A stretch of 64,000 bases of DNA, taken from Ostreococcus lucimarinus (taxonomy: Eukaryota). A model generated the notes under the pieces. The model saw only the letters and a program-made list of their open reading frames with translations. It was not told where the DNA came from and ran no database searches. The stretch is from NCBI GenBank assembly GCA_000092065.1, contig CP000583.1; one strand, given 5' to 3'. Numbering within the stretch: the stretch's first letter is position 1; each line of letters starts with the position of its first letter. Both the position numbers and the translations under genes were made by a program. This document shows positions 1-64,000 of this stretch, piece by piece.

Positions 1-1
1 G

Positions 2-1330
2 GTGTACGCGGCGGCGTTTGAGAATGGCGACGTGAAATTCAGGCACAATTTTGTCGGCACAAAGGGATTCACCGAAGAGCAAGCGGCGCAAAAGATGATT
101 TACAAGGGCGCTTTCGCGATTGGTAACCCCAAGGGTGATTCGCTTTACAACCCTTTCGATTTCGATGTTAAGAACGTGGCTAACACTGGCGTCGTCAACT
201 GGGGCGGCGAGACGTACGCGTTGTGGGAAGGTGGCAAACCGCACAAGATGCGCTCGGAGGATTTGAAGACTGTCGGCGAGGTTGATGAAGTTCTCGGCAC
301 GAAGCTTCGTGTGCCGCAAATGGCCGCGCACTACAGAATTTGGGAAGGTGCAACCGAGGAAGAGAAACGCCTGATCGGCTTTAGCATCGAAAGCCAAGCG
401 TCTTTTCCGCAAAACGTCAACCGCGCCGCGTTTTACGAGTGGGACTCCCAAGGCAAGGCGACGGCTGTGAATAACTTTGACGTCCCGAACGCCACTTTTG
501 GATTCTTTCACGATTGCCTCGTCACGGAGAACTGGTACTTTTTGTTCCAAAATCCCACGAGTTTGAACCCGCAAAAGCTTCTCACCGAGTACATGTTTGC
601 CAAGTGCGCGTTGGCGGAGACGATTTGCATGGTGGATGGAAAGAGCGCAATTTTGCACTGCTTGCCTCGCACGGAGAAGGCGCGTAAGATTGGACAAAAG
701 GCCATCGAGCTCAAACCGCAATTCTTCTTTCACCACATCAACGCATTCGAGCGCGAGAACGGCGACGTCGTCTTGGACTCCTTGCCTTGGGTCTTTATGG
801 ACTTTTCGATGAATCTCGACTCGGTGAATCCGGCGTTTTTCAACGGTGGTTCCAGAGTCGAGTACACGCGATTCGTTGTCAATCCAGTGCGTGAGACGTG
901 CAAGCAGACGGTATTGAACAATCGTGTTGGGGAATTTCCGACGATGAACAACAAGTTTGTTGGTCGTAAATACACGCACGCTTACAGCGCGGGAACCATC
1001 GTCAAGGATGACGTCAAGTGGGGCCCGAATCAGTGCTTGGTGAAACATACCACGGACCCGAACAGCGAGGCGCCGGCGCAAGAGCAAGTTTGGTACTATG
1101 GCGAACGGTGTTTTGTGCAGGAACCGATCTTTGCGCCACGTCCTGGAGCGACAAAGGAAGACGAGGGATGGATTCTGCAAGTCGTGAACGACGCCGGCGC
1201 AGAGACGTCGACGCTCCACATCTTCGACGCGTTGGACATCACGAAGGGACCGGTTGCAAGCGTGCTGTTCGAGGGCGAGCACTTGCCGCCAGGACTCCAC
1301 GGCATGTGGGCGCAAGACGCTGTGTATTAG
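2..1330 (+). CDS. Carotenoid cleavage dioxygenase (RPE65/CCD family), C-terminal ~440 aa. The 5' end is truncated by the window edge.
   Basis: In-frame from the window start. FHHINAFE iron-binding His motif and a C-terminal GLHGMW-type end are typical of carotenoid oxygenases. TGTAA motif 23 nt after the stop. Confidence 0.8.
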   Translation: MYAAAFENGDVKFRHNFVGTKGFTEEQAAQKMIYKGAFAIGNPKGDSLYNPFDFDVKNVANTGVVNWGGETYALWEGGKPHKMRSEDLKTVGEVDEVLGTKLRVPQMAAHYRIWEGATEEEKRLIGFSIESQASFPQNVNRAAFYEWDSQGKATAVNNFDVPNATFGFFHDCLVTENWYFLFQNPTSLNPQKLLTEYMFAKCALAETICMVDGKSAILHCLPRTEKARKIGQKAIELKPQFFFHHINAFERENGDVVLDSLPWVFMDFSMNLDSVNPAFFNGGSRVEYTRFVVNPVRETCKQTVLNNRVGEFPTMNNKFVGRKYTHAYSAGTIVKDDVKWGPNQCLVKHTTDPNSEAPAQEQVWYYGERCFVQEPIFAPRPGATKEDEGWILQVVNDAGAETSTLHIFDALDITKGPVASVLFEGEHLPPGLHGMWAQDAVY

Positions 1331-1432
1331 GATTTAGCAGTACACCAAGGAGTGTAATTTATTAAAAGATCAATTGTGCGTAATTAATGGATACATGGCG
1401 GCGAGCGAGCGAGCGACAGAGAACGTGTTAAT

Positions 1433-2509
1433 TCAACATTCATCAAACCGTTCGGTCGACGGTTTGGGCACCGCTGGCGGCGGTAAAAGACTGTGATTTA
1501 CGTCTGGTCCGAGTTGCAGAGCGCGACTCCAGCATTCTTCGGGTAAAATCATCGTGCACATGTCGTCCGTGCACCCGCTCAAGCCTTCTTTCGACTCTTG
1601 CGCGAGGACGTAACACTCCTTGGTGTGCATCGACGCCTCGATTGAAATTGAATCCCGTCTTTCCAAAATGATCGGCTGCGAGTTCGACGGGTTCGCGATA
1701 CGTTCGTACTCTGCCACGGTCCAATGAAACCAGCGCATGAGAAACAAGCGCAAGGTCAAACCGTGAGTGCACAAAATCATATTCGCGTCTTCTGGAAATC
1801 GGCCTGCGTCGATGTCGCGCACCATGTGGTCTGAAAACATCGTGATTCTATCGTACACATCCGCACCGCTTTCTCCGTTCGGAAAGCGATAGAAGAACCG
1901 TCCGAACCGATGTCTTTCGAGTTTTTCGGCCTGCTTGCGTTCGTAATCTTGGAAGTTCCCAAAATCTTGCTCGCGCAACTGCGGCTCTTCTCGAACGCCC
2001 AAAATCTGTCTTCCCGAGAAGGCTTTGGCGATGCCGATGGCCGTCTCCTTCGACCGACGATACGGTGAGATGTAAAAGAACAGTTTATAATCATCCCCAT
2101 CCGCGTCCATCATATCTCGAAGCTCTCGCCCCGTGCTTTCCGCCTGTTCGTGTCCTCGCGCCGTCAACCGCACTTGCGAATCCGGCGTCCGCGTGTACTC
2201 GCTCTCGTCCACGTTCCCCTCGGACTCACCGTGCCGCACGAGCACGATCCTCCGCGGGAGTTTTCTCGTCGTGCTCCCGTACGCGTACGTCGGTTCACCG
2301 ACCAAGAAATGCTCCGGGCCCGCCCCTCGCACCGCGCTCGCCGCGCGGTTTTCGTCCCGCGCGGCGTCGCGCGCGAACGCCGCATCGCTCGTTCGCGGAT
2401 CCACCGCGTCCCGCCGCGTCGTCGTCGTCGACCGCCGTCTCGGCGTCGCGCGCGCGCGACGTCCGCGCGTCGTCGTCGTCGACGCCGAGATCGCGCGCGC
2501 GCGCGCCAT
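1433..2509 (-). CDS. Histidine phosphatase, phosphoglycerate-mutase-like, with an Arg/Thr/Ser-rich N-terminal extension (possible presequence).
   Basis: LVRHGESEGN (RHG catalytic motif) and a C-terminal CTHG motif. ATG at 2507-2509 on the minus strand. Confidence 0.65.
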   Translation of the reverse strand: MARARAISASTTTTRGRRARATPRRRSTTTTRRDAVDPRTSDAAFARDAARDENRAASAVRGAGPEHFLVGEPTYAYGSTTRKLPRRIVLVRHGESEGNVDESEYTRTPDSQVRLTARGHEQAESTGRELRDMMDADGDDYKLFFYISPYRRSKETAIGIAKAFSGRQILGVREEPQLREQDFGNFQDYERKQAEKLERHRFGRFFYRFPNGESGADVYDRITMFSDHMVRDIDAGRFPEDANMILCTHGLTLRLFLMRWFHWTVAEYERIANPSNSQPIILERRDSISIEASMHTKECYVLAQESKEGLSGCTDDMCTMILPEECWSRALQLGPDVNHSLLPPPAVPKPSTERFDEC

Positions 2510-2700
2510 CGTCCACTGCGGCGTCGCGCCGCGCGGCGACGCGTCGGGACGCGCGTCTCACACACGGATCACACGGGATCGTCGCGCCGGATCGCGACGC
2601 GATCGCGCCGTTCGCGACGCGCTCGACGCGCGCGCGCGGTAAAGCGCGACGCGAACCTCGCGCGGAGACTTCCTGCGCCGCTCGGACGCGCTCGACGACG

Positions 2701-3039
2701 ATGCGGACGATCGCGCGCGTCGCGGGCGTCGCGAACGCGCGCCGAGTCGCGACGCCACGTCAGCGCGCGCGACGCGCGGCGTCGACGGTCGCGACGCGCG
2801 CGAAGGAGGCGAACGCGGCGTCGGAGACGGTGGACGACGTCGCGCTGGGCATGGAGCCGTGTCTCGTGGGATGGGCGGATAAGGACGCGAACGGGGCGGA
2901 CGTGTACTGCTGCGAACAACCGGGGGGCGAAGTCGCGTGCCAAGTCGCGGACACGACGGAGAAGGTGGAGTGCGCGATCATCGAGGACGAGGAGACGGGA
3001 GAGATGACGGTGGATTGCTCGAAGATCGAGAGGGCGTGA
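2701..3039 (+). CDS. Small (112 aa) protein: basic Ala/Arg-rich presequence followed by an acidic 6-Cys domain. Unknown family.
   Basis: Internal ATG of the 2065..3039 ORF. The last ~65 codons have near-saturated GC3 and non-repetitive acidic/Cys composition (CLVGW...YCCEQPGGEVACQ...VECAIIEDEETGEMTVDCSKIERA). The upstream part of the long ORF is Arg-rich CG-repeat and would overlap the start of the PGM-like gene. Confidence 0.45.
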   Translation: MRTIARVAGVANARRVATPRQRARRAASTVATRAKEANAASETVDDVALGMEPCLVGWADKDANGADVYCCEQPGGEVACQVADTTEKVECAIIEDEETGEMTVDCSKIERA

Positions 3040-3185
3040 GATAGTGGACGTCGCGTCGCGCGCGCGCGCTGTAAGTTATGCGGAGAATATCGCTCTCGCC
3101 GTCGCGCGCGACTCGCGCTCGCGACTGTGTCTTTTTCTCAACTATATTAAAACTGGGGTTCCTAATGGCGACTCGCGCGCTCGAA

Positions 3186-4350
3186 TCAATGCTTCGCCGC
3201 GGCCGCCCGCTGCTTCTTCTCGTCCGCTTTCTTAATGTCGCGCCTGATTTGACCGATGACGAGCGGACGCAAGACGAAGGCTTGAAACAAGAACAGGGGG
3301 AGAATCCAAATCTTGTGCTTGTTGTTCGGGTCGAGCTTCTTGCCAGCCTTGCCGTGGTCGTACTCGTAGCCATCCTTCGAGCACGCCATTTCTACCATCG
3401 TGCTCACCATGTCCGATAACCAAGGTCGATCGTTGACAACCTTCTCTCCGTTGCCGTTCGTCTTGCATCGAGATCCGTTTTCGATGAGCGCGAACGGAAG
3501 CGCCAAGTTGGGCATGTTCAGCGTCGACCGAATCGCCTTGCGGTATTGCTCCACGCGAGCGTTGACGAATTCTTCGTACGGTCTACCGTCCGTCGGCGTG
3601 GTTTGAGCGTGCGAGAACCCGAGCACTGTGCGTTCCCAAAGTTCCGCCCCAAAGTTTTCAGCCAACGAAGTGAAAATCGCCTTGTCCGCGTTGTCCACTC
3701 TCCACGTGTCCAAACGGTCAGTGAACACGAACGCATCCACCTTGCGCCCGTTCAGCGCCGCGCGAAGCGCCATGAGTCCTCGCGCGCTGACGGAATCACC
3801 CTCGAGCAACCCCGGAGTGTCTAAAACGTTCAGCGTGAATCCCGCCGCGACGCGTCCCGCGAGCAACGGTCGCACGTTCTCCGGTTGAAACGGCGAGCTC
3901 GGCGCCACTCGCTCGTTCAACAGCGTGTTCACCGTCGACGATTTCCCTACGCCTTGTTTCCCGATGAAAATCACCGTCATCTCGTTCACGTTACGCTCCC
4001 GGAGCTTACCGAGCGTCTCCAACAGCGCGCTCTGCGTCGCCGCCGGCATCGAGCTCAGCCCGACCCATTCCTTCGGTCCGAGCACCGGCGCCGCCGCCTG
4101 CGCCGGCTGTCCTTCGCCGCCCTCCTCGGTTCCTTCCACGCCTGCGTCACCATCGCGCGTCGCGCGCCCGTTCGTCAGTCACCGCGCGCGTCGAGAGCGC
4201 GCCGATCGACGACGCGCGCAGAGAACCCTAAAGCGGCGCGCACGCCATTCATCGCGTCGCGCGTCGCGTCGAACCGCGATCGCGCCCGCGCGCACCTTCG
4301 CCTTCGCTCGAGACGTAATCTTCGTCTTCGCTGTACTCTTCCTCGCTCAT
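3186..4350 (-). CDS. TOC34: Toc34-type GTPase of the plastid outer envelope translocon (AIG1-type G domain, C-terminal TM). Two exons: join(4296..4350, 3186..4141) on the minus strand.
   Basis: IGKQGVGKSSTVN P-loop, and an EWVG...PAATQ N-terminal motif as in plant Toc33/34. The track ORF starts at GTG. Upstream ATG at 4350 encodes MSEEEYSEDEDYVSSEGEG, followed by a GTGCGC donor, a gactgac branch and a cag acceptor at 4142-4144, in frame with EWVG. Confidence 0.7.
4142..4295 (-). other. Intron (154 nt) of the Toc34 gene.
   Basis: Minus-strand donor G|GTGCGC at 4295, branch-like gactgac about 20 nt from the 3' end, acceptor cag at 4142-4144. Confidence 0.5.
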
Positions 4351-4521
4351 CGTGGCTCGCGCGCGCGCGGGAAAGTGCGGGCGAGGCGCCTCGTTCGACC
4401 GTCCCGAGGTCGGGACGCCGCGCGCGCGACGAACGCGCTCGTTCACAACGCTAATTCTACGACGACGCGTCGCGCGCTCGCGCCCGCGCGCGCTTCTGGC
4501 GTCATCCGAGTTTCGAGGCGT

Positions 4522-4884
4522 TCATCCCTCGCGCCACTGCCTCGCGCACTTGACGCACTTGTAAAACACCGACATCGGCTCGTCCGCGCTCCTGATTTGT
4601 ATCTGCATAAAGTACGCCTCGTCGTGCGCGCACCCCGGGCACGTCGCCGACGTCTTATCCACGTTTCGCCACGCGTCGTCGCCGCCCAAGACGTCGTCCA
4701 CGGTCTTCTTTCGCGCGTCCACGCGCTGTTTCACGCCGTCGACGACGTCGTACGCGTACGGGCACGACGCGCAGCGCAGCCGGACGGCGCCGCCGACGCC
4801 CGCGCCGGCGCCGGACGTCGACGCGTCCGCGGCGCCGCGCTCGAGGAGCAACAGATTCGCGCACGTCGGGCAAAAGGTGAGCAT
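4522..4884 (-). CDS. RPC10: RNA polymerase III subunit C11 (RPC10). N-terminal zinc ribbon plus a C-terminal TFIIS-type zinc ribbon.
   Basis: MLTFCPTCANLL start at a true ATG (4884). C-terminal CPGC...QIRSADEP...CVKC carries the catalytic acidic DE loop of C11/A12.2-type subunits. 120 aa. Confidence 0.7.
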   Translation of the reverse strand: MLTFCPTCANLLLLERGAADASTSGAGAGVGGAVRLRCASCPYAYDVVDGVKQRVDARKKTVDDVLGGDDAWRNVDKTSATCPGCAHDEAYFMQIQIRSADEPMSVFYKCVKCARQWREG

Positions 4885-5121
4885 GGCGCGCGACGACGCC
4901 GGCGCCGCGCGACGACGCGCGACGACGCGCGATGCGAGGCGAAGAGTGACGCGCGGCGGTCGAGCGGCAGTGCTCGCCTCGCGACCGCGCGCGCGACGCG
5001 CGACGCGCGCGACGCGCTCGACGCGCGTTCGAGCGCGTCGACGCGCGCGCGTCGACGCGCGACGCGACGCGGGCGCGACGCGCGCGCGCGGTGAATTCGC
5101 ATTCGGTTGGAACGCGGGACG

Positions 5122-8100
5122 ATGCGCGGCGCGCCGCCGTCGCCGTCGTGGTACGGCGCGCACGCGGCGTGCGCGACGCGCGATGGTGGTTTAGTCTACG
5201 CGTCGGATAAGGCGGTGTGCGTGCTGGACGGGGAGACGGGCGCGGTGCGAGGACTCGTGGGGACGAAGGCGCGGGCGCTCGCGGTGTGCGCGGCGACGAC
5301 GAGCGAGACGCGGGAGGGCGAGGACGACGAGGGAGGAGGCGCGCGCGAGGTCGTCGTGTGCGGGTGCGCGGATAAGGTTTTGAGGACGCTCGACGCGCGC
5401 GCGATGGCGTTCGTGGGGAAGACGATGACGGGAGGACATAAACACGAGGTGACGGCGACGTGCGCGCGGGGCGCGGGCGAAGTCGCGAGCGGATGTCGAG
5501 ACGGGACGGTGGCGGTCTGGCGCGTGCTGGGGAACGGATCGCCGACGTGCGCGTACAAAGCGATCGATGGACCGATCACGTGCATGGCCGCGGTTGGGGA
5601 CGTGATCGCGGTGGGAGGGGCGAATGGGACGGTGTGCGCGCTCAACGCGAGGAGCGGCGCGACGCATCGCGTGGCGGCGAGCGGATACGGGGAGATCACG
5701 TCGCTCGCGTGGACGACGGGTGGCGTGGGAGAGGGAGAGACGAAGGATCTTTTAGCTGTGGGTAGTCGAGAGAGACGAGTGACGATATGGGCCTTGGAGG
5801 GTGACAAGCTCGTGAACACGCACGAGTTGAGATTGCCGAAACCAAAGGCGGCGCTGAGCGAAGCGCAACGCGGTCGCGTGTGGGTCGCCGTCGCGTGGTC
5901 GCCGCGCGCGAGCGGTGATGACAAAGGTGACAATGAGTGCGTGGAATTAGTTACGTCTGGACAAGGTGGGGATTTGCTTTCGTGGCGCGTACCTTTGAAA
6001 TTCGGCGACGGCGTGGAAGAAGTGACGGAGGCGAAAACGTTTGGGCCGAGAGACGTCGCGCACACTCGAACGGTGTTCACCATCGATATTGCCGACGACA
6101 CGTGTTGGAGTACGAGTTTAGATAGGAAAGTAGCGTGTTGGGACTTGGAGACGGTCGAGCAGCGGTGGTCGTTCACCGCACTAGGTGGATACGTGTACGA
6201 TTTAGCGACGGACGCCGAAGATCCATTCGCGGTGGCCATCGCGTGCGGCGATGGAACCGTGCACGGGTGGGATCTGTCTCCCACGCTGTCCAGTGGGTTA
6301 GGAGAGTCACTTCTTTGGAAAGGGATTCCAAACACAAAAGTCACAGCTATCGCGCGGAAGCCGCGAAGCGAAGTCGTAGCGTTCGGCCTCGACGACGGAC
6401 GCGTCGGATGCTTTGACGTGACAACCGGAAAGTTTGCGTGCTACCCCGAGTGTCACGGTGCATCGGTACGCGCACTGCAGTGGTTTGAAATATGCAACGT
6501 CGGTGAAGAGTCTGGCACGTTCACGCTCACGAGTTTGGGTGCGGATGGGTCGTTGTGGCGGTGGATGGAAACATTTGACCCGGCGTCGTGCGACACGAAA
6601 AAATCTGGCATAGTCGACGCGCGGAAATTCGGCAAGTACCTCGACTTGGCACGCCTGTGCGGTGGAGAAACCGCGAAGGATACTCGAAGCATCGAAGCAT
6701 TCGACTATTCAAGTGTTTTCGGGCGATTTGCGATCGGCTGGTCAGACGGTGAATTGAGCGCGCATGATTTTGGTGAAGAAAAGTGGCGCCGGCGAGAACA
6801 CAGTAAGAGCGTTTCTCGCGTGAAATGGCATCCTGAATGCGACGACGATGCGAGCGACTTCACCGCTTGGCTCGCCACTTCTTCAACGAGTGGAAGTGTC
6901 ATCATACATGGTGTAGGTGGTGATGTTATTTGCGCGCTTCCACGTGCCGCGGTCTACGACATTGCGTGGTCGCAACAAAAGAGCGTCGCGCTTTTGGCGT
7001 GCGCTCTCCACGGCGCCATCAAAGTTTGGCGCATCGATAAGACTGTGAATGAATTTCATCCGGTGAATATCGCGGTACTGCGTGGTCATTTTGGCAAGGT
7101 GATGTGTGTACAGTTTGCGACGCACGATGACGAGACGATCATCAGCGGGGGCGACGATAAAACTTTCCGAGTGTGGCGTTACAAGGATGACGAGCACGCG
7201 CCGCGCGAAAACGAAACGCCGGCGAATAAGGACTCAGCCGCGGTGGTCGATGAAAACGCAGCGTGCGAGTCGCCTACAAAGTCGTCGAAGACACAAAAAC
7301 CGTGTGTGGTGAAGACGAAAAAGGTTAGATCGAGCGGTCTCAGTGGGGCGTTGCTCAAGCCGTCGCACGAGGAAAGCACGCCAACAGGAATACGCGCGAG
7401 CCAGGAAGCCGTCGTCGCTCTTGCTCGTCGCGCGTACAAAGGCGCCAACGATCCGTTGAGCGCAAACGAATTGAAGTATGGACCGAGTGGCTTGGGTTTG
7501 TATGAAGACGCCGACGCGGCGATGGCGCTGCTGATGAACGAGGCCAGGCTCGCATCGGATGAAAATCCGTCGACGCACGAACTCGAGCGCGCGGTGGCGC
7601 TGCACATGTATCGAGGCGATTACGCACACGCCGCGGCGACAGTCTTGCAAGCGAGCGAGGCGCCAATTTCACACGAGCTCATGTCGCTCTTTGTCGGCGG
7701 TGGATACGACGTGTGGTCCATCGTAGCTGCCGCGCAACGCGAGCGATTAGAAATCGCGGGCGAGCATCAGCTCGCGGCGATGGTATCGCTGTCCTTGCAC
7801 GACGTGCGAGGCGCGATTCAGACACTCAGACGTGGCGGTTTGGTTCGAGATGCCGCCGCACTCGCCGCCGCCAGACTCTTACCGACGGACGAACTATTAC
7901 TCGATACGAGACGAGAGCTCGCCGCCGTGGAAGAAACGCGCGGAGGGATGGAGTCCGCCGCCAAGGCGCACATCTCCATCCGCGCTCCCGCCGCCGCAGT
8001 TCGCGCGCTCATTCGCGCCGACGCCGGCGGCGCGCTCGCCGCCGCCAATCTCGCCCTCGAGTGTGGTTTAACCGGTCCACAGGAACGTCGAACCATCGTT

Positions 8101-8295
8101 CGAGCCGCCCTCGAGCTCGCCGAGACCGACGATTTCGATCGCGCCGTCGCGATGCTCGCCGACCTCGCCGCGATTCTCCGGCGCCGAGATTCCGACGTCG
8201 CCGTGACCGACGCCATCACCGCCGCCACCGCGCCCGATTCTCGCGTCGCCGTCGAGCTCACGCGGCGCCTTCGCGCCCTCGAGCTCGACGCGTAG
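5122..8295 (+). CDS. WD40-repeat protein, Gemin5-like: multi-blade N-terminal WD40 region plus an Ala-rich helical C-terminal region.
   Basis: N-terminus PPSPSWYGAH resembles the Gemin5 N-terminus (PPSPNWYCAR). Repeated WD signatures (GDGTVHGWD, DGTVAVWRV, DDKTFRVW). ATG at 5122; the track ORF starts at TTG. Confidence 0.55.
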   Translation: MRGAPPSPSWYGAHAACATRDGGLVYASDKAVCVLDGETGAVRGLVGTKARALAVCAATTSETREGEDDEGGGAREVVVCGCADKVLRTLDARAMAFVGKTMTGGHKHEVTATCARGAGEVASGCRDGTVAVWRVLGNGSPTCAYKAIDGPITCMAAVGDVIAVGGANGTVCALNARSGATHRVAASGYGEITSLAWTTGGVGEGETKDLLAVGSRERRVTIWALEGDKLVNTHELRLPKPKAALSEAQRGRVWVAVAWSPRASGDDKGDNECVELVTSGQGGDLLSWRVPLKFGDGVEEVTEAKTFGPRDVAHTRTVFTIDIADDTCWSTSLDRKVACWDLETVEQRWSFTALGGYVYDLATDAEDPFAVAIACGDGTVHGWDLSPTLSSGLGESLLWKGIPNTKVTAIARKPRSEVVAFGLDDGRVGCFDVTTGKFACYPECHGASVRALQWFEICNVGEESGTFTLTSLGADGSLWRWMETFDPASCDTKKSGIVDARKFGKYLDLARLCGGETAKDTRSIEAFDYSSVFGRFAIGWSDGELSAHDFGEEKWRRREHSKSVSRVKWHPECDDDASDFTAWLATSSTSGSVIIHGVGGDVICALPRAAVYDIAWSQQKSVALLACALHGAIKVWRIDKTVNEFHPVNIAVLRGHFGKVMCVQFATHDDETIISGGDDKTFRVWRYKDDEHAPRENETPANKDSAAVVDENAACESPTKSSKTQKPCVVKTKKVRSSGLSGALLKPSHEESTPTGIRASQEAVVALARRAYKGANDPLSANELKYGPSGLGLYEDADAAMALLMNEARLASDENPSTHELERAVALHMYRGDYAHAAATVLQASEAPISHELMSLFVGGGYDVWSIVAAAQRERLEIAGEHQLAAMVSLSLHDVRGAIQTLRRGGLVRDAAALAAARLLPTDELLLDTRRELAAVEETRGGMESAAKAHISIRAPAAAVRALIRADAGGALAAANLALECGLTGPQERRTIVRAALELAETDDFDRAVAMLADLAAILRRRDSDVAVTDAITAATAPDSRVAVELTRRLRALELDA

Positions 8296-8506
8296 TTCTC
8301 GCGTCGCCGACGCGACGCGACGCGTGTAGCAGCCCAAACCAACCGTCCCCAGTAACCGTCAATCCTCCGCCGCGTCACATCGAGCCGCGCGCCTCGCCGA
8401 CGCCGACGCGCGCGCGACGCCGAAGCGCGCGCGAAGCGCGACGACGCGCGCGAGGCGACGCGCGACGTCGCGCGACGCCGACGTCGGCCCGGCGGCGGCG
8501 CCGCAG

Positions 8507-11500
8507 ATGCCGGTGACCTCGTACCGGAGCGCGAGCGCCGAACTCCTGGACGCCGATCTCGTCGCGCGCGCGCGGACGTGCGACGCGCGCGCGTTTAACG
8601 CGTTCGTGAACGCGCTGGAGTCGCTGCGAGAGCGATGCGCGAGGGATGGAACGTGGTCGGAGACGCTGGCGGCGGCGAGGTGCCTGAAAGCCGCGGGCGC
8701 GGGATTCCCAGTCGACGTCCATGATGTGGAACGCGCGTTCTACGTCTCGGAGGCGTTCGCGAGGGAGTGCGTGGGGGTGGATGATGAGTGCGCGCACGAG
8801 TGGTGCGTTGGATTGTGCGCGCTGATTGATCGATACGGGGAGGATTTGGGCGGCGTCGTATGCCACTGGGAGCCGATGTTCGCGCGCGTGGAAACGTTTT
8901 TGCAGAGCGATGCGAAAGCGTATTCGGGATATGGATCGTGTAGTGCCACTCGTGCGCGTTACATGACTCTCGTGCGAAAGTGCCGTCGGTTTTTCCCGGA
9001 TGGCGCGGCGAGAGCGATTTGGGAGCGCGTGGCGGAGGATTGTCGAGCGACGGAGGACGCGAAATGCTTCGCCGGTTTAGGATTGCTACATTTGTTTACG
9101 CCGTGCATGCAAATGTCGACACCGTGTAGTGATGAATTGTTTTTCGTAGAGATGATGAATGGGGAGTGGGTGACGCTGTCGCATGCGTTAGGATCGAGTA
9201 GTTTCTGGACGTCGGGTTGGATTTCGATGTTTTCGCAGCTGGCAAAACACGACTTGAAGGGAAAAATCAACTGGAAAGGCGTGTACGATGATATGCTGAC
9301 GGTTACTTTACGTGTCATGGAACTACCGATCGGCGGTATCGAAGGGCGTCGTTCGTTCGGCCGTAAGGTGAGTTTCAAAGCCGCTATGACGTTTGGTTCG
9401 CAGCTCGAATCGCGTCGCGTGCGTACGGTGGCAAAACTCTTAGTTTACCGAGCGATGTGCGACGACGCAGTGGTTGAGTACATCGCAAAAATAATCGATT
9501 ATATCGAGCATTTTTACCACCCGAGCAGCAGCGGATCCTTTAGCGGTAATCTAGCATCTTTCCTGAGGTATCTCATCAAGTACACAAACAAATTTGTGGG
9601 GTACGAAAAACGAGTAGTACGGCCGGAGGTTCTGGCACGTTTGGTACCGGTATTCAAGCGCATAACGGACAGAGCAGTGTTCTCAAAGTCGTCTGATCTT
9701 CGGCGATACGCCGCCATCGGCATAGGTCGATTGGCGTATATGAACCCTGAACTGATATTGCCCAGCGTCATGTCACGATTTGAGGAAGCTTTAGCGCACG
9801 AAACGGCTACTCGTCAGCTCGTGCCCGCTATGAATTGTCTCACTCTATGTGTGCGACAAATTATGCTGCTTCCAACGAATACGATTTTCCAGGATGATCA
9901 GGAAGCGTATGTCAATGTCAGTGAGTTTCTTGCGTCTGCGCTCAACGCCGCTCTTCCGGGGATCGACGTTAATGATTCATCGAAAACATGTGCGACTTTG
10001 AGATTCTTTTGTGTAGTGGTCACGAATTTACCGAGATTAGTAGATGTGGGTGAAAACGGTGCGGTGTCGTGCGTCCCGATCTTATGGTCAGAGTGGACGG
10101 TGCACTTTCTTGAGCGACTGTTCACCCTGTTTGAACATTTACAACCGGACACACACGGTAGTAAGTCAGACGCCGCCGATGCGTTTAAGGGTGGTGCGCG
10201 ACACGCGGCTGGATTTCTGTTGTCTACGTCTACCATGTACTCTCCACTTCTTCGAATTTTATTCGAAAGGCTCGATCCGAGTATTCGAAGCGTCGCCATC
10301 ATGCGAGTAGCGGCGTTTATTCGCGACAACACTTTACCTGAAATTTGTGAAGAGGTCGCGCGCCTAGTCTCCGCCGCGCTTTTCGCAGATACCGAATTAG
10401 TGATTCGAGAGATCTTGCGTCCAGCTATGGTCGCGCTGGATGAAGATTTGGATTTTGAAGGTGAACTCTCAACGACGGCGGAAGCTCGCATCTTTTGGAA
10501 CTCTTGCATCTTGACAAAATGCACGGTAGCTTCAAGAGAAGCGGCACTCGCATTACGCGAAGACTTTATGAACGTGACTCGCAAGATGTTCAAAGTTAGC
10601 GAGACCTGTCGAAATCTTGATCTCATGTCTTATGCTGAACTGCATGTTAGTGCGATACTGAAAGGTCTGCTCTCTGTTGAAGTCATCGACACAGTCAAGG
10701 ACGAAGTCGAGGGAGATTCCGTTACTGATTGGGTCAATTTGAAGTGGAGACTCGATCAAGGCGGTAATGTGATTGGCGAGCAACACTTACCGACGCCTTT
10801 ATCGTGGCGTTTGCCAGGTGAAGGTGAGTTTGTAGTCGCGCAGGCAATGATTGATGAATTTCTCGTGGCGCCGGCGCACGCGTTACTCCAAGTGACGAAC
10901 GAAGATGCGATGGATTGCGACGACGCGTCTTCATCGAAGGATTGGATTAGGACGAATGTGTCAATGATGGTTGGTGCCTTGGGTGGACTCGAAGATAGGC
11001 TGAAAGACTTTTCGGACTCTGATTCAGCGCTGTTGATTACTGGACACGCGTTACCTTTCACAGACTCAACGCCCCGGACGTTGGCAGCAAGAGCACTTGT
11101 AGCGGCAATTCAAAAGACTGGTGCCGATGACACAGATACATTGAGTTTGATTTGCTCTGCGGCGAAAGCGGTGGTAAATCCCGCTCGATCTTCGTACAAG
11201 TTTCAGAAAAAGTCACTCGCTGCGTTGAACTCGATTGGATACTACTTTACACAGCCCAAAACAGGTGGGCAGCATAGCAGATACCCGAGATGGTTCGTTG
11301 CAGAGAAAGCTCGGCTGAGTTTGCACTGGCGCAACGCAATGTCCGTTTACTTTTCAGGATCTGCGTCGCCGTTCAACTTGACTGGTCCATCTTCAGATGT
11401 GAGTCGTAATGCTTTGCTGGGCTCCCTTCAAGATTTAGCCTTGAGCAAATATGTGAGCGTCCGATGCTCCGCGCTACCCGTCGTGCAGGGACTGTCTGAT

Positions 11501-13705
11501 CGATATCCGAAGGAAATCGTTCCTTTCGTCGAATTATCTGTAAAATCTCTCGCAAAGAGCGAAGAAGATGAAGACAAATGTATCGCAGCTTGTGAAGCTT
11601 TGAAAGCGCACGAAGCGCTCGGAGAGTTGTTTCGGAACGAAAGTGTGTTCGTGCCGTTCGTTGAGGCGTTGTTGGGAAGCTCGCATCACGGTACAGAAAA
11701 GGCCCAGAATGCGATCGGCGCACTTTTCTTACATTTCGCTTTATTGTTTACTCGTGGCCTATTTCATCCAAAACCACGGATTGGCATCACAGTTCTCCAA
11801 GAACGACTGCTCGCATCGCTGAAATCCGAAACTGCATTGCACTGGAGCTACGAGATGATGACAAACGCGATGAGTGTGTTTTTCGTAGACTCGCAGGATG
11901 ACCCGAAGTTTCTCGCGAGCGCAACGGAGCAGTTTATGCGGAGTATCCTCGGCGACTTGAAAGTTGTGAGGTTCCCAGCCATGTGCGCACTCCTTATGAT
12001 GAGTCGATACGAGTGTTTTGAATCGAATTGTGCGCCGATGATTCTGCGTATGATGAGCGCTGATCCAGAGTCGTCGTGTAAGTCGTTACTCGATAGTTTC
12101 GGTATCGCACACTCTGCAATCGACAACAGCGAGTCTCGCGGTAGAACCAATGGAAAAGCTGACGCTCTAATGCAAGCCGCCGAGTCGTTGTACGGTTTCG
12201 CACAGGAAATGTCTTCCGGCGGTGCAGACTGGCCAACTTCAAGGGCAGCTGACTTTTTACCACAGTCTGGTGCTTTCATCACTGCTGTCGCAAGATTTTG
12301 GCAGCTTCTCACTCGCATCGCTCCCGTTGAACTCACTACCGGTCTGCGAGCAGCCATAAAGCAAACTTCTGACGACAGCGATCGAAGTGAGAGATGCGCA
12401 ATTTCGGAAGCACTCGCTGGGGCGTTGGCGTCGCGTTCCATCACGGAAATCGATCGTCAATGGATGCAAGACACTTTCCTCAAGTACGCTTTAGATGCTC
12501 CCACCGATCAAAGAGAAGAATGGCTTAAAGGAGCGGCATGGTGCACGGATAGTGGCAATGAGAATGTTTCCGATAGCCTTCTTCGGCATCTCAGTTCAAC
12601 GCCGATGGGCACTGTGGCACAAACGGCGCGAGGGCTTGAGCTCACGCGCGTCTGCATCGCCCAGCTCGGTCACGGCCGGGGTATGGATATAAAACAATCA
12701 CTCATGGATCTCCTTGCGGATCCAACCGCTTCCCCGCTCGCGCATGAAAGCCGTCTTGTTCGCGAGACTGGCGCACAACTTGCGGCGTCTCTGCTTGCGG
12801 AATGCGATCAAGCGCTCAACGCCGCTCGTTCCAAACTCATCACCCTGTTCACGGCAGACATAGAAAATGTCGTCAATCGCGCGTTGTTGTCTGATCCAGC
12901 GCAGCCAGATGCGATCATGACACCTTCGAGAAATGCTCTCGAAGGGATCTTTTACACTTTCCTCGAACTCGTTCGTCGCGGCGATGCGTTGACAGTGGAG
13001 CCCAGTATACCTTTGATTCTTCGAGCCGCGCTACGCACCGCAGAATCCAAGGACAAAGATTTCGCCATGGTCTCCAAGCTCACCATCGCTTACTTGAAGT
13101 ATCTGAACTTTGAAAAGGTAGAGTTGCGAGCATTCACAGAGGTTCTTGGTGAGACAACACGCGATGACAATTGGCACACGCGCGCCGCAACGCTGCGATA
13201 CATCCAGGCTTTGATTTACCATCACGCTTTTACCATCGATTCGGGCTTGTTCGCGATGTTGCGCGAATGTGTTCTCGAAGCGTTGCACGACAAGCAACTG
13301 GAAGTCGCGCAATTGGCGTCGCACACACTGATGATTTTCTTGAAGGGCGTCGGCGCGGCTGATGAATCAACGTTGCGTGACAGATTTCTCAAAATCGTCA
13401 GCGTGCGACTCCCATCGGACGCCAACTCTGAGCTCATCATGCACAAACACGCGGCAGTATTAGGTTTGTCCGCGTGCGTTCTCTCCAACCCGTACGAAGT
13501 TCCCAGTTGGATGCCTGAAGTCATGGAGGCGCTCGGTTTCGCATCGCTCGAACCGTCGCCGATCAAGCAAGCCACCCAACACACGTTCGCGGAATTCAAA
13601 AAGACTCATCAGGACGCATGGACCCAAACTCGCGCCGCGTTTACGCACGAGCAATGGGAAAACGTTTCATTAGGTTTAGATCTCGCGCCTAGCTACATCA
13701 TTTAG
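8507..13705 (+). CDS. PSME4: Proteasome activator PA200/Blm10 (PSME4), 1732 aa HEAT-like repeat protein.
   Basis: C-terminal FAEFKKTHQDAWTQTRAAFTHEQW closely matches the PA200 C-terminal FKRTHQDTWQEHKQQFTDDQL region. YHPSSSG motif near residue 330. The size fits. True ATG at 8507. Confidence 0.75.
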   Translation: MPVTSYRSASAELLDADLVARARTCDARAFNAFVNALESLRERCARDGTWSETLAAARCLKAAGAGFPVDVHDVERAFYVSEAFARECVGVDDECAHEWCVGLCALIDRYGEDLGGVVCHWEPMFARVETFLQSDAKAYSGYGSCSATRARYMTLVRKCRRFFPDGAARAIWERVAEDCRATEDAKCFAGLGLLHLFTPCMQMSTPCSDELFFVEMMNGEWVTLSHALGSSSFWTSGWISMFSQLAKHDLKGKINWKGVYDDMLTVTLRVMELPIGGIEGRRSFGRKVSFKAAMTFGSQLESRRVRTVAKLLVYRAMCDDAVVEYIAKIIDYIEHFYHPSSSGSFSGNLASFLRYLIKYTNKFVGYEKRVVRPEVLARLVPVFKRITDRAVFSKSSDLRRYAAIGIGRLAYMNPELILPSVMSRFEEALAHETATRQLVPAMNCLTLCVRQIMLLPTNTIFQDDQEAYVNVSEFLASALNAALPGIDVNDSSKTCATLRFFCVVVTNLPRLVDVGENGAVSCVPILWSEWTVHFLERLFTLFEHLQPDTHGSKSDAADAFKGGARHAAGFLLSTSTMYSPLLRILFERLDPSIRSVAIMRVAAFIRDNTLPEICEEVARLVSAALFADTELVIREILRPAMVALDEDLDFEGELSTTAEARIFWNSCILTKCTVASREAALALREDFMNVTRKMFKVSETCRNLDLMSYAELHVSAILKGLLSVEVIDTVKDEVEGDSVTDWVNLKWRLDQGGNVIGEQHLPTPLSWRLPGEGEFVVAQAMIDEFLVAPAHALLQVTNEDAMDCDDASSSKDWIRTNVSMMVGALGGLEDRLKDFSDSDSALLITGHALPFTDSTPRTLAARALVAAIQKTGADDTDTLSLICSAAKAVVNPARSSYKFQKKSLAALNSIGYYFTQPKTGGQHSRYPRWFVAEKARLSLHWRNAMSVYFSGSASPFNLTGPSSDVSRNALLGSLQDLALSKYVSVRCSALPVVQGLSDRYPKEIVPFVELSVKSLAKSEEDEDKCIAACEALKAHEALGELFRNESVFVPFVEALLGSSHHGTEKAQNAIGALFLHFALLFTRGLFHPKPRIGITVLQERLLASLKSETALHWSYEMMTNAMSVFFVDSQDDPKFLASATEQFMRSILGDLKVVRFPAMCALLMMSRYECFESNCAPMILRMMSADPESSCKSLLDSFGIAHSAIDNSESRGRTNGKADALMQAAESLYGFAQEMSSGGADWPTSRAADFLPQSGAFITAVARFWQLLTRIAPVELTTGLRAAIKQTSDDSDRSERCAISEALAGALASRSITEIDRQWMQDTFLKYALDAPTDQREEWLKGAAWCTDSGNENVSDSLLRHLSSTPMGTVAQTARGLELTRVCIAQLGHGRGMDIKQSLMDLLADPTASPLAHESRLVRETGAQLAASLLAECDQALNAARSKLITLFTADIENVVNRALLSDPAQPDAIMTPSRNALEGIFYTFLELVRRGDALTVEPSIPLILRAALRTAESKDKDFAMVSKLTIAYLKYLNFEKVELRAFTEVLGETTRDDNWHTRAATLRYIQALIYHHAFTIDSGLFAMLRECVLEALHDKQLEVAQLASHTLMIFLKGVGAADESTLRDRFLKIVSVRLPSDANSELIMHKHAAVLGLSACVLSNPYEVPSWMPEVMEALGFASLEPSPIKQATQHTFAEFKKTHQDAWTQTRAAFTHEQWENVSLGLDLAPSYII

Positions 13706-13779
13706 TACTGATTTCTTTGCCGGCGGTCATCGTCTCGTCGACGTCGCTGCGCGCGCGCGGCGTCACTCCGTCGCGCGCT

Positions 13780-14459
13780 ATGAGCGACCAAACCGCAACC
13801 GCAACCGATGCTGAATCCTCGTACACCATTTACGGTCACCCACCGCACCATCAAGTCGAAGGCCACCACCCGCGACCCGAGATCGAACACGCGAGGACGC
13901 AAGTTTGTTTCAAATGTGGATTCTTCTTCAACCCGCTACAAGGCGCCGGCAACGCGCCCGGGCAGAGGATGTGTCCGACGTGCGCGGCGGGGTCGAACCC
14001 GCTGCACGCCACGAGCGCACCGCAGCAGCAGTCCTTGATTTTGTGCCCAGGGTGGTGAGTGCACGCGCGAGCGACGCGCGACGCGTTTCGTGGGTGTCGA
14101 CAAACGACTAACGACGCGCGCTCGGCGCCGGTTCGTATCGCAGCAGAAGCGTGTTGATGCGACCGCCACCGCCGCATCCGATCGCGATGTGCGGACAGTG
14201 TCAACGGATTTTGAAGCTTCCGGAGCACGTCGATGCGCATTACTCACCGCCGCGCGAACCGCCGCTGGTACAGACGGCGCAAAATCTCCACGGTGTCAGA
14301 CCGCCGCCAGGATTTGGTGGACCAGCTGCGACGCAACTGTCCGTCGTCGCGTGCATCTGTCCGAGCTGTTCGAGCGTTGTTCAAGCCCCTTTGAGCGCAC
14401 CGATTTGTAAGTGTGGAAACTGCGGTCAGCCTATGCGTGTGCCGACGGCGATCGCTTAG
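13780..14459 (+). CDS. Triple zinc-ribbon protein, LSD1-type zinc finger-like (LOL/LSD1-like), ~196 aa. Two exons: join(13780..14054, 14144..14459).
   Basis: Three CxxC-(12-18)-CxxC modules; module 2 is CPGCRSVLMR...CGQC, which matches zf-LSD1 CxxCRxxLmY. Donor TG|GTGAGT at 14055, branch cgactaacg, acceptor tcgcag|C at 14143. The spliced codon TG+C creates the CPGC Cys. Confidence 0.5.
14055..14143 (+). other. Intron (89 nt) of the LSD1-like zinc finger gene.
   Basis: GTGAGT donor, CTAAC branch motif 30 nt upstream of the AG. Confidence 0.5.
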
Positions 14460-14661
14460 ATATGATTTGAGACGAGATTGAAGCTCGTCGAGCGTTTATG
14501 AGAATTGGTTGATTGATTCCGCGGCACCGCGGCACCGTGGCACGAGTACTCACAATAATGGTCGCATTATCGAATGGGGTGTTGGAATGTTAAAATTCGA
14601 TCGCATAGGGCGCGCGTGTTATCATGAGTTAAGGATTTCGAGCGATCGAGTCAAGCCTCGC

Positions 14662-15230
14662 CTACATCGACGCCTCCCCGATCGCGTCGCGCGGAATCGA
14701 CGACGCCTCTGACGTCGAAATTACCTTTCGTTCCGGCACCCGCTCCCGTCCCCGCTCTCTCTCATTTCTTGCTTCTCGAATTTTAACCCGAAGTCGCACC
14801 CATCGTCGCTTCTGCGCCTCGAGCCACCGAGCGCGATCGGACAGCCAAAGCGATCGGTACGATTCCGCCTCGTCGGCGCGCGCGTATGTGCTACTCTTCT
14901 TCACCGCGGCGTGCGGGACAGCGAGCCCGAACGCCCGCGCGCGCTCGACCGCGCGCGCATCCACGTGCCCCGCAGATGGCGCCGAACCGGCGATCCGCGA
15001 CGTCGTACGGTCGCGACCGCCGCGCGGCGTCGAGGCGAAGAAGGAAGCTTTGATTTGCTCTTCGTATCCATCGAGCCCAAATCTTCGTCGTTGCGCCACG
15101 TCTCGCACGATGTCCGAGGCGTTGAATGCGCGAGCGTGGTTGTGAGTGTGACTGTGATTGTGGTCGTTTGCGCGTCGCGTTGCGTTGGGTGGGATCAGGG
15201 TCATCGTCGCGCGAGCGTTGATGTGTAGCC
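14662..15230 (-). CDS. Hypothetical ORF (His-rich NDHNHSHTHNH segment, basic C-terminal region). A weak gene candidate in an otherwise unexplained 830-bp gap.
   Basis: ATG at about 15230 on the minus strand. GC3 is only moderate (~60%), lower than for confident genes. A possible GTAATT donor lies near 14740. No recognisable domain. Confidence 0.15.
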
Positions 15231-15290
15231 GATAGCGGCGTCGCGTCAATGATATAGATATTGTGGTATTGAATGCGAACGCCGAAAGAT

Positions 15291-16064
15291 TTACGCGCCG
15301 AGCGCCAAGGTGAGCTCGGCTTCGCACGCGAGCTCGTCTCCAACGAAGCATTGACCCTTCATTTTCGCGATCCCGAAACGCTTGTTGAGCTTGGTGAGGA
15401 CAACCTTCATGACGAGGGTGTCACCCGGAACCACGGGACGACGGAACTTGACGCCGTCGATCCCGGCGAAGAAGAATTGCTTTTGGGTACCGCCAGCGCC
15501 TGCGTCGTGCGTCAAAATCGTGATCGCGTCAGTCAGTCGTCATTATTCGTGCGCGCTACGACGATGCGTCGCTTCGTCGATGCGAATCACTAATGCGGCG
15601 AGGCGACGCGGCGAGCGATTCGTTCGCCAACCGACGCGCGCGCGCTTGAATCGAATCTCACCTTCTTCACCAGGTTCCAACATCACCAACCCACCGACCT
15701 GCGCCATAGCTTCCACCATCAACACCCCCGGCATGATCGGTCGCTGCGGAAAGTGTCCCGGGAAGAAGTTATCGTTGATGGTCACGTTCTTCACGCCGAT
15801 GGCGTACGACCCGACCTCGATCTCCACCACGCGGTCCACGAGCAGGAACGGATATCGGTGCGGGAGCAAGTTCATGATGGCGTCGATGTCCATGGCCGCT
15901 GGAAGGTTCTTTCCCATGCCCTTGGCCGAAGAACCGGGCTCCGGCGCGTCCGCGGCGGCCGCGACGGCGACGCGACGAGCCTGAGACTTGACCTTGGTCG
16001 CGGACGTTCGACGAACGTTGGCGACGCGAGGCGCGATGAGAGCGGCTTGGCACTGCGCGAGCAT
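15291..16064 (-). CDS. FABZ: 3-hydroxyacyl-ACP dehydratase FabZ (plastid type II FAS) with an N-terminal transit-peptide-like extension. Two exons: join(15662..16064, 15291..15499) on the minus strand.
   Basis: [20 protein letters not shown] and [17 protein letters not shown] in exon 1; [21 protein letters not shown] in exon 2. Donor GAAGAAG|GTGAGA, acceptor cgcag|GCGCTGG; phase 1 is preserved. Confidence 0.85.
15500..15661 (-). other. Intron (162 nt) of FabZ.
   Basis: GTGAGA donor and CAG acceptor on the minus strand. It splits the hot-dog fold between LEPGEEG and [14 protein letters not shown]. Confidence 0.55.
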
Positions 16065-16272
16065 GATGATAGAGTGGTTTAAGTGCGTTGGGCGCGGTTT
16101 GAGAGGGCGCGAGACGGCTCGAGGGCGTCGCGGTGTGCGAAATGCGAAGTGGATAAAGTGTTTAACAGTCGAGGCGAGCCGGGACACTTTTCGCGGCGGA
16201 TGCGGAATTCATTCGTTCGTCGATATCGACTCGCTAATACAAAAGATTGACTACGTGACGGTGGAGGACGAG

Positions 16273-17658
16273 TTAATAAATGTAAGGGATCAGACGATAC
16301 TTGACGATGGCGCAGTACTTTTTCCAGTCGTCTCCGTATTTTTCCTCGCACGCTTCGCCATCGCGACCGTCTCTATGTACCAATAGAATGCCAAAGTATA
16401 TGACGTAAAAGTAAGGGACGAGGTGAGAGAAACCACACGGTAAGCACCACGCCCACGCCATAATCCAATCGCCGAGGTAATTGACGTGGCGGCAGACGCC
16501 CCACCAACCGCTGACGATGAGCTTCGTGCCTCGCTTGGTTTGCAACGTCTTCAGATGCTTCACTCTAGGGTCGTTGGGGTTGGTCCGAAACAGGTTCTTT
16601 TGAGAATTCGCGCCGCGAAACACCCAGTAGCCGACGCACTGCACGGCAAAGATGGCGACGAGGTGAGCGTTGGAGAGCTCGACGGCGTGTTCGAGAATGT
16701 ACCGGCACTGCAACGAGTACGTGAATGGCACCCACACCAAATCTCCAAAAGCGAGCATGAAACCGAACCCGTCGGTGGTGATGTCCATCGTGGTCAAGAT
16801 TGCCGGTTCGTTCCACAGCGCGTCGATGACGTACGCCCCTTGAAACACGCACACCATAATCATCGGCGCGGAGACGGCGCCGACGCGCGCGTACTGCTTC
16901 GCGGCGAAACCTAAATCCAACAGCAACCATCCGATCAAACCGGGCGTGAGTTCACAGAAAACCTTCAAGTCAAACGCTCCGTTCAAGATCCTCGGATTCA
17001 GCTCACGCCCTATGAAAAAGTCGTACGCCGCGTTGCCGCTGTTTCCGCCCTTCGCGAGCGTCTTCCCTTTCGCAAACGAGCTCGCGTACAAATACGCCGA
17101 CAGCGCGTACGCCAACACCACCATGGCCGTGAGCATCGACAAAAAGTTATCGTGCACGGACGCCAAATCGAACCAACCCGCCTTGGTACCGATCGCGCCC
17201 GCGACCGCGGTGGCCGCCAAGACGCGAAACCCGTTGAGCTTGTACGTCAGCCGCGTTCCGTCCGGCAACGCGACGCCCTGTTTCTTCTGCCCCGGAATCA
17301 CCGCGTGCGCGACGACCGTGAACGCCATCCATCCGTACGCGGCGACGGCGCCGTCGACGCTCCACAGCGGCATGTGCTTCGGGAACCCCGGGAACGCGCC
17401 GCCTCGCGCGAGCTTCGAAACCTCCGCGCACCCATCCTCGTTGCACGCGTACGCGAGAAAGTAGCACACCAGCGGCAGCGCGACCGTGATCGCGAGCGCG
17501 CCGATCGGTCCGCCGAACTCGTAGTGCGTCGTCGTCGGCGCGTCGCGCGCGCGAGCCTTTTCGGATGACGCGGCGCGCGTCGTCGTCGCGCGTTCGGCGA
17601 CGCCGCGCGACGACCCGCGCGCGCGCGTCGAGGGCGCGCGACGCGCGGACGCGGGCAT
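16273..17658 (-). CDS. Sterol reductase of the ERG4/ERG24 family, most like delta7-sterol reductase (DHCR7/DWF5). Multi-pass membrane protein.
   Basis: LIVSGWWGVCRHVNYLGDW...LLVHRDGRDGEACEEKYGDDWKKYCAIVKYRLIPYIY C-terminal sterol-reductase signature. 461 aa. ATG at 17656-17658. Confidence 0.75.
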   Translation of the reverse strand: MPASARRAPSTRARGSSRGVAERATTTRAASSEKARARDAPTTTHYEFGGPIGALAITVALPLVCYFLAYACNEDGCAEVSKLARGGAFPGFPKHMPLWSVDGAVAAYGWMAFTVVAHAVIPGQKKQGVALPDGTRLTYKLNGFRVLAATAVAGAIGTKAGWFDLASVHDNFLSMLTAMVVLAYALSAYLYASSFAKGKTLAKGGNSGNAAYDFFIGRELNPRILNGAFDLKVFCELTPGLIGWLLLDLGFAAKQYARVGAVSAPMIMVCVFQGAYVIDALWNEPAILTTMDITTDGFGFMLAFGDLVWVPFTYSLQCRYILEHAVELSNAHLVAIFAVQCVGYWVFRGANSQKNLFRTNPNDPRVKHLKTLQTKRGTKLIVSGWWGVCRHVNYLGDWIMAWAWCLPCGFSHLVPYFYVIYFGILLVHRDGRDGEACEEKYGDDWKKYCAIVKYRLIPYIY

Positions 17659-17714
17659 CGCGCGCGTTCGTTCCGTCGCGCGTCGGTGTCTGTCGAGCGC
17701 GGCGCGGGCGCGCG

Positions 17715-19943
17715 ATGCGGCGATTCGTCCGACCGACCGGTCGACCGACCGACCGCGACCGACCGACCGATCGACGCGACGGCGCGCGACGCGCGCGGAG
17801 AACGACGCGCGCCGACAGACGCCGACGCGCGACGGAACGATCGTCGCGCGAGGTCGAAATGCGCGCGCGCGCGGACCGCGCGACGGAGCGCGACGCGCTG
17901 CTGGCGTCGAGCGGAGACGCGACCGCGAGGGGTGTTGCGGATGGTGTTGGGCTCGGCGCGAACGACGAGGAACGCGCGCGCGACGCGACGAAGGCGCCGA
18001 CGCGGACGTGGACGCGCGCGAGGATCGGTGGCGTCGCGAGCGCGGGCGCGGCGACGCTCGCGATGATGGCGGTGGTGGCGCGGCGAGGGGGGTGGGACGC
18101 GCTCGGATTCCTCGACGACTCGGCGTACGGCGAATCGCCGCGATGGCGAGGACATCACGGGAAGGGCACGCTGTTGCCGCCGAAGCCGAGGAACGGGGAG
18201 ATTCGTCAGCCTCGAACGTTTACGATGTATGATCACTGTTTGTCGAGGGAGGTCAGGGAGTGGGCTTATGAGAAAGACTTTTGGAATTTCGCGCGTCGCA
18301 GCGGCAAGGTGGTGCGGCACAACTACGGCTCGCCAGATTTTTTCAATTACGAAAAGGGGATCGAGATGACGCGCGAAGAGATCGCGGATGGTTTGTATGC
18401 GTGGCAAGTAAACACGACTGGACACCGCGATGGTACGGATTGGGAGTTTGGATTCGCGATGGAAAACGACAAGGGAGATTACTTGTACGAAATCGGCAAG
18501 GGCACCGAGAACATGCCGTTGTCGTTCACCACGTGTTCGCAGCGATATGGTGATTTCTTCAACAGAAATATCCAAAACGAGCGTGACAAATCACATATCT
18601 CGTATGTTTTCGGTACTTGCCACGCTCAATGCCCGGCTGATTACCACGATTCGTCGTACAGTTCGCAGCCGTTGACGGGTACGATTCCCGCAAACGGGAC
18701 ACCACTCGACTTACAGGAGCAGCGAGACGCGCGCCTCGTCAAGCCATTGACGATTATGATGTTCCATGAGTCCAATGATGTGGAAGAACTGACGGGACTG
18801 AATCCGCATCTGCGCGTCGCGTTGCAAATGGACACGTCTCACAACCCGACACAGCAGTCCGTGCGTTGGATCGCCGGCGGCGTTGACTACTTTCGAAAGT
18901 TTATCAAAATGGTCAAGGTAGAGATATACATCAACACCGTTGGTGACACACCGAGAGCGTTCATAAAAATCATCGGCGCTAAGCGGTACAGGTTTGGTTT
19001 CGATAAGGGGTACGAATACGAAGAAAAGCAAAACCGAGACTGGCGCATCTTTGGCAAAGGCTCGAAGGAAGAATACAGAGGCTGCACCAAAGTTTATTGC
19101 GACCCTTCGCGATATGACCTCACGAAATTCTGGAACGATGCCGAAGCTGATATGCATGGCTTGGCGTTGCGTCAAATGCAGTACAAGAATCTCGTCGTTG
19201 GCGATTCCGCGCCCGTGGATTACAGTGTCACTACTGCTATCGATGGTATTGGCGGGAATAATCTTTTGACATGGGCCGCCCGCGCGAACACGGCGAAAGG
19301 TCACCTACTGGCCGCAAAGGGTCAATGGGGGCCAGATTTGGACGTTCGTCGCGTCATCGTGAAGGCTGGTACCATTTGCTCCCTGTCCACAAACATGGGC
19401 AACTGCATGTACGGCATCGCTCAGTCGTTCAATCCAGGCACCACGGGTTCTTGGCACAGCAGGGACTGGAAGCTCGGCACATACACGGGACCGACTAAGT
19501 ATCGCAAACAATGGGTTCTCGCGTCGCTCGTCGGCTACGGGTGGAAGATGGTCCGCATTGAAATTTATCAAGAGGATGGCGCGCTGTACGCTGTCACCAT
19601 TGATTGCTCAAACGACCATTCGCAAGAAGCCTCAGAGTACACCTCCACCACCGGTGACGGTTTGCTGAACGATTTATCGCAGCGATACCGAAACCCTTCT
19701 AATCACTGGCTCGCAGATGCTCCCACGTATCCCACCGGTCTTCGAGCGTATGAAAATTTCGACGATACGACAAGAAAAATCCTCAACCTTGGCGGTCTCT
19801 ATTACGACCTCGCCGGCGATATGCGTCCGTCGCTCACGGGATTGGAAGAAATCTACACCACTCTCGAGATCGAGGAAGCGTTGTCCGAGGACTCGGAGGA
19901 TCCCTCAGAAGTCGCCCCCACGGCCACGGCGTCGAGACGGTGA
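17715..19943 (+). CDS. Orphan protein (~740 aa): Arg/Asp-rich N-terminal region, a single predicted signal-anchor TM (GGVASAGAATLAMMAVVA), and a large Cys/Trp/Tyr-rich globular domain. No family recognised.
   Basis: Long non-repetitive ORF. The start is ambiguous (ATG at 17715 or 17859). The track ORF extends upstream from 17565 and overlaps the sterol-reductase start. TGTAA 47 nt after the stop. Confidence 0.5.
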   Translation: MRRFVRPTGRPTDRDRPTDRRDGARRARRTTRADRRRRATERSSREVEMRARADRATERDALLASSGDATARGVADGVGLGANDEERARDATKAPTRTWTRARIGGVASAGAATLAMMAVVARRGGWDALGFLDDSAYGESPRWRGHHGKGTLLPPKPRNGEIRQPRTFTMYDHCLSREVREWAYEKDFWNFARRSGKVVRHNYGSPDFFNYEKGIEMTREEIADGLYAWQVNTTGHRDGTDWEFGFAMENDKGDYLYEIGKGTENMPLSFTTCSQRYGDFFNRNIQNERDKSHISYVFGTCHAQCPADYHDSSYSSQPLTGTIPANGTPLDLQEQRDARLVKPLTIMMFHESNDVEELTGLNPHLRVALQMDTSHNPTQQSVRWIAGGVDYFRKFIKMVKVEIYINTVGDTPRAFIKIIGAKRYRFGFDKGYEYEEKQNRDWRIFGKGSKEEYRGCTKVYCDPSRYDLTKFWNDAEADMHGLALRQMQYKNLVVGDSAPVDYSVTTAIDGIGGNNLLTWAARANTAKGHLLAAKGQWGPDLDVRRVIVKAGTICSLSTNMGNCMYGIAQSFNPGTTGSWHSRDWKLGTYTGPTKYRKQWVLASLVGYGWKMVRIEIYQEDGALYAVTIDCSNDHSQEASEYTSTTGDGLLNDLSQRYRNPSNHWLADAPTYPTGLRAYENFDDTTRKILNLGGLYYDLAGDMRPSLTGLEEIYTTLEIEEALSEDSEDPSEVAPTATASRR
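17728..17776. repeat. (CCGA)n-type tetranucleotide microsatellite (ccgaccgaccg...).
   Basis: gaccgaccggtcgaccgaccgaccgcgaccgaccgaccgatcgac. It lies in the shared 5' region of the divergent sterol-reductase and orphan-gene pair, or in the coding N-terminus if the upstream ATG is used. Confidence 0.7.
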
Positions 19944-19989
19944 GCGCTGCGCGCCGCGACGATGGAGGGCGTCACTGAATAAATGTCAC

Positions 19990-19994
19990 TGTAA
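19990..19994 (+). promoter_or_regulatory. TGTAA poly(A)-signal-like motif 47 nt downstream of the 19943 stop.
   Basis: cactgtaataaa. The same motif recurs 15-50 nt after other stops (1353-1357, 44490-44494, 46314-46318). This is green-algal-type polyadenylation signal usage. Confidence 0.4.
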
Positions 19995-20071
19995 TAAATT
20001 CTCATACACGTTTTTGTCACCGACCACACTTCATCGTATCGATATGAAATAATCACTCATTCTAGACATGG

Positions 20072-22624
20072 CTAATAGGGATCGACGTTCGGGCAATTTT
20101 GCGCCCAGTGTCCTCGTTCACCGCACTTGAAGCACGCGTTGTCGTTGCCGTCGCGCTCGGCGCGCGTTCTACGTCGCCCACCGTTTGCGGCAGCGCCGCG
20201 GCCTCCCGCTCGGCCACCACGACCTCTTCCGCGACCGGCACCGTTCACTTGCGGTGGAGCTTGACGCACGGGAGATACTCTCGCGACAGGTTGTTCTTCC
20301 GCTTGACAAGCGCGCAAAAATTGCTGGAACTCTCCACTGCAAAACACGCATCCGCTCCAACGTTGCATGTGCTGCTGGCCCGCAGGCATGTGGATGAGAG
20401 CAAACTTGAATAGCAGTAACTGACTTTGACATCGACACGATTCGGGTTCGATGGTAATGTTTCGCGTGCACTTGGGCATGACTACTCTGTGAGCACAATG
20501 TGCCGCCTCGCACGAAACCGTGAATGTTGAAATATTTCTCGCCCCTATCGTCGATCGCAACGTGGATTCGCCTTGACAACTCGGACAACGCTCTCGAACA
20601 ACACCAACAACATCACCTGCCATTTGTTGAGCAACGTTTACTCTTGCATTATTCACGTGTCCATTCATATGCTCGACTCCGCCGCCACGATCTCCGCCGT
20701 TCATGTACGATCCGACGGTGTTTGTCAACATGTTTTCATCAGTCGCGACACGGTCGTAAGCTTGCAGCATAGTTTGTAAATGCAGTCGCAAACCTGCGTT
20801 GGGATCCATCCGGTTGTGTGCGACAGCGTCTACATCCGCTTCCATCTTTGCTCGTTTCGTCGGCAGCCACATGTCCGCGACTCCCATTCGATCGTAGGCG
20901 AGAACCAGCGCTTCCCCTAGCTCTGTCGGCATCAATCTGTTATCGCCCACTTTTCGAGCGTATCCTCGTTCGCCAACTACTTTTTCTATGTGCTGCGCCT
21001 GCGTAGCGTCTGTTCCGATCATGTGTGACTCCATGAGCGAAAGCAAATCCACCTCGCTGAGATAATCTGGAGGTCTCGTCGATCCTTCGTGTAAATTCAG
21101 AGTTGGGACAAATTGTTCTCCTGGGGTGTACACAGGCAGCGTGCTATTGCCCCAGTTATCGTAAGTCGGCGCTAACCGTGGACCTTCAGGAGGACCAGGG
21201 CCGTAGATATCCAAATAGTTACGTTCACGAATCATCACGCCTGTCGCACGGAAGGTTTCGCCGGCGATGTCGACATCCACGTGCGTCTTCAACGCCACAG
21301 CTGGATATGAACATGTGGCCAAAAAGTGCCTGCAGACGAACTCGTACACTTTAGGGGCGTTGTGGTTTTTGTTGCGCATTTGAGCGTACTGTGCATCCGT
21401 GGCGAGCTTGGTTGGGTAGATGGGGGGATGCGCTTTGTCATCCTTGGTGCCGCCCGGAGGTCGTCGAAACTGCCCGCCTGTCGTCAATCGCTCGACGTAA
21501 AAACCAAACTGCGGGTGCTGATGCATCTCGCGCAGCGTTCCATCGTAATCGAAATCATTTGGAAATTTGTCTGTCTCCGTGCGCGGATAAGAGATGAAAC
21601 CATCGTTGTACAAGTCCTCAGCAATCTTCATAATTTGCTCGGGGGAAATGCGCAACACTCTATTCAAGCGCTTTTGCATCTCAATGGTGTTCAAGGGATG
21701 CGGTGGCCAACGTTTGCTTTCTTGCCCGTCCACGTCGATGACAGTGGCAGAGTTGGCCCGCACGCACAGGTCATGCAACGCAGAGGCGAAAGCACGATCG
21801 AACAACCTTCCGCGGCTCCATTCAAACTGCGTCGTTGTGCCTTCGCGAGAATGCGAACACTTGATGGCCCAGAAATCTTCGCTCACGTGCGCATCAATGT
21901 CCCACTTCCTTTGCACGATGAAACCGAGCGTGGGAAATTGACACGGCCCGTACGACACGATCGATTTGCCTTTATCGTCTACCGGCAGCCCCACGCCTGC
22001 GCGCTGCAACGCCAACGTGTTGAATCGCGTAAACGCCGCGCCGAGTCTCAAATCCAACTCCATGCGCATATCTACCGCCTTGGACTCGTGTTGGTTCGGT
22101 TCCACGAGATTCGTCAACGCTCGGTCGGCATCACCCCGACTCAGCGCCGAAAACCGCGCTCGAAACGCAGCGATGCCCCGATTCGCTTCTCGACACGCCG
22201 CGAGCACCTCAAACGCGATATTCTCTCCCTCGCGATCGCAATCCAACCATAAAATCACCGAATCGCACCCTCGCGCCTCTCGTTTCACATTATCAGCCAC
22301 CTGTCTCTTATCCTCCGGCACCCGCTTCGCCACCGCCGCGTTCACGAGCAGCTCTCGCGGATCGACGCCGTTCCACCGTCTGTGCCTGTCGTCGGCGAAT
22401 TCAAAATTACTCAAGTGCCCCGTCACCGACGTGAACACCATCGTCACCCGCCGACCGCGCACTTCGTACGGGAATTCCCAGACTTTATTATACCTCGACG
22501 TCCCTTCGCGCGCGCTCGCGCGTCCGTTCGACAGCACGCGCGAGATCTCTTTCGCCACCGATGGTTTCTCAGCCACGTTCAACACGCGCGCGCCGATCGC
22601 TCCGCGCGCGCTCTGGCGCTGCAT
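20072..22624 (-). CDS. TOP3A: DNA topoisomerase III alpha (type IA) with C-terminal GRF/CCHC zinc-finger tail.
   Basis: Toprim N-terminus (VLNVAEKPSVAKEIS...MVFTSVTGHL), topo IA core, and a C-terminal CFKCGERGHWAQNCP zinc knuckle. True ATG. Confidence 0.9.
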   Translation of the reverse strand: MQRQSARGAIGARVLNVAEKPSVAKEISRVLSNGRASAREGTSRYNKVWEFPYEVRGRRVTMVFTSVTGHLSNFEFADDRHRRWNGVDPRELLVNAAVAKRVPEDKRQVADNVKREARGCDSVILWLDCDREGENIAFEVLAACREANRGIAAFRARFSALSRGDADRALTNLVEPNQHESKAVDMRMELDLRLGAAFTRFNTLALQRAGVGLPVDDKGKSIVSYGPCQFPTLGFIVQRKWDIDAHVSEDFWAIKCSHSREGTTTQFEWSRGRLFDRAFASALHDLCVRANSATVIDVDGQESKRWPPHPLNTIEMQKRLNRVLRISPEQIMKIAEDLYNDGFISYPRTETDKFPNDFDYDGTLREMHQHPQFGFYVERLTTGGQFRRPPGGTKDDKAHPPIYPTKLATDAQYAQMRNKNHNAPKVYEFVCRHFLATCSYPAVALKTHVDVDIAGETFRATGVMIRERNYLDIYGPGPPEGPRLAPTYDNWGNSTLPVYTPGEQFVPTLNLHEGSTRPPDYLSEVDLLSLMESHMIGTDATQAQHIEKVVGERGYARKVGDNRLMPTELGEALVLAYDRMGVADMWLPTKRAKMEADVDAVAHNRMDPNAGLRLHLQTMLQAYDRVATDENMLTNTVGSYMNGGDRGGGVEHMNGHVNNARVNVAQQMAGDVVGVVRERCPSCQGESTLRSTIGARNISTFTVSCEAAHCAHRVVMPKCTRNITIEPESCRCQSQLLLFKFALIHMPAGQQHMQRWSGCVFCSGEFQQFLRACQAEEQPVARVSPVRQAPPQVNGAGRGRGRGGRAGGRGAAANGGRRRTRAERDGNDNACFKCGERGHWAQNCPNVDPY

Positions 22625-22887
22625 CGCGCTCGCTCGCTACGCGCGTCTTCTGCGGTCGTCGCGAGCGTCGAGCGCGGAATCACGCGTCGAGCGCGCGAAG
22701 CATCGCGTCGTCGAATGCGGAACTGAGCACCTCGCGCTCGGTTCCGCCAGTGCGCCGCGCGCGACGTTCGCGAGCACGCGCGCGCGCGAGCGCGACGCCG
22801 CGCGCGCGTGGTGTGACGGTTGAGACGCGCGCGAGCGGTAAACGCGCCGAACGCGACGTTGAACGGGGCGATTGATTGATTTGACTC

Positions 22888-24537
22888 ATGGCTAACCGTC
22901 GACCCATGAACGCGGCGCAACGACGCTACGACGCCTGGCGCGCGGCGCTGCTCGGAGAGGAAACGCAAGAAGAGATGTTCTTTCGTCGCGTGGCGTACGA
23001 ACGCGCGAGGACGCGCGCGCTCGGAGCCAAGTGGGCGAGAGGGGATGACGTCGACGCGGCGAACGAAGACGCGCGCCGAAGCGTCGCGATGGACGTCGAG
23101 CGATTGCCGAACGAAGACCCCGTGCGAGCGTCGCAAATGTGCGTGACGGCGCTGAAGAGGATATTGCTGACGCACGCGTGTGGAAGCGGAGGGAAGCGAG
23201 GATATAGGCAGGGGATGCACGAGGTGGCTTCGATGGTGTTGGAGACGCGCGCTTCGGCGGCAGAGTATTCAAAGGCGGCGACGGGGACGGTGCGATGGGA
23301 TCGTCGGGACGATGAGGAGAAATACGACGACGGTGATGGATTGTTTGCGACGACGTCGTACGATGAGCGCGAAATTGCGAGCGCAGGGTCGAGAGATTAT
23401 CGATTCGTCGAGCACGACGCGCACGCGCTATTCGAGGCGTTCATGGGAGACGCTCGCAGCGAACGGGACGACGAGCGCTTGGCGTTGGGGACGTATTACG
23501 AAGACGCCACGACGCCGACGTCGCCAATTTGCGCGGCGTTCCGTAGAATAGAAAACGCGCTGCGTTCGTTGGATGAAAATTTGGCGAAAAAGTTAGTCAA
23601 GATGGAAGTCGAGCCGCAGCTGTATTTGCTTCGGTGGTTGCGGCTCGGCTTTGGGCGCGAATTCCACCGTCGAGATGTCTTGACTTTGTGGGATGCGATA
23701 TTCGAGTCGTTGTCGGCCACGATCGGAGAGAACGGGGAGACCATGTCGAGTCGCGACTTTTACGAAGGTATCGCGGTGAGTGTGTTGATGACGATGCGAA
23801 ACGATATCTTGAGCCTCGACGATTTCGGCGCCGTGATGAGTCGATTGCAAAACGTGCCGCCGGGGATTCAAATGCAACACATGGTCGCGCGTGCGAAGGC
23901 GATGGCTGTCACTGGATTACTCAAGTACGATGAAACGGATGGGATGAAGATCTTCACGTCGCGAAAGCCTCCGCATCGATCATCACCGAATCGTCTCGTC
24001 GTGCCCCATATTCGCGGGAAGGCACCCCCGAGCGTCCAGACGATCGCGCGTTGGGACAGCGACGCCAGCGTGGACGGAAGCATCGACAGTCTGAGCGTCC
24101 AAGCCGATGACGACGACGACGACGCGCGAGAAGACACATCATCCTCGCGACCGGCGAGCGACGCAATCGAGCGCGTGGAATCGCTGACGTTGCGCGTTCC
24201 TTCGCCGACGACGACGCGCCGCGCGCCCACCGCCGACGACGACGACCCATTCACGGGTTCAATCTTCGCCGCGACTCCATCGATTCCATCCCACGCCGAT
24301 TCTCCCACCGCCTCCGTCCTCCGCGAGACGTCTTCGCGCATCAACGACGCCCTCGGCGTCGCCCGCGCGCCTCCCGCGGCGTCGAGCGCCCGTTCGCGCG
24401 CCGACGCCGCCGACCACCTCCGCCTCGCCCTCGCCGCGCTCAACGACGCCATCGCCGCGTCTCCCGAGCGCGAGGTCCACGTCCTCGCCGCCGACGCCGC
24501 GGCGCTCGCCGCGTCCGCGCTCGAGCGTCTCGAATAG
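22888..24537 (+). CDS. TBC-domain Rab GTPase-activating protein (TBC1D5-like) with an acidic/Ala-rich C-terminal tail.
   Basis: YRQGMHEVASMVL (YxQ finger motif region) and LLRWLRLGFGREF TBC signatures. Confidence 0.65.
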   Translation: MANRRPMNAAQRRYDAWRAALLGEETQEEMFFRRVAYERARTRALGAKWARGDDVDAANEDARRSVAMDVERLPNEDPVRASQMCVTALKRILLTHACGSGGKRGYRQGMHEVASMVLETRASAAEYSKAATGTVRWDRRDDEEKYDDGDGLFATTSYDEREIASAGSRDYRFVEHDAHALFEAFMGDARSERDDERLALGTYYEDATTPTSPICAAFRRIENALRSLDENLAKKLVKMEVEPQLYLLRWLRLGFGREFHRRDVLTLWDAIFESLSATIGENGETMSSRDFYEGIAVSVLMTMRNDILSLDDFGAVMSRLQNVPPGIQMQHMVARAKAMAVTGLLKYDETDGMKIFTSRKPPHRSSPNRLVVPHIRGKAPPSVQTIARWDSDASVDGSIDSLSVQADDDDDDAREDTSSSRPASDAIERVESLTLRVPSPTTTRRAPTADDDDPFTGSIFAATPSIPSHADSPTASVLRETSSRINDALGVARAPPAASSARSRADAADHLRLALAALNDAIAASPEREVHVLAADAAALAASALERLE

Positions 24538-24720
24538 CCAAGTCGCGATCCCCCCTCGCGCGTCGAGGGGGGGGGAACAGAGACGATCCATCTCCTCGAC
24601 GTCGCCCCGAGCCGTCGCGCGCGCGCGACCGCAATATCTCGCGCGCGATCTCGGACGCGCGTCTCGCGGGTGCGTGAAAAAAGCGACGGAACGCGCGCGC
24701 GCGACGCGCGATTCGCGATT

Positions 24721-24721
<1 letters not shown>

Positions 24722-24758
<37 letters not shown>
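24722..24758. repeat. (GACGC)n microsatellite, ~7 units, within the spacer upstream of the 24863 gene.
   Basis: gacgcgacgcgacgcgacgcgacgcgacgcg, visible directly in the sequence. Confidence 0.8.
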
Positions 24759-24763
<5 letters not shown>

Positions 24764-24862
24764 ATCGCGCGCGAATCGCCCGCGGCCATCGAGCGCTGAC
24801 TCATTAACTGACGAATTCACGAAACGCAGACGCGCGACGCGGAACGCGGAACGCGCGACGCG

Positions 24863-27154
24863 ATGGCCGACGTCGAGAGTGGAAAAACGAACGTCGCTCG
24901 CGTGCGCGACGATGAGGTCGCGCGCGCGGGACGAAGGACGGGCTGGGCGCTGGTCGCGCTGTCGGCGCTCATGGCGGCGTTTTGCCTGAGCCTGATGGCC
25001 GTCTTCGCGAAGGAGATGGCGGACGTCGCGGGAGATCACTGCGCCGAGTACGGGGTGTCGTTCAGTGGAGATGGGTCGACGTGTCAGTACGTGAAGGAAA
25101 ACTGGTGCGCGGCGATTAATACCGCGGGCGGCTCGGTGAGCGTCGGGTGCTCGTCGGGGGCGACGTTCGCGGACCCGGAAACGTACACGCAAAATACGTG
25201 TCCGCAAGGATGCTCTGGGGCGTGCGATGGAAGCGCTAGCGATACGAACGCTGCGGTCGCGTCGTGGAAGTCTCAGATCAAGCGGCTGCAGCAGTGCTAC
25301 GCCAACTCTCCGAAGTCTCGTCAGTGCTTGCCGACCGTGGATACCGACGGCAGTTTGGCCAACTACCGAGGTTTCAAGGCGGCGCATCCATCGCTCGGAT
25401 TGGGCGGAAGTACGGCTTTTATCGCGCGAGACGCGTTTTTGGACGCCTGCGATGCACAATTAGTGTACGCAAACCGTCGCCAAACCGGAGGATACGGTGT
25501 TTTGGCCATGATGTGCGTCGCGCTTCTCGTCTGGATTATCAGGTGCGCGCTCACTTTGCGAAAGCCGAATTACTCAAAGCGTCCTCGAGAGACGGAAATG
25601 AAGCCTCTCACGACGTTCAGCGAGAAGAAAAGCTTCAACAACCGTTATCACCCGGATTCAGTGTGGATATGGTACTCTTTCGTGACGGCCATGTTCGGTT
25701 TCGCCGTGCAATTATACTCCTTCTACACGCCGACGACGACGGACATTCGCATCCCAATCGCGCAAGGGGTGTGGATCACCTTGGAGATCGTCACCCGCGC
25801 TGTTTTGACGCTCTTGGACAAGTTCACCTTGGTCGAGGCGAGTGCTATCTTCTTTGACATCGGTTTCTCCACCGTGGGTTTCACCGCGCTTTTGGAACCC
25901 TTCTTCGAGCCAAAGATTACGGACACACTTCCCGAAGTCGACGAATCCATCACGGATTACGCTTTGGCCATTCGAGTCGTTTCTTTCATCTATCCGCTCT
26001 GCGCTTCGTCGTTGAAGGTGCGAGATCTTTACGTCGACAACTTCTGGCCCGCCCCCGCCACGGCCAAGGCGATGACGGAAAAGAAGCGATCGTTCAAGAG
26101 GACCATCATCAAGCTCGTCTTGCTCGGTTTGCAACTCGGCGCCGCCATGTCTGTGTACGGCATTATGGGCAACAAAGAGCTCTGCCATCAATTCCGCACG
26201 TGTGCTCGCGGTAGTTGTACCCCCAACGTACCCGTCGGTGCGCCTCTCGATGCGGAACTCTTCGGCGGAGGCTCTACCGGTGATAATATGAAGTATGCCG
26301 CTCGCATGATCTCGGACGATGGCACGATGATCTGGCGTTGGGGAATCAACTCGAACACGCAAATGAAGATGACCAAGTCGGGCGGCAAGTTATACGCTGA
26401 CCTTAAATTTGCTATCCCGAACGGCGCGACGGAGAACGGCGTCTCGATTCCAGGCAATGGGGCGACCTATACCGTCAGCGGACTCACAGCCCCGACTTCA
26501 GCGTGTGGTACTCGCTACGAAGTCCAGTGCCAAGAGGTGAACCCGCGTCACTCCTTCTCGTATATGACGGGCAAGTACGAATGGGTCAAGTACAACACAT
26601 CGGCGTACAAGTTTGTCGCGAGACACGACTACGAACAGACGACTGGTTCTCCCTCTTGCTTCGGCGCCTCGACGCAGTGGTGGAAAGACAACGGCATGTT
26701 TGTCGGCGGTCCGGAAGCCGTCGTCGGAGGCACGGCGCAAAATCCAGATCTTGGATTCGTCTTCGAGGAGCAAAAGTGCTGGTACACAGCAGGAGGCACA
26801 ACGACTTTTACCAAGTACTGCTTGGTTGCGCCCGCTTACCTCGGTGTCTTTAAACCGTTCGGTCGCGCATCCGTCGTTGGTTCGTGGACATGGTCGAACT
26901 CGGGCTCGTCGATGCCGACCACGTGGGGCACGTCTGCGCTCGACTTCAGGTTGGTCATGAACGAGAACCAAATCATCGCCGCCGGCGGCTCTAGCTCGGG
27001 CAGCGCTGGCGCTGGCGGTTGCCCGACGTCCTTCAGCGCGTCGGCGCCGTGTCCGTGCCCTCCGGCGGGCGTCACATGTACCGCTCCCGGCGCCGGCGCG
27101 TGCACCCAAAACAACGGCTGCCCGAGCTTTTACACGGCGCCGACCGGCAAGTAA
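24863..27154 (+). CDS. Orphan multi-pass membrane protein (~6 predicted TM segments). Cys-rich N-proximal ectodomain and a Gly/Ser/Thr/Trp-rich C-terminal domain ending in a Cys-Pro-rich tail.
   Basis: 763 aa non-repetitive ORF with a true ATG. Hydrophobic stretches WALVALSALMAAFCLSLMAVF, GVLAMMCVALLVWIIRCAL, VWIWYSFVTAMFGFAVQLYSF and IIKLVLLGLQLGAAMSVYGIMG. No known family recognised. Confidence 0.5.
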   Translation: MADVESGKTNVARVRDDEVARAGRRTGWALVALSALMAAFCLSLMAVFAKEMADVAGDHCAEYGVSFSGDGSTCQYVKENWCAAINTAGGSVSVGCSSGATFADPETYTQNTCPQGCSGACDGSASDTNAAVASWKSQIKRLQQCYANSPKSRQCLPTVDTDGSLANYRGFKAAHPSLGLGGSTAFIARDAFLDACDAQLVYANRRQTGGYGVLAMMCVALLVWIIRCALTLRKPNYSKRPRETEMKPLTTFSEKKSFNNRYHPDSVWIWYSFVTAMFGFAVQLYSFYTPTTTDIRIPIAQGVWITLEIVTRAVLTLLDKFTLVEASAIFFDIGFSTVGFTALLEPFFEPKITDTLPEVDESITDYALAIRVVSFIYPLCASSLKVRDLYVDNFWPAPATAKAMTEKKRSFKRTIIKLVLLGLQLGAAMSVYGIMGNKELCHQFRTCARGSCTPNVPVGAPLDAELFGGGSTGDNMKYAARMISDDGTMIWRWGINSNTQMKMTKSGGKLYADLKFAIPNGATENGVSIPGNGATYTVSGLTAPTSACGTRYEVQCQEVNPRHSFSYMTGKYEWVKYNTSAYKFVARHDYEQTTGSPSCFGASTQWWKDNGMFVGGPEAVVGGTAQNPDLGFVFEEQKCWYTAGGTTTFTKYCLVAPAYLGVFKPFGRASVVGSWTWSNSGSSMPTTWGTSALDFRLVMNENQIIAAGGSSSGSAGAGGCPTSFSASAPCPCPPAGVTCTAPGAGACTQNNGCPSFYTAPTGK

Positions 27155-27390
27155 CCGACGCCTCCGCCGCGTCGAATCTCCAAGAACTTCTCCAACTTTT
27201 CAAGCGTGTCGATCTCCCGCACCGCGGAGAAGAAAATCAAGTCAACAATGGTAACGATAAGGATTTCACCAGTCCGGCCACGATCAAGCAAGTAAAGTAA
27301 CCCACTCCGCTCCGACGCGTTTGTCAATCCAACGCGCCGACGTATGTATACCAGCCGCCGCCACGCGCCTCGCACACACCGTCGCGCGCG

Positions 27391-28986
27391 ATGTCCGCAT
27401 CCTCCCGCAAGCGTAAACCCGACGCCGCGACGCTCCTAGAGACTCGCACGGACGCCGCCCGCATCGTCAGCGCGCTCCTCGCCGCCGCATCCCGACGCCA
27501 ACGCGGCTCGAGCATCAAATCGCTCACGCTCGCCGCGAACGTTCAACACAAACGCGCGACGCACGCGGTGACGTGTGAGACGATAAAACGCGTTAAAATA
27601 ATCAAACGTCTGTTTGCGGAATGTGCCGATGCGTCGGGCGCGCTCGAAGCGCTAGCGAGCGATGCGAGAACGGTGTCCAAAGGGAAAGACGGGGACGACG
27701 CGTGGAGAGCGCGAGGCGAGGCGTACGTGTACGCGTACGATTTGATGTTTGGTGATTCCAGACAGTTGGATCGATGGCGAGGGAACGATGGGGGGTGTGA
27801 TGTCGTGCGAGGTAATGCGGTAGCGTTGAAAGAAGCGCTCGAACGCGCGATGGCGCGAGAAGGGGTGAAGACGGTGAAGGAATTCGAGGACAAGAGCGTC
27901 GCGAGCGCGGCGCGGTATTCGCGCACGGCGAGGGTGAATACGCTGAAAACGACGGTGGATGAAGCGATGGAGGCGTTTCGAGAGGATGGATACGAGTGCG
28001 CGGTGGATTCTTTGATCGATACGCTGTTGGTTTTTCCCGCGGGGACGGATTTGCACGCGCACAAACTCGTAAAGACGGGCGCGGTGGTTTTGCAAGGACG
28101 GGCGAGTTGCTTACCGGCCGTTGCGTTAGCGCCCGAACGCGGGTGGGCGTGCATTGACGGTTGTGCCGCGCCTGGGAATAAGACGACGCAGTTGGCGGCG
28201 TTGGTCGGGCGTGAGGGTGGAGTGTACGCATTCGACGCCGACGCGAGACGATTGAAGCGATTGAAGGAGAACGCGGCGACGACGGGGAGTCAAGGGATTA
28301 TTCGAGCAAAGTGCCAAGACTTTCTCACGGTGGATCCAGGTAACACCGTGTACGCAAGCGTGCGAGCGCTGTTACTCGATCCATCGTGCTCGGGGTCGGG
28401 AACGGAGGTCAATCGCGGAGATATCATGCTCCGCGACGCCTTAGATGAAGACGACGTGGAAGAAATCGACGCCGAAGCCGACGCCGACGAAGAGCGCGTC
28501 GACAAGCTCGCTGCGTTTCAAAAGTCAGTATTAAAACACGCGTTCTGTTTCCCCGAAGTCGAGCGCGTGTCGTACAGCACATGCAGCGTGCACGAGAAGG
28601 AAAACGAAGAAGTTGTTCGCGACGTCATGGACGTTGCCGTGGAACACGGTTTTAAGCTTGCCCACGCGCTTCCAAAGTGGCATCGCAGAGGTATCGCCAT
28701 CGACGGATTGTCCACCGAGGACGCGCGATGCCTCATTCGAGCCGATCCGATCGAAGACGACATGGAGGGGTTTTTTGTCGCCATCTTTGAGCGAGACGTC
28801 GAACGCACGCGAAGCAAGGGTATTGGGTTGCCCGCTTCGAATCCGAACGCCGCCGAATCGGCGCTTCAACACAAGAAGAAGCGACCCGCCCTGGACGCTT
28901 CGACGGCGCGGCCGGTGTACGCCGCCGCGAAGTCGTCCAAGAAAAAGTCAAAGAGCGGTGGCAAACCGACGCCACTGTTCAGATGA
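27391..28986 (+). CDS. NSUN5: NSUN5/Rcm1-type 25S/28S rRNA (cytosine-C5)-methyltransferase.
   Basis: GSIKSLT, VTCETIKR, RVNTLKT, LLVFPAGTDLHAHKLVKTGAVVLQGRASCLPAVAL, CIDGCAAPGNKTTQLAALV and LLDPSCSGSG all match NSUN5 blocks. Confidence 0.9.
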   Translation: MSASSRKRKPDAATLLETRTDAARIVSALLAAASRRQRGSSIKSLTLAANVQHKRATHAVTCETIKRVKIIKRLFAECADASGALEALASDARTVSKGKDGDDAWRARGEAYVYAYDLMFGDSRQLDRWRGNDGGCDVVRGNAVALKEALERAMAREGVKTVKEFEDKSVASAARYSRTARVNTLKTTVDEAMEAFREDGYECAVDSLIDTLLVFPAGTDLHAHKLVKTGAVVLQGRASCLPAVALAPERGWACIDGCAAPGNKTTQLAALVGREGGVYAFDADARRLKRLKENAATTGSQGIIRAKCQDFLTVDPGNTVYASVRALLLDPSCSGSGTEVNRGDIMLRDALDEDDVEEIDAEADADEERVDKLAAFQKSVLKHAFCFPEVERVSYSTCSVHEKENEEVVRDVMDVAVEHGFKLAHALPKWHRRGIAIDGLSTEDARCLIRADPIEDDMEGFFVAIFERDVERTRSKGIGLPASNPNAAESALQHKKKRPALDASTARPVYAAAKSSKKKSKSGGKPTPLFR

Positions 28987-29083
28987 TTTCGGCTCGGCCG
29001 GCGCGAGAAAACTAGTATTAGGAAAGGAATATCGTTAGCATTAGAATAGCTAGATGTAGTAGTAGCGCGGCGGAAGACGTCGT

Positions 29084-29863
29084 TTAGTCTTCTTCCCAGG
29101 TCAACGCCTCCTTGACGTACTTGACGCCGAGCCCGAGCGACGTCAACGCGATGGGCGCCGCGCCCGCTTGCCAAGGCATATCCGGCGCGTACGCCACCCC
29201 ACGAGACATCAACGCCGCCGCGAGCGGAATCGAGCACACCGCGAGCAATTCGCCGTTCACAATCTTCGTGATTCGCGTCGCCAACTTTTCGCTCATCGGC
29301 TCCACTTCGCCCTTCGCCTTGGCCGCCGCGCGTCCGATAATTTTAATCGTCGGGAACAACGACGAGCTCCCCATCACGGTGAACAGCCACATCTTCACCC
29401 AGAAAATCGGTTCATGACTGTAGAACTCCCATCCTTTACCGTATTCCGTCGCTCGCAGGTACCCGGTGTACAGCACCAGCACTCCCGCGATGCCGTAGAT
29501 GGAATCCGCGACGACGAGTCGCTGTTCCTCCGCTTCGCTCATCCCAGCCTTCACCGTCCACTTCTCCGTCGTCAGCGCCCCGACGACCAAGACGAGACCC
29601 AAGTAGTGTCCGTACGCCGCGAACGCGCTCGCCACCGGGTCCACCGCGGCGTGCGCCGCGCCGGCGGCGAGCGTCGTCGCGAGCGCCGGCGTCGCCACCG
29701 CGAGCATCTTTTTCGCATCCTCGGCGCGCGTTTCGAGCGACACCGCATCGCGATCGCCGCGCGCGGGCGCGCGCGCGCGCGCGGCGACGCATCGTCGCGT
29801 CGTCGCGCGGGCGAACGACGCGCGGGGCGTCGTCTTGAGCGCGTTCGTGGATAACGAAAGCAT
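29084..29863 (-). CDS. Predicted organellar membrane protein (possibly DUF2214-like) with a transit-peptide-like N-terminus.
   Basis: ATG at 29861-29863 gives MLSLSTNALKTTPRASF..., followed by 3-4 hydrophobic helices (PIFWVKMWLFTVMGSSSLFPT). The upstream ATG at 29977 is an alternative start but crowds the neighbouring gene. Confidence 0.4.
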   Translation of the reverse strand: MLSLSTNALKTTPRASFARATTRRCVAARARAPARGDRDAVSLETRAEDAKKMLAVATPALATTLAAGAAHAAVDPVASAFAAYGHYLGLVLVVGALTTEKWTVKAGMSEAEEQRLVVADSIYGIAGVLVLYTGYLRATEYGKGWEFYSHEPIFWVKMWLFTVMGSSSLFPTIKIIGRAAAKAKGEVEPMSEKLATRITKIVNGELLAVCSIPLAAALMSRGVAYAPDMPWQAGAAPIALTSLGLGVKYVKEALTWEED

Positions 29864-30054
29864 GGCGACGCGCGAGAGAATGACGTCGGCACGGAGTGGA
29901 TAAAGCGTCCCGCGCCTCTCCGCGACGCGCGACGCGCGCGACGACGGCGCGGACGACGGCGTCGCGCGGCGTCGCATTCGAGCGCGCGCGCGCGCGCGCG
30001 CCCGCGCGCGCGAGCGGGCGTCGACGCGGAACGCGCGCGCGTCGAGCGCGCGCG

Positions 30055-30936
30055 ATGGGAGAGCGGTACGACGCGGCGAGCGCGCGCGAGATGTACGCGG
30101 ACGGATGCGCGTCGAGCGAGGCGCGCGCGTGCGTCGTCGTCGTGCCCGGTCTCGGCGACGGGCCGGCGTCGCTGTCGTACGTCGCGCGAGGGTCGGCGTT
30201 GGAGGCGCGGTGCGCGTCGACGGCGCGCGCGCTGATTCGGTTCGAGCTGTCGACCTCGTACGAGGGCTACGGGACGCGACGGCTGCGCGACGACGCGCGC
30301 GATATCGACGCGGTGATTCGGGCGCTGCGCGTCAAGTTTCCGCTCGCGACGTCGTTCGCGTTGGTCGGGCACTCCACGGGGTGTCAATCGATATGTCACT
30401 ACCTGGCGAGCGGTTACGACTCGGCGTCGGCGGTGGATCGAATCGTGTTGCAGGCTGGCGTGAGCGATCGGGATTGGTACGACGCGGATTGCGGGCGCGA
30501 GGTGATGCGAGAGTGGGTGGCGCGCGCGCGGGAGATGGCGCCGGATGATTTGATGCCGGCGGACACGCCGGGAACGTACGGCGTCGCGACCAACGCGAGA
30601 AGGTTTCTCAGCCTCGCGAGCGCGGGAGGCGACGACGATTGGTTTTCGCTCGACATCTTCGACGGCTCGTCGGGCGAAGGGGTGGAGTCGTCGAAAATCG
30701 TGCGCAAGTTGGGCGCTGGTGCGTGCGCTCGCGTCGACGTGCGTTTGGTCGTTTCGACGGCGGATGAGTACGTGCCGTACGATAGAGACGTCGTCGTCGC
30801 GCACAACGAACGCATCCGCGACGCTTTCGCACGCGTGGCGAAGAGCGCGCGCACGCATTACATCGAGGCGAACCACGATTTGAGCGACATGGCCGAGAAA
30901 GACGCGCCCGGTTTCGTCGATTTCGTCTTGTCATAG
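30055..30936 (+). CDS. Alpha/beta-hydrolase of the DUF1749 family (GHSTGCQ nucleophile elbow).
   Basis: VVVPGLGDG...LVGHSTGCQSICHYL is typical of DUF1749 serine hydrolases. Start placed at the in-frame ATG 30055, because the track start is GTG and would overlap the divergent neighbour. Confidence 0.6.
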   Translation: MGERYDAASAREMYADGCASSEARACVVVVPGLGDGPASLSYVARGSALEARCASTARALIRFELSTSYEGYGTRRLRDDARDIDAVIRALRVKFPLATSFALVGHSTGCQSICHYLASGYDSASAVDRIVLQAGVSDRDWYDADCGREVMREWVARAREMAPDDLMPADTPGTYGVATNARRFLSLASAGGDDDWFSLDIFDGSSGEGVESSKIVRKLGAGACARVDVRLVVSTADEYVPYDRDVVVAHNERIRDAFARVAKSARTHYIEANHDLSDMAEKDAPGFVDFVLS

Positions 30937-30997
30937 AAAGAATAGCGGCTAGATTTGCTAGTGTACAATATGTTTCTGTGCGGTTCAATTTCTCTGT

Positions 30998-31789
30998 TCA
31001 GCGCCGTCTTGCTGGCGCTTTCTTTTTATCTTTCGCCTTGCCCAAGCCCAAGCCGAAGAGCGCTTCCGCCTCTTTCTCCTTCGCTTCTTCGCGTTCGCGC
31101 GCGCGGCGCTCATCCTCTGTTTCTTCTCGCTCGTAAACGCTCGCGGCGTACGCCTGCGGCGCACCCCGTTTCTTCGGCGACTTAATCTTCGCGTTCGCGT
31201 TCAATCCCACGACGAACTGCTTCCTAAACGATTTGAAATTCGTCTTAGATTCCGGCGACGACGCCTTCGTCTCCGCGACGGCGACGCGAGGCGCGAAACC
31301 AATCGTCACCGTCTCCGCCTCCCCCAAAACCTCCACGCCCCTGCGTTCGCGACTTCGCATCATCTCCCCCCCATCATCCGTCACCAACACCGGCGCGATC
31401 GCATCGTCATCCGGTTCCGTCGCGCTCCCTTCGTCCGGCTCCGTCGCGCTCGCGTCGTCCTCCTCGAACCGCGCTCGCACGTACGTCCCCCCCCTCCCCA
31501 CCGCGATCTCCACCGCGCCGTCCTCTCGCGACATCACGCGCGTCCACTCGCTCGAGACCGCTCTCCCGCCCTCGCGCGCGCGCGTGCCGTGCGTCGAGCC
31601 CAGGTCTCGACACTCCAACGCGTGCCCGACTGTTCGAAATTCGCAGTGCCGCCTCGACGTCGTCGCGTCGCCCTCGCCCGTGCGAAGCGTCGCGCTCGCG
31701 TGCCGCCCGACGACGACGACGCCGTCCCGCGCGTTTTTCGCGCACGTCGCGCGCGACCGTCCGTCCGCCGTCTCGACGACGAACGGCAT
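30998..31789 (-). CDS. FHA-domain protein with an acidic tandem repeat and a basic Lys/Glu-rich C-terminal tail.
   Basis: GRHASATLRTGEGDATTSRRHCEF...DLGSTHGTRA FHA core. DASATEPDEGSATEPDD repeat. Confidence 0.55.
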   Translation of the reverse strand: MPFVVETADGRSRATCAKNARDGVVVVGRHASATLRTGEGDATTSRRHCEFRTVGHALECRDLGSTHGTRAREGGRAVSSEWTRVMSREDGAVEIAVGRGGTYVRARFEEDDASATEPDEGSATEPDDDAIAPVLVTDDGGEMMRSRERRGVEVLGEAETVTIGFAPRVAVAETKASSPESKTNFKSFRKQFVVGLNANAKIKSPKKRGAPQAYAASVYEREETEDERRAREREEAKEKEAEALFGLGLGKAKDKKKAPARRR

Positions 31790-31906
31790 CGTCGATCGCG
31801 CCTCGATGTGACGCCGGGCGCTCGCGAGCGCGCGCCTTTTCTCCTCGCGCTCGAGCCCTTCGTCGCCGCGCGCGGGCGCGCGCGGCCGCCGACCGTCGCG
31901 CGTCGC

Positions 31907-32202
31907 TCACCGCTCGTCGTGCACGATGTGCGCGCCCCCGCGCAGGGCGTCGAAGAGCTCGAGCGCGGCCCGAACCGCGTTCCCGGACGTTCTCGACGTG
32001 CTCGTCGCATCCATCTCGCCGCCCGCGCGCAGCGCGTCGACGCCGTCGGCGTCGATCGTCGCGCCGTCGGCGTCGAGGGAGGTGTTCACGAGGTCGGCGT
32101 AGGCCGCGGCGGCCTGCTCCTCGGCGGTGAGCTCGAGGCCGGCGCCGGGGGAGAAGCCCGCGCGCGCGGACGCGCGCGCGTTCGCGAGCGCGGACGTCAG
32201 CG

Positions 32203-32238
<36 letters not shown>

Positions 32239-32326
32239 GCGCGCGCGAGACGCGCGAGACGCGCGAGCGTCGGCGCGGCGTCGGCGCGGCGACGGCCGAG
32301 GCGTCGACGCGCGACGCGCGCATCAT
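31907..32326 (-). CDS. Hypothetical small protein (140 aa), Ala/Asp-rich. Orientation and extent are uncertain.
   Basis: The last 75 codons have almost saturated GC3 on the minus strand (…AAYADLVNTSLDADGATIDADGVDALRAGGEMD…IVHDER). The upstream part of the 359-aa track ORF reads as non-coding. Confidence 0.3.
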
Positions 32327-32342
32327 TGGGAGTCGCGCGCCG

Positions 32343-32852
32343 ATGAATGACGACGACGCGCGCGAGCGGCCGCCGCCGGGCGGCTCCGACGCGGACGACG
32401 ACGACGACGAGCGCGATGCGGCGCGACGCGCGGCGCGCGCCGAGGCGGCGCGCGCGAGCGGCGTCGCGCGAGCGCTGCGACGGCGACGGAAGACGGTGGG
32501 CGGCGGGACGTCGAGCGTCGGGCGACGGAAATCGTCGTTCGACGACGCGCGCGACGCGCGGGGACGGACGAACGGGAGCGCGCGGGCGCGGGCGACGCGC
32601 TCGTTCGAGAGCGACGCCGAGGACGAGGGCGCGCGATGGGGAGACGGGGACGGGGACGCGTCGAGAAAGTACGCGTTGGAGACGCGGTTGCGAAAGATGC
32701 GCGCGCTGCCGAAAGGATCGAGGTACGCGAAGCAGCAGTGCGAGTTGATCGAGAAGGCGTTGGATATTTTAGCGAGAGGAAAGCGGCGGGGGGCGCGAAG
32801 CGCGGAGGAAGAGGACGAACTCGCGGGGTTGTTAAAAGCCGTGAAGCTTTGA
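32343..32852 (+). CDS. Hypothetical small acidic/basic disordered protein with a conserved-looking helical C-terminus (RLRKMRALPKGSRYAKQQCELIEKALDILARGKRRG).
   Basis: In-frame ATG at 32343. High GC3. The C-terminal 60 aa are non-repetitive. It overlaps the weaker N-terminal part of the 31907..32986 minus ORF. Confidence 0.3.
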   Translation: MNDDDARERPPPGGSDADDDDDERDAARRAARAEAARASGVARALRRRRKTVGGGTSSVGRRKSSFDDARDARGRTNGSARARATRSFESDAEDEGARWGDGDGDASRKYALETRLRKMRALPKGSRYAKQQCELIEKALDILARGKRRGARSAEEEDELAGLLKAVKL

Positions 32853-33023
32853 CGGAACTTTGACGGAGGGGGCGCCCGGGCGCGCATAGCGATCATAGAA
32901 GCGGTAGGACAGTACGAATATCTTTGTAGTATGTATCGGGCACGCCGAACGCCGAAGGCGGCGCCTGTTTGCTTTGCAAAATTCACTAATATTACACTTT
33001 TCGTCGGTCGCCGAACTTGAACT

Positions 33024-34541
33024 TTACGTTTGGTAAATTCGACTCGCGTCGCTCAAGATGCGCTTCTTGCGGATGCGGAACGCGATGGCTGTGGCCATGT
33101 TCCCACTCGCCGATTTCAATTGTTCGGCGTCTTCTTCGAGGGTGGTGGGGTATTCCGCTAATCGCGCCGAGACGGCGGCTTGGATGGCGTCCGCGGCGCG
33201 CTTTTCGGGCGCGCCCCCTCCGAGTTTAAACCCGTCTACCCCGTTTGCCTTGGCGAATTCTTCCGGAGTCGCGAGAACGGCTCTGAGCGCCCACAGAAGC
33301 TTGTCTTCGGCGGTTCCGTCCGAGATGAAATTCGCATTCCAGAGCGCTTCGTCGAGTTCGGGATGCGTGCGCTTGAGTGTGGCAAGACGCTTCGAGTCGG
33401 CACCGAGCGCACGCTTCATCGGCTCGTGATTGGCCTGCAAAAATGGTAGAAATCCCTCAAACCGATAGACGTCCGCGACGTTGTCGGAATCGACGAATCC
33501 GTAGCGTGTGATCAACTCGTCGTTGTTCAACACGCCGTACGAGATGAACACTTCTTCGCCAGTCTTATATTCTCTCGGCGAACGTAACACGAACGCACCG
33601 CCGCTAAACTCAAACTCCGTCTTGAGCATCGTTTTATGATTCAACGCGTCGATGAGCGGCATGAGCACGTATGCTGTCTTGCTATCGCGATCGCTGTTGC
33701 TCGTCGAATCAAAAACCGTCAACGCCAAGACGGCGAACACGGCCAACCATCGACCCTCCGCCGACGGTGCCGTCATGAAAGTCGCGAAGCACATCCCCAC
33801 CGCGAGTGAGCGCGGTAGTAATTTCGCGCGCAGCTTCGCGTCATCCACCAGTCGTCCACTAAATACGCGCGAGCGCACGTTATCAAGCGCCCAAACGATG
33901 CGCTCATCCGACAAGGACGCCAAAGCCCCGCCTTTGGCCGCGTGTTTCCTCACCAGTCTAATCGCCTCCGCGTTCTCATCGCGCTGTTCCCGCGCAATCT
34001 TCTCCCCAATCGGGTACTGCAACGCTCGCACTTCGTCCTCGGAGTACGACCCGATCAAATTGAACGTCTCCGGAAGTTGCTTCAAGTACGCCGCGAACGC
34101 GCTCTCCGCCCCCAACGCGTATTCACGTAACAACACCAGCGCCACTCGAAGCGCCCATTTCTCCTCCCCGGCTGCGTTCCAAAGTTCGTCGCTCATGAAG
34201 TCTTCGTGCGGATTCTCTTGTCCTTCGAGCACGACGAGCGCGGCGCCGCGCGGGAGCGTCACCAGCGCCTCGTCCACTTTGATGTTCTTCTTCGCCACCA
34301 CCCCGCGCGTGGTTTCAGCCGCGTCCGCGGCGCCGCCGACGTATGAAATCTCTAGCGAATCACCCTTGACGTCTCTGGCGGCGAGCCATTCGGCGTAGAC
34401 CTCGGCGTCGGCGCGAGAGGCGGCGGCGGCGACTCTTCGGGGCTGAGGTTGGGCGAGGACGGCGCGGCGGATGGTGACGCGCGCGCGCGCGGAAGCGGTC
34501 GACGGCGCGCAGACAGTCGTTCGCGTGACAACCGCACGCAT
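33024..34541 (-). CDS. SET-domain protein-lysine N-methyltransferase, Rubisco LSMT-like (SET plus Rubisco-LSMT substrate-binding domain), with an N-terminal transit-peptide-like region.
   Basis: SET core (...GEEVFISYG...NHS-like) followed by a helical C-terminal substrate-binding-like domain. True ATG at 34539-34541. Confidence 0.55.
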   Translation of the reverse strand: MRAVVTRTTVCAPSTASARARVTIRRAVLAQPQPRRVAAAASRADAEVYAEWLAARDVKGDSLEISYVGGAADAAETTRGVVAKKNIKVDEALVTLPRGAALVVLEGQENPHEDFMSDELWNAAGEEKWALRVALVLLREYALGAESAFAAYLKQLPETFNLIGSYSEDEVRALQYPIGEKIAREQRDENAEAIRLVRKHAAKGGALASLSDERIVWALDNVRSRVFSGRLVDDAKLRAKLLPRSLAVGMCFATFMTAPSAEGRWLAVFAVLALTVFDSTSNSDRDSKTAYVLMPLIDALNHKTMLKTEFEFSGGAFVLRSPREYKTGEEVFISYGVLNNDELITRYGFVDSDNVADVYRFEGFLPFLQANHEPMKRALGADSKRLATLKRTHPELDEALWNANFISDGTAEDKLLWALRAVLATPEEFAKANGVDGFKLGGGAPEKRAADAIQAAVSARLAEYPTTLEEDAEQLKSASGNMATAIAFRIRKKRILSDASRIYQT

Positions 34542-34698
34542 TCCGACAGTTTCTCGCGCGCGGTTCGGCGCTGGACGCGCTTCCGGTTGTGCGGACGGGG
34601 CTGCCGCGCGACCCGCGTCGTAGCCGACGCGAGCGTTTCGCTAACGCTGATGTTTTACACACAATTTTGCTACGATTCGCTTTGATGCGCACGATGAA

Positions 34699-37600
34699 CT
34701 ATTTCCATACTTTCACACTCATGTCTCGGCTGGCAGAGATGAGCATTTTGCCGGCAGCGCCTGATACCGCGGCGAGCGCGACGACGGCGTCGCGATGACA
34801 GTCGTGACGCTCGTGCGCGGCGCCCTGAGAGATGTTCTTGCGCGAACTTTCGGGGACTGGAGCGGGATACTCTTGCTGAATCACCACACCGCTCACAGAC
34901 TTTTCGGCAAACTTTGGTCGAGGGCCGGAAATTTTGCCGGAGACGATACGCGATTTGTTTGCGTCGCCGGGGTGCCAGACGCGGATGCACGCGTCGGTGC
35001 TTCCAGAAATGATTGCTCCGTTAGGGAGCGCGAGCAACGTCCGCACGCCCGGTGGTCGCGAAGACATAGACATCAACTCATCTGCGCGCAAGTCTTCGTT
35101 GAAATTTCCGTACGCCTTGTTGACGAGCGTTGAAGAGTGAATGAGCGCGCTCTGCGATTGCGGCACCATCCGTAATCGGCCATTCGCCTCCATAGCGATG
35201 GGTTGCGCTCGTGCCTCTGCATCGAGTGCTGCGCCTTGTCCACGTAAAACGCGTAAGATGCGTCGACATCCACCATCAGCAATATCCCACAACGCGACCT
35301 CGTCGTGACCGGCACTACACCACACCAGCGGACGCGTCACGGCCCCTGGAGAACTGCGTGACGTCGGAGCGATCGCCATAGCTTCAATACCAGCTCCTCG
35401 CGACGGATGATTCCATTCTTGAACACAAGTTTGGAAGCGCATGTCGAGTAAATTGATCGAACCACTCGCAGTTCCGATGACGAGCCAAGATGCCGCGCCG
35501 CTAGTATCGAGCGCGAGCGACGAAGCCACGCCAATCTTTGGATTGAGCGGCATCCTAAAGGCGTCGCGCGGCGAACGATAATCCCAACCGTACACGGCGC
35601 CAGTCTGAGTGATGTAGCACCCCATATGCTCACTGAGTGATGCAACAGCGTTGACGGCACCTTCCTCTTTGTTCACGTGCCGAATCTCTGCCGCACCCGT
35701 GTACTTATCTGGTACTGGTCGTTCATGCGGAGATTTTCCCGCATCCTTCGTCGCGTACTCGACGCGCCACGCGTGCACGGTGCCATTGTCACTTCCACTG
35801 ACGATGTGCGAATTTGAAGTGCTCGCGACGGATGTAATTCTACCTCCCTGGGACGCATAAGTCAAACGAGATTGAAAGGAAACATCCTTTTCAATTCTGC
35901 GTGTATCCCAAATCTTACAGCTTCCGTCCTCACTCCCCGTCACGAAGAAAACTTCCTCGCGGTCCACTGCGATTGACGTGACCGTTCCTCGATGTTCTAA
36001 AAGATGCGCGACAAGGATACCGCGTGGCGTCCATGAATCATCGCCTGCATTCGTTGATACGTTCGTTTCCATGTCAGGTGGACCATTCGGTTTGAATCTA
36101 TTCGCTCCAATGTCAAAGCGACGGACAGCGGCGGACAACGTTTCCACTACTGATGAACTAGTGGTGTCCACGAGCAAGGCATCGTTTTCTGTATCTTCTC
36201 GAAGAAAGATCGCCTGTGCATCTTGAGGCAAGATGAGAGATCTCTTTGGTCCGAAAATCGTCGTCCAGGCATCGTTATTATTCACGTTCACAAATTCTTC
36301 CGCTTCGACATCCTCCACGATGCTTGGTGGTTCGCTCGACTTGAAGCGAGGCGAATTGTTACCTCCAGTACTCTCTACGCTCAAGCGCGTTTGGCGAGCA
36401 TTCGCGAGCACTTTGATGTACGGTGACATCGCTTTAATGCTCGGAAATTCGGCCTCTGCGTTATACGCCGCGATTGCCGTCTCATCATTCACATTTTGAA
36501 AGCTTTGTCCGTCCAGCGGTCTGTCCATCCGCGCACTCACGGCGGCGTACACTGCCGCCGTGCGCATGCCCGTGGCCGTATTCACCGCAGATTCAAACGC
36601 ACTTCGCGTCGGAGGAGGGTACAGACACATCGCCAGAACTTCAGGTTCGTTCAAAAATTCCGGAGTTAAGCTCAGAAGCTTGAATCGGCTCGGATCAGAC
36701 TTGTCCAAAAAAGGCTTCACGATCGGTACCAAAAATGTAAAGGCATCCACGGGCCCCAAGCTCTTCGCCGCTGTAGAAAAAAACTCTTGCGCCGCGTTAC
36801 GCACCACGGCTGAAGGATGGCACAACAAATGGCTCGCAGTCTTTGCGACATTTATGGTCGCTTGTTTACCAACTTGAATCATTTTACTTCGTTCGAGGTC
36901 GGAATCCATGGGCGACACGAGCGTCGACATGCACCGCAACGCATTAGCAATGACTGAGTCTTGTACGTCGATGAGGCAACGATCGATGCACGGTACCAAA
37001 ACGAGCTCGCACGACGCTCGACCGATGAACTTTCCAACACCTGCAATGTACTTGAAGAACGCACATCGTAGCTGCGGAGACTGCGCGTTGAGGCACGTAA
37101 TCATGAGTGGCATAAGAAAGTCTTTCGTGTCATCTCGTCCAAAGAAATGCGCCAAGTGCGTTGAATTTGCTAGCATCTCCTCCCAAGTCGCAGTATCGGC
37201 GTCACCAGTCTTACCACCCATCAAATTGTACAGAATATTCTGCACTGTTGTCCTAGCTACCGTTAATTCATCGTCGAAACTAATCGGATCACCTCCCTGC
37301 CCCGAATTCGCCGCTGCATACTGCAAAAACGCGAGACTCAAACGCGCGAGCTGCGCTAACACGCTCGCCAAAGTCACGCGAACCAAGCGCTCGGGGTCTC
37401 CAGCGGCGTTGCTCACCATTGGCCAGATATATTCTGGAAACACGCCAAAATCACTTTGCGGGATATCTTCCACGAAGCGTAAGATTTCAGCGATGGCGCG
37501 CAACGCCGCAGCTCGGACGGATGCCGCTCTATCTTGCAACATAGATGCGCAATATGGCAACATTTGCTGAAGAATGCAATGATCCGTCGCCATCGGACTT

Positions 37601-38880
37601 ATCTTTTTTAGTAACTTTAACGCCAAAACTCGAGCGTTTATGTTCGTCGCGCCCCGCATGGAAGAGCAAATGTGGGTGGCGACAAGGCACATGCCCGGGC
37701 ATTTGAGATGCGGTGCCGAATTCATCGCAAGCGCTAGGACATCCTCATTCGTCGTTGCGTGCGAAAACATGTCCCGAGCGCCTTCACATCGCAGAATGTG
37801 GACAAGAATATCATCCAGTTCTTGTTCGACCGCGGAAATTCTTGAATTGGCGTCAAGGTTTAAAAATTTTACGCTGAACGCGTGCAAACGCTTGAAGTAA
37901 GAAGGAAACAAGTTTGTATCTTCGTACTTTGCCAAATAATCCGCTGCGCTTGCTCGCTGACTCGGATCCAGTGCCACCATGGAAGCAATCATCCCACGCG
38001 CTAAATCGTCGCTTACGCCAGTCGAGATCGTCTCGAGCGGATCGTGCTCGCCGCGACGATACGCCAACGCATCCGACAAATCGAACAAAGCCTTCCCATC
38101 CATGTACAGCTCCGCGAGCGTACACCCGAGGGCGAAAATATCAGCACTTGGAAGTAACTTCGCCGGCCTTTCATCGAGCATGTTATCCGTGACGGATGTC
38201 TTTTCATTCGAAAATCGCTCGGGCGCGATGCAACACCTCCGTCGTCCGTCATTATCAAAAAAGTATGTAAACTCCGCAGGGTTATCCGCGGGAATCTCCC
38301 CTGGTTTATAAGACGCGTAATCACTCAAAAAGCACCAACCCCACGACGTGACCAAGACGTTTTCGCACTTGATATCCCCGTGTTCAACCCCTCTCGCGTG
38401 CGAGTCTCTCGCCGCGTGCAACAACTGATACGCAAACCACGCCCGTTCCCTATCGCTCAAAAACGGTCTCGCGCTCAGCCTGTCGTGCAACGACATGTGA
38501 CAAAACTGTCGCATCAAGTACACCGCGCGTTCCGTCTCCAGCACCTTGGTGAACGGCCAGCAATGCGGGTACTCGGGCGCCGGCGTCGTCAGCGCCTCGC
38601 GAATCTCGTGCACCGCCCTCTCGTGCGCCCGCAAGTCCGGGAACGCGCCCGGCCGTTTCAGATATATCTTGACCAGCGCTATGCCATCGTCCCGCGCGCG
38701 CGCGCGCGCCGACGCGCTCGTCGGCGGCGCGCGTTTCGTGTCGTCGACGCGACAGATTATCGATTTCAAAAACCGACCCGTCGTGCCGATGAGTTGATCT
38801 TTGTAGACTAAACTCGGCACGTCCACCGCGAGGATATCGCTCATCTGCACCTTGGGAGGGGCGCTGTGTTGGTTACCCAT
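34699..38880 (-). CDS. VPS15: Vps15/PIK3R4-type PI3-kinase regulatory subunit: N-myristoylated protein kinase domain, HEAT repeats, C-terminal WD40.
   Basis: MGNQHSAP start. Kinase motifs HGDIKCENVLVTSWGW and DYASYKP. Long HEAT region. C-terminal WD repeats (GSEDGSCKIWD, DNGTVHAWRV). Confidence 0.85.
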   Translation of the reverse strand: MGNQHSAPPKVQMSDILAVDVPSLVYKDQLIGTTGRFLKSIICRVDDTKRAPPTSASARARARDDGIALVKIYLKRPGAFPDLRAHERAVHEIREALTTPAPEYPHCWPFTKVLETERAVYLMRQFCHMSLHDRLSARPFLSDRERAWFAYQLLHAARDSHARGVEHGDIKCENVLVTSWGWCFLSDYASYKPGEIPADNPAEFTYFFDNDGRRRCCIAPERFSNEKTSVTDNMLDERPAKLLPSADIFALGCTLAELYMDGKALFDLSDALAYRRGEHDPLETISTGVSDDLARGMIASMVALDPSQRASAADYLAKYEDTNLFPSYFKRLHAFSVKFLNLDANSRISAVEQELDDILVHILRCEGARDMFSHATTNEDVLALAMNSAPHLKCPGMCLVATHICSSMRGATNINARVLALKLLKKISPMATDHCILQQMLPYCASMLQDRAASVRAAALRAIAEILRFVEDIPQSDFGVFPEYIWPMVSNAAGDPERLVRVTLASVLAQLARLSLAFLQYAAANSGQGGDPISFDDELTVARTTVQNILYNLMGGKTGDADTATWEEMLANSTHLAHFFGRDDTKDFLMPLMITCLNAQSPQLRCAFFKYIAGVGKFIGRASCELVLVPCIDRCLIDVQDSVIANALRCMSTLVSPMDSDLERSKMIQVGKQATINVAKTASHLLCHPSAVVRNAAQEFFSTAAKSLGPVDAFTFLVPIVKPFLDKSDPSRFKLLSLTPEFLNEPEVLAMCLYPPPTRSAFESAVNTATGMRTAAVYAAVSARMDRPLDGQSFQNVNDETAIAAYNAEAEFPSIKAMSPYIKVLANARQTRLSVESTGGNNSPRFKSSEPPSIVEDVEAEEFVNVNNNDAWTTIFGPKRSLILPQDAQAIFLREDTENDALLVDTTSSSVVETLSAAVRRFDIGANRFKPNGPPDMETNVSTNAGDDSWTPRGILVAHLLEHRGTVTSIAVDREEVFFVTGSEDGSCKIWDTRRIEKDVSFQSRLTYASQGGRITSVASTSNSHIVSGSDNGTVHAWRVEYATKDAGKSPHERPVPDKYTGAAEIRHVNKEEGAVNAVASLSEHMGCYITQTGAVYGWDYRSPRDAFRMPLNPKIGVASSLALDTSGAASWLVIGTASGSINLLDMRFQTCVQEWNHPSRGAGIEAMAIAPTSRSSPGAVTRPLVWCSAGHDEVALWDIADGGCRRILRVLRGQGAALDAEARAQPIAMEANGRLRMVPQSQSALIHSSTLVNKAYGNFNEDLRADELMSMSSRPPGVRTLLALPNGAIISGSTDACIRVWHPGDANKSRIVSGKISGPRPKFAEKSVSGVVIQQEYPAPVPESSRKNISQGAAHERHDCHRDAVVALAAVSGAAGKMLISASRDMSVKVWK

Positions 38881-38985
38881 CGCTCACGACGTCAGCGCGC
38901 GCGGCGGGGCATGTGAACGCGCGAAGTTGTGACGTTCGCGTCGCGGCGGCGCGCGGAGACAGTTACGCGCTACGACGAGAATCGA

Positions 38986-40104
38986 TTACACATCAATGTT
39001 GAGCGAAATATCTAACGCGGTGACGCTGTGCGTGAGCGCACCGCTGGATATGTACGTCACGCCTGTTTGGCCGATGGCGTGGACGGTGTCTAGGGTGACG
39101 TTACCCGACGCCTCGGTGTCGACTCTGCCGTCGATGAGACGCACGGCGGCGGTCATGTCCTCCACGGACATGTTGTCGAGCATTAAACGAGTGACGCTGC
39201 CCGTCGGGACGTTCGGGTCGTCCAGAAGCGCGATCACGGTCTTCACCTCGTCCATCGTCCGCGCTTCGACCTCAATCTTGACGTCTTTGAGATTATTTTC
39301 GAGTAAATACTTTTCGCACGCCTCGACGGCGGCGGCGATGCCGCCCGCGGCGGCGATGTGATTATCCTTAATCATCACCATATCGAACAACCCTATTCGG
39401 TGATTCTTCCCGCCACCGATCAACACCGCCCATTTATCGAGAACTCGCAGGCCCGGGACTGTTTTTCGCGTCTCTAACATGATCGCCGGAGCCGCCGCCG
39501 CCGCGTACGCCGCCGTCATCGTCGCGATCCCGCTCATCCTTTGCATAAAGTTCAACACCACTCTCTCCGCGCGCAGGATGCTCCTCGCGCTTCCCGTGAC
39601 CCGCATGAACACCTCACCGCGTTCGATTCGTTCGCCATCGCGCTTCATCCACTCCACCTCTAACTCTGGGTCCACCGCCGCGAGCACGACGCTCCCCAGG
39701 TGCTCGCCCGCGAGCGTCCCGGTCGCCTTCGCCAGCAGCGTCGCCGTCGAGCGCGTGCTCGCGGGGATCGTGCTCAGCGAGCTCACGTCACCGACGTCAC
39801 CGACGTCCTCTTCGAGCGCGGCGCGCACGACGGCGTCGATCGAATACGTCGGGTGCGGCGGCGGGGCAATCTTCGGCGCGCGCGCGGCTTCGTCGGCGCA
39901 GCGCATCGCGCGCGAGACGACGCGCGCGCGCGAACGATTCGACGCGCGCGCGCGCGCGCTGATTCGGGCTCCCGGACGCGAGGGCGACGACGACGCAGCG
40001 CGCATCGGAAGCGCGGCGACGAGTGGCGCGCTATCCGCGCGCGCGCGCGAGGACGAACGACTCTCGAAATCGTGTACATTGCGTTCGGTGATCATCACAA
40101 ACAT
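38986..40104 (-). CDS. QPT: Nicotinate-nucleotide pyrophosphorylase (quinolinate phosphoribosyltransferase, NadC) with an N-terminal presequence.
   Basis: [58 protein letters not shown] and MLDNM QPRTase blocks. ATG at 40102-40104; the track ORF begins at GTG. Confidence 0.85.
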
Positions 40105-40151
40105 CGCGGGAGAAAAGAATCGAAATCGTGAACGATCGCGAGCGTCGTCGC

Positions 40152-40877
40152 TCACTTCGGGCACACCCCGAGGCGCGCGCACACGTTTTTTAAACTCGAC
40201 GCGAGCTCGTCCAACAGCACCGGGACGTACGGCTCGACGACGGCGTCGCACTGGTGCGCCAACTCCGCCCCGAGCGCCGCGCACAGCGCGTCGACCTCGC
40301 CGACGACGAACGATATCGTCGAATTCGCGCGCAATTCGTTCGCCAGCAAACGGCTCGCCATGACGCAATCCGCGCACGTCTCGTCGCTCGCCGACGCGTC
40401 GCCCCGCGCCGCCGCGCGAATCCTCGCCTCGTCGTCATCGCTCGTCACCATCGCCCCGCTCGCGTCCGCGACGGCGTCTTCGTCACCATCGCACATTTCC
40501 AGCGCCTTGCACGCCGCGTCACCGAGCTCGGGGTGATTTTCCAGGTACCGCGTCGCGAATCGCAGCCCGGCTTCGCCCGCCGCGACGCACACCGACATTT
40601 GACTCGCCTCCCCCCGCGTCGCTTTCGCGCACGCCTCCGCGATCGCCGCCGCCATCTCTCCCTGAAACTGTCCCTGTTCGATCTTCGCCTCCACCGCGCG
40701 CATGAACGTCTCGCACGCGTCGCAATCGCTCGTCGTCGTCGCGCGCGCGGTGCCCAGTCGCCATCGCGCGTCGTCGACGTCCAGCGCTCTCGCGCGCGCG
40801 GGCGTCGCGCGCAGCGCGCACGCGAGCGCGAGCGCGAGCGCGACGATCGCGCCGCGTCGCATCGCGCCGCGTCGCAT
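40152..40877 (-). CDS. Secreted saposin-like protein with two saposin-B-type domains and a signal peptide.
   Basis: [19 protein letters not shown] signal. Two C-x2-C...C...C...C-x5-C six-Cys SapB patterns (CDAC...EAC...SVC...CKALEMC and CADC...DALC...HQC...CARLGVC). Confidence 0.5.
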
Positions 40878-40967
40878 CGCGCGATGGCGACGGGGCGACG
40901 GCGACGCGCGCGGAACTCTGCGGACCGTTCGAGCCGGCGCGGCATCCGACGACGCGCGCGCGACGCG

Positions 40968-42431
40968 ATGCGCGCGAGCGACGACGACGGCGCGCGCGAC
41001 GGCGCGCGCGAGGACGACGACGCGTCCTCGAGCGAGGATTCCCTCGCGGACGCGCTCGAGGCGGAGCTGTTCGCGAGCGAACGCGACGACGCGGAGACGG
41101 ACGACGCGAGGCGGGCGACGGTGGGAAGCGCGCGCGCGCGCGAGGGACGCGAGGACGACGCGCCGAGGGTGGTGCGACGAAAGACGAACGCGCTTGGGGC
41201 GATTAAGGGGGCGAGCGCGGGAGAGGCGTGCGCGCATCCGGCGTTCATGTTTGACATTTGCGTGGTGTGCGGCGAGCGGCGAGCGACGGAGGACGCGCGG
41301 GGGGGCGCGGCGCGAGGGAGGGACGAGGGCGACGGGAGAGGGTTGCGCGGACACTTTACGACGTCGATGAAGTACATACACGAAGGGTTGACGCTGTCGA
41401 ACGAAGAGTTGGAAAAGGCGAAGCGGGAGGAAAAGGCGCGCGTGTTGCAAAACGGCAAGTTGACGTTGATTTTAGATTTAGATCATACGCTGCTGAATTC
41501 GACGCAGTTTAAGGAGTTGACGCAAGAGCAGCACGATTTGTTGCACGAGTGCATCGCGCGAGAGGCGGAGGGGTTGAAGGAAGGACAGCGACCGATGCTG
41601 TATTGCTTGCGTCACATGGGATTTTTCACAAAGTTGAGACCGCACGTGTTTGAGTTTTTAGAATCGGTGTCGAAGATTTGTCAGCCGTACGTGTACACGA
41701 TGGGGGACAAGCCGTACGCTAGAGAGATGGTGAAGCTGATTGATCCCGAAGGGACGATTTTTCACGGACGCGTGATTTCAAACAACGACTCCACGAGCTC
41801 GCACGTCAAGGATTTGGACATCGTTCTCGGCGGAGAAGCGAGCGCGATCATCGTCGATGACACCGAGCGCGTTTGGCCGCAAAATCAGGGCAATTTGATA
41901 CGTCTCGACCGCTATCACTTCTTTCCGGGAAGTGCGTCTTCGTTCCAACAAAAAGGACAATCCGTGATGGAGAGCTCGATGGTGGACGAAGGCGAGCTCG
42001 GTTCGGTGGGTAGTCGGGCCGTGCTCTTAGACGTATTGGCCGTCATAGAGAGCGTACACAGGAGCTTTTTCAAAAACACCGACGATGGAGAGGAACCGGA
42101 CGTGCGCAAGCTGCTCATTCATCCCGACCGCGCGGACTTACCGCTGAGCGGAGTCAAGTTTATGATGAGCGGCGTCACGACGCTGGGCGATCGAAGACCT
42201 GAGCGCCATCCTCTGCGACTACTCGCGTCCACGCTCGGCGCCGAGTTCGCATCATCCATCGAACGCGATGGCAACACCGTCACGCACGTCATCGCTCGCT
42301 CATCTGGTACCGATAAAGTGAAGTGGGCGAGAAAGACGAGCGGTCGCGTCTTCGTCGTCGAGCCCGGGTGGCTCGTCGCGTGCGCCAGGGCGAACACTCG
42401 AGTCAGTGAATCGCTGTACGAGCTCCAGTAA
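40968..42431 (+). CDS. FCP1: RNA polymerase II CTD phosphatase FCP1/CPL-like (FCP1-homology HAD domain plus C-terminal BRCT).
   Basis: LTLILDLDHTLL (DxDxT), ...IIVDDTERVWP, and a C-terminal BRCT-like LSGVKFMMSGV...VVEPGWL. ATG at 40968, in frame within the track ORF that starts at 40254. Confidence 0.75.
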   Translation: MRASDDDGARDGAREDDDASSSEDSLADALEAELFASERDDAETDDARRATVGSARAREGREDDAPRVVRRKTNALGAIKGASAGEACAHPAFMFDICVVCGERRATEDARGGAARGRDEGDGRGLRGHFTTSMKYIHEGLTLSNEELEKAKREEKARVLQNGKLTLILDLDHTLLNSTQFKELTQEQHDLLHECIAREAEGLKEGQRPMLYCLRHMGFFTKLRPHVFEFLESVSKICQPYVYTMGDKPYAREMVKLIDPEGTIFHGRVISNNDSTSSHVKDLDIVLGGEASAIIVDDTERVWPQNQGNLIRLDRYHFFPGSASSFQQKGQSVMESSMVDEGELGSVGSRAVLLDVLAVIESVHRSFFKNTDDGEEPDVRKLLIHPDRADLPLSGVKFMMSGVTTLGDRRPERHPLRLLASTLGAEFASSIERDGNTVTHVIARSSGTDKVKWARKTSGRVFVVEPGWLVACARANTRVSESLYELQ

Positions 42432-42539
42432 ATAAATTAACCGTAGACTAGAGTTGTCATTCGAGTAGGTATCCGTAGTCCCGCGCGCTTTCGGAAAGCG
42501 GCTTTCCATTCCGTCCCCGTCCGACGGCGCTCCAACTGT

Positions 42540-44480
42540 ATGCGCTCCTCAGAGTCCGACGCGATGAGCGCCACCGCCCGGCGCGGCTGGCGCGTTCCCG
42601 TGGTGGCGTTCATCACCGGCGTTTTCATCGCTACCGCGGTGTTGACGCGCGATTACACCGTCGGCGACGACGTGCTCGCCGCGCTCGTCGCCGGTGAAAT
42701 CTCGTCGATTAATGCTCAGGCGAGCGATTTCTCCTCTTTGCCGACGCCTCGCGCGCGAGCGAGCGATCCAGACGTCGACAACGCGCGTTGCTTTGAGCTG
42801 TGCGCGATCTTGCGCGCGGGTGTGGACGCGCGAACGAGGATTGGGGCGCTGGAGCTGCGGTCCTCGGCGCGAGCGGCGCTCGCGGCGACGAAACTGAGCC
42901 TGGCTCTTTGGGCGCGCGTGTTCTCGCCGGCGACGAACGCGATAACGGAAGGCGTCGTGCGAGGAACGCGCGCGGGGGGTCGGAGACTCGCGGTGATCGT
43001 GCGGGAGACAGAACCGAGGGTTCTGGCGCAGTGGGTGCTCGCGTGCGTCGGCGCGGCGTACGTGTATCACTTGTGCTGGCGGTTCGTCAAGCACTTGAAA
43101 CGGGCGCGATATAGGAACAAGCTTAGGTTTTTCATCATTAGGATGAGATTGCGCGCGTCGCGGCGGGTGCGAACGGCGTTGGAGCCGTACGCAAGGGTTT
43201 ATAGGCGAGTCGCGAGCGCCGGGACGGCGGTGAAGCGACGATATTCGCTCGTCGTGCGAGGAATACGTAGTAAAAGTCGATTGGCAGCGAACGCGTTGCC
43301 GCATGCGTTGTTTTTAGTCGTCGGGATGGGTGTGTTTCGCGTCATGCCGCGATATGCGAGGAATATGGTGCGGAAAAGAGAGATTTTGGCGACCATCTCG
43401 CTCCTCGTGCCGATGTTTCGAACCATGCTCGCCGTGGAGAGCGAAGACATGGCTCTTGTCGAAAAATGGTTGCGTTTCTGGGCATCGTGCGCGCCGTTCA
43501 TGATAGCCGTTGATTTTCCGTTCATATTCTACGGTGTTAGGTGGTTCTTTCCGTGGTGGCCCGAAGTTTTAGTGCTGTTTACGATGTGGTTGAACTCGCG
43601 CCTCACGCGCGGTAGTCAAATCATTTTGGAATTTTCCACACCGCTCGTTTCTCGGGCGATGGCGTACTTGAACGAGTCCAGTGGTACGACGGGTAAGATT
43701 TCCATACTTCTTCGTCGTTCGGTTCGACAAGCACTGCAGATTAGTGTCATCGTCATTCGCTTCCGTTCCCGACGAGCCTCAGAGGCGCTCCGCCTCGTTC
43801 TCGACAATATGAGCATTCCGTTGGTGATGTGTACGGTGTTTTTCTTCACACCAGGGCTGATGACGATATACGGTTGCGACATGGCCGGATTGGTCGTTCC
43901 GTTCGCGTTCACGGTGGACGGATTACTCAAGTATGCGCAATTGAAGGCGCAACCGCAACAGCCCAGTCGCGCGCAAGCTCGCAAGGACTTAGAAAAGCTC
44001 CATGAAGATAAGCTTCGAAACTGGTTGACTTACTGGCTCGCACATGCGATGATTTGGTCGCTGTCGCAAGAGCTTTCAAAAAGCGCACTCGGGTGGTTTC
44101 CGCTCTGGCGGCACACGCAACTGGCGGGAATTTACTGGCTTCAAGTATTCGGCGGCTCGCAACTCATCACGGCGCGCATGCAGGGTATCAAACAATCCAT
44201 CCTAGAGGATCATCAGAAAGCGTTAAAAGCAGCGATTTCAGCCGACTTGGACGCGTCCGAAGTCGAGGAACTGGCAAAGTTGAAAAAGACGTTGGACGCC
44301 TCGCAGCCTAGCGTGGAAACGACGCTCGACGAAACCTCAATTGACGACAAGAAGGATGATTCAAAACCCACCGATACCGATGGCGACGTCGACGCGGAAA
44401 CGATCACAAAATTAGACGTAGGAATCACCGCCGAGACCGTGCGCAAGCGCACGCCGACGGACGCGAACGGCTCGAACTGA
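42540..44480 (+). CDS. Membrane protein with two HVA22/TB2/DP1 (REEP-like) domains and an acidic C-terminal tail.
   Basis: Second domain WLTYWLAHAMIWSLSQELSKSALGWFPLWRHTQLAGIYWLQ matches REEP5 QWLTYWVVYGVFS...WFPFYY...LLW. The first domain (WLRFWASCAPFMIAVDFPFIFYGVRWFFPWW) is more divergent. Confidence 0.5.
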   Translation: MRSSESDAMSATARRGWRVPVVAFITGVFIATAVLTRDYTVGDDVLAALVAGEISSINAQASDFSSLPTPRARASDPDVDNARCFELCAILRAGVDARTRIGALELRSSARAALAATKLSLALWARVFSPATNAITEGVVRGTRAGGRRLAVIVRETEPRVLAQWVLACVGAAYVYHLCWRFVKHLKRARYRNKLRFFIIRMRLRASRRVRTALEPYARVYRRVASAGTAVKRRYSLVVRGIRSKSRLAANALPHALFLVVGMGVFRVMPRYARNMVRKREILATISLLVPMFRTMLAVESEDMALVEKWLRFWASCAPFMIAVDFPFIFYGVRWFFPWWPEVLVLFTMWLNSRLTRGSQIILEFSTPLVSRAMAYLNESSGTTGKISILLRRSVRQALQISVIVIRFRSRRASEALRLVLDNMSIPLVMCTVFFFTPGLMTIYGCDMAGLVVPFAFTVDGLLKYAQLKAQPQQPSRAQARKDLEKLHEDKLRNWLTYWLAHAMIWSLSQELSKSALGWFPLWRHTQLAGIYWLQVFGGSQLITARMQGIKQSILEDHQKALKAAISADLDASEVEELAKLKKTLDASQPSVETTLDETSIDDKKDDSKPTDTDGDVDAETITKLDVGITAETVRKRTPTDANGSN

Positions 44481-44571
44481 ACGCGATCGTGTAAAAACAG
44501 TTAAACAGTTACGCCGCGTACAGTTACAACGCTTCTCGCGTGCCTAAATTCACCACTCCCTAATCAATCAT

Positions 44572-45183
44572 CTATTCAATCGACGCCGAAAACGGCAATC
44601 TCTCGTTCAACACCGTCACATTCGTCCGTCCCCACGTCTCCGGATGCACCGCGTACGTCTCCGTGATCTCGTCCACGAGCGCCATCGACGTCTCGTCCGC
44701 CTCCGCGAAGCACGCGTGCGCTCGTCCCCACTCCGCGTGTCCTCTCGTCGCGATGAAGAAATCCGGCCCCGACCCGATCACGCACGCGTACCCTCGCGCC
44801 ACGATCGGCGCCTCGCCCTCCGCTCGTCCTCGCAATCCCTCCAGCGCGCCCTGCAGCAGCGCGTACGGCGGTCCCGGTCCACCGTAGCCATCCCTCGCGC
44901 CCGCCTCGGGCGTCGCCTCCGCCCTGTAAAACGACCCTCGTCGCGCCGCGCCGCCCGCGAGCTCGCGCGCGAGCGTCGGCGCCCAATCCTCGCGCAGCCG
45001 CAGCGCGATCGCGCGCGCGTCGCCGGCGCCGTCGCCGTCGAGCGTCAATCGCAGCGTCGCCCCGCGCGCGCGCTCCGAGTACCCGACGAACGCGTCCTCG
45101 CGCGATATCGCGCGCGCGCTCGACGCGCGCGGGCACAGCGCGACGACGAGCGCGACGACGAGCGCGCGACGCGCGCGCGGCAT
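44572..45183 (-). CDS. Secreted divergent cyclophilin-like-domain protein (weak call).
   Basis: Signal MPRARRALVVALVVALCP. IGSGPDFFIA...HAEWG...HACFA resembles the cyclophilin SMAN.GPNTNGSQFFIT...HVVFG core. The long Pro/Arg N-terminus of the track ORF is likely spurious. Confidence 0.3.
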   Translation of the reverse strand: MPRARRALVVALVVALCPRASSARAISREDAFVGYSERARGATLRLTLDGDGAGDARAIALRLREDWAPTLARELAGGAARRGSFYRAEATPEAGARDGYGGPGPPYALLQGALEGLRGRAEGEAPIVARGYACVIGSGPDFFIATRGHAEWGRAHACFAEADETSMALVDEITETYAVHPETWGRTNVTVLNERLPFSASIE

Positions 45184-45302
45184 CGCGCGCGGACGAGTGC
45201 GCGCGCGGTCGACGGACGGACGCGTCGATTGAAACGCGGCGATTGCGCGACGACGCGCGTCATTCAGCGACACCGCGCGACGCGCCGAGCGAGCGCGACG
45301 CC

Positions 45303-46295
45303 ATGGACGCGAGCGCGGGCATCGGAAGCATATCTCCGACGTCGCGATTCGTCCGCGACGCCGTCGCGGCGCGCGTGGAGGCGACGCGAGCGAAGGATGT
45401 CGAGACGTTGGCGACGCCGCTGGGGGCGACGTGCGTGGAATTCGATGACGTGCGGTACGCGGTGACGTCCGTCGCGGACGAGCGCGGAGGGAGGGTGCGC
45501 GTGGATGTGTCCGTGGGCGCGCCGGGGGGGGCGTTCGAGGAAAGGCGCGCGATGGAGGACGCGGCGACGTTGATTTGTTTGAGCGACGGGACGATTGCGG
45601 CGAACGAGAAGGCAAACGCGGGGTACGACGCGACGTTTCGCGTGGACGTGACCGCGATCGCGAGTTTGGAGGATGAAGAGCGACGCGAGGAGATCTTGCA
45701 GCGCGTGTCGAGGGTGCGAAATGCGGTGTACGGGGCGAAATTGCGCGGACACTTGCGAGAGCTGGCGGCGACGGGCGGAACGGAAGGCGCGCTCGACTGG
45801 TCGCCTCGACGAAGAGGGGAGACGATGTTCATAAAGCCGCAGAATGATCAGGTGACGGTAATATTTCCTATGCACTTCGCGGACGCGCGCGATGCGGTGA
45901 TAGCGACGCAGTTCTTGACGCAGTTTGCAGAGGTGCGACGCGGACAAAAGGAACTGTCGACGGCGCCGGCGGTTTCGTATCACAAGTCACCACCGTTGGA
46001 GTTAAAGGACGCTCCAGAGGAGATGATCGGTGGCGCGAACGGTGGTTATGTGTCGTTTGTGTTGTTTAAACGTCACGCCACGCCCGATCGCTTGGAGGCG
46101 ACGGTGTGGAACATTATGACGTTTCACGCGTTTGTGAGCTACCACATCAAATATTCCAAGGCGTACTGGCACAGTCGCATGCGTCAAAAGGTGGAGTCAT
46201 GGCTGAGCATCCTCAAGCGTGCGAAAAAGGTAGATCCAAGCGGTAACGGCAAAAAGATGACGACGGCGGACGGGCGGACGTTCGTGCGCAAGTGA
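45303..46295 (+). CDS. ARPC2: Arp2/3 complex subunit 2 (ARPC2, p34-Arc).
   Basis: C-terminal FVLFKRH...WNIMTFHAFVSYHIKYSKAYWHSRMRQKV is the ARPC2 signature. ATG at 45303; the track ORF starts at TTG. Confidence 0.75.
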   Translation: MDASAGIGSISPTSRFVRDAVAARVEATRAKDVETLATPLGATCVEFDDVRYAVTSVADERGGRVRVDVSVGAPGGAFEERRAMEDAATLICLSDGTIAANEKANAGYDATFRVDVTAIASLEDEERREEILQRVSRVRNAVYGAKLRGHLRELAATGGTEGALDWSPRRRGETMFIKPQNDQVTVIFPMHFADARDAVIATQFLTQFAEVRRGQKELSTAPAVSYHKSPPLELKDAPEEMIGGANGGYVSFVLFKRHATPDRLEATVWNIMTFHAFVSYHIKYSKAYWHSRMRQKVESWLSILKRAKKVDPSGNGKKMTTADGRTFVRK

Positions 46296-46362
46296 GCCGA
46301 TAACAATTAGAGTTGTAACGACGTCGGCTGTAATTTATTCATGAAACAAAGCGCCTCTGTAC

Positions 46363-47295
46363 CTAGAAGAACGGCGGAAGCAAGATAAACGGTCGGCGGA
46401 ACTTAGGCTTGCCATCCTTGCCGTCGAACAATTGTCTCAACCTCTTGTGCTTGGCGATGGCCCACTGCATCATTTGCGCCGCGCCGCAGCACATGAACGT
46501 GTATCCCATCACGCTCTGCGTCGCAATGTTGAACCCAAGCCATTGGTAAATCTCCGTCGCGTAGTTCGCGCACGTGACATAGTTAAACAGGAAACCAGTC
46601 GGGATAACGTAACCCTTAGCTCCATCCTTGCGCAAGTTGGCGAGTATGATATGGCATCGTAAGTTGCTCAACTGCATGACGGCGCTAAACGCGAAACCCG
46701 CCATCATTTGCGTCCTCCCCACAGGCGTATACGCCGGGTGGTTGATGAAATACGACATAAACGCCCCAAATGTCCAGTAGTATCCACAATTCCGCATGAG
46801 ATTAAAGATGGGCATCGTGGCGTGGGAGAATTTATGTACGAAGAACGTCTCCAAAATGCGCTTCGCATAGTGCGCCGTGTGAAAGTACATCGCCAGCGTT
46901 TGCGCCTCCAGCACCGGTTTTCCGGCGTTTTTGATGCCAAAAATCCCTCCATAAATCTCCTTGCGCATGAAATAAAACGGCAGGTACGCCAACAGCGGTC
47001 CGAGGTATTCGAAGAAGAACACCGCCTTGTAGCTCACCTGCGGTCCCAAATCCTTGAACACGATCGTGTCCCCGTCGTTCAGCCCGTACTCGCTCAACAG
47101 CGTATCGTCTCGGAGCGCCGTGCCTCTGGTCTCGCCTCGTGCGGGAACGGTCGTGAATCGCTGTCGAGACGGATAAAACTTGCGCTTCAGCGCGTGGAAC
47201 GAACGCTTGAGGTCGCTGACTTTGGCGTCGTTCGGGACGACGAGGCCGCCGGCGACGACGGCGCGCCCGCTTCGGGTGACGATTTGAAGCTTCAT
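46363..47295 (-). CDS. TECR: Very-long-chain enoyl-CoA reductase (TECR/CER10; steroid-5-alpha-reductase family) with an N-terminal ubiquitin-like domain.
   Basis: MKLQIVTRSGR...DLKRS UBL start. 3-oxo-5-alpha-steroid 4-dehydrogenase C-terminal domain (HPAYTPVG...NYATEIYQWLGF). Confidence 0.8.
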   Translation of the reverse strand: MKLQIVTRSGRAVVAGGLVVPNDAKVSDLKRSFHALKRKFYPSRQRFTTVPARGETRGTALRDDTLLSEYGLNDGDTIVFKDLGPQVSYKAVFFFEYLGPLLAYLPFYFMRKEIYGGIFGIKNAGKPVLEAQTLAMYFHTAHYAKRILETFFVHKFSHATMPIFNLMRNCGYYWTFGAFMSYFINHPAYTPVGRTQMMAGFAFSAVMQLSNLRCHIILANLRKDGAKGYVIPTGFLFNYVTCANYATEIYQWLGFNIATQSVMGYTFMCCGAAQMMQWAIAKHKRLRQLFDGKDGKPKFRRPFILLPPFF

Positions 47296-47538
47296 CTCAC
47301 AATTGGTGCGCACGACGTAGCTCGAGTGGTGATCTCGCGGCGGGCGTTCGCGGCGCGCCGTGGATTGCGGTGGATTGTTGGCCCGCGACGCGCCGCGGCG
47401 CTTCGCGGGTTATCGGCGCCGACGAAGGCGCGCAAGGTCGCGTACGCATCGACGAGGTAGTGAAGGGTTTATCGGTGGATAATCACAAGAGAGATATCAC
47501 TTGGCTATGGGTGGTACAAGTTCAAGCGTTGCGCGGGA

Positions 47539-49023
47539 TCACGCGTCTTTGCACTGCGCAAAGATGAAACTCAAATTTTGCGCGCACTCTTGAAAGAGTT
47601 CGCCTAAAACTTCGGTGATGTCAGCCTCACCATCTGCGGGATTTTCCATCTGCGGCGCCTCACCGGCGGAACCTCGCGCTTTGGTCATGACGAAATCGTT
47701 ATCACCGATCGGGATGATGCGCTTGGTGCCTATATCTTTGTCGGAATTCGACGTATACATCGCCTTGAGCCGACGAATGATGAGTTCCTTGAACGCATCC
47801 GCCACGGGGCTATTCTCCGGGGCATTTGAACGCTTGGCGAAGATGAAGAGCAAAGCTTCCCAGATACGACGCATTTGAGGCTTGCAAATTTTCAGCTTCG
47901 CGGCAGCCATTTCGAAAACGTGCTGCGTGCAGGCCAATGCGTTGCGTCGAGCGTCGTCGGTCTGCGCTCGCGCGGCGTCCATCGCCGCACTTTGAACCTT
48001 GGCCATCATCTCCGGTAGTTTCAAGCAAGCCTTGACGTCATGCACGTCTCGTAATCGTTGCAACTGATCTGTGGGGTCTTCAATCGTCAAATCTCGCATC
48101 GATCGATCAATCGCGAGCTTGCGAACGGCTTCCAACATCTTCCCACCGAGGCCTTGTCGCTGGTACGGAGGGAGCACCAAAATCTGGCTCAATCGCGCTC
48201 GCTCGGAATCAGGATAGGCGTAGAACCGATATACCGTCGTAAATCCAGCGGTTTCCCAGCGTCCATCGGCGTGATGCCTCGTCGCCACGAGCAGAGTCCA
48301 ACGCGAGTCTGAGTTATCAATCTTGCTCGCCGCGTCGATGAAAAACACCGCGTACGCCTCCATCGCGGCGTGCCACTTTCTCGCCTCCTCATTCGTCGCC
48401 AACTCGTACGCAGTGATTTTTGTCACCACCCCATCGCTCTCACTCTCTGCCACCAGCGTGCCACCAGCGCATGGTTCTGCCATACCCGCCTCGCGTTTAA
48501 ATCTCTCCTCATCCTCGTACAGCTCGCACAATCCATCTGAATCAAACCACTCTCGCATTTGCTCCACCACGGGATCCGCCGGATTCATCGCGCTCGATAT
48601 TTTCTTTTCGTATCTCATCTTCAACAGCGCTCGCAACGATGTCCTGCACACGTACACGTCCAACGCCAACCCCGCGTATCCGAACACGCTCTCATCTTCG
48701 CGAAACACCTGATGCGTAAACTCCGCGTCGAACGCATCACCATCGTCCCTCGTCGTCTCCAACGCGCTTCCAGGCGTCCAGGGATGAAACTTCAACGCAT
48801 CCACGGCCTCGCACACGTACGACACCGGCGCATCGATCGGTTTCTTCGCGATTTTCGCGCCGCAGCTGTTGGATTTCGAATTCAAATCGATCGTCGTCGT
48901 CTGCGTCGACAGCCCCTGCGCGCTCGCGCTTACCGTCGCCGGCATCGCGAAACCGAGATCGGCGTTTTCATCGCCGAACCTCGCCGCGAGTTTCGCGCGC
49001 TTTGCCGCCTGATCGTCGTCCAT
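47539..49023 (-). CDS. HAT1: Histone acetyltransferase type B catalytic subunit (HAT1).
   Basis: HAT1 N-terminal domain plus the GNAT core ILVLPPYQRQGLGGKMLEAV. Start chosen at ATG 49023 (MDDDQAAKRAK), because the more upstream ATG overlaps the XPB ATG in a CATG. Confidence 0.75.
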   Translation of the reverse strand: MDDDQAAKRAKLAARFGDENADLGFAMPATVSASAQGLSTQTTTIDLNSKSNSCGAKIAKKPIDAPVSYVCEAVDALKFHPWTPGSALETTRDDGDAFDAEFTHQVFREDESVFGYAGLALDVYVCRTSLRALLKMRYEKKISSAMNPADPVVEQMREWFDSDGLCELYEDEERFKREAGMAEPCAGGTLVAESESDGVVTKITAYELATNEEARKWHAAMEAYAVFFIDAASKIDNSDSRWTLLVATRHHADGRWETAGFTTVYRFYAYPDSERARLSQILVLPPYQRQGLGGKMLEAVRKLAIDRSMRDLTIEDPTDQLQRLRDVHDVKACLKLPEMMAKVQSAAMDAARAQTDDARRNALACTQHVFEMAAAKLKICKPQMRRIWEALLFIFAKRSNAPENSPVADAFKELIIRRLKAMYTSNSDKDIGTKRIIPIGDNDFVMTKARGSAGEAPQMENPADGEADITEVLGELFQECAQNLSFIFAQCKDA

Positions 49024-49096
49024 CGTCGTCGATGCGTCGCGTCGACGTCTGAGGCGATTCGCCGCGTCGCGACAGACGTCGACGCGCGCGCGCGTC

Positions 49097-51775
49097 ATGA
49101 GCGGTGCTCGACGACGCGGACGAAGCGTCGACGACTCGGGCGAGGATAGGGCGGCGAAGCGAGAGAAGACGGGCGCGGATGCGGCGACGACGACGGCCAA
49201 GACGACGCCGAGCTTGAAGTTTACCCTGAAGAAATCGTCTTCGATCGTCGACGGCGCGGAGCCGGTGACGCGCGAGGACGACGGTGGTGCGATCGAAGAC
49301 GTCAAGGATGAAGTCGTGGACGCGGCAGAGGCGCGACCGAGGCTGAAGCTGAGCGTGAAGATGAAGAGACGGCACGAACACGCCCCCAAGGTGAGCTTTC
49401 TGAGCGAAGACGCTGAATTGAACGACGACGGACCGAGCGAGAGCGATAGCGAGCTCGAGGACGCGCTGTGGAAAGGAGGGGATGGATTCGGAGAGAATGA
49501 TTTCAGTGAGTTGGAACTGAAGCCCGATCACGCGAATCGGCCGCTGTGGGTTTGCGACGACGGGAGAATTTTTTTAGAATCGTTTTCACCCGTGTACAAG
49601 GCGGCGTATGACTTTTTAATCTCCGTCGCAGAACCGGTGTGTCGACCGGCGAATATGCACGAATACGTGTTGACGCCGCATTCTTTGTACGCGGCGGTGT
49701 CGGTAGGACTTGAAACGTCGACGATTTTGTCGGTGTTGGATAGATTGAGCAAGACGAGACTGAGCGACGAGATTCACGACTTTGTGCACGAGTGCACAGA
49801 AAATTACGGCAAGGTTAAGCTGGTTTTGCAGAGGAACAAATTTTACTTGGAGTCGAATGATCCCAAGATTTTGAAAGAATTGCTACAAGATGACGTCATT
49901 CGCGCCGCGCGAGTGGCGGGTTCGGCGAACGCGTCGTTTCACGTGTCGCACGCGCTCAAGGAAAAAGGGGCGCAAAAATTAGTCGACATCACCGAAGCGG
50001 AGCAAGGCGACGCCATGGAAGGCGTGGATGTTCCGGCTGATGGAATGGATGTGAAGTACCAGCAGGAATTCCTCCCAGAATACGATCCTGATCGACAGAT
50101 GCATAGTTTTGAGATTGAGGCGAGGCAAGTCGAACACGTCAAGCAGCGATGCCTTCCGGGTAACCTCGGATACCCGACTCTTGAGGAGTATGATTTTAGG
50201 AACGACACGCGGAATCCGGACTTAGGTATCGAGCTTAAACCAATGACTCGCATTCGTCCTTATCAGGAAAAGTCGTTGTCGAAGATGTTTGGTAATGGAC
50301 GAGCCAGAAGCGGGATCATCGTGCTCCCGTGCGGTGCCGGCAAGAGTTTGACTGGCATCGCGGCGGCTGCTCGAATACGTAAATCATGTTTGTGTTTATG
50401 CACATCAAGTGTGAGTGTTGATCAATGGGCGGCGCAGTTCAAGCTCTGGACTAACTTGACCGATGCTCACATCGTGCGCTTCACGTCGCAAAACAAGGAC
50501 GATTTCCCGCCACCCGACGAAGCATGCGTATGCGTTACAACATATAACATGGTGAGCGCCGGCGGTAAGCGCAGCGAGGGTAGCGAACGGATCCTCGAGG
50601 CGATTCGATCGCGAGAGTGGGGATGCATGTTACTAGATGAAGTGCACGTAGTACCAGCGGCGATGTTCCGCAAGGTCATTGGGATCACAAAGGCGCACTG
50701 TAAACTCGGACTCACTGCAACGCTTGTGCGTGAAGACGACAAGGTGGATCATCTGAACTTTTTGATTGGACCTAAACTTTATGAAGCAAACTGGTTAGAT
50801 TTACAACGCGATGGACATATCGCGAACGTGCAATGCGTCGAGGTTTGGTGCCCGATGACGGCCGAGTTCTTCCGCAAGTACTGCGATCCAAACTTCAATA
50901 ACAAAAAGCAAGTCTTGTACTGCATGAATCCGAATAAGTTCATGGCTTGTCAGTTTTTGATGCAATTCCACGAGCAGCAGCGCAAGGACAAAGTCATTGT
51001 GTTCAGTGATAACATCTTTGCGTTGAGAGAGTACGCAACCGCGTTGCGCAGGCCGCTGATTTACGGCGATACATCACACGCCGAACGCACGCGAGTATTG
51101 CACGCCTTCAAGTATAGCAACGAAATCAACACCATTTTCCTTTCCAAAGTTGGTGATAACTCCATTGATATCCCCGAGGCAAATGTCATTATTCAAATTT
51201 CTTCACACGCAGGCAGTCGTCGCCAAGAAGCTCAGCGTTTAGGTCGAATTCTACGTCCAAAGGCGGCGCAACTGAGTGGGAAGAAGACAAACGCAGACGA
51301 ACATAATGCATTCTTCTATTCTTTGGTATCGACCGACACGGCCGAAATGTACTACAGTACAAAGAGACAGCAGTTCTTGATTCAGCAAGGTTATGCCTTC
51401 AAGGTGGTGACTGATTTGATCGGTCCTCAAGATAAACCGCAGCTCATGTACTCGACACAGGAGAAGCAACTCGACCTTCTCGCGAAAGTTTTGAGCGCCG
51501 GCGAGGCTGAAGCGGGTGAGGAAGTGCTTCCAGAGGATGAAGATGCGATTAGACAAGCTCATAAACCAGTGGGTGCCGCGCGTAGGACAGCGGGCTCAAT
51601 AACTGCGCTGTCTGGCGCCGATGGTGCATATCTCGAATTTGATGCGCAACGCGGCGGCGCAAAGAAGAAGGCTAGCTTTCAACGAGCGTCTGGGGCGCCG
51701 AGAGCGGTGAAGCCGAAGAATTCAATCTTGCGCGAGCGAGACGCGATGTTGCGCGGCAAGAAGAAATTAGCATAG
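49097..51775 (+). CDS. XPB: TFIIH helicase subunit XPB/ERCC3/SSL2 (SF2 DNA helicase).
   Basis: PLWVCDDGRIFLESFSPVYKAAYDFLI...LTPHSLYAAVSVGLETSTIL is the XPB N-terminal domain. Helicase motifs LPCGAGKS and LLDEVH. Confidence 0.9.
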   Translation: MSGARRRGRSVDDSGEDRAAKREKTGADAATTTAKTTPSLKFTLKKSSSIVDGAEPVTREDDGGAIEDVKDEVVDAAEARPRLKLSVKMKRRHEHAPKVSFLSEDAELNDDGPSESDSELEDALWKGGDGFGENDFSELELKPDHANRPLWVCDDGRIFLESFSPVYKAAYDFLISVAEPVCRPANMHEYVLTPHSLYAAVSVGLETSTILSVLDRLSKTRLSDEIHDFVHECTENYGKVKLVLQRNKFYLESNDPKILKELLQDDVIRAARVAGSANASFHVSHALKEKGAQKLVDITEAEQGDAMEGVDVPADGMDVKYQQEFLPEYDPDRQMHSFEIEARQVEHVKQRCLPGNLGYPTLEEYDFRNDTRNPDLGIELKPMTRIRPYQEKSLSKMFGNGRARSGIIVLPCGAGKSLTGIAAAARIRKSCLCLCTSSVSVDQWAAQFKLWTNLTDAHIVRFTSQNKDDFPPPDEACVCVTTYNMVSAGGKRSEGSERILEAIRSREWGCMLLDEVHVVPAAMFRKVIGITKAHCKLGLTATLVREDDKVDHLNFLIGPKLYEANWLDLQRDGHIANVQCVEVWCPMTAEFFRKYCDPNFNNKKQVLYCMNPNKFMACQFLMQFHEQQRKDKVIVFSDNIFALREYATALRRPLIYGDTSHAERTRVLHAFKYSNEINTIFLSKVGDNSIDIPEANVIIQISSHAGSRRQEAQRLGRILRPKAAQLSGKKTNADEHNAFFYSLVSTDTAEMYYSTKRQQFLIQQGYAFKVVTDLIGPQDKPQLMYSTQEKQLDLLAKVLSAGEAEAGEEVLPEDEDAIRQAHKPVGAARRTAGSITALSGADGAYLEFDAQRGGAKKKASFQRASGAPRAVKPKNSILRERDAMLRGKKKLA

Positions 51776-51813
51776 CTTTATAGATTATAATTACAACGCT
51801 TAGACTAGTAGTA

Positions 51814-54800
51814 CTAGAACGTGAAGAAGTAGTGAACATTCTCACGTGTCTTCTTCAACCATAGTTTGAATTTCGCTCCACGTGAGAGAAATGGCTTACG
51901 GTAGACGTATTCGGCATCCTTTGCCGTCTCTAACCCAGGCACGGGACCAGAAATGAGACCTAATTCTCGGAGTCGAGCAAAAAAATGTCTCTTTGCGTCA
52001 GACTGCGTACATTTACTTCGCCTGGTGGCGATTTGAATGAAAACGCTGAGCAAGAAACCATTCTTCATGTCGACGATCATTTCAATCTTTGGAGGGCATC
52101 CTTTCCATCGGATCTCATCTGTCTCGTCCCAAGTGAATTTTTTCAGATTTGTCCTCGCATCAGCTTCACCATCCTCCATTTCTGGGTTCGCCACATGCAA
52201 GAACGCAGTCATGGCTTTCTGATTAAATCGACAGTTCATCGTGTACCGAATGGACAAGATTCCCGCTGATTTTGATCCGGCATACTTGATCAATCGATTG
52301 AATGACGCACCCAATGCGAACCACCAGAGCATATTTAAGATGAACATGACCATTGGAGTCTGTACGTACCAATCGAAAGCCTTGACCGACCAGTCGATGT
52401 CAGCCGCAACGCCGAGATACAAACCGTGCAATCGATCAAGAATTGCAAAAGCGAGAGATCCAGCCAACACTACTTGCATGATCTCAAGGGACGTCGATGC
52501 GCGCTCATTTGCGCGGAAAACTTCTTCAAGGTTCTGCGTGTTGTTTGACACCGCCTCGTTCACCTTGAACTCTTTGTTTTCTTGAATGACATCGGCGGCA
52601 CTTTTCAACGCTTGCAACTCACCGCTCGCGCCGTCTAAGCTTTTGCGAATATCTCGAATGCGTCGCTCAAGGCGAAAGTTTGTATCATCGAGCTGCAGTA
52701 TTTTAGACAAGCGCTTCAATACTTGATCGTTTATTGCCATTGGTGCCGTCTCAGTGAGAGATTCAAGGAGATAGCTATGAATTTCCCGCATGAGAATGAT
52801 ATCTGCCGATACATTTGACATGAGTTCGCGAATTTTGAAGATATTGTTTGGATCGGCGTCATGATTGCGTATGAGATGATCGATTTCTCCGAGCGTGTCC
52901 ACGGTGACAAATGTTTGCCTATAGAGCGCCTGAATGAACATATTTCGTGACATCATGGACATGTATTGTAATACCAAGGGTTCAAATTTTTCGGTATTCT
53001 TTGAGCAGAGAATCATACCGGTTGAGCCGATGATGATCAATTCATCATCTCGCGATAGTTGAAAACCACACTCTACTTCACCGATGATCTGCCGAATCTC
53101 ATTTTCCATGTCTTCCATATCAAGCAGCTCATGCGCCATGGGCATCTCTTCTTGACCTCTCTTGTTGATTCTACTCGTGAAGAACACGTTGAACTTTTCG
53201 CGATTCATCGCATCGCCCATGTGCACTAAATCCAGCAAGTGTCGCTGATGGTCGGTGAGTAAATTACCAATGACTTCGCTTGAATCCGTGCCGATATCAC
53301 GAAGCAAACGTGCGAGGTGATCGAGCGAAAAGTTGTTGCCATCGGTCACTTTCATCATACCGTCGAGCGTCAAGCCGTAAAGCATGAAGCCTTCTTCACT
53401 CACGTGGATGCCGAAGTTTTCAATTTGCACAATTCCAGGTTCTTCTTCGTACTGTACCTCGGCTTCGAAGTTCACGTACGACGTTTCTTCGAAATCTAGC
53501 ACGTTGACCCGCGTCAAACCATCGACTTTGCCTTGGAAGCATGGGTTGTTGGGATCTTTGTCCATTTCGCTCGTAAAGTAGCCGCCAGCAACGCGGTCCG
53601 TCGAACCTAGCTTGTCATTCAGACTCAACACCTGATTCGCGCCCATAGGAATCCATTCACCAACCATCAATCGCAATCTATCGAATGACAACTGCTCATC
53701 CAGCTCGTCTCTGATGGTGCCCGTTGCTTTGACGAGTGCGGCGGTCTTGTGTTTGTTACTAGTGCACTCACGCCCCCACTTTCGCATCGACTTCGGAACG
53801 AACGGAGATGAAACGTACGAAACCTCTTCGATATCGGTGACATCGCTTGATTTCGTGTGACCTGAAGCGCTTTGGAGATAAAAAGTATCCGCTTTGGCGT
53901 CCCATTTTGCGACAAACAGGTTTCTTGGTGAAGGCTGCAATTTATCGGAGTACACGACTTCTTCGATGGCGGCTCTATCACGACGACGGAGGTGCGTTTT
54001 GAGGTGTAAATATCCCTCTTTTGTCAATCGGTAAGCCGTAGAGGTGCTATACTTCGTCGAACTCATCTTCATGCTCGATAAGAATCCAACTTGACACATA
54101 TCGTCGAGGTCGTCGACGCCTTCTTGAGAAATATTCAACCAAACGCGCTTAGATCCCATGGTCTCGGCCAAAGGTGCGTAATCGTAATTCAGCGCACCAG
54201 CACGAATACATTCATAAATCAAAACCAAGAGCTGGGTCTTTCGTACCCAAAGCTCGCTGTCTTCGGCCAAGCCTGGAAACGCATCTCTGTTCGCGTCCGC
54301 CGTGTACACCGACACGAGGAACAACAAACGCGTGTGCTCAACGCCAATCTCTTCTTCAGAGCCTTGAAACTGTTTTTTTGTTGGTTTCTGCGCGCTATGC
54401 TTACGCAAAGCTCGCATGATAGCCATCGGATTGAAATCTTCGCCACTCTTCTCATCGTTCGTTTCGAGTTCGAGCAGCGATTGTGCAATCACTTTATCTT
54501 TCTCCATTTTCGAATCCATCGCCTTTTGTAGCGACTCCTGCATCTGCTTGCTCAACATCTGATCAATCTTCTTCGTGTAATTATCGTACATCGCAATGAG
54601 AGCCAATCCAGCTACGTCCAATCTGTGTCCGCGCGCCGTATTCGTTCGCAACAACTCCAACTTTGTCAGCGCCTTCGCCATCGCCAGCGACGTTTGCATG
54701 TGAACCAACAACCGCCGCCAGAGCTTACGATACTTCGTTCGCGAGCTCGCGTGCGCTTGGGCGAAGCGGGACTTTACACCATCGCTCAGGGCGAGGTAGC

Positions 54801-54924
54801 GTCTTCGCGAGCACTCCGCGAAGAGCTCGGGCTTCACGAGCACGACGTCCTCCTCCGGGAAAGCCTTCACCATGACGATTCGCGGCGGTGGTACCCACGC
54901 CGGGTCTTCAGAACGACGCGCCAT
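51814..54924 (-). CDS. Orphan large protein (~1035 aa): globular N-terminal ~750 aa, a coiled-coil segment and a single C-terminal TM (tail-anchor-like). GC is markedly lower than the surrounding genes.
   Basis: Uninterrupted ORF. ATG at 54922-54924 (MARRSEDPAWVPPP). C-terminal MVMFILNMLWWFALGASF hydrophobic helix. No family recognised. Confidence 0.5.
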   Translation of the reverse strand: MARRSEDPAWVPPPRIVMVKAFPEEDVVLVKPELFAECSRRRYLALSDGVKSRFAQAHASSRTKYRKLWRRLLVHMQTSLAMAKALTKLELLRTNTARGHRLDVAGLALIAMYDNYTKKIDQMLSKQMQESLQKAMDSKMEKDKVIAQSLLELETNDEKSGEDFNPMAIMRALRKHSAQKPTKKQFQGSEEEIGVEHTRLLFLVSVYTADANRDAFPGLAEDSELWVRKTQLLVLIYECIRAGALNYDYAPLAETMGSKRVWLNISQEGVDDLDDMCQVGFLSSMKMSSTKYSTSTAYRLTKEGYLHLKTHLRRRDRAAIEEVVYSDKLQPSPRNLFVAKWDAKADTFYLQSASGHTKSSDVTDIEEVSYVSSPFVPKSMRKWGRECTSNKHKTAALVKATGTIRDELDEQLSFDRLRLMVGEWIPMGANQVLSLNDKLGSTDRVAGGYFTSEMDKDPNNPCFQGKVDGLTRVNVLDFEETSYVNFEAEVQYEEEPGIVQIENFGIHVSEEGFMLYGLTLDGMMKVTDGNNFSLDHLARLLRDIGTDSSEVIGNLLTDHQRHLLDLVHMGDAMNREKFNVFFTSRINKRGQEEMPMAHELLDMEDMENEIRQIIGEVECGFQLSRDDELIIIGSTGMILCSKNTEKFEPLVLQYMSMMSRNMFIQALYRQTFVTVDTLGEIDHLIRNHDADPNNIFKIRELMSNVSADIILMREIHSYLLESLTETAPMAINDQVLKRLSKILQLDDTNFRLERRIRDIRKSLDGASGELQALKSAADVIQENKEFKVNEAVSNNTQNLEEVFRANERASTSLEIMQVVLAGSLAFAILDRLHGLYLGVAADIDWSVKAFDWYVQTPMVMFILNMLWWFALGASFNRLIKYAGSKSAGILSIRYTMNCRFNQKAMTAFLHVANPEMEDGEADARTNLKKFTWDETDEIRWKGCPPKIEMIVDMKNGFLLSVFIQIATRRSKCTQSDAKRHFFARLRELGLISGPVPGLETAKDAEYVYRKPFLSRGAKFKLWLKKTRENVHYFFTF

Positions 54925-55171
54925 GATCTTCCGCGCGCGTCGGTCCGTCCTGCGTCGCTCGCGCGCGTCCTCAACGACCGATTCCAAAAATCAAATTGAA
55001 TTCTCAATCAGCCCAACGACTGACGATCGACGCAGCGCCGCGCTCCCGCTCGATCGCGCGCCCTCGCGCGCGCGCTTAACGCTCGCGCGCGTCCTCGGCG
55101 AGCTTTTCGCGCGTCGAACACCGCGCAAAGCGCGCGTCGTCGCGTAATGCAGCGATGATGTCCCGCGCACG

Positions 55172-57163
55172 ATGGCGCGGTCCCGACCGCACACGCCCGC
55201 GCTCGTCCGCGACGCGGCGGTCGTCGCGAGACCGTTCGCGCGCGCGACGCGCGCGACGCGCGCGGCGTTCGCGCGCGCGATGGCGAGCGATGGCGCGGGC
55301 GAGGCGCCGAGGAAGCTGCCGAAGTTGACGTTCAAGCTCAAGCTCAGCGCGGCGGCGACCGCGCGACGCGACGACGGCGAGGACGCGCGCCGAGGGAAGC
55401 GACGGCGAGAGGACGATGAGACGAGCGAGGATGATCGGCGGATGCGGGAGCTGAAGATGAAGGCGGCGCGGTTGAGTCGGATGCTGCCGAACGGCGAGGT
55501 CGCGGGGACGCGGGGCGGAGCGGACGGCGGCGACGAACGCGACGGGAGCGAACGCGTGATCGAGCGCGCGGCGCCGAGCGGCGCGCCGAGTGGTTTGTCG
55601 AGAGGAACGGCGCCGAGGGCGGCTATTTTCGATCACGTTGGGTTCAGGGAGGGTGGGACGGAGGCGGCGCCTTCGACGAGCTCTCCGGACGAGGACGGGG
55701 TCGCGGGGCCAGAGGAACCGCGAGTAGGAGGGCAGAATCTGACGCTCGAGCCGCCGAAGGTGAAAAACGAGGGTGCTGTGACGAAGAGGAAGCTGGAGGA
55801 TGCGTTGAATAAGCTGCAGAAATTGGATAAATTTCACATCTTTGCGTATCCCGTGACGGAGGATATTGCTCCGGGGTACTTTTCAATCATCTCTCGGCCG
55901 ATGGATTTCGCCACGCTACGAGCGCACGTGAAGAATAACGATTACTTGAGCATGTATCCGTTTTGCGTCGACGTCGAGACGATGTATCGCAACGCATTAG
56001 CGTATAATCCGCCGTCTACAGAGATTCACCAACAAGCGACTATGATGTTGGAGCGAGCGAGGCGAATGCTGAATAAATTGCGTGGGTTGTCGCCCAACGC
56101 GGGATTCATCAAGCCTCAAAAGCCAAAAACGATCAAGGCAACGCTCAATCGCGCGCCACTGACCGCCAAGCTGTCAAAATCGGCGAACTCGTCGGGCGCT
56201 TTGTTGGCGACAGATGTCGACATGTTTTCAAGCGGCGCAGGCGGTTTACCAGACTTCCCGAACGACGAATCCGTCGGGGTCAATGATTTTAGTTTAGTAG
56301 ACGAAGATGATTTTGGGATTGGTTTAGACACTTTTTTGGACGACGATTCCTTCCCTATGATGGGTATGCAAGCGGACATTGCAGACACGTTTGACATGCA
56401 GGAGGATGACATCGCCACCGGTGACACCGTCTTCGTAAATCCACCTCAACAGATACGACCAAAGACCATGGCGGCGGCGACAAAGCGTCAAACGTTTAAG
56501 ATTCCGCCGCAGTCGAGAAGGCTTAAGCGTCTACCAGAGATCTTTATGCGTCCAGGGCAATTTATCAGTCGACTGCGACAGTCGGGAAACATCTTTGTCT
56601 CGAGCAAAAGTAGCGCCACACTGGACATGTACTCGGCTTCAGTGCGCGCATTTCTTTCGGGAGTACCCGAAGATGCGAGGGATAAGTTTTTGAACGAAAG
56701 GTGGAAGCTGTGCTTGGCGCGACCTGATCCAAAAATGGTCGAGCCGGCGAAACACGCGCCTACTCCCAAGGCGCCCACGCACACTGGTCACAGCCAACTG
56801 CCGTCTTCCACGTCGCAGCAGTATTTCCCGAAACCAGCGAGCGCTAGTCAACTGATGCCGAACGTGAGTTCAGCTGCAAGCCTGGAAACGCTGTTGAAGG
56901 AAAATCCAGACGACCAGAATCACAGTAAACGCGTCCAGTCGGGCCTCGACGGAATGCGAGCGATGCTGCGCGCCGGCGAAGCCCTCCGTGGTGATCCGGT
57001 GCCGTCGAATGAGAATCCATTAGACTCTCTTCCTCGTGGATTCGTGCCCGCAGATGGCACCATGGAGTTCGCGGTGTCATGTCTCGGAAGCACCATCGCC
57101 AAGACGTTGAAGAAATTCAACGTCGATCTCTACCCTGAATCGTCAAACAGAGAACATGAATAG
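55172..57163 (+). CDS. Bromodomain-containing protein (BRD7/9-like), with long disordered flanks.
   Basis: FAYPVTEDIAPGYFSIISRPMDFATLRAHVKNNDYLSMYPFCVDVETMYRNALAYNPPSTEIHQQA is a canonical bromodomain. Confidence 0.75.
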   Translation: MARSRPHTPALVRDAAVVARPFARATRATRAAFARAMASDGAGEAPRKLPKLTFKLKLSAAATARRDDGEDARRGKRRREDDETSEDDRRMRELKMKAARLSRMLPNGEVAGTRGGADGGDERDGSERVIERAAPSGAPSGLSRGTAPRAAIFDHVGFREGGTEAAPSTSSPDEDGVAGPEEPRVGGQNLTLEPPKVKNEGAVTKRKLEDALNKLQKLDKFHIFAYPVTEDIAPGYFSIISRPMDFATLRAHVKNNDYLSMYPFCVDVETMYRNALAYNPPSTEIHQQATMMLERARRMLNKLRGLSPNAGFIKPQKPKTIKATLNRAPLTAKLSKSANSSGALLATDVDMFSSGAGGLPDFPNDESVGVNDFSLVDEDDFGIGLDTFLDDDSFPMMGMQADIADTFDMQEDDIATGDTVFVNPPQQIRPKTMAAATKRQTFKIPPQSRRLKRLPEIFMRPGQFISRLRQSGNIFVSSKSSATLDMYSASVRAFLSGVPEDARDKFLNERWKLCLARPDPKMVEPAKHAPTPKAPTHTGHSQLPSSTSQQYFPKPASASQLMPNVSSAASLETLLKENPDDQNHSKRVQSGLDGMRAMLRAGEALRGDPVPSNENPLDSLPRGFVPADGTMEFAVSCLGSTIAKTLKKFNVDLYPESSNREHE

Positions 57164-57254
57164 GAACATGAACATGATTGCACAGAACATTGTATTATTA
57201 CAGCACGATTTGAAGAAATATATTATACACTCTTCGTTCCATTCCCCGAACGCG

Positions 57255-57626
57255 TCATTCGTTGTCGTCATCGTCGTCGTCATCGAGCGTCCCCGCGCGT
57301 CGCTTGACCGGGACGAAGGCCTTACCATCAACGGTCAACGCCGACAATAAAACGCGCGATTCGCGCTCAACTGGCGCACCGCCCACACACACACGTCCGT
57401 CTTTGATCATGTCATCCACATCCGACCTCGTCTTTGCGTAGCCGTGCTTTATGAGCATTTTATCGACGCGTTTTCTTTTCGCGGATTCAAACGTCGCTTC
57501 GTTTTCTTTACCGAAGAGCGAGAATCCCCAGCCTTTCTCGATAGAGCGATCGTCCTTGACGACGATCCAGTCGTCGACATCGTCCACGTTGATCGTTTTC
57601 GCGGCGCTCGCGAGGGCGGGAGACAT
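57255..57626 (-). CDS. Small S4 RNA-binding-domain protein (123 aa) with a poly-Asp C-terminus.
   Basis: KRVDKMLIKHGYAKTRSDVDDMIKDGRVCVGG matches the S4 fold consensus. ATG at 57624-57626. Confidence 0.45.
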   Translation of the reverse strand: MSPALASAAKTINVDDVDDWIVVKDDRSIEKGWGFSLFGKENEATFESAKRKRVDKMLIKHGYAKTRSDVDDMIKDGRVCVGGAPVERESRVLLSALTVDGKAFVPVKRRAGTLDDDDDDDNE

Positions 57627-57756
57627 GGCGACCGGACGCGTCGCGCGATTGTGGCGCAACGGTCGAGAGAGTTCAACCGTGTATGGGTGGGCTTTCAAAA
57701 TACTGATCTTTACACGTCGTCGCCTAAAACGCACTGATGAACACTGGTGCGAAAAA

Positions 57757-58749
57757 CTATTCTCCCACGGTCATCCCGAATCCGAACTTGTGGTTTTTGT
57801 TGAAGTGATCGACCTCGGCGGAGAGGATGAGGTTCAACCCGACGTTGAGGCGCTCCTCGAGGTAGGTGGAGACGACGCCGTGGTTGTCAATGCGGCCGCG
57901 AATTCTGCACTGGCGCAAGATGTAATCGTATCCCACGCTCGCTTGTGCGCTACGTTGGTTCCAGTTCCACAAGAAATCGCTCGCCAGCATCGCCTTCTCG
58001 CTAACTTTGGTGCAATACGTGAGCGACAACAGCCCAGTCGTGGCGATTTGCCCGGTGGCGACGGTTTTGTCATCCGCGTATCTCGCCGCGAACCCGACCC
58101 CGGACTTGCCCTGAGTACCCAAATAGAAACCTTCCCCACCCAAGGACAGCGTCGGCGTGACGCTCTGCAAGTAGTTCACCCCGTAAAACTTTCCGCTCCC
58201 GTACTTCAACTGCGCCTGGTAATCCAAACCCTTGAAGTCGGCGTCAAACATCACTTGCGAAAACCCCGGCTCCTTGGTCGATTGCAACTTAAGCGACAAC
58301 CAATCGCTCAAGTCATACTTCACCCTACCACTCACTCTACCATCCGTCAGAATTCTCCCCACGAGCATGTAATCCTGATCGACCACGTTTGCCCCAAACT
58401 CGTACGTCGACGTCGGCAGCTTGACAATCTGCCCTTGCGCCGGCACCTCCACGTTCCCGAGAAAGAACCCGTGGCTCAAGAAGAACTTCTGATTCAGCTG
58501 TTTGTTATAATCAAACCTCGCGCCCTCGAACAGATCCGCCTTCAGCGACATCATCACCTCTCTTTGCATCTCCTCGTACTTCACCGGGCAGGGCAAATCG
58601 CCGTAGTCGACGCGTCCCGTGCGCGGTCCATCGCCGGTTTTCGCCGCGTTCGCCGCCGCTTCCGCCGCGGCGTCGTCGGCGGCGTCGTCGGCGTTCGTCA
58701 TCGGCGGCATCACCGCCGCGGATTCCATGCGCGACGTCGTCAGCCCCAT
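57757..58749 (-). CDS. TOM40: Mitochondrial outer-membrane import channel TOM40 (eukaryotic porin family).
   Basis: YLQSVTPTLSLGGE and C-terminal FGFGMTVGE match the TOM40 beta-barrel signature. ATG at 58747-58749. Confidence 0.8.
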   Translation of the reverse strand: MGLTTSRMESAAVMPPMTNADDAADDAAAEAAANAAKTGDGPRTGRVDYGDLPCPVKYEEMQREVMMSLKADLFEGARFDYNKQLNQKFFLSHGFFLGNVEVPAQGQIVKLPTSTYEFGANVVDQDYMLVGRILTDGRVSGRVKYDLSDWLSLKLQSTKEPGFSQVMFDADFKGLDYQAQLKYGSGKFYGVNYLQSVTPTLSLGGEGFYLGTQGKSGVGFAARYADDKTVATGQIATTGLLSLTYCTKVSEKAMLASDFLWNWNQRSAQASVGYDYILRQCRIRGRIDNHGVVSTYLEERLNVGLNLILSAEVDHFNKNHKFGFGMTVGE

Positions 58750-58992
58750 GATCGCGCCGCGTACTGCCGCCGCGATCGATCGACGCGATCGTCCGCGCGG
58801 ACGCGTCGGTCGCGCGCGCGCGCGCCGAAGCTCGCGCCGTCGTTCGATCGTCGACGACGAACCTCGAGACGAGGGTCGACGCGATCGCGATTCGAATGAT
58901 GGTCCGTGTGATGCTTCGATCGACGTGAGACGTCGTGCAGTCGCGCCCGGTCGCGCGATCCGTCTCTTCGACGCGCGCGTGAACCCAGAGCC

Positions 58993-59938
58993 ATGGCGCG
59001 ACGACCGGCGAAATGCTATCGCGTGATTAAGAACAAACCGTACCCGAAGTCTCGTTACTGCCGGGGCGTGCCGGGTGCGTGCGGTGACGCGACGACGCGC
59101 GCGGAACGAGCGATCGAATAACCCTAAAACGAACGCGCGACTGACGACGAACGCGCGACGCGTGCGATGATGCGCAGATCCTAAGATTCGCATTTACGAT
59201 GCGGGGATGAAGAAGTATTCGTGCGACGCGTTCCCGGCGTGCGTGCACCTCGTGAGGTACGTATCGAGCGATGACGCGCGCGTGATGATGGGCGCGAGAG
59301 ACCTAAACCGTGCGCGGAGCGCAGGGACGGTGATGCGCGTGGGGGGACGCGCGCGACGCGTGCGATGGGTGACGGAGGATGAGGACTGACGAGACGTTAT
59401 TTTTACATCGACGCGCAGTTTCGAAAAGGAGCAAATCGGCTCTGAGGCGATGGAGGCGGGACGTATCGCGGCGAACAAGTACATGGTGACCAAGGCTGGG
59501 AAGGAAGGTTTCCACCTTCGCGTGCGCTTGCACCCGTTCCACGTGTTGCGCATCAACAAGATGTTGTCGTGCGCGGGTGCGGATCGCTTGCAAACGGGTA
59601 TGCGTGGTGCGTACGGTAAGCCGCAAGGTGTCGCCGCGCGAGTGTCCATTGGTCAAATCATGTTGTCGATTCGAACCAAGGATGTGCACGCGGACAAGGC
59701 TGTCGAGGCGTTCCGTCGTGCCAAGCACAAGTTCCCGGGCCGCCAAAAGATTGTCAAGTCTAAGCAGTGGGGTTTCACGAAGTACTCCCGCGATGACTAC
59801 ATGAAGTGGAAGGATCAAGGCCGCATTGAGCCGGATGGTGTCAACGCGAAGATCGTCCAACACCACGGTCCGCTCGCGGCCAAGCCGGCGAGCCAACTCT
59901 TCCTCAACGCGGCTCGCAGGTACAAGGTTGCCCTTTAA
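58993..59938 (+). CDS. RPL10: 60S ribosomal protein L10 (uL16, QM). Three exons: join(58993..59074, 59178..59256, 59419..59938).
   Basis: Exon 1 [27 protein letters not shown]; exon 2 [27 protein letters not shown]; exon 3 [22 protein letters not shown]...[31 protein letters not shown]. Donors GTGCGT and GTACGT. Acceptors gcgcag and cgcgcag. Confidence 0.85.
59075..59177 (+). other. RPL10 intron 1 (103 nt).
   Basis: G|GTGCGT donor, ctgac branch, gatgcgcag acceptor. Confidence 0.6.
59257..59418 (+). other. RPL10 intron 2 (162 nt).
   Basis: AG|GTACGT donor, ggactgac branch about 30 nt upstream of the cgcgcag acceptor. Confidence 0.6.
59275..59395 (+). ncRNA. Candidate intronic box C/D snoRNA within RPL10 intron 2.
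   Basis: C-box-like TGATGA at 59283-59288 (preceded by ATGA), an internal GTGATG C'-like box near 59328, and a D-box CTGA at 59386-59389 close to the intron 3' end. The spacing is about 100 nt. The CTGA also overlaps the putative branch point. Confidence 0.2.
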
Positions 59939-60058
59939 GTGGATCAAACTTTTAGAAGTTTGAGCTTTTTAGAAGTTTGTGATCGTGAACTTATCGAGTT
60001 TTCGTAAAAAAATGCGTCTCCACTTACAAATACAACCGCGCTAATGCGTTAGATTTAC

Positions 60059-61552
60059 TCACGGCTCGCCCGCCGCGAGTCGACAACCGATGAGCTGATA
60101 GTACGTGTCGCTCGAACGCACGCGTTCACCGTCAACTAATCGAACGGAAACCGCAGAATCGTTCGATTTCGGTGCTCCCACGCACTCGAGCCGGCCACAG
60201 AACATGAACTGTCCCGGCGGACGGCGCACGAAGAGCAACGCATTGTCCGTCGCTTCGCCCGCGGATTCAGGCGTGAGTTCTGCGGACTTCGATCGCCCAA
60301 CGCGAGCAATGTCACTATCGTGAGCGCCTGCCGCTTTTCCGTCCCATGTCATGTACAGCTCGCCGTCGCGTTCCCAGAAAGACGTAGGGCCTCTTGTCTG
60401 CGGTTTGCCTACAGAGACGAATAGGGAAATCGCGTTCGCCCAAGTGTCTACGTTGCGCCCGTCGTTCTTCGTGCGAATGGGAGTATCGCCAGAGAGCAAA
60501 TCGACGGCGCCTTTTCGACCGCTCACAAGCGTCTTTCCCACACTTTCTAACGAATTCACGACGTCTGCGGTGGCTTTTTCGATTGGGGTCTCGCGCGCGA
60601 ACTGACACGGCTTACCTTGCCCACCCCTCTTAGCCGCCTTCTTCGCCTGCTTCTGAGCCAACGCGCGCACTTTTTTCACCTTTCTCGGAAGTCCTCGAAG
60701 AGGTTCACCTAGCTCGACGACCGTGCGTAGTACGCGCGGGATCTCCGCCTCGTCCTCTATCATAGTTAGGCACTTGTCAAAAATCAAACACAAGCTGTAC
60801 CCATCCGCCGCAGCGTACGCCATCTGGCTTTCCGTGAGCGGTCGTTTCCCCCAGTCACTGCACTGTTCTTTTTTATCCAATAAACACCCTATAACCTGTC
60901 GCGTCAGCACAGCCAATCCACAACGCAAAGGCGTTTTATTCGGCATCGCCGCATACGCCAATTGTTTCACGTCGACAAGATTTCGACTCTTCTCTTCCCA
61001 AACACTCAGATGAGAGTAAGACGCCTTCATACGTTTGACATCGTACGCAAAACTAAACCCAAGTTTGTACACGCCCTCGCTCCAAAGCACGGCTTTTAAG
61101 AGCTCATCCGTCGCCACATTTAACGACTCGCCCGCGCTCCGCGGCGCTGTAGCCAGTAAATCAATCAAAAACACCTCCTCTCGCGTCGCGATTTGCAACA
61201 GTGCCACGGGAGTATTATCCCCAGGTCGCCACTCCGCGTCCAGTCCCAAACACGGGGGCGTTCGCACGCTCGTCGACGTCTCGTTTTCATCCGTCCCGGC
61301 CGCCGCGAGCGCGAGCACGACCTCCGTCGCGCGCTTCAGCCCGTCGACGTCGTCGACCCAATACACGCGATCTTCCGGTACGTTGGGCAGTGGAGTGTAT
61401 CGGTCGTTCTTTTTCGCGTTCGGCGCCGTCGTAGGCGCACTCGGAATGACGGCATTCGCGCGAATGCTTTGCGCCCGGCGGCTGCTTTTCGGCGACTGCC
61501 GTTGACGCGCATGCGCGGTGAACGGCGACGCGCGCGCGGCGGTGACGCGCAT
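60059..61552 (-). CDS. 3'-5' exonuclease-domain protein (DEDDy, WRN-exonuclease/Mut-7-like) with a C-terminal domain of unknown function.
   Basis: CLGLDAEW...VALLQIATREEVFLIDLL...YAAADGYSLCLIF has the Exo I, II and III motifs. Confidence 0.65.
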   Translation of the reverse strand: MRVTAARASPFTAHARQRQSPKSSRRAQSIRANAVIPSAPTTAPNAKKNDRYTPLPNVPEDRVYWVDDVDGLKRATEVVLALAAAGTDENETSTSVRTPPCLGLDAEWRPGDNTPVALLQIATREEVFLIDLLATAPRSAGESLNVATDELLKAVLWSEGVYKLGFSFAYDVKRMKASYSHLSVWEEKSRNLVDVKQLAYAAMPNKTPLRCGLAVLTRQVIGCLLDKKEQCSDWGKRPLTESQMAYAAADGYSLCLIFDKCLTMIEDEAEIPRVLRTVVELGEPLRGLPRKVKKVRALAQKQAKKAAKRGGQGKPCQFARETPIEKATADVVNSLESVGKTLVSGRKGAVDLLSGDTPIRTKNDGRNVDTWANAISLFVSVGKPQTRGPTSFWERDGELYMTWDGKAAGAHDSDIARVGRSKSAELTPESAGEATDNALLFVRRPPGQFMFCGRLECVGAPKSNDSAVSVRLVDGERVRSSDTYYQLIGCRLAAGEP

Positions 61553-61677
61553 TTAGAGCGTGTGACTCCGGCGTCCTCGCTCGTCGACGACGGACTAGCG
61601 TCGACTCGTAGGACGCGGCGAAGTGCAGACGGCGCGAGAGGGCGGAGACGCAACGCGTGCTACGTAATGTTACACAT

Positions 61678-62868
61678 CTAAGGTTTGTTTTGCCGACGCT
61701 GCGCGGTGCGCATTTCGGCCCATTTAGGTGCTTTAGGGGCTTGTTTCATTTTTGTCGTCTCCGAATGACGCTTGAAATCGCCCTTTGGGGCGTTCGCGGG
61801 CGCTTCCATGTTTGGCGCCGTTTTGTACATTTCCAAGAGCTTGCGCTTGACGTCGTCGTCTCTCACACCGACGTTGCTCATCTTTTTTGAACTGTTCCAT
61901 CGCGCTGCGATGGCCATCTCTTGGAGTATTTCTTTTTCTCCCTGACTCGCCTTACGAAGCTCCTCCACGAAGGCTTTGGCGGTGACGACGTACGCCCCCG
62001 TCCCTCTCGCGATCGAGCTCAACGCGTTATCCGAAGTCGCCACGTACACCACTCGATTGGACTTTTTATCGGCTCCAATCTCTTGCGCGACGCGCGCCTC
62101 TATCCACGAGTCCGCGTCGTTCTTCACGCTGTACACCGTCATGAATCCATCGACGTCGAGATCACCCTCGATCTCGTCCTCGTCTTTATCCCGGTTTCGA
62201 TCGGCGTCCCACACCAACGCCACGGCGTACCCGCTAAAGCTCTTAAAATCCATCACCTCCTTCGTCAGCGCGACTCGCGCCGCGTCCATGTCCCCTCGTC
62301 TAAACGCCGCATTCGCCTCCTCGACCCCATCCGCGCCCTCTAATCCGCACACGTTATACCCATCCACGAGCAACAACGGCGGCTCCCCGCCGCCGCTAAA
62401 TCGTTCCAGCTCGCTTCGCAGTCGCGCCTCGCGTTTCTTCTCCGCCCTTCGTCGCGCCAGCTCCGCCTCGTACGTTCGATCCCGCGTTCCATCCGCGCCT
62501 TTTCGTCTCCCTCCCTCGATCGGTTTCGCGCTCGTCCCGCTCGTCCCTCGCCCCGCGTTTGCCCTCGCGTTCGCGTTCGATCCGTCGCCGCCGCTCAGCG
62601 ACTTGAACCGCTCCACGAGCTTGATTTGCGTCGCGACGCTCATCCCGTTCGTCCGCTTCGTGATCCTCGGCGGCGGCGTCGACGACGCGTCCCTCGCGCC
62701 TCGATCGTCGCCCTCGCGTCGCTTGCCCTTGCTCGCGCGCGCCGCGACGTCGCCGCGTCGTCGCCGCGTCGACCTCGACGTCGACGTCCCGCTCGTCGTC
62801 ATCGCGCGCGCGACGCCCGCGCGCGACGCGCGCGACGCGCTCGACGGCGCGAAGACGTCGAGCGACAT
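61678..62868 (-). CDS. YacP-like NYN (PIN-like) domain protein with an Arg-rich N-terminal region.
   Basis: PLLLVDGYNVCG...VALVWDAD...VVYVATSDNAL is typical of NYN/YacP ribonuclease-like domains. ATG about 62868 (MSLDVF). Confidence 0.55.
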   Translation of the reverse strand: MSLDVFAPSSASRASRAGVARAMTTSGTSTSRSTRRRRGDVAARASKGKRREGDDRGARDASSTPPPRITKRTNGMSVATQIKLVERFKSLSGGDGSNANARANAGRGTSGTSAKPIEGGRRKGADGTRDRTYEAELARRRAEKKREARLRSELERFSGGGEPPLLLVDGYNVCGLEGADGVEEANAAFRRGDMDAARVALTKEVMDFKSFSGYAVALVWDADRNRDKDEDEIEGDLDVDGFMTVYSVKNDADSWIEARVAQEIGADKKSNRVVYVATSDNALSSIARGTGAYVVTAKAFVEELRKASQGEKEILQEMAIAARWNSSKKMSNVGVRDDDVKRKLLEMYKTAPNMEAPANAPKGDFKRHSETTKMKQAPKAPKWAEMRTAQRRQNKP

Positions 62869-62955
62869 CTCGCGCGTCGCTCGACGGCGCGTCGGCGCGC
62901 GGTCGCGCGAGCGAGGGCGCGAACGTCTGGCGCCGGCCGCACACGCGCGCGCGTC

Positions 62956-64000
62956 ATGACGACGCCGACGGCGACGACGACGACGGCGGCGACGCGCGCG
63001 AGCGCGAGCGCGAGGTCGAGCGACGCGCCGAGTTTGACGTTCGCCGCGATCGCGCGGAGCCTGATCGCGGGCGGCGTCGCGGGGGGAGTGTGCGTGCGAG
63101 CGATCGCGAGGCGGCTCGACGGCGGCTCGACGGGACGCATCTTGCTCGAAGACGCCGCGCGCGACGCGCGCGAGCGCGCGCGCGGCGTCCGCGAGGACGG
63201 TGAACGGCGCGACTGACGCGCGCGCGATCGCGAACGCAGGTCTCGAACGGCGGTGGCGCCGTTGGAGCGGTTGAAGATTTTGCAACAGGTGCGCGAGAGA
63301 CGCGAGACGCGAGACGACGACGACGACGAGGGATTTTCGACGCGACGCGACGCGCGAGCGCGACGAGGGACTGACGGTGCGCGCGCGCGCGCGATGAATC
63401 GTAGGTTTCGTCGAGTTCGGCGTATAATGGGGTGTATTCGGGGCTGTCGCACATGTGGAAGACGGAGGGCGTGAAAGGTTTGTTCAAAGGAAACGGCGCG
63501 AACTGCGTGAGAATCGTGCCGAATAGCGCGGTGAAGTTCTTTTGTTACGAACACATGGCCCACGGGTTGTTGGATTTGAGGCGAACGTTCGATAAAGACG
63601 CGGAGATGGATGTGTTGACGCGCTTGGGGGGGGGCGCCGGGGCGGGCATCGTCGCCATGTCGGCGACGTACCCTCTGGATATGATTCGAGGGCGATTGAC
63701 GGTGCAAAAGTCTGCGGCGGACGCCGCGAAGAGTGGGGGGGCAAATTATCGAGGTATTTATCACGCGTTTACGGTTATCGCGCAAAAGGAGGGTTTCGGG
63801 GCGTTCTACAAGGGATGGACGCCATCCGTCATCGGCGTAATCCCGTACGTGGGCTTAAACTTTGCCATTTACGAGACGCTCAAGGACCAGACGGTGAAGA
63901 TGCAAGGGTTGCGATCAGCGTCTGATTTGAGCGTTTTCGCGGGATTAGTCTGTGGGGGTGTCGCGGGTGCGGTCGGTCAAACCGTGGCCTATCCTTTCGA
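62956..64000 (+). CDS. Mitochondrial carrier family protein (SLC25). The 5' part has three exons so far: join(62956..63089, 63240..63288, 63405..>64000). It continues beyond the window.
   Basis: Exon 1 ends ...SLIAGGVAGG. Exon 2 (V)SRTAVAPLERLKILQQ. Exon 3 VSSSSAYNGVYSGLSHMWKTEGVKGLFKGNGANCVRIVPNSAVKF...GIYHAFTVIAQKEGFGAFYKGW. Carrier repeats are visible. Confidence 0.8.
63090..63239 (+). other. Mitochondrial-carrier intron 1 (150 nt).
   Basis: GT|GTGCGT donor in phase 2, gactgac branch, gaacgcag acceptor. Confidence 0.55.
63289..63404 (+). other. Mitochondrial-carrier intron 2 (116 nt).
   Basis: CAG|GTGCGC donor, ggactgac branch, aatcgtag acceptor. Confidence 0.5.

What the first reader, a model, noticed from the sequence alone, without database searches (positions are those of the whole stretch)
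1..64000. Inverted GC landscape: extremely CpG-rich (CGCG)n spacers and gene 5' ends versus moderate-GC coding cores
Intergenic spacers, 5' regions and the N-terminal extensions of many genes are 70-80% GC and dominated by CGCG/GCGCGA repeats. Examples are 2400-3000, 4140-5120, 8300-8500, 17560-18100, 22620-22890, 24540-24860, 29760-30060, 31790-32650, 40780-41000, 44650-45300 and 62400-63400. Conserved domain cores are 48-58% GC. This is the reverse of the usual eukaryotic pattern. It generates long stop-free ORFs on both strands, including many Arg/Ala/Pro-rich 100-430-aa phantom ORFs in the track. Possible explanations are unmethylated CpG-island-like promoters in a genome with gene-body CG methylation, GC-biased gene conversion at recombination/TSS hotspots, or nucleosome-positioning sequence. 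It also explains why so many proteins here appear to carry Arg/Ala-rich N-termini.
Basis: seen in the sequence. Interest (0 to 1): 0.5.

Follow-up and report, generated by a model that had tools for sequence, protein, structure and literature searches.

The report
CpG-rich GC peaks at gene starts
In this compact green-alga (Ostreococcus-like) genome every gene start lies in a 0.5-1 kb zone of about 70-80% GC, extremely CpG-rich DNA covering the promoter and the first 150-250 codons, while gene bodies are about 54% GC and 3' spacers 26-49%; this is a real, lineage-specific variant of CpG-island / 5'-to-3' GC-gradient biology, not a new genetic element.

Summary
GC is 0.70 and CpG density 0.226/bp around 29 start codons, against 0.59 and 0.142 for random anchors (z = 7-8). 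All eleven cited intervals are 69-80% GC with CpG o/e 1.8-2.1.

Four corrections apply:
- Only promoter-bearing spacers are GC-rich. Convergent 3'-3' spacers are the most AT-rich DNA in the window (26-49% GC).
- CpG is in excess everywhere (o/e 1.63 overall, about 1.5 in gene cores).
- Several "spacers" contain small real genes.
- The blocks are degenerate low-complexity sequence, not transposons.

The gradient is mainly CpG-specific. NCG codons make up 87% of NCN four-fold codons at 5' ends and 51% in cores, while NCC falls. GC3 in contexts that cannot form CpG rises only from 0.57 to 0.68.

Sister species keep the GC landscape (rho = 0.88) while the sequence turns over. Unlinked loci of the same lineage reproduce the pattern; other Mamiellales-like lineages do not.

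Polarised substitutions show CpG creation exceeding CpG loss, no CpG hypermutability, and about half as much CpG loss at 5' ends.

Best reading: CpG-island-like promoter-proximal domains maintained by a CpG-favouring fixation bias. Genome-wide CpG enrichment in prasinophytes is already published. Interest is moderate.

The parts
2201..2900 (.). GC/CpG peak (74% GC, CpG o/e 1.89): 5' CDS of the histidine-phosphatase gene (ATG 2509, minus strand) plus upstream non-coding DNA
4001..5700 (.). GC/CpG peak (71-73% GC). Contains the AIG1-GTPase 5' end (ATG 4049, -), a small TFIIS-zinc-ribbon gene in ORF 4522-5163 (-), a degenerate (CG)n/CGCGCGACG array at 4887-5090, and the Gemin5-like 5' CDS (ATG 5122, +)
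7901..8700 (.). GC/CpG peak (72.5% GC): GC-rich 3' tail of the Gemin5-like gene, a 211-bp tandem spacer (77% GC), and the PSME4 5' CDS (ATG 8507, +)
17201..18200 (.). GC/CpG peak (73.7% GC) at the divergent pair ERG24 (ATG 17658, -) / unknown 792-aa gene (ATG 17565, +)
22501..23100 (.). GC/CpG peak (68-69% GC; the 263-bp spacer has CpG o/e 2.04) at the divergent pair Topo III (ATG 22624, -) / RabGAP (ATG 22888, +)
24201..24900 (.). GC/CpG peak (71.7% GC): RabGAP 3' tail plus a 325-bp tandem spacer with (GCGAC)n/(CGCGCGACG)n, upstream of the unknown 763-aa gene (ATG 24863, +)
26901..27500 (.). Weaker GC peak (67-70% GC in parts; the 236-bp tandem spacer is 58% GC) upstream of NSUN5 (ATG 27391, +)
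29501..30600 (.). GC/CpG peak (73% GC) at the divergent pair DUF2214 (ATG 29977, -) / DUF1749 (ATG 30055, +). The 77-bp spacer between them is 88% GC and contains a (CG)n run
31301..32700 (.). Largest GC/CpG block (75% GC): FHA gene 5' CDS (ATG 31789, -) plus about 1.1 kb with no clear frame signal. It probably holds one or two short low-complexity genes (minus-strand ATG about 32323; plus-strand frame signal 32491-32850). Unresolved
34301..34600 (.). GC peak (71% GC) at the 5' CDS of the SET/Rubisco-LSMT-like gene (ATG 34541, -)
39601..41300 (.). GC/CpG peak (69-73% GC): QRPTase 5' CDS (ATG 40104, -), saposin-like gene 40152-40862 (-), divergent core at about 40863-40967 with (CG)n, and the NIF/FCP1 phosphatase 5' CDS (ATG 40884 or 40968, +)
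44701..45600 (.). GC/CpG peak (73.8% GC): conserved unknown 203-aa gene 44572-45183 (-), divergent core with a degenerate (CG)46 array at 45109-45207, and the ARPC2 5' CDS (ATG 45303, +)
48901..49200 (.). GC peak (69% GC) at the divergent pair HAT1 (ATG 49023 or 49098, -) / XPB (ATG 49097, +)
55001..55700 (.). GC/CpG peak (72.4% GC) at the divergent pair unknown 1036-aa gene (ATG 54924, -) / bromodomain gene (ATG 55172, +), with a (CG)n array at 55237-55279
58601..59000 (.). GC peak (70.8% GC, CpG o/e 1.98) upstream of the Porin_3 gene (57757-58749, -), on the side facing the RPL10 gene
62401..63400 (.). GC/CpG peak (72.9% GC, CpG o/e 1.91): NYN-domain gene 5' CDS (ATG 62868, -) and the divergent promoter towards a plus-strand gene
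51776..51813 (.). Contrast feature: a convergent 3'-3' spacer at 26% GC. The other convergent spacers are 1331-1432 (41%), 19944-20071 (45%), 28987-29083 (49%), 30937-30997 (38%) and 46296-46362 (42%)

Best explanation
These are CpG-island-like promoter-proximal domains of a compact, intron-poor, Ostreococcus-like (Mamiellales) nuclear genome. Each gene start, from roughly -300 to +700 of the ATG, lies in DNA driven to 70-80% GC and CpG o/e about 1.9. The cause is a fixation bias that favours creating and keeping CpG dinucleotides and disfavours CC/GG. The bias acts across the whole genome (cores have CpG o/e about 1.5) and is about twice as effective in the TSS-proximal zone.

Published methylomes show that this zone is the region where 5mC is replaced by 6mA in the first nucleosomes. 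Because the force acts on DNA regardless of coding status, it has three side effects. It fills the untranslated promoter/5'UTR with degenerate (CG)n and CGCGACG-type tracts. It pushes 5' codons to NCG/CGN and so makes N-termini Arg/Ala-rich and poorly conserved. It removes stop codons in all six frames, which produces the phantom ORFs.

Shown here: the location, the CpG specificity, the direction of substitutions, conservation of composition without conservation of sequence, and lineage specificity.

Inferred: the cause of the bias. My split within this explanation is roughly even between two options. One is selection for high CpG density in the 5mC-free promoter-proximal chromatin, serving nucleosome organisation or initiation at very short bidirectional promoters. 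The other is CpG-context-biased mismatch repair or gene conversion concentrated in open promoter chromatin.
For: - Location: GC 0.72 and CpG o/e 1.9 at the ATG, decaying to 0.54 and about 1.55; z=7-8 against random anchors. Promoter-bearing spacers are 54-88% GC, convergent spacers 26-49%.
- Acts on non-coding and coding DNA alike: there is no codon-phase signal upstream of the first ATG (all phases 0.66-0.73 GC). Immediately after it, GC3/GC2/GC1 are 0.83/0.62/0.65, falling to 0.60/0.44-0.50/0.53-0.55 by about +1000.
- CpG specificity: GCG 0.82 against GCC 0.12 at 5' ends, 0.46 against 0.25 in cores. The C3 fraction at two-fold sites rises only before G (0.67 to 0.83) and is flat before A, C and T. 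NCG is 0.87 against 0.51, while GC3 at sites that cannot form CpG is only 0.68 against 0.57. Upstream DNA has CpG 1.93, CC 0.43, GG 0.36 and CA/TG about 0.6.
- Step-like boundary: NCG per 300 nt is 0.87, 0.85, 0.72, 0.50, 0.48, 0.55.
- Fixation direction on the three-lineage star tree: in cores NCA>NCG is 0.252 against NCG>NCA 0.069 (p=6e-9). A>G is 4x higher in the CpG-creating context than elsewhere (p=9e-5). CpG loss is lower at 5' ends (44/348 against 109/477, p=2e-4), including the transversion G>T (p=0.01). There is no excess C>T or G>A at CpG sites in cores.
- Composition is conserved but sequence is not: GC per 200-nt bin has Spearman 0.88 between window and sister. Identity is 0.615 against 0.726, gaps 8.7% against 3.2%, and the 3-periodicity of substitutions is lost in the peaks. 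N-terminal protein identity is 0.58 against 0.76.
- Generality: unlinked loci of the same lineage show the same profile.
- Literature: mutational equilibrium GC is 37-44% in two Ostreococcus species, against 56-59% observed, so a non-mutational force is needed (PMC5455958). [quoted passage not shown]
Against: - No methylation, TSS, nucleosome or recombination data for this sequence could be analysed here. The link to the 5mC-free zone rests on published statements about related strains, and anchors are ATGs, not TSSs.
- Substitution counts in the 5' zone are small (10-44 events). They rely on parsimony at highly diverged synonymous sites and on alignments that are poor exactly where GC is highest.
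- In cores, NCG preference could partly reflect translational selection. The C3|G1 context shows only a non-significant CpG-creating excess (0.27 against 0.21).
- Micromonas-like relatives reportedly share the 5mC/6mA arrangement but show no GC gradient. The chromatin domain alone is therefore not sufficient, although GC3 there is already saturated at about 0.87.
- A lineage with similar genome-wide CpG excess (GC 0.51, o/e 1.55) has AT-richer upstream regions.
- Within-species polymorphism was too sparse to test fixation bias directly (41 SNPs).
Confidence: 0.55

Rival explanations
1. Classical GC-biased gene conversion (AT-to-GC fixation bias regardless of context) at stable promoter-proximal recombination hotspots, as proposed for grass genes, birds and dogs, produces the 5' GC peak. 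The CpG richness is then a by-product of high GC.
For: - GC3 at sites that cannot form CpG is higher at 5' ends (0.68 against 0.57, OR 1.6, p=7e-6).
- All three codon positions and the non-coding DNA shift together.
- Composition is conserved while sequence and indels turn over faster.
- Peak height follows lineage GC: strong in the 58% GC sister, weaker in the 55% GC sister.
- Observed GC is far above mutational equilibrium, and the literature reports indirect evidence of gBGC in O. tauri (PMC5455958; PMC5635611 includes Ostreococcus).
Against: - NCC codons fall as GC rises (0.25 to 0.12).
- The C3 fraction is unchanged before A, C or T and rises only before G.
- CC/GG o/e drops to about 0.4 in the peaks.
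- CpG o/e increases with GC, which a context-blind process does not predict (r=0.53).
- At most about a third of the synonymous-site shift is independent of context.
- Recombination could not be measured.
Confidence: 0.2
2. Passive CpG islands: the whole genome once had, or tends towards, high CpG. Gene bodies lose CpG through deamination of linker 5mC, and unmethylated promoter-proximal DNA simply escapes that decay.
For: - CA/TG o/e is about 0.6 upstream and about 1.0 in cores, and NCA is 0.02 against 0.18.
- CpG loss is lower in the 5' zone.
- Published methylomes place 5mC in gene-body linkers and not in the first nucleosomes after the TSS (PMC12695648; PMC12633428 summarising Huff & Zilberman 2014).
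- GC-to-AT mutation bias was found in coding but not in intergenic DNA of Mamiellophyceae (PMC5455958).
Against: - Escape from decay can give CpG o/e of at most about 1, not 1.9, and cannot give 75-80% GC when mutational equilibrium is about 37-44%.
- In cores, C>T at CpG sites is no faster than at non-CpG sites (0.163 against 0.153), G>A likewise (0.069 against 0.077), and CpG creation exceeds CpG loss.
- The 5' reduction in CpG loss also applies to the G>T transversion, which is not a deamination product.
Confidence: 0.12
3. Protein-level selection: the GC-rich 5' coding regions encode functional Arg/Ala-rich N-terminal extensions such as organelle transit peptides or disordered regulatory tails, and the nucleotide composition follows from the amino acids.
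For: N-termini are enriched in Arg (1.9x) and Ala (1.55x). Some genes here are plausibly organellar (AIG1/Toc-like GTPase, DUF2214, QRPTase, Rubisco LSMT-like).
Against: - The untranslated upstream DNA has the same or stronger composition.
- Synonymous sites carry the strongest signal (GC3 0.83; NCG 0.87).
- Nuclear and cytosolic proteins (XPB, ARPC2, bromodomain, Gemin5-like, PSME4) show it too.
- N-termini are poorly conserved and indel-rich, and substitutions lack codon periodicity.
Confidence: 0.03
4. The blocks are repeat-derived: transposon remnants, or satellite/microsatellite expansions by replication slippage that happen to lie between genes.
For: TRF reports many degenerate arrays with periods of 2-55 in the blocks. 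(CG)>=3 runs cover 12.7% of block bases, and CGCGCG is 1.5x a first-order Markov expectation.
Against: - Inter-block similarity is weak (about 70-80% over 40-250 bp), falls in several registers and occurs on both strands, so it is compositional.
- Most k-mer counts are explained by dinucleotide frequencies.
- The blocks sit at orthologous gene starts in three lineages and extend into real coding sequence with intact frames.
- No transposon protein domains were found in the ORFs scanned.
Confidence: 0.05

Closest known systems
Vertebrate CpG-island promoters
   Same: Both are discrete domains of about 0.5-1.5 kb at gene starts, often bidirectional, with higher GC and CpG than the flanks. Both extend into the first coding sequence, and in both position and composition are conserved more than sequence. 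Published data for related algae indicate that 5mC is absent just downstream of the TSS while gene bodies are methylated (PMC12695648).
   Different: Vertebrate islands stand out from a CpG-depleted genome (o/e about 0.2) and reach only about 0.6-1.0, through escape from deamination. Here the background is already 1.5 and the peaks reach 1.9. CC/GG are strongly avoided, CpG shows no hypermutability in fixed substitutions, and CpG creation is favoured. Methylation status was not measured here.
5'-to-3' GC/GC3 gradient of grass (Poaceae) genes, usually attributed to GC-biased gene conversion at 5' recombination hotspots (e.g. PMC2895627; PMC13473671)
   Same: GC3 declines along the CDS from the start codon (0.83 to 0.60), with parallel shifts at codon positions 1 and 2 and in amino-acid content. 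High-GC3 regions are CpG-rich, and the strength of the gradient is lineage-specific.
   Different: Here every gene in a compact unicellular genome shows it; it is not a bimodal subset of genes. The signal is mostly specific to CpG context and is not a general AT-to-GC shift. It looks like a step at about +600-900 nt.
Genome-wide CpG enrichment with periodic Dnmt5 linker methylation in prasinophytes (Huff & Zilberman 2014, as cited in PMC12695648, PMC9246332 and PMC12633428)
   Same: Same group of organisms and the same unusual property: CpG over-represented despite substantial CpG methylation. The window's o/e of 1.63 and the 1.3-1.7 of most related metagenome loci fit that published statement.
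   Different: The published description that I could read concerns the genome-wide ratio and the methylation pattern. It does not mention a promoter-proximal GC/CpG peak with a gradient into coding sequence, its restriction to Ostreococcus-like lineages, or the codon and amino-acid consequences. The primary paper was not available to me, so I cannot exclude that it shows CpG frequency around TSSs.
GC/CpG peaks at promoter recombination hotspots in PRDM9-lacking vertebrates such as dogs and birds (recalled from memory: Axelsson et al. 2012; Auton et al. 2013; Singhal et al. 2015)
   Same: Stable promoter-associated peaks of GC and CpG that are thought to reinforce themselves: unmethylated CpG-rich DNA attracts recombination, and biased conversion then adds GC. 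Composition is conserved across species.
   Different: No recombination data exist here. Sex is rarely if ever observed in these haploid algae, and the CpG specificity here is stronger than a W-to-S bias predicts.

Membership tests
CpG island (sequence criteria of Gardiner-Garden & Frommer: >=200 bp, GC >=50%, CpG o/e >=0.6) | Length, GC and CpG o/e thresholds | tested here: met
   All 16 blocks are 300-1700 bp, 67-75% GC, with CpG o/e 1.4-2.0. The criterion does not discriminate here, because almost the whole window passes it (5th percentile of CpG o/e 1.17).
CpG island (biological definition) | Unmethylated state in a genome methylated elsewhere | not testable with these tools
   No methylation data for this sequence. 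The literature on O. tauri, O. lucimarinus and M. pusilla reports gene-body linker 5mC, with 6mA replacing 5mC in the first nucleosomes after the TSS (PMC12695648, PMC12633428).
CpG island (biological definition) | Origin by escape from methylation-driven CpG depletion, so that flanks are CpG-poor and CpG is hypermutable | tested here: not met
   Gene cores have CpG o/e about 1.5. C>T at CpG is 0.163 against 0.153 at non-CpG sites, G>A is 0.069 against 0.077, and NCA>NCG (0.252) exceeds NCG>NCA (0.069).
gBGC-driven 5'-3' GC gradient (grass-gene type) | Monotonic decline of GC3 from the start codon | tested here: met
   GC3 goes 0.83, 0.83, 0.74, 0.71, 0.67, 0.69, 0.62, 0.60 per 150 nt. The same holds in sister and unlinked loci.
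gBGC-driven 5'-3' GC gradient (grass-gene type) | AT-to-GC bias independent of dinucleotide context | tested here: inconclusive
   A context-independent component exists (GC3 0.57 to 0.68 at sites that cannot form CpG, p=7e-6). At two-fold Y sites, however, C3 is flat in all non-CpG contexts, and NCC falls.
gBGC-driven 5'-3' GC gradient (grass-gene type) | Association with local recombination rate or hotspots | not testable with these tools
   Only two divergent haplotypes with 41 SNPs were retrievable. No LD map is possible.
Transposon- or satellite-derived repeat blocks | Copies share a common sequence in a consistent register, and/or encode transposon proteins | tested here: not met
   Inter-block BLAST hits are weak, multi-register and on both strands. 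TRF arrays are short and degenerate. No transposon domains were found in the ORFs scanned.
Mamiellales low-GC outlier chromosome region (BOC1/SOC1) | Markedly lower GC than the rest of the genome, enriched in introns and TEs (bioRxiv 10.1101/2025.04.21.649811) | tested here: not met
   The window is 58.8% GC, intron-poor with ORFs tiling it, and has no repeats of TE type. Unlinked loci of the lineage have the same composition (GC 0.59-0.62, CpG o/e 1.55-1.70).
Prasinophyte genome-wide CpG enrichment | CpG o/e above 1 across genes and spacers | tested here: met
   o/e is 1.63 over the window, and 1.40-1.46 at each of the three codon-position pairs in cores. Most related metagenome loci are 1.3-1.7. 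This matches the statement in PMC12695648.

The most novel reading that the evidence does not exclude
The force shaping this genome is specific to the CpG dinucleotide and is not a GC-content force. It would be a fixation bias that creates and retains CpG, through CpG-context-biased repair or conversion, or through selection for CpG density in 5mC-free promoter-proximal nucleosomes. It is strong enough to rewrite the first 150-250 codons of essentially every protein, and it was switched on or relocated to promoters specifically in the Ostreococcus lineage. If so, these algae would offer a tractable system, with homologous recombination, small genomes, existing methylomes and mutation-accumulation lines. 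They could address why prasinophytes are CpG-enriched despite heavy CpG methylation, and they could separate selection on CpG from biased conversion.
Probability: 0.3. Interest if true: 0.6.

Novelty: new variant of a known kind. Interest (0 to 1): 0.4.

Why it matters
- Annotation: in this lineage ORF length is a poor guide. 216 of 249 open frames of >=100 codons are not genes, start codons are ambiguous within stop-free GC-rich DNA, and small real genes hide in apparent spacers. The codon-phase and cross-species periodicity tests used here resolve most cases.
- Protein evolution: a DNA-level bias imposes Arg/Ala-rich, fast-evolving N-termini on housekeeping proteins. This should be taken into account when predicting transit peptides in these algae.
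- Genome evolution: the CpG specificity, the absence of CpG hypermutability and the lineage restriction sharpen the already noted puzzle of CpG enrichment in heavily CpG-methylated prasinophytes. They also turn it into concrete tests using data that already exist.

Tried and rejected
- Transposon or repeat origin: rejected.
- RNA genes in the unassigned stretches: none found (tRNA scan; Rfam).
- Nucleosome-scale CpG periodicity, as Dnmt5 linker methylation might produce: only weak bumps near 160 and 300 bp in the autocorrelation and nothing decisive in the spectrum. Left as inconclusive.
- Within-species polymorphism to test fixation bias: only two divergent haplotypes (L012, L013; 99.7-99.8% identical; 41 SNPs, about 24% in GC-rich DNA) and three identical contigs (L014-L016). 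Underpowered and unpolarised.
- Naming the organism: the exact sequence occurs only in unnamed assemblies (Logan SRR1179203/4, ENA and JGI marine metagenomes), and the run accessions appear in no searchable paper. 'Ostreococcus-like' is inferred from GC, compactness, gene content and identity tiers to relatives, and is not proven.
- Primary source for prasinophyte methylation (Huff & Zilberman 2014, PMC3969382): not held. I relied on how later papers summarise it.
- Frame detector in low-GC cores: my thresholds were too strict there and gave many 'None' calls. I used it only for the GC-rich zones, where held-out controls were correct.
- Coding status of 31.8-32.5 kb: reading the sequence suggests short genes on both strands, but I could not settle frames or starts.
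- Protein-driven explanation for the composition: rejected on the synonymous-site and non-coding evidence.

Full report
WHAT THE WINDOW IS

Long ORFs nearly tile both strands. They encode ordinary eukaryotic housekeeping and plant-lineage proteins: RPE65-type dioxygenase, AIG1/Toc-like GTPase, Gemin5-like WD protein, PSME4, sterol reductase ERG24, topoisomerase III, RabGAP, NSUN5, VPS15, QRPTase, FCP1/NIF phosphatase, HVA22, ARPC2, TECR, HAT1, XPB, a bromodomain protein, a 3'-5' exonuclease, a NYN protein and a Rubisco-LSMT-like SET protein. With about 33 genes in 64 kb, almost no introns and 58.8% GC, this is a compact green-algal nuclear genome.

The XPB protein matches only unnamed marine-metagenome and Logan assemblies exactly or almost exactly. 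Relatives fall into tiers: 88% identity on syntenic contigs, 73-76% on 68% GC contigs, and 69% on a 46% GC contig. I read this as Ostreococcus-like, with Micromonas-like and Bathycoccus-like relatives. This is inferred and not proven. There are no tRNA or Rfam hits.

CHECKING THE OBSERVATION

The composition is extreme across the whole window: CpG o/e 1.63, CC and GG about 0.63-0.64, TA 0.56.

Anchoring on the first in-frame ATG of 26 genes, GC is 0.72 just upstream and 0.71 in the first 100 nt, 0.63 at +300 and 0.54 at +700. CpG o/e falls from 1.9 to about 1.55. Against 5000 sets of random anchors, GC around ATGs has z=7.4 and CpG density z=8.2. The 60 nt after stop codons are significantly AT-rich (0.46, z=-6.5).

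Spacer class matters. Convergent 3'-3' spacers are 26-49% GC, while divergent and tandem spacers are 54-88%. The feature therefore belongs to gene 5' ends and not to intergenic DNA in general.

WHAT LIES INSIDE THE PEAKS

Upstream of the first ATG the three codon phases have equal GC (0.66-0.73), so that DNA is untranslated. From the ATG onwards a strong phase signal appears (GC3 0.83, GC2 0.62, GC1 0.65) and relaxes to 0.60/0.44-0.50/0.53-0.55 by about +1000. The peaks thus span both non-coding promoter/5'UTR and real coding sequence. The first 120 residues are enriched in Arg (1.9x) and Ala (1.55x) and depleted in Gln, Trp, Ile, Asn and Phe.

A codon log-odds frame detector recovers the right strand and frame on held-out genes at 70% GC. 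It leaves cores of about 200-600 bp with no frame signal, centred on divergent or tandem promoters.

Several long 'spacers' hold small real genes:
- a TFIIS-zinc-ribbon protein in ORF 4522-5163(-)
- a saposin-like gene at 40152-40862(-)
- a conserved 203-aa gene at 44572-45183(-)
- a FabA-like gene at 15543-16187(-)
- a porin at 57757-58749(-)

The largest block (31.3-32.7 kb) probably holds one or two short low-complexity genes that I could not resolve.

Phantom ORFs are real and abundant: 249 open frames of >=100 codons and only 33 genes. The rest are Arg/Ala/Ser-rich, and locally shuffled sequence already yields 172+-8.

REPEATS OR COMPOSITION?

The blocks are rich in CGCG, GCGC, GACG, CGAC and GCGA, and TRF finds many short degenerate arrays, including imperfect (CG)n of up to about 47 units. 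A first-order Markov model explains most word counts (CGCG 1039 against 923). Only longer runs show a moderate excess (CGCGCG 411 against 270). Matches between blocks are weak, multi-register and on both strands. This is low-complexity sequence produced by a dinucleotide bias, perhaps with some slippage. It is not a mobile element.

GC OR CpG?

The gradient is mostly a CpG gradient.
- In the first 450 nt, GCG/ACG/CCG take 0.75-0.84 of their codon families and GCC/ACC/CCC only 0.11-0.15. In cores the values are 0.41-0.46 and 0.20-0.25.
- At two-fold C/T sites the C fraction rises only when the next base is G (0.67 to 0.83). It is flat before A (0.68/0.67), C (0.37/0.39) and T (0.49/0.51).
- At four-fold sites that cannot form a CpG, GC3 is 0.68 against 0.57, a real but modest general shift (p=7e-6). 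NCG is 0.87 against 0.51 and NCA 0.02 against 0.18.
- NCG per 300-nt bin runs 0.87, 0.85, 0.72, 0.50, 0.48, 0.55, which looks like a step at about +600-900 nt.
- Untranslated upstream DNA has CpG 1.93, CC 0.43, GG 0.36 and CA/TG about 0.6.

EVOLUTIONARY BEHAVIOUR

A syntenic sister locus (L001) aligns from 39 to 57 kb. GC per 200-nt bin correlates at rho=0.88 between the species. Identity in high-GC bins is 0.615 against 0.726, gaps are 8.7% against 3.2%, and the third-position periodicity of substitutions disappears inside the peaks. N-terminal protein identity across three lineages is 0.58 against 0.76 for the rest of each protein. Composition is maintained while the sequence itself turns over.

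On the three-lineage star tree, which allows parsimony polarisation, the results are as follows:
- In cores NCA>NCG (0.252) far exceeds NCG>NCA (0.069; p=6e-9).
- A>G is four times more frequent in the CpG-creating context than elsewhere (p=9e-5).
- CpG sites show no excess transition loss: C>T is 0.163 against 0.153, and G>A 0.069 against 0.077.
- CpG loss is lower in 5' zones (44/348 against 109/477, p=2e-4). This holds both for G>A (p=0.011) and for the transversion G>T (p=0.010).

Parsimony error under skewed composition would understate, not create, the CpG-creating asymmetry. Counts are small, however, and 5' alignments are imperfect.

GENERALITY AND LINEAGE SPECIFICITY

A metagenome scan with an unrelated housekeeping gene gave 80 unlinked loci. 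Those with the window's signature (GC 0.59-0.62, CpG o/e 1.55-1.70, CC/GG 0.64-0.70) reproduce the profile over 40 genes: upstream 0.64-0.67, first 300 nt 0.68-0.69 with GC3 0.80, decay to 0.57-0.58, and 0.42 after the stop. The window is therefore typical of its lineage, and it lacks the traits of a low-GC outlier region.

Other lineages differ:
- A 55% GC sister has a weaker peak.
- Micromonas-like loci are flat at 0.66-0.71.
- A GC 0.51 lineage with equally high CpG o/e has upstream regions more AT-rich than its genes.
- Bathycoccus-like loci have AT-rich upstream DNA and CpG o/e about 1.1.
(8-40 genes per group)

WHAT IS ALREADY KNOWN

Genome-wide CpG enrichment despite high 5mCG is reported for prasinophytes. 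In Micromonas and Ostreococcus, 5mC occupies gene-body linkers and is replaced by 6mA in the first nucleosomes after the TSS of active genes (PMC12695648; see also PMC12633428, PMC9246332 and bioRxiv 10.1101/2025.04.21.649811).

Mutation-accumulation lines give an equilibrium GC of 37-44% for two Ostreococcus species, against 56-59% observed. They also show a GC-to-AT bias in coding but not in intergenic DNA (PMC5455958).

My searches found no description of a promoter-proximal GC/CpG peak or a 5'-3' gradient in Ostreococcus. The primary methylome paper was not available to me.

INTERPRETATION

The best-supported reading is CpG-island-like promoter-proximal domains maintained by a CpG-favouring fixation bias that is strongest near gene starts (confidence 0.55). 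The underlying cause is unresolved between selection on CpG density in 5mC-free chromatin and CpG-context-biased repair or conversion.

- Plain gBGC (0.20) explains only the minor context-independent component.
- Passive escape from deamination (0.12) cannot produce o/e 1.9 and is contradicted by the absence of CpG hypermutability.
- Protein-level selection (0.03) and repeat origin (0.05) are largely excluded.

VERDICT

It is a variant of known phenomena (CpG islands, 5'-3' GC gradients, prasinophyte CpG enrichment) and not a new kind of element. Its unusual aspects are the CpG specificity, o/e of nearly 2, the consequences for protein N-termini and the restriction to one lineage. Those give it moderate interest and make an existing puzzle directly testable with published data.

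Noticed in passing
window 4522-5163 (-), 40152-40862 (-), 44572-45183 (-), 15543-16187 (-), 57757-58749 (-): Small real genes sit inside or beside GC-rich 'spacers'. They are a TFIIS-type zinc-ribbon protein (RPB9/RPC11-like, domain at ORF residues 174-211), a saposin-like protein, an unknown 203-aa protein conserved in three lineages, a FabA-like protein and a Porin_3 protein. The long plus-strand ORF 57451-58899 opposite the porin gene is a phantom.
   Followed up: partly
window 31790-33023: This is the largest GC-rich stretch (72-80% GC, 1.2 kb between the FHA and SET genes). It has no clear frame signal for about 1.1 kb. Reading it suggests a minus-strand ATG at about 32323 and a plus-strand ATG at about 32344, only about 20 bp apart, which may be two short divergent low-complexity genes. 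No Pfam hits.
   Followed up: partly
window 53906-53971: Haplotype L012 differs from the window at 11 positions within 66 bp inside the unknown 1036-aa gene, against a background of about 0.3% divergence. This could be a clustered multi-nucleotide event or a short gene-conversion tract.
   Followed up: no
window 51768: A T>G SNP in haplotypes L012 and L013 coincides with a 2-residue difference at the XPB C-terminus. The window protein ends ...KKKLA (892 aa), while metagenome variants end ...KKK (890 aa). This appears to be a polymorphic stop codon.
   Followed up: partly
window 17565-17658 and 49023-49098: The first in-frame ATGs of divergent neighbours overlap: ERG24 against the unknown 792-aa gene by 94 nt, and HAT1 against XPB by 2 nt. 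So either true starts lie further in (a gene caller placed the HAT1 start at 49023) or the 5' coding regions really do overlap on opposite strands.
   Followed up: partly
window about 59207-59950 (+): The RPL10 (Ribosomal_L16) gene is called as two pieces (60 aa + 162 aa) on the identical contig L015. This suggests one of the very few introns in the window.
   Followed up: no
window, +150 to +750 of gene starts: G exceeds C on the coding strand (skew +0.17 to +0.28), with G3 0.50 against C3 0.24-0.32, whereas the untranslated upstream DNA has no such skew. NCG and GNN codon usage probably explains it, but it is also the skew polarity associated with R-loop-prone CpG-island promoters.
   Followed up: partly
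window, -300 to +150 of gene starts: ApT o/e is raised (1.24-1.30) around gene starts, against about 1.0 in gene bodies, even though A+T is lowest there. This may be relevant to the published 6mA-at-ApT mark in the first nucleosomes after the TSS.
   Followed up: no
window-wide: There are weak local maxima in the CpG-density autocorrelation at about 160 bp and about 300 bp, and a 1.5x power bump at 150-160 bp. This could reflect nucleosome-linker CpG placement, but it is not significant on 64 kb.
   Followed up: partly
window 7900-8295, 24240-24537, 26850-27154: The 3' ends of three plus-strand genes that lie directly upstream of another gene's promoter (Gemin5-like, RabGAP, unknown 763-aa) are themselves 68-73% GC and lose the frame signal. 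The promoter-proximal GC zone of the downstream gene seems to spill into the C-terminal coding region of the upstream gene.
   Followed up: partly
loci L074, L083, L086 (GC 0.51), L093 (GC 0.455), L075/L081 (GC 0.62): Among picoeukaryote metagenome loci sharing the proteasome gene, CpG o/e is 1.5-1.6 even in 45-51% GC lineages. It is about 1.0 in one 62% GC lineage and about 1.1 in the Bathycoccus-like one. CpG excess is therefore decoupled from GC content and from the 5' GC peak.
   Followed up: partly
window 51814-54987 (-): The unknown 1036/1057-aa protein had no hit in my Pfam scan. Its orthologues on sister contigs carry precomputed hits to PF27230/PF27231 (MJ1566_N / MJ1567), families named after archaeal proteins.
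   Followed up: no

Follow-up and report, generated by a model that had tools for sequence, protein, structure and literature searches.

A syntenic seven-helix membrane protein of Ostreococcus lucimarinus with a Cys-rich ectodomain and a predicted calycin-like C-terminal barrel

Introduction

The calycin-type barrels, which include lipocalins, YceI-like polyisoprenoid binders, the VtrC/ToxS bile-salt sensors, the Gid4/Gid10 N-degron receptors and APCDD1, are the described folds that most resemble the antiparallel barrel predicted in the C-terminal part of the protein reported here. In VtrC, ToxS and APCDD1 a membrane anchor keeps the barrel on the extracytoplasmic side, which is also where our inferred topology would place it. 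Other described systems share further parts of the architecture. The Frizzled-type cysteine-rich domain has ten cysteines, is mainly helical and binds lipids. The claudin/LHFPL/Cav-gamma and pannexin/connexin proteins, which are four-helix bundles, carry a large disulfide-bonded first outer loop past TM1, and together with the XK-related scramblases, whose fold comprises eight TM helices and two re-entrant helices, they were compared here as membrane proteins with Cys-stabilised outer loops. Finally, the GOST proteins (TMEM87A/B, GPR107/108, GPR180 and Wntless) combine a beta-rich extracytoplasmic domain with a seven-helix body and have no cytoplasmic signalling domain. Two reports assign them a role in trafficking and propose that their luminal domain recognises a ligand or cargo (PMC9711517, PMC11605061). 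Their beta domain is N-terminal and their topology N-out/C-in.

Cell-surface proteins have hardly been characterised in wall-less picoalgae, among them Ostreococcus and its relatives. Here we analyse a 763-aa protein encoded in a 64,000-nt stretch of O. lucimarinus DNA (the window).

Results

The gene and its family

24863..27154, + strand: single-exon complete gene of 763 codons plus stop (27152-27154), colinear with its orthologues over the full length

The true ATG start given in a preliminary description of this locus is well founded, with an in-frame stop 21 codons upstream and an N-terminus (MADVE) common to the orthologues. The window has 59% GC, and long spurious ORFs are common in such DNA. 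This ORF stands beyond chance because it has 27 close homologues at 43-60% identity in a wider picoalgal sequence set, 62 representative homologue clusters, a dN/dS of 0.185 against a 54%-identical orthologue (L004), and 18 conserved Cys columns in its two ectodomains together (10 + 8). The gene order Top3, RabGAP-TBC, the 763-aa gene, NSUN5 and DUF2214 is also kept in related genomes. The GC content, the compact intron-poor genes and the green-lineage neighbours would fit an assignment to Mamiellophyceae. On the evidence of homologues, synteny, dN/dS and conserved cysteines, it is a real gene. It is also single-copy, as it is in the related genomes, and tblastn detected no paralogue in the 64,000-nt window.

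The label 'orphan' given earlier has to be dropped, since besides the syntenic orthologues and the 43-60% homologues distant relatives (20-25% identity) from other compact eukaryotic genomes are built in the same way. Across window positions 16859-35151 a metagenome contig matches at 99.45% identity, and the 90%-identity cluster around the protein has 372 members from marine metagenomes; because its closest sequences are so abundant there, the carrier organism is presumably widespread. Homologue clusters are annotated as 'hypothetical protein' or not at all, and the loci range in GC from 0.57 to 0.69. An iterated profile search that included the distant relatives added nothing to the family, nor any protein with an annotated extra domain, and our literature search found no paper describing the family. 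For now it stands as a well-supported but uncharacterised family among the many lineage-restricted proteins whose function is unknown.

Searches for known families and folds

The earlier statement that no known family fits was borne out by searches of Pfam, NCBIfam, PDB sequences, PDB folds and viral folds, none of which gave a significant match. NCBIfam returned 0 matches for the window protein, and in Pfam the 36 family members examined had no consistent match and 10 distant members had none at all. Homology to a well-characterised transporter family was absent from the Pfam and PDB sequence searches. Several weak matches were considered and rejected. TMEM132_C (19.7 bits against a cut-off of 27, E 0.00073) covered only TM2 and its basic flank and was judged compositional, and MFS_1, found in 6 of the 36 members (E 0.0043 at best), fell short of the cut-off and looks compositional as well. 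Querying PDB sequences with the protein itself and with two profiles gave insignificant matches to a PQQ-propeller-like 'DG..KWRW' stretch (E 0.4) and to CALHM2 (E 0.11), and weak profile matches to A2A-BRIL fusions (E at least 0.35) were confined to an Ala-rich loop. G-protein-coupled receptors of classes A-F were set aside on the predicted N-in/C-out topology and the lack of a 7tm Pfam match, and the characteristic folds or Pfam signatures of insect OR/GR-type 7TM ion channels and PAQR/AdipoR proteins were not found. The structural match to four-helix-bundle and XK-related proteins is generic, because soluble helix bundles made by design reach scores just as good; these groups also have another number of helices and another topology than the 763-aa protein, and there are no Pfam matches to them. 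Viral origin or mimicry was rejected too, since none of 35 pattern matches in IMG/VR was confirmed by tblastn and Foldseek against BFVD gave no match at E <=0.001.

Membrane helices and topology

24863..24943, + strand: cytoplasmic N-terminus, aa 1-27, with the conserved motif D16..V19..G23-R-R-T26 (alignment A1) and basic residues ahead of TM1
24944..25009, + strand: TM1, aa 28-49, signal-anchor helix (Kyte-Doolittle (KD) peak 2.46 at aa 30-48; AlphaFold2 (AF2) helix 16-53)
25493..25558, + strand: TM2, aa 211-232 (KD peak 2.38; AF2 helix 210-232)
25559..25663, + strand: basic cytoplasmic loop, aa 233-267, with motifs R.PNY.K.PRE and R.HP.S (mean K+R 8.7)
25664..26170, + strand: five-helix core TM3-TM7, aa 268-287, 296-318, 321-347, 365-385 and 411-436 (hydropathy, AF2 and alignment)

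The first description is supported in its general outline: the protein is polytopic in the membrane, and it carries a Cys-rich ectodomain past TM1 and a large C-terminal one. Hydropathy and AF2 both predict membrane helices, and the six counted earlier become seven in both (approximately aa 28-49, 211-232, 268-287, 296-318, 321-347, 365-385 and 411-436). Lys and Arg are concentrated in aa 1-27, 233-267 and 386-412, the last being a basic inside loop of the core, and the short loops at aa 288-298 and 348-364 are neutral or acidic, in line with the short, acidic outside loops of the core. We infer an N-in/C-out topology because of this K+R distribution, the even Cys counts of the two ectodomains (10 and 8) and the position of the only family-wide sequon in the C-terminal domain; this topology would put both Cys-rich domains and the invariant sequon N578-T-S outside. 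That both domain-bearing ends lie outside is independently supported by the distant relatives, because a 4-Cys module shared among them is inserted within ectodomain 1 in P0105 and behind the C-terminal domain in others. Repeats in a further relative (P0129), which by eye may be ShK-like, would point the same way. In some of them the TM1 equivalent resembles a cleavable signal peptide, P0092 and P0102 begin directly with the hydrophobic segment, and the cytoplasmic loop corresponding to aa 233-267 is far longer and of low complexity.

Among close homologues, conservation is highest in the TM helices and short loops (column consensus 0.76-0.83), and the TM3-TM7 core is the slowest-evolving (pN/pS 0.19 against the closest sister, L002). 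It carries the conserved polar residues Q283, Q301, R312, D332, E345, E349 and Q424. These features would suit a transporter or channel, in which the polar-lined TM3-TM7 would form the permeation or translocation path and the ectodomains would gate it or select the substrate: Q283, R312, D332, E345, E349 and Q424 lie in helices or at helix ends, and distant relatives keep the acidic pattern ALxExFxE where TM5 reaches the outside. However, Pfam shows no transporter or channel family across the 36 members, the intramembrane residues other than Q283 and P378 are not invariant across the wide family, and the internal or inverted-repeat symmetry typical of carriers is absent. We consider a transporter or channel unlikely.

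Ectodomain 1

25010..25492, + strand: ectodomain 1, aa 50-210 (Cys columns and column consensus)

The Cys-rich strings CAEYG, CQYVKENWCAA, CSSG and CPQGCSGACDG do lie between TM1 and TM2, as had been noted (aa 60-122, between hydropathy segments 30-48 and 212-230). Ectodomain 1 consists of a variable half (aa 50-130) and a highly conserved half (aa 131-210), with column consensus of 0.45 and 0.76, respectively, and closes with the juxtamembrane motif FLDACDAQ.VYA.RR. The window protein has 10 Cys here, and alignment A1 has 10 Cys columns occupied at >=50%, most of them invariant (columns 60, 74, 82, 87, 113, 117, 120, 145, 155 and 196). C117, C121, C145, C155 and C196 are invariant even in relatives at 20% identity; few other positions survive at that distance, among them the juxtamembrane motifs, Q283 and P378. 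The domain is predicted to be mainly helical and is poorly modelled by AF2 (pLDDT 55-67). Ten conserved cysteines and a predicted helical fold recall the Frizzled-type cysteine-rich domain, but here the cysteines span 137 residues, no Pfam Fz match appears at E up to 10, and the model is of low confidence.

C-terminal ectodomain and tail

26171..26977, + strand: C-terminal ectodomain, aa 437-705, a Cys knot followed by a predicted up-and-down beta-barrel, with 8 conserved Cys
26594..26602, + strand: N-glycosylation sequon N578-T-S, present in 21/21 sequences and the sole sequon conserved in the family
26978..27151, + strand: variable Gly/Ser/Pro/Cys-rich tail, aa 706-763, predicted disordered (pLDDT ~27, column consensus 0.25)

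The composition described before for a C-terminal domain of roughly 330 aa is accurate (327 aa, 437-763: G 12%, T 10%, S 8%, W 3.4%, Y 4.5%). The CPCPP motif is likewise present at aa 730-734, but it does not end the protein as had been stated, since it lies 30 residues before the end in a poorly conserved, disordered tail. The ectodomain opens with a Cys knot, C441-H-x-F-R-T-C447-x4-C452, and further carries the motifs QCQE.NPRH, YKFVA, WW606-607 and PYGR. Residues ~474-700 are predicted to form a calycin-like up-and-down beta-barrel rather than an adhesion-type repeat array. Compared with known calycins, there is no sequence similarity (3-13% identity), and Lipocalin, YceI or related Pfam models gave no match at E up to 10 for the window protein or up to 1 for the 36 members. 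The domain is about twice as large as a lipocalin. Besides four conserved (predicted) disulfides it shows a Cys knot at its N-terminal end and, at aa 590-625, a long WW loop that is conserved, and it is fused to a seven-helix protein instead of being secreted or single-pass.

A barrel joined to seven helices suggests an analogy with the GOST proteins, by which the protein would be an endomembrane cargo receptor or biogenesis factor whose luminal beta domain binds cargo and whose 7-TM body cycles between Golgi and surface. The parts list is equal (a beta-rich luminal domain, seven helices and no cytoplasmic signalling domain), the gene is single-copy with housekeeping-like conservation, and the trafficking role described for GOST proteins would agree with such a function. 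Order and topology are reversed, however, with the beta domain C-terminal and a probable N-in/C-out arrangement; the order that marks GOST proteins, a luminal GOLD beta-sandwich at the N-terminus and then the 7-TM body, was not found, Pfam gave no Lung_7-TM_R or GOLD match, and the predicted barrel is up-and-down, not a GOLD-type sandwich. We consider a cargo receptor of this kind improbable.

Rate of evolution and selection

Selection was analysed by pairwise Nei-Gojobori counts, partitioned by conservation in other species. Against L002 (dS 0.13), the gene has a dN/dS of 0.59, above those of its neighbours RabGAP-TBC (0.27) and NSUN5 (0.145). Ectodomains carry 94 non-synonymous and 37 synonymous changes, compared with 18 and 22 in the TM and cytoplasmic parts (Fisher P = 0.0024), and C-domain columns that are variable in other species have a pN/pS of 1.35. 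The exposed loops thus evolve faster than the membrane core; positive selection or an arms race is not demonstrated.

The same data bear on a possible recognition or attachment molecule, acting in gamete or cell-cell recognition or as a prasinovirus attachment site, with loops diversifying under conflict. The raised dN/dS, the concentration of replacements in the ectodomains, the pN/pS in variable C-domain columns and the variable, mucin-like C-terminal tail would all be expected of such a molecule. On the other side, omega > 1 is not significant (P = 0.25) and relaxed constraint on the loops fits equally well. Unlike typical arms-race loci, the gene is single-copy and syntenic, and 14 cluster members are 97-99% identical, with no hypervariable region and almost no amino-acid polymorphism. 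The IMG/VR and BFVD searches gave no viral homologue or structural mimic, and a Pfam search showed no adhesion-type repeats (Ig, FN3, cadherin, EGF or LRR). In addition, resistance of O. tauri to OtV5 is reportedly attributed to a glycosyltransferase-rich outlier chromosome (PMC5082852), which also speaks against this role. We regard it as improbable.

Discussion

The reading we favour, tentatively, is that the protein founds an unnamed family limited to marine picoeukaryotes and is a secretory-pathway glycoprotein, most likely at the cell surface, which binds a ligand and acts as a receptor or ligand-transfer device. From a short cytoplasmic N-terminus it would run through the signal-anchor TM1 into a helical ectodomain that holds five disulfides, and on through a six-helix core (TM2-TM7). 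Outside the membrane would then follow the calycin-like beta-barrel, with four disulfides and a single conserved N-glycan, and a flexible Cys/Pro/Gly tail. The two ectodomains, presumably in mutual contact, may form a head on the membrane core, and the invariant juxtamembrane motifs (FL..C.A..YA.RR before TM2 and C..FRTC...C after TM7) would weld them to the membrane. By analogy with the nearest folds, the barrel could be a cup for a small ligand, such as a hydrophobic molecule or the end of a peptide or glycan, and its occupancy might be signalled through the polar-lined helical core, or the ligand handed to the core. The role would thus be neither that of an adhesin nor that of a classical transporter.

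Several observations bear on how the receptor or ligand-transfer reading should be taken. First, the AF2 full-length model is moderate (pLDDT 69.5 overall, 55-67 in ectodomain 1), which counts against it and makes the proposed packing of the ectodomains tentative. Second, the idea of a classical receptor is weakened because the cytoplasmic parts are short and have no signalling domain recognisable by Pfam. The strong conservation of the membrane core in the close family fits a transport or channel role equally well, and the location could alternatively be the Golgi, ER or vacuole instead of the plasma membrane.

A bolder extension, which we think improbable, is that the protein represents a previously unrecognised N-in/C-out class of seven-helix surface proteins in marine picoeukaryotes, in which the barrel would capture a specific external molecule and signal through the core or deliver to it. 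This molecule might be an infochemical, a lipid or isoprenoid, or the precursor of a vitamin or pigment; in a variant, the exposed loops would in addition serve prasinoviruses as an attachment site.

The analysis corrects the topology, defines a family by diagnostic motifs and provides a confident domain model. Being conserved, single-copy and predicted to be exposed, with a barrel of the ligand-binding type, the protein is a candidate for sensing nutrients or infochemicals, for taking up ligands or for attaching viruses. A relative, O. tauri, is genetically tractable by homologous recombination.

In the distant relatives, the position of the variable tail is taken by 1-5 copies of the 4-Cys module.

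Gene and genomic context

The target ORF is a real gene. Because the window has a GC content of 59% and the gene is surrounded by long spurious ORFs in every frame, ORF length alone proves nothing, and the case is made by homologues, orthologues, substitution rates, a nearly identical contig and conserved gene order. First, a search of 5.8 billion proteins returned 27 homologues with 43-99% identity, and 62 matches, 47 of them below 1e-10, came from searching 1.84 billion cluster representatives exhaustively with a profile. Second, the orthologues align colinearly from MADVE at the N-terminus through the whole C-terminal domain, and dN/dS against the 54%-identical orthologue was 0.185. Third, a metagenome contig was 99.45% identical to window 16859-35151, and both carry ERG4/24, Top3 (Toprim), RabGAP-TBC, the target, an NSUN5-type methyltransferase, DUF2214, DUF1749, FHA, Rubisco LSMT and a Vps15-like kinase. 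The same order was found around the 87%-identical (85% by BLASTP) and 54%-identical orthologues. The true ATG start of the preliminary description is supported by an in-frame stop 21 codons upstream and by the MADVE shared with the orthologues. The gene is single-copy within the window, and the antisense ORFs lying over it are typical high-GC frame artefacts.

24863-27154, plus strand, target ORF, 763 codons, ATG start
24440-25459, minus strand, antisense ORF, 339 aa, Arg/Ala-rich
25712-26362, minus strand, antisense ORF, 216 aa, Arg/Ala-rich
26498-27109, minus strand, antisense ORF, 203 aa, Arg/Ala-rich
49097-51775, plus strand, long ORF, 892 aa
51814-54987, minus strand, long ORF, 1057 aa

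The last two coincide with window 50001-54000, which, like 10001-12000, has a GC content of 0.47-0.50 against the mean of 0.59. In L002, the locus of the closest sister, a similar 106-aa call by the gene caller (4488-4808) overlaps the start of the orthologue. Between window 20072-29977 and the related loci L001 and L004, gene order is kept although the target orthologues are only 54% identical between genomes; the Top3 neighbor is a Toprim protein with a CCHC zinc finger, and the NSUN5-type neighbor is an RNA methyltransferase. In two other related loci, L003 (GC 0.69) and L007, the gene lies in another neighborhood.

Topology and domains

Kyte-Doolittle hydropathy gave seven hydrophobic segments (aa 30-48, 212-230, 266-287, 299-321, 326-344, 363-384 and 411-436), and an AlphaFold2 model from 21 sequences (mean pLDDT 69.5, pTM 0.63) contained seven long helices matching them, so the six helices originally proposed should be corrected to seven. 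In the family, basic stretches occur at aa 1-27, 233-267 (mean K+R 8.7) and 386-412 (5.2), and the short loops at aa 288-298 and 348-364 are neutral or acidic. Under the positive-inside rule, these charges predict an N-in/C-out protein with both large domains extracytoplasmic. This orientation agrees with three independent features: the even numbers of conserved Cys (ten in ectodomain 1, eight in the C-terminal domain), the only family-conserved N-glycosylation sequon (N578-T-S, 21/21 sequences, within the C-terminal domain), and the placement of a 4-Cys module in distant relatives. With both domains lumenal or outside, the protein would therefore travel the secretory pathway.

aa 50-130, ectodomain 1, first half, variable
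aa 131-210, ectodomain 1, second half, highly conserved, ending in FLDACDAQ.VYA.RR directly before TM2
C441-H-x-F-R-T-C447-x4-C452, start of the C-terminal domain, directly after TM7
last 58 residues, tail with CPCPP at aa 730-734, variable and predicted to be disordered (alignment and AlphaFold2)

When aa 437-710 were modelled alone from a 36-sequence alignment including distant relatives, confidence was high (pLDDT 88.1, pTM 0.86), and the predicted C-terminal domain can best be regarded as a calycin-like barrel, elaborated and stapled by disulfides, without a close solved relative. Even at 20% identity a few positions persist, among them the Cys framework, Q283, P378 and the two juxtamembrane motifs.

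Possible mode of action

What is established is that the protein is conserved, has seven helices and two domains with a Cys framework, and carries one conserved sequon and a C-terminal domain predicted to be of barrel type. Many of the barrel's nearest folds form cups that hold small hydrophobic ligands, haem or the ends of peptides, and VtrC, ToxS and APCDD1, which are among them, are membrane-tethered sensors or lipid binders. Because of these folds, we tentatively favor, by analogy, a ligand-binding head on a helical core. The barrel and ectodomain 1 would jointly form the head, the two invariant juxtamembrane motifs would clamp it onto the core, and the core would then relay occupancy or take up the ligand. 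A rival reading, a transporter or channel working through the conserved polar core, we regard as unlikely. For now, the target is an abundant protein, clearly delimited and open to experiment, which is not yet surprising and answers no open question.

Evolutionary rates

Against L002, which shows 93% DNA identity over 9.1 kb (target dS 0.13), dN/dS was 0.59 for the target versus 0.27 for RabGAP-TBC and 0.145 for NSUN5. The excess of replacements sits in the ectodomains, with 94 non-synonymous and 37 synonymous changes; for the TM segments and cytoplasmic regions the counts are 18 and 22 (Fisher P = 0.0024). Such an excess could be expected of a recognition or virus-attachment molecule. To avoid circularity, columns were partitioned by how conserved they are among the remaining 19 sequences, and C-domain columns variable there gave a pN/pS of 1.35 against L002, not significantly above 1 (P = 0.25); the 90% cluster contains 14 members with 97-99% protein identity. 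Neither the L002 rates nor these 14 members demonstrate an arms race, and no viral counterpart was found in IMG/VR or BFVD, so that we consider this alternative rather improbable. The data show a constrained scaffold whose exposed loops are under weak constraint.

Relation to known families

The view that no known family fits was upheld, since Pfam, NCBIfam and PDB sequence searches gave no significant match (NCBIfam with the target; PDB with the single sequence and two profiles). Scanning 36 family members singly against Pfam revealed no consistent family, and no membership test placed the protein in any named family. The only Pfam match of the target, TMEM132_C on TM2, was sub-threshold and compositional and was rejected. 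The parts are of known kinds (helical membrane bundle, disulfide-rich ectodomain, calycin-like barrel), but their combination, topology and family are undescribed, and we would group the target with polytopic surface glycoproteins bearing a ligand-binding ectodomain. The GOST proteins (PMC9711517, PMC11605061) provide the endomembrane comparison system for a cargo-receptor reading. They are analogous in logic, but order and topology are reversed in the target, and an endomembrane cargo receptor appears the least probable of the readings considered.

The protein is not the orphan it was first taken for. In addition to a close set at 43-60% identity (loci GC 0.55-0.69), the profile search recovered more distant full-length relatives (830-1070 aa, 20-25% identity), which keep the part order of the target and have a much longer, low-complexity post-TM2 loop and Cys-module tails. 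Cluster look-ups and Pfam scanning gave no protein name or domain for any of them. One lies on a 21-kb contig amid eukaryotic genes (prenylcysteine lyase, Costars, JmjC). A tentative assignment to Mamiellophyceae is consistent with composition, compact single-exon genes and green-lineage neighbors.

The 4-Cys module of the distant relatives has the pattern CxG(x3-6)C(x3-8)D(x2-5)C(x4-14)CxW. One to five copies follow the C-terminal domain, usually at the very end of the protein; in a single case (P0105) the module lies within ectodomain 1. The only Pfam match was a weak one to a Paramecium surface antigen, in two members, and the module may be an undescribed extracellular mini-domain.

P0094, aa 826-996
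P0098, aa 902-966
P0092, aa 904-1019
P0105, aa 184-207
also P0120, P0122, P0104, P0111, P0113 and P0099

Another relative, P0129, has four repeats after the barrel (aa about 190-400) of the form C.DD......C........C......CC.SC..C, which by eye look ShK-toxin-like. In P0015, P0016 and P0020 (561, 561 and 526 aa; contigs of 0.8-1.3 Mb from three chromosome-scale assemblies), the called products stop near profile position 537 and finish in unrelated residues (...GARCAVRALRCNVRK in P0015), which suggests a frameshift, intron or assembly error inside the C-terminal domain and not a genuinely shorter protein.
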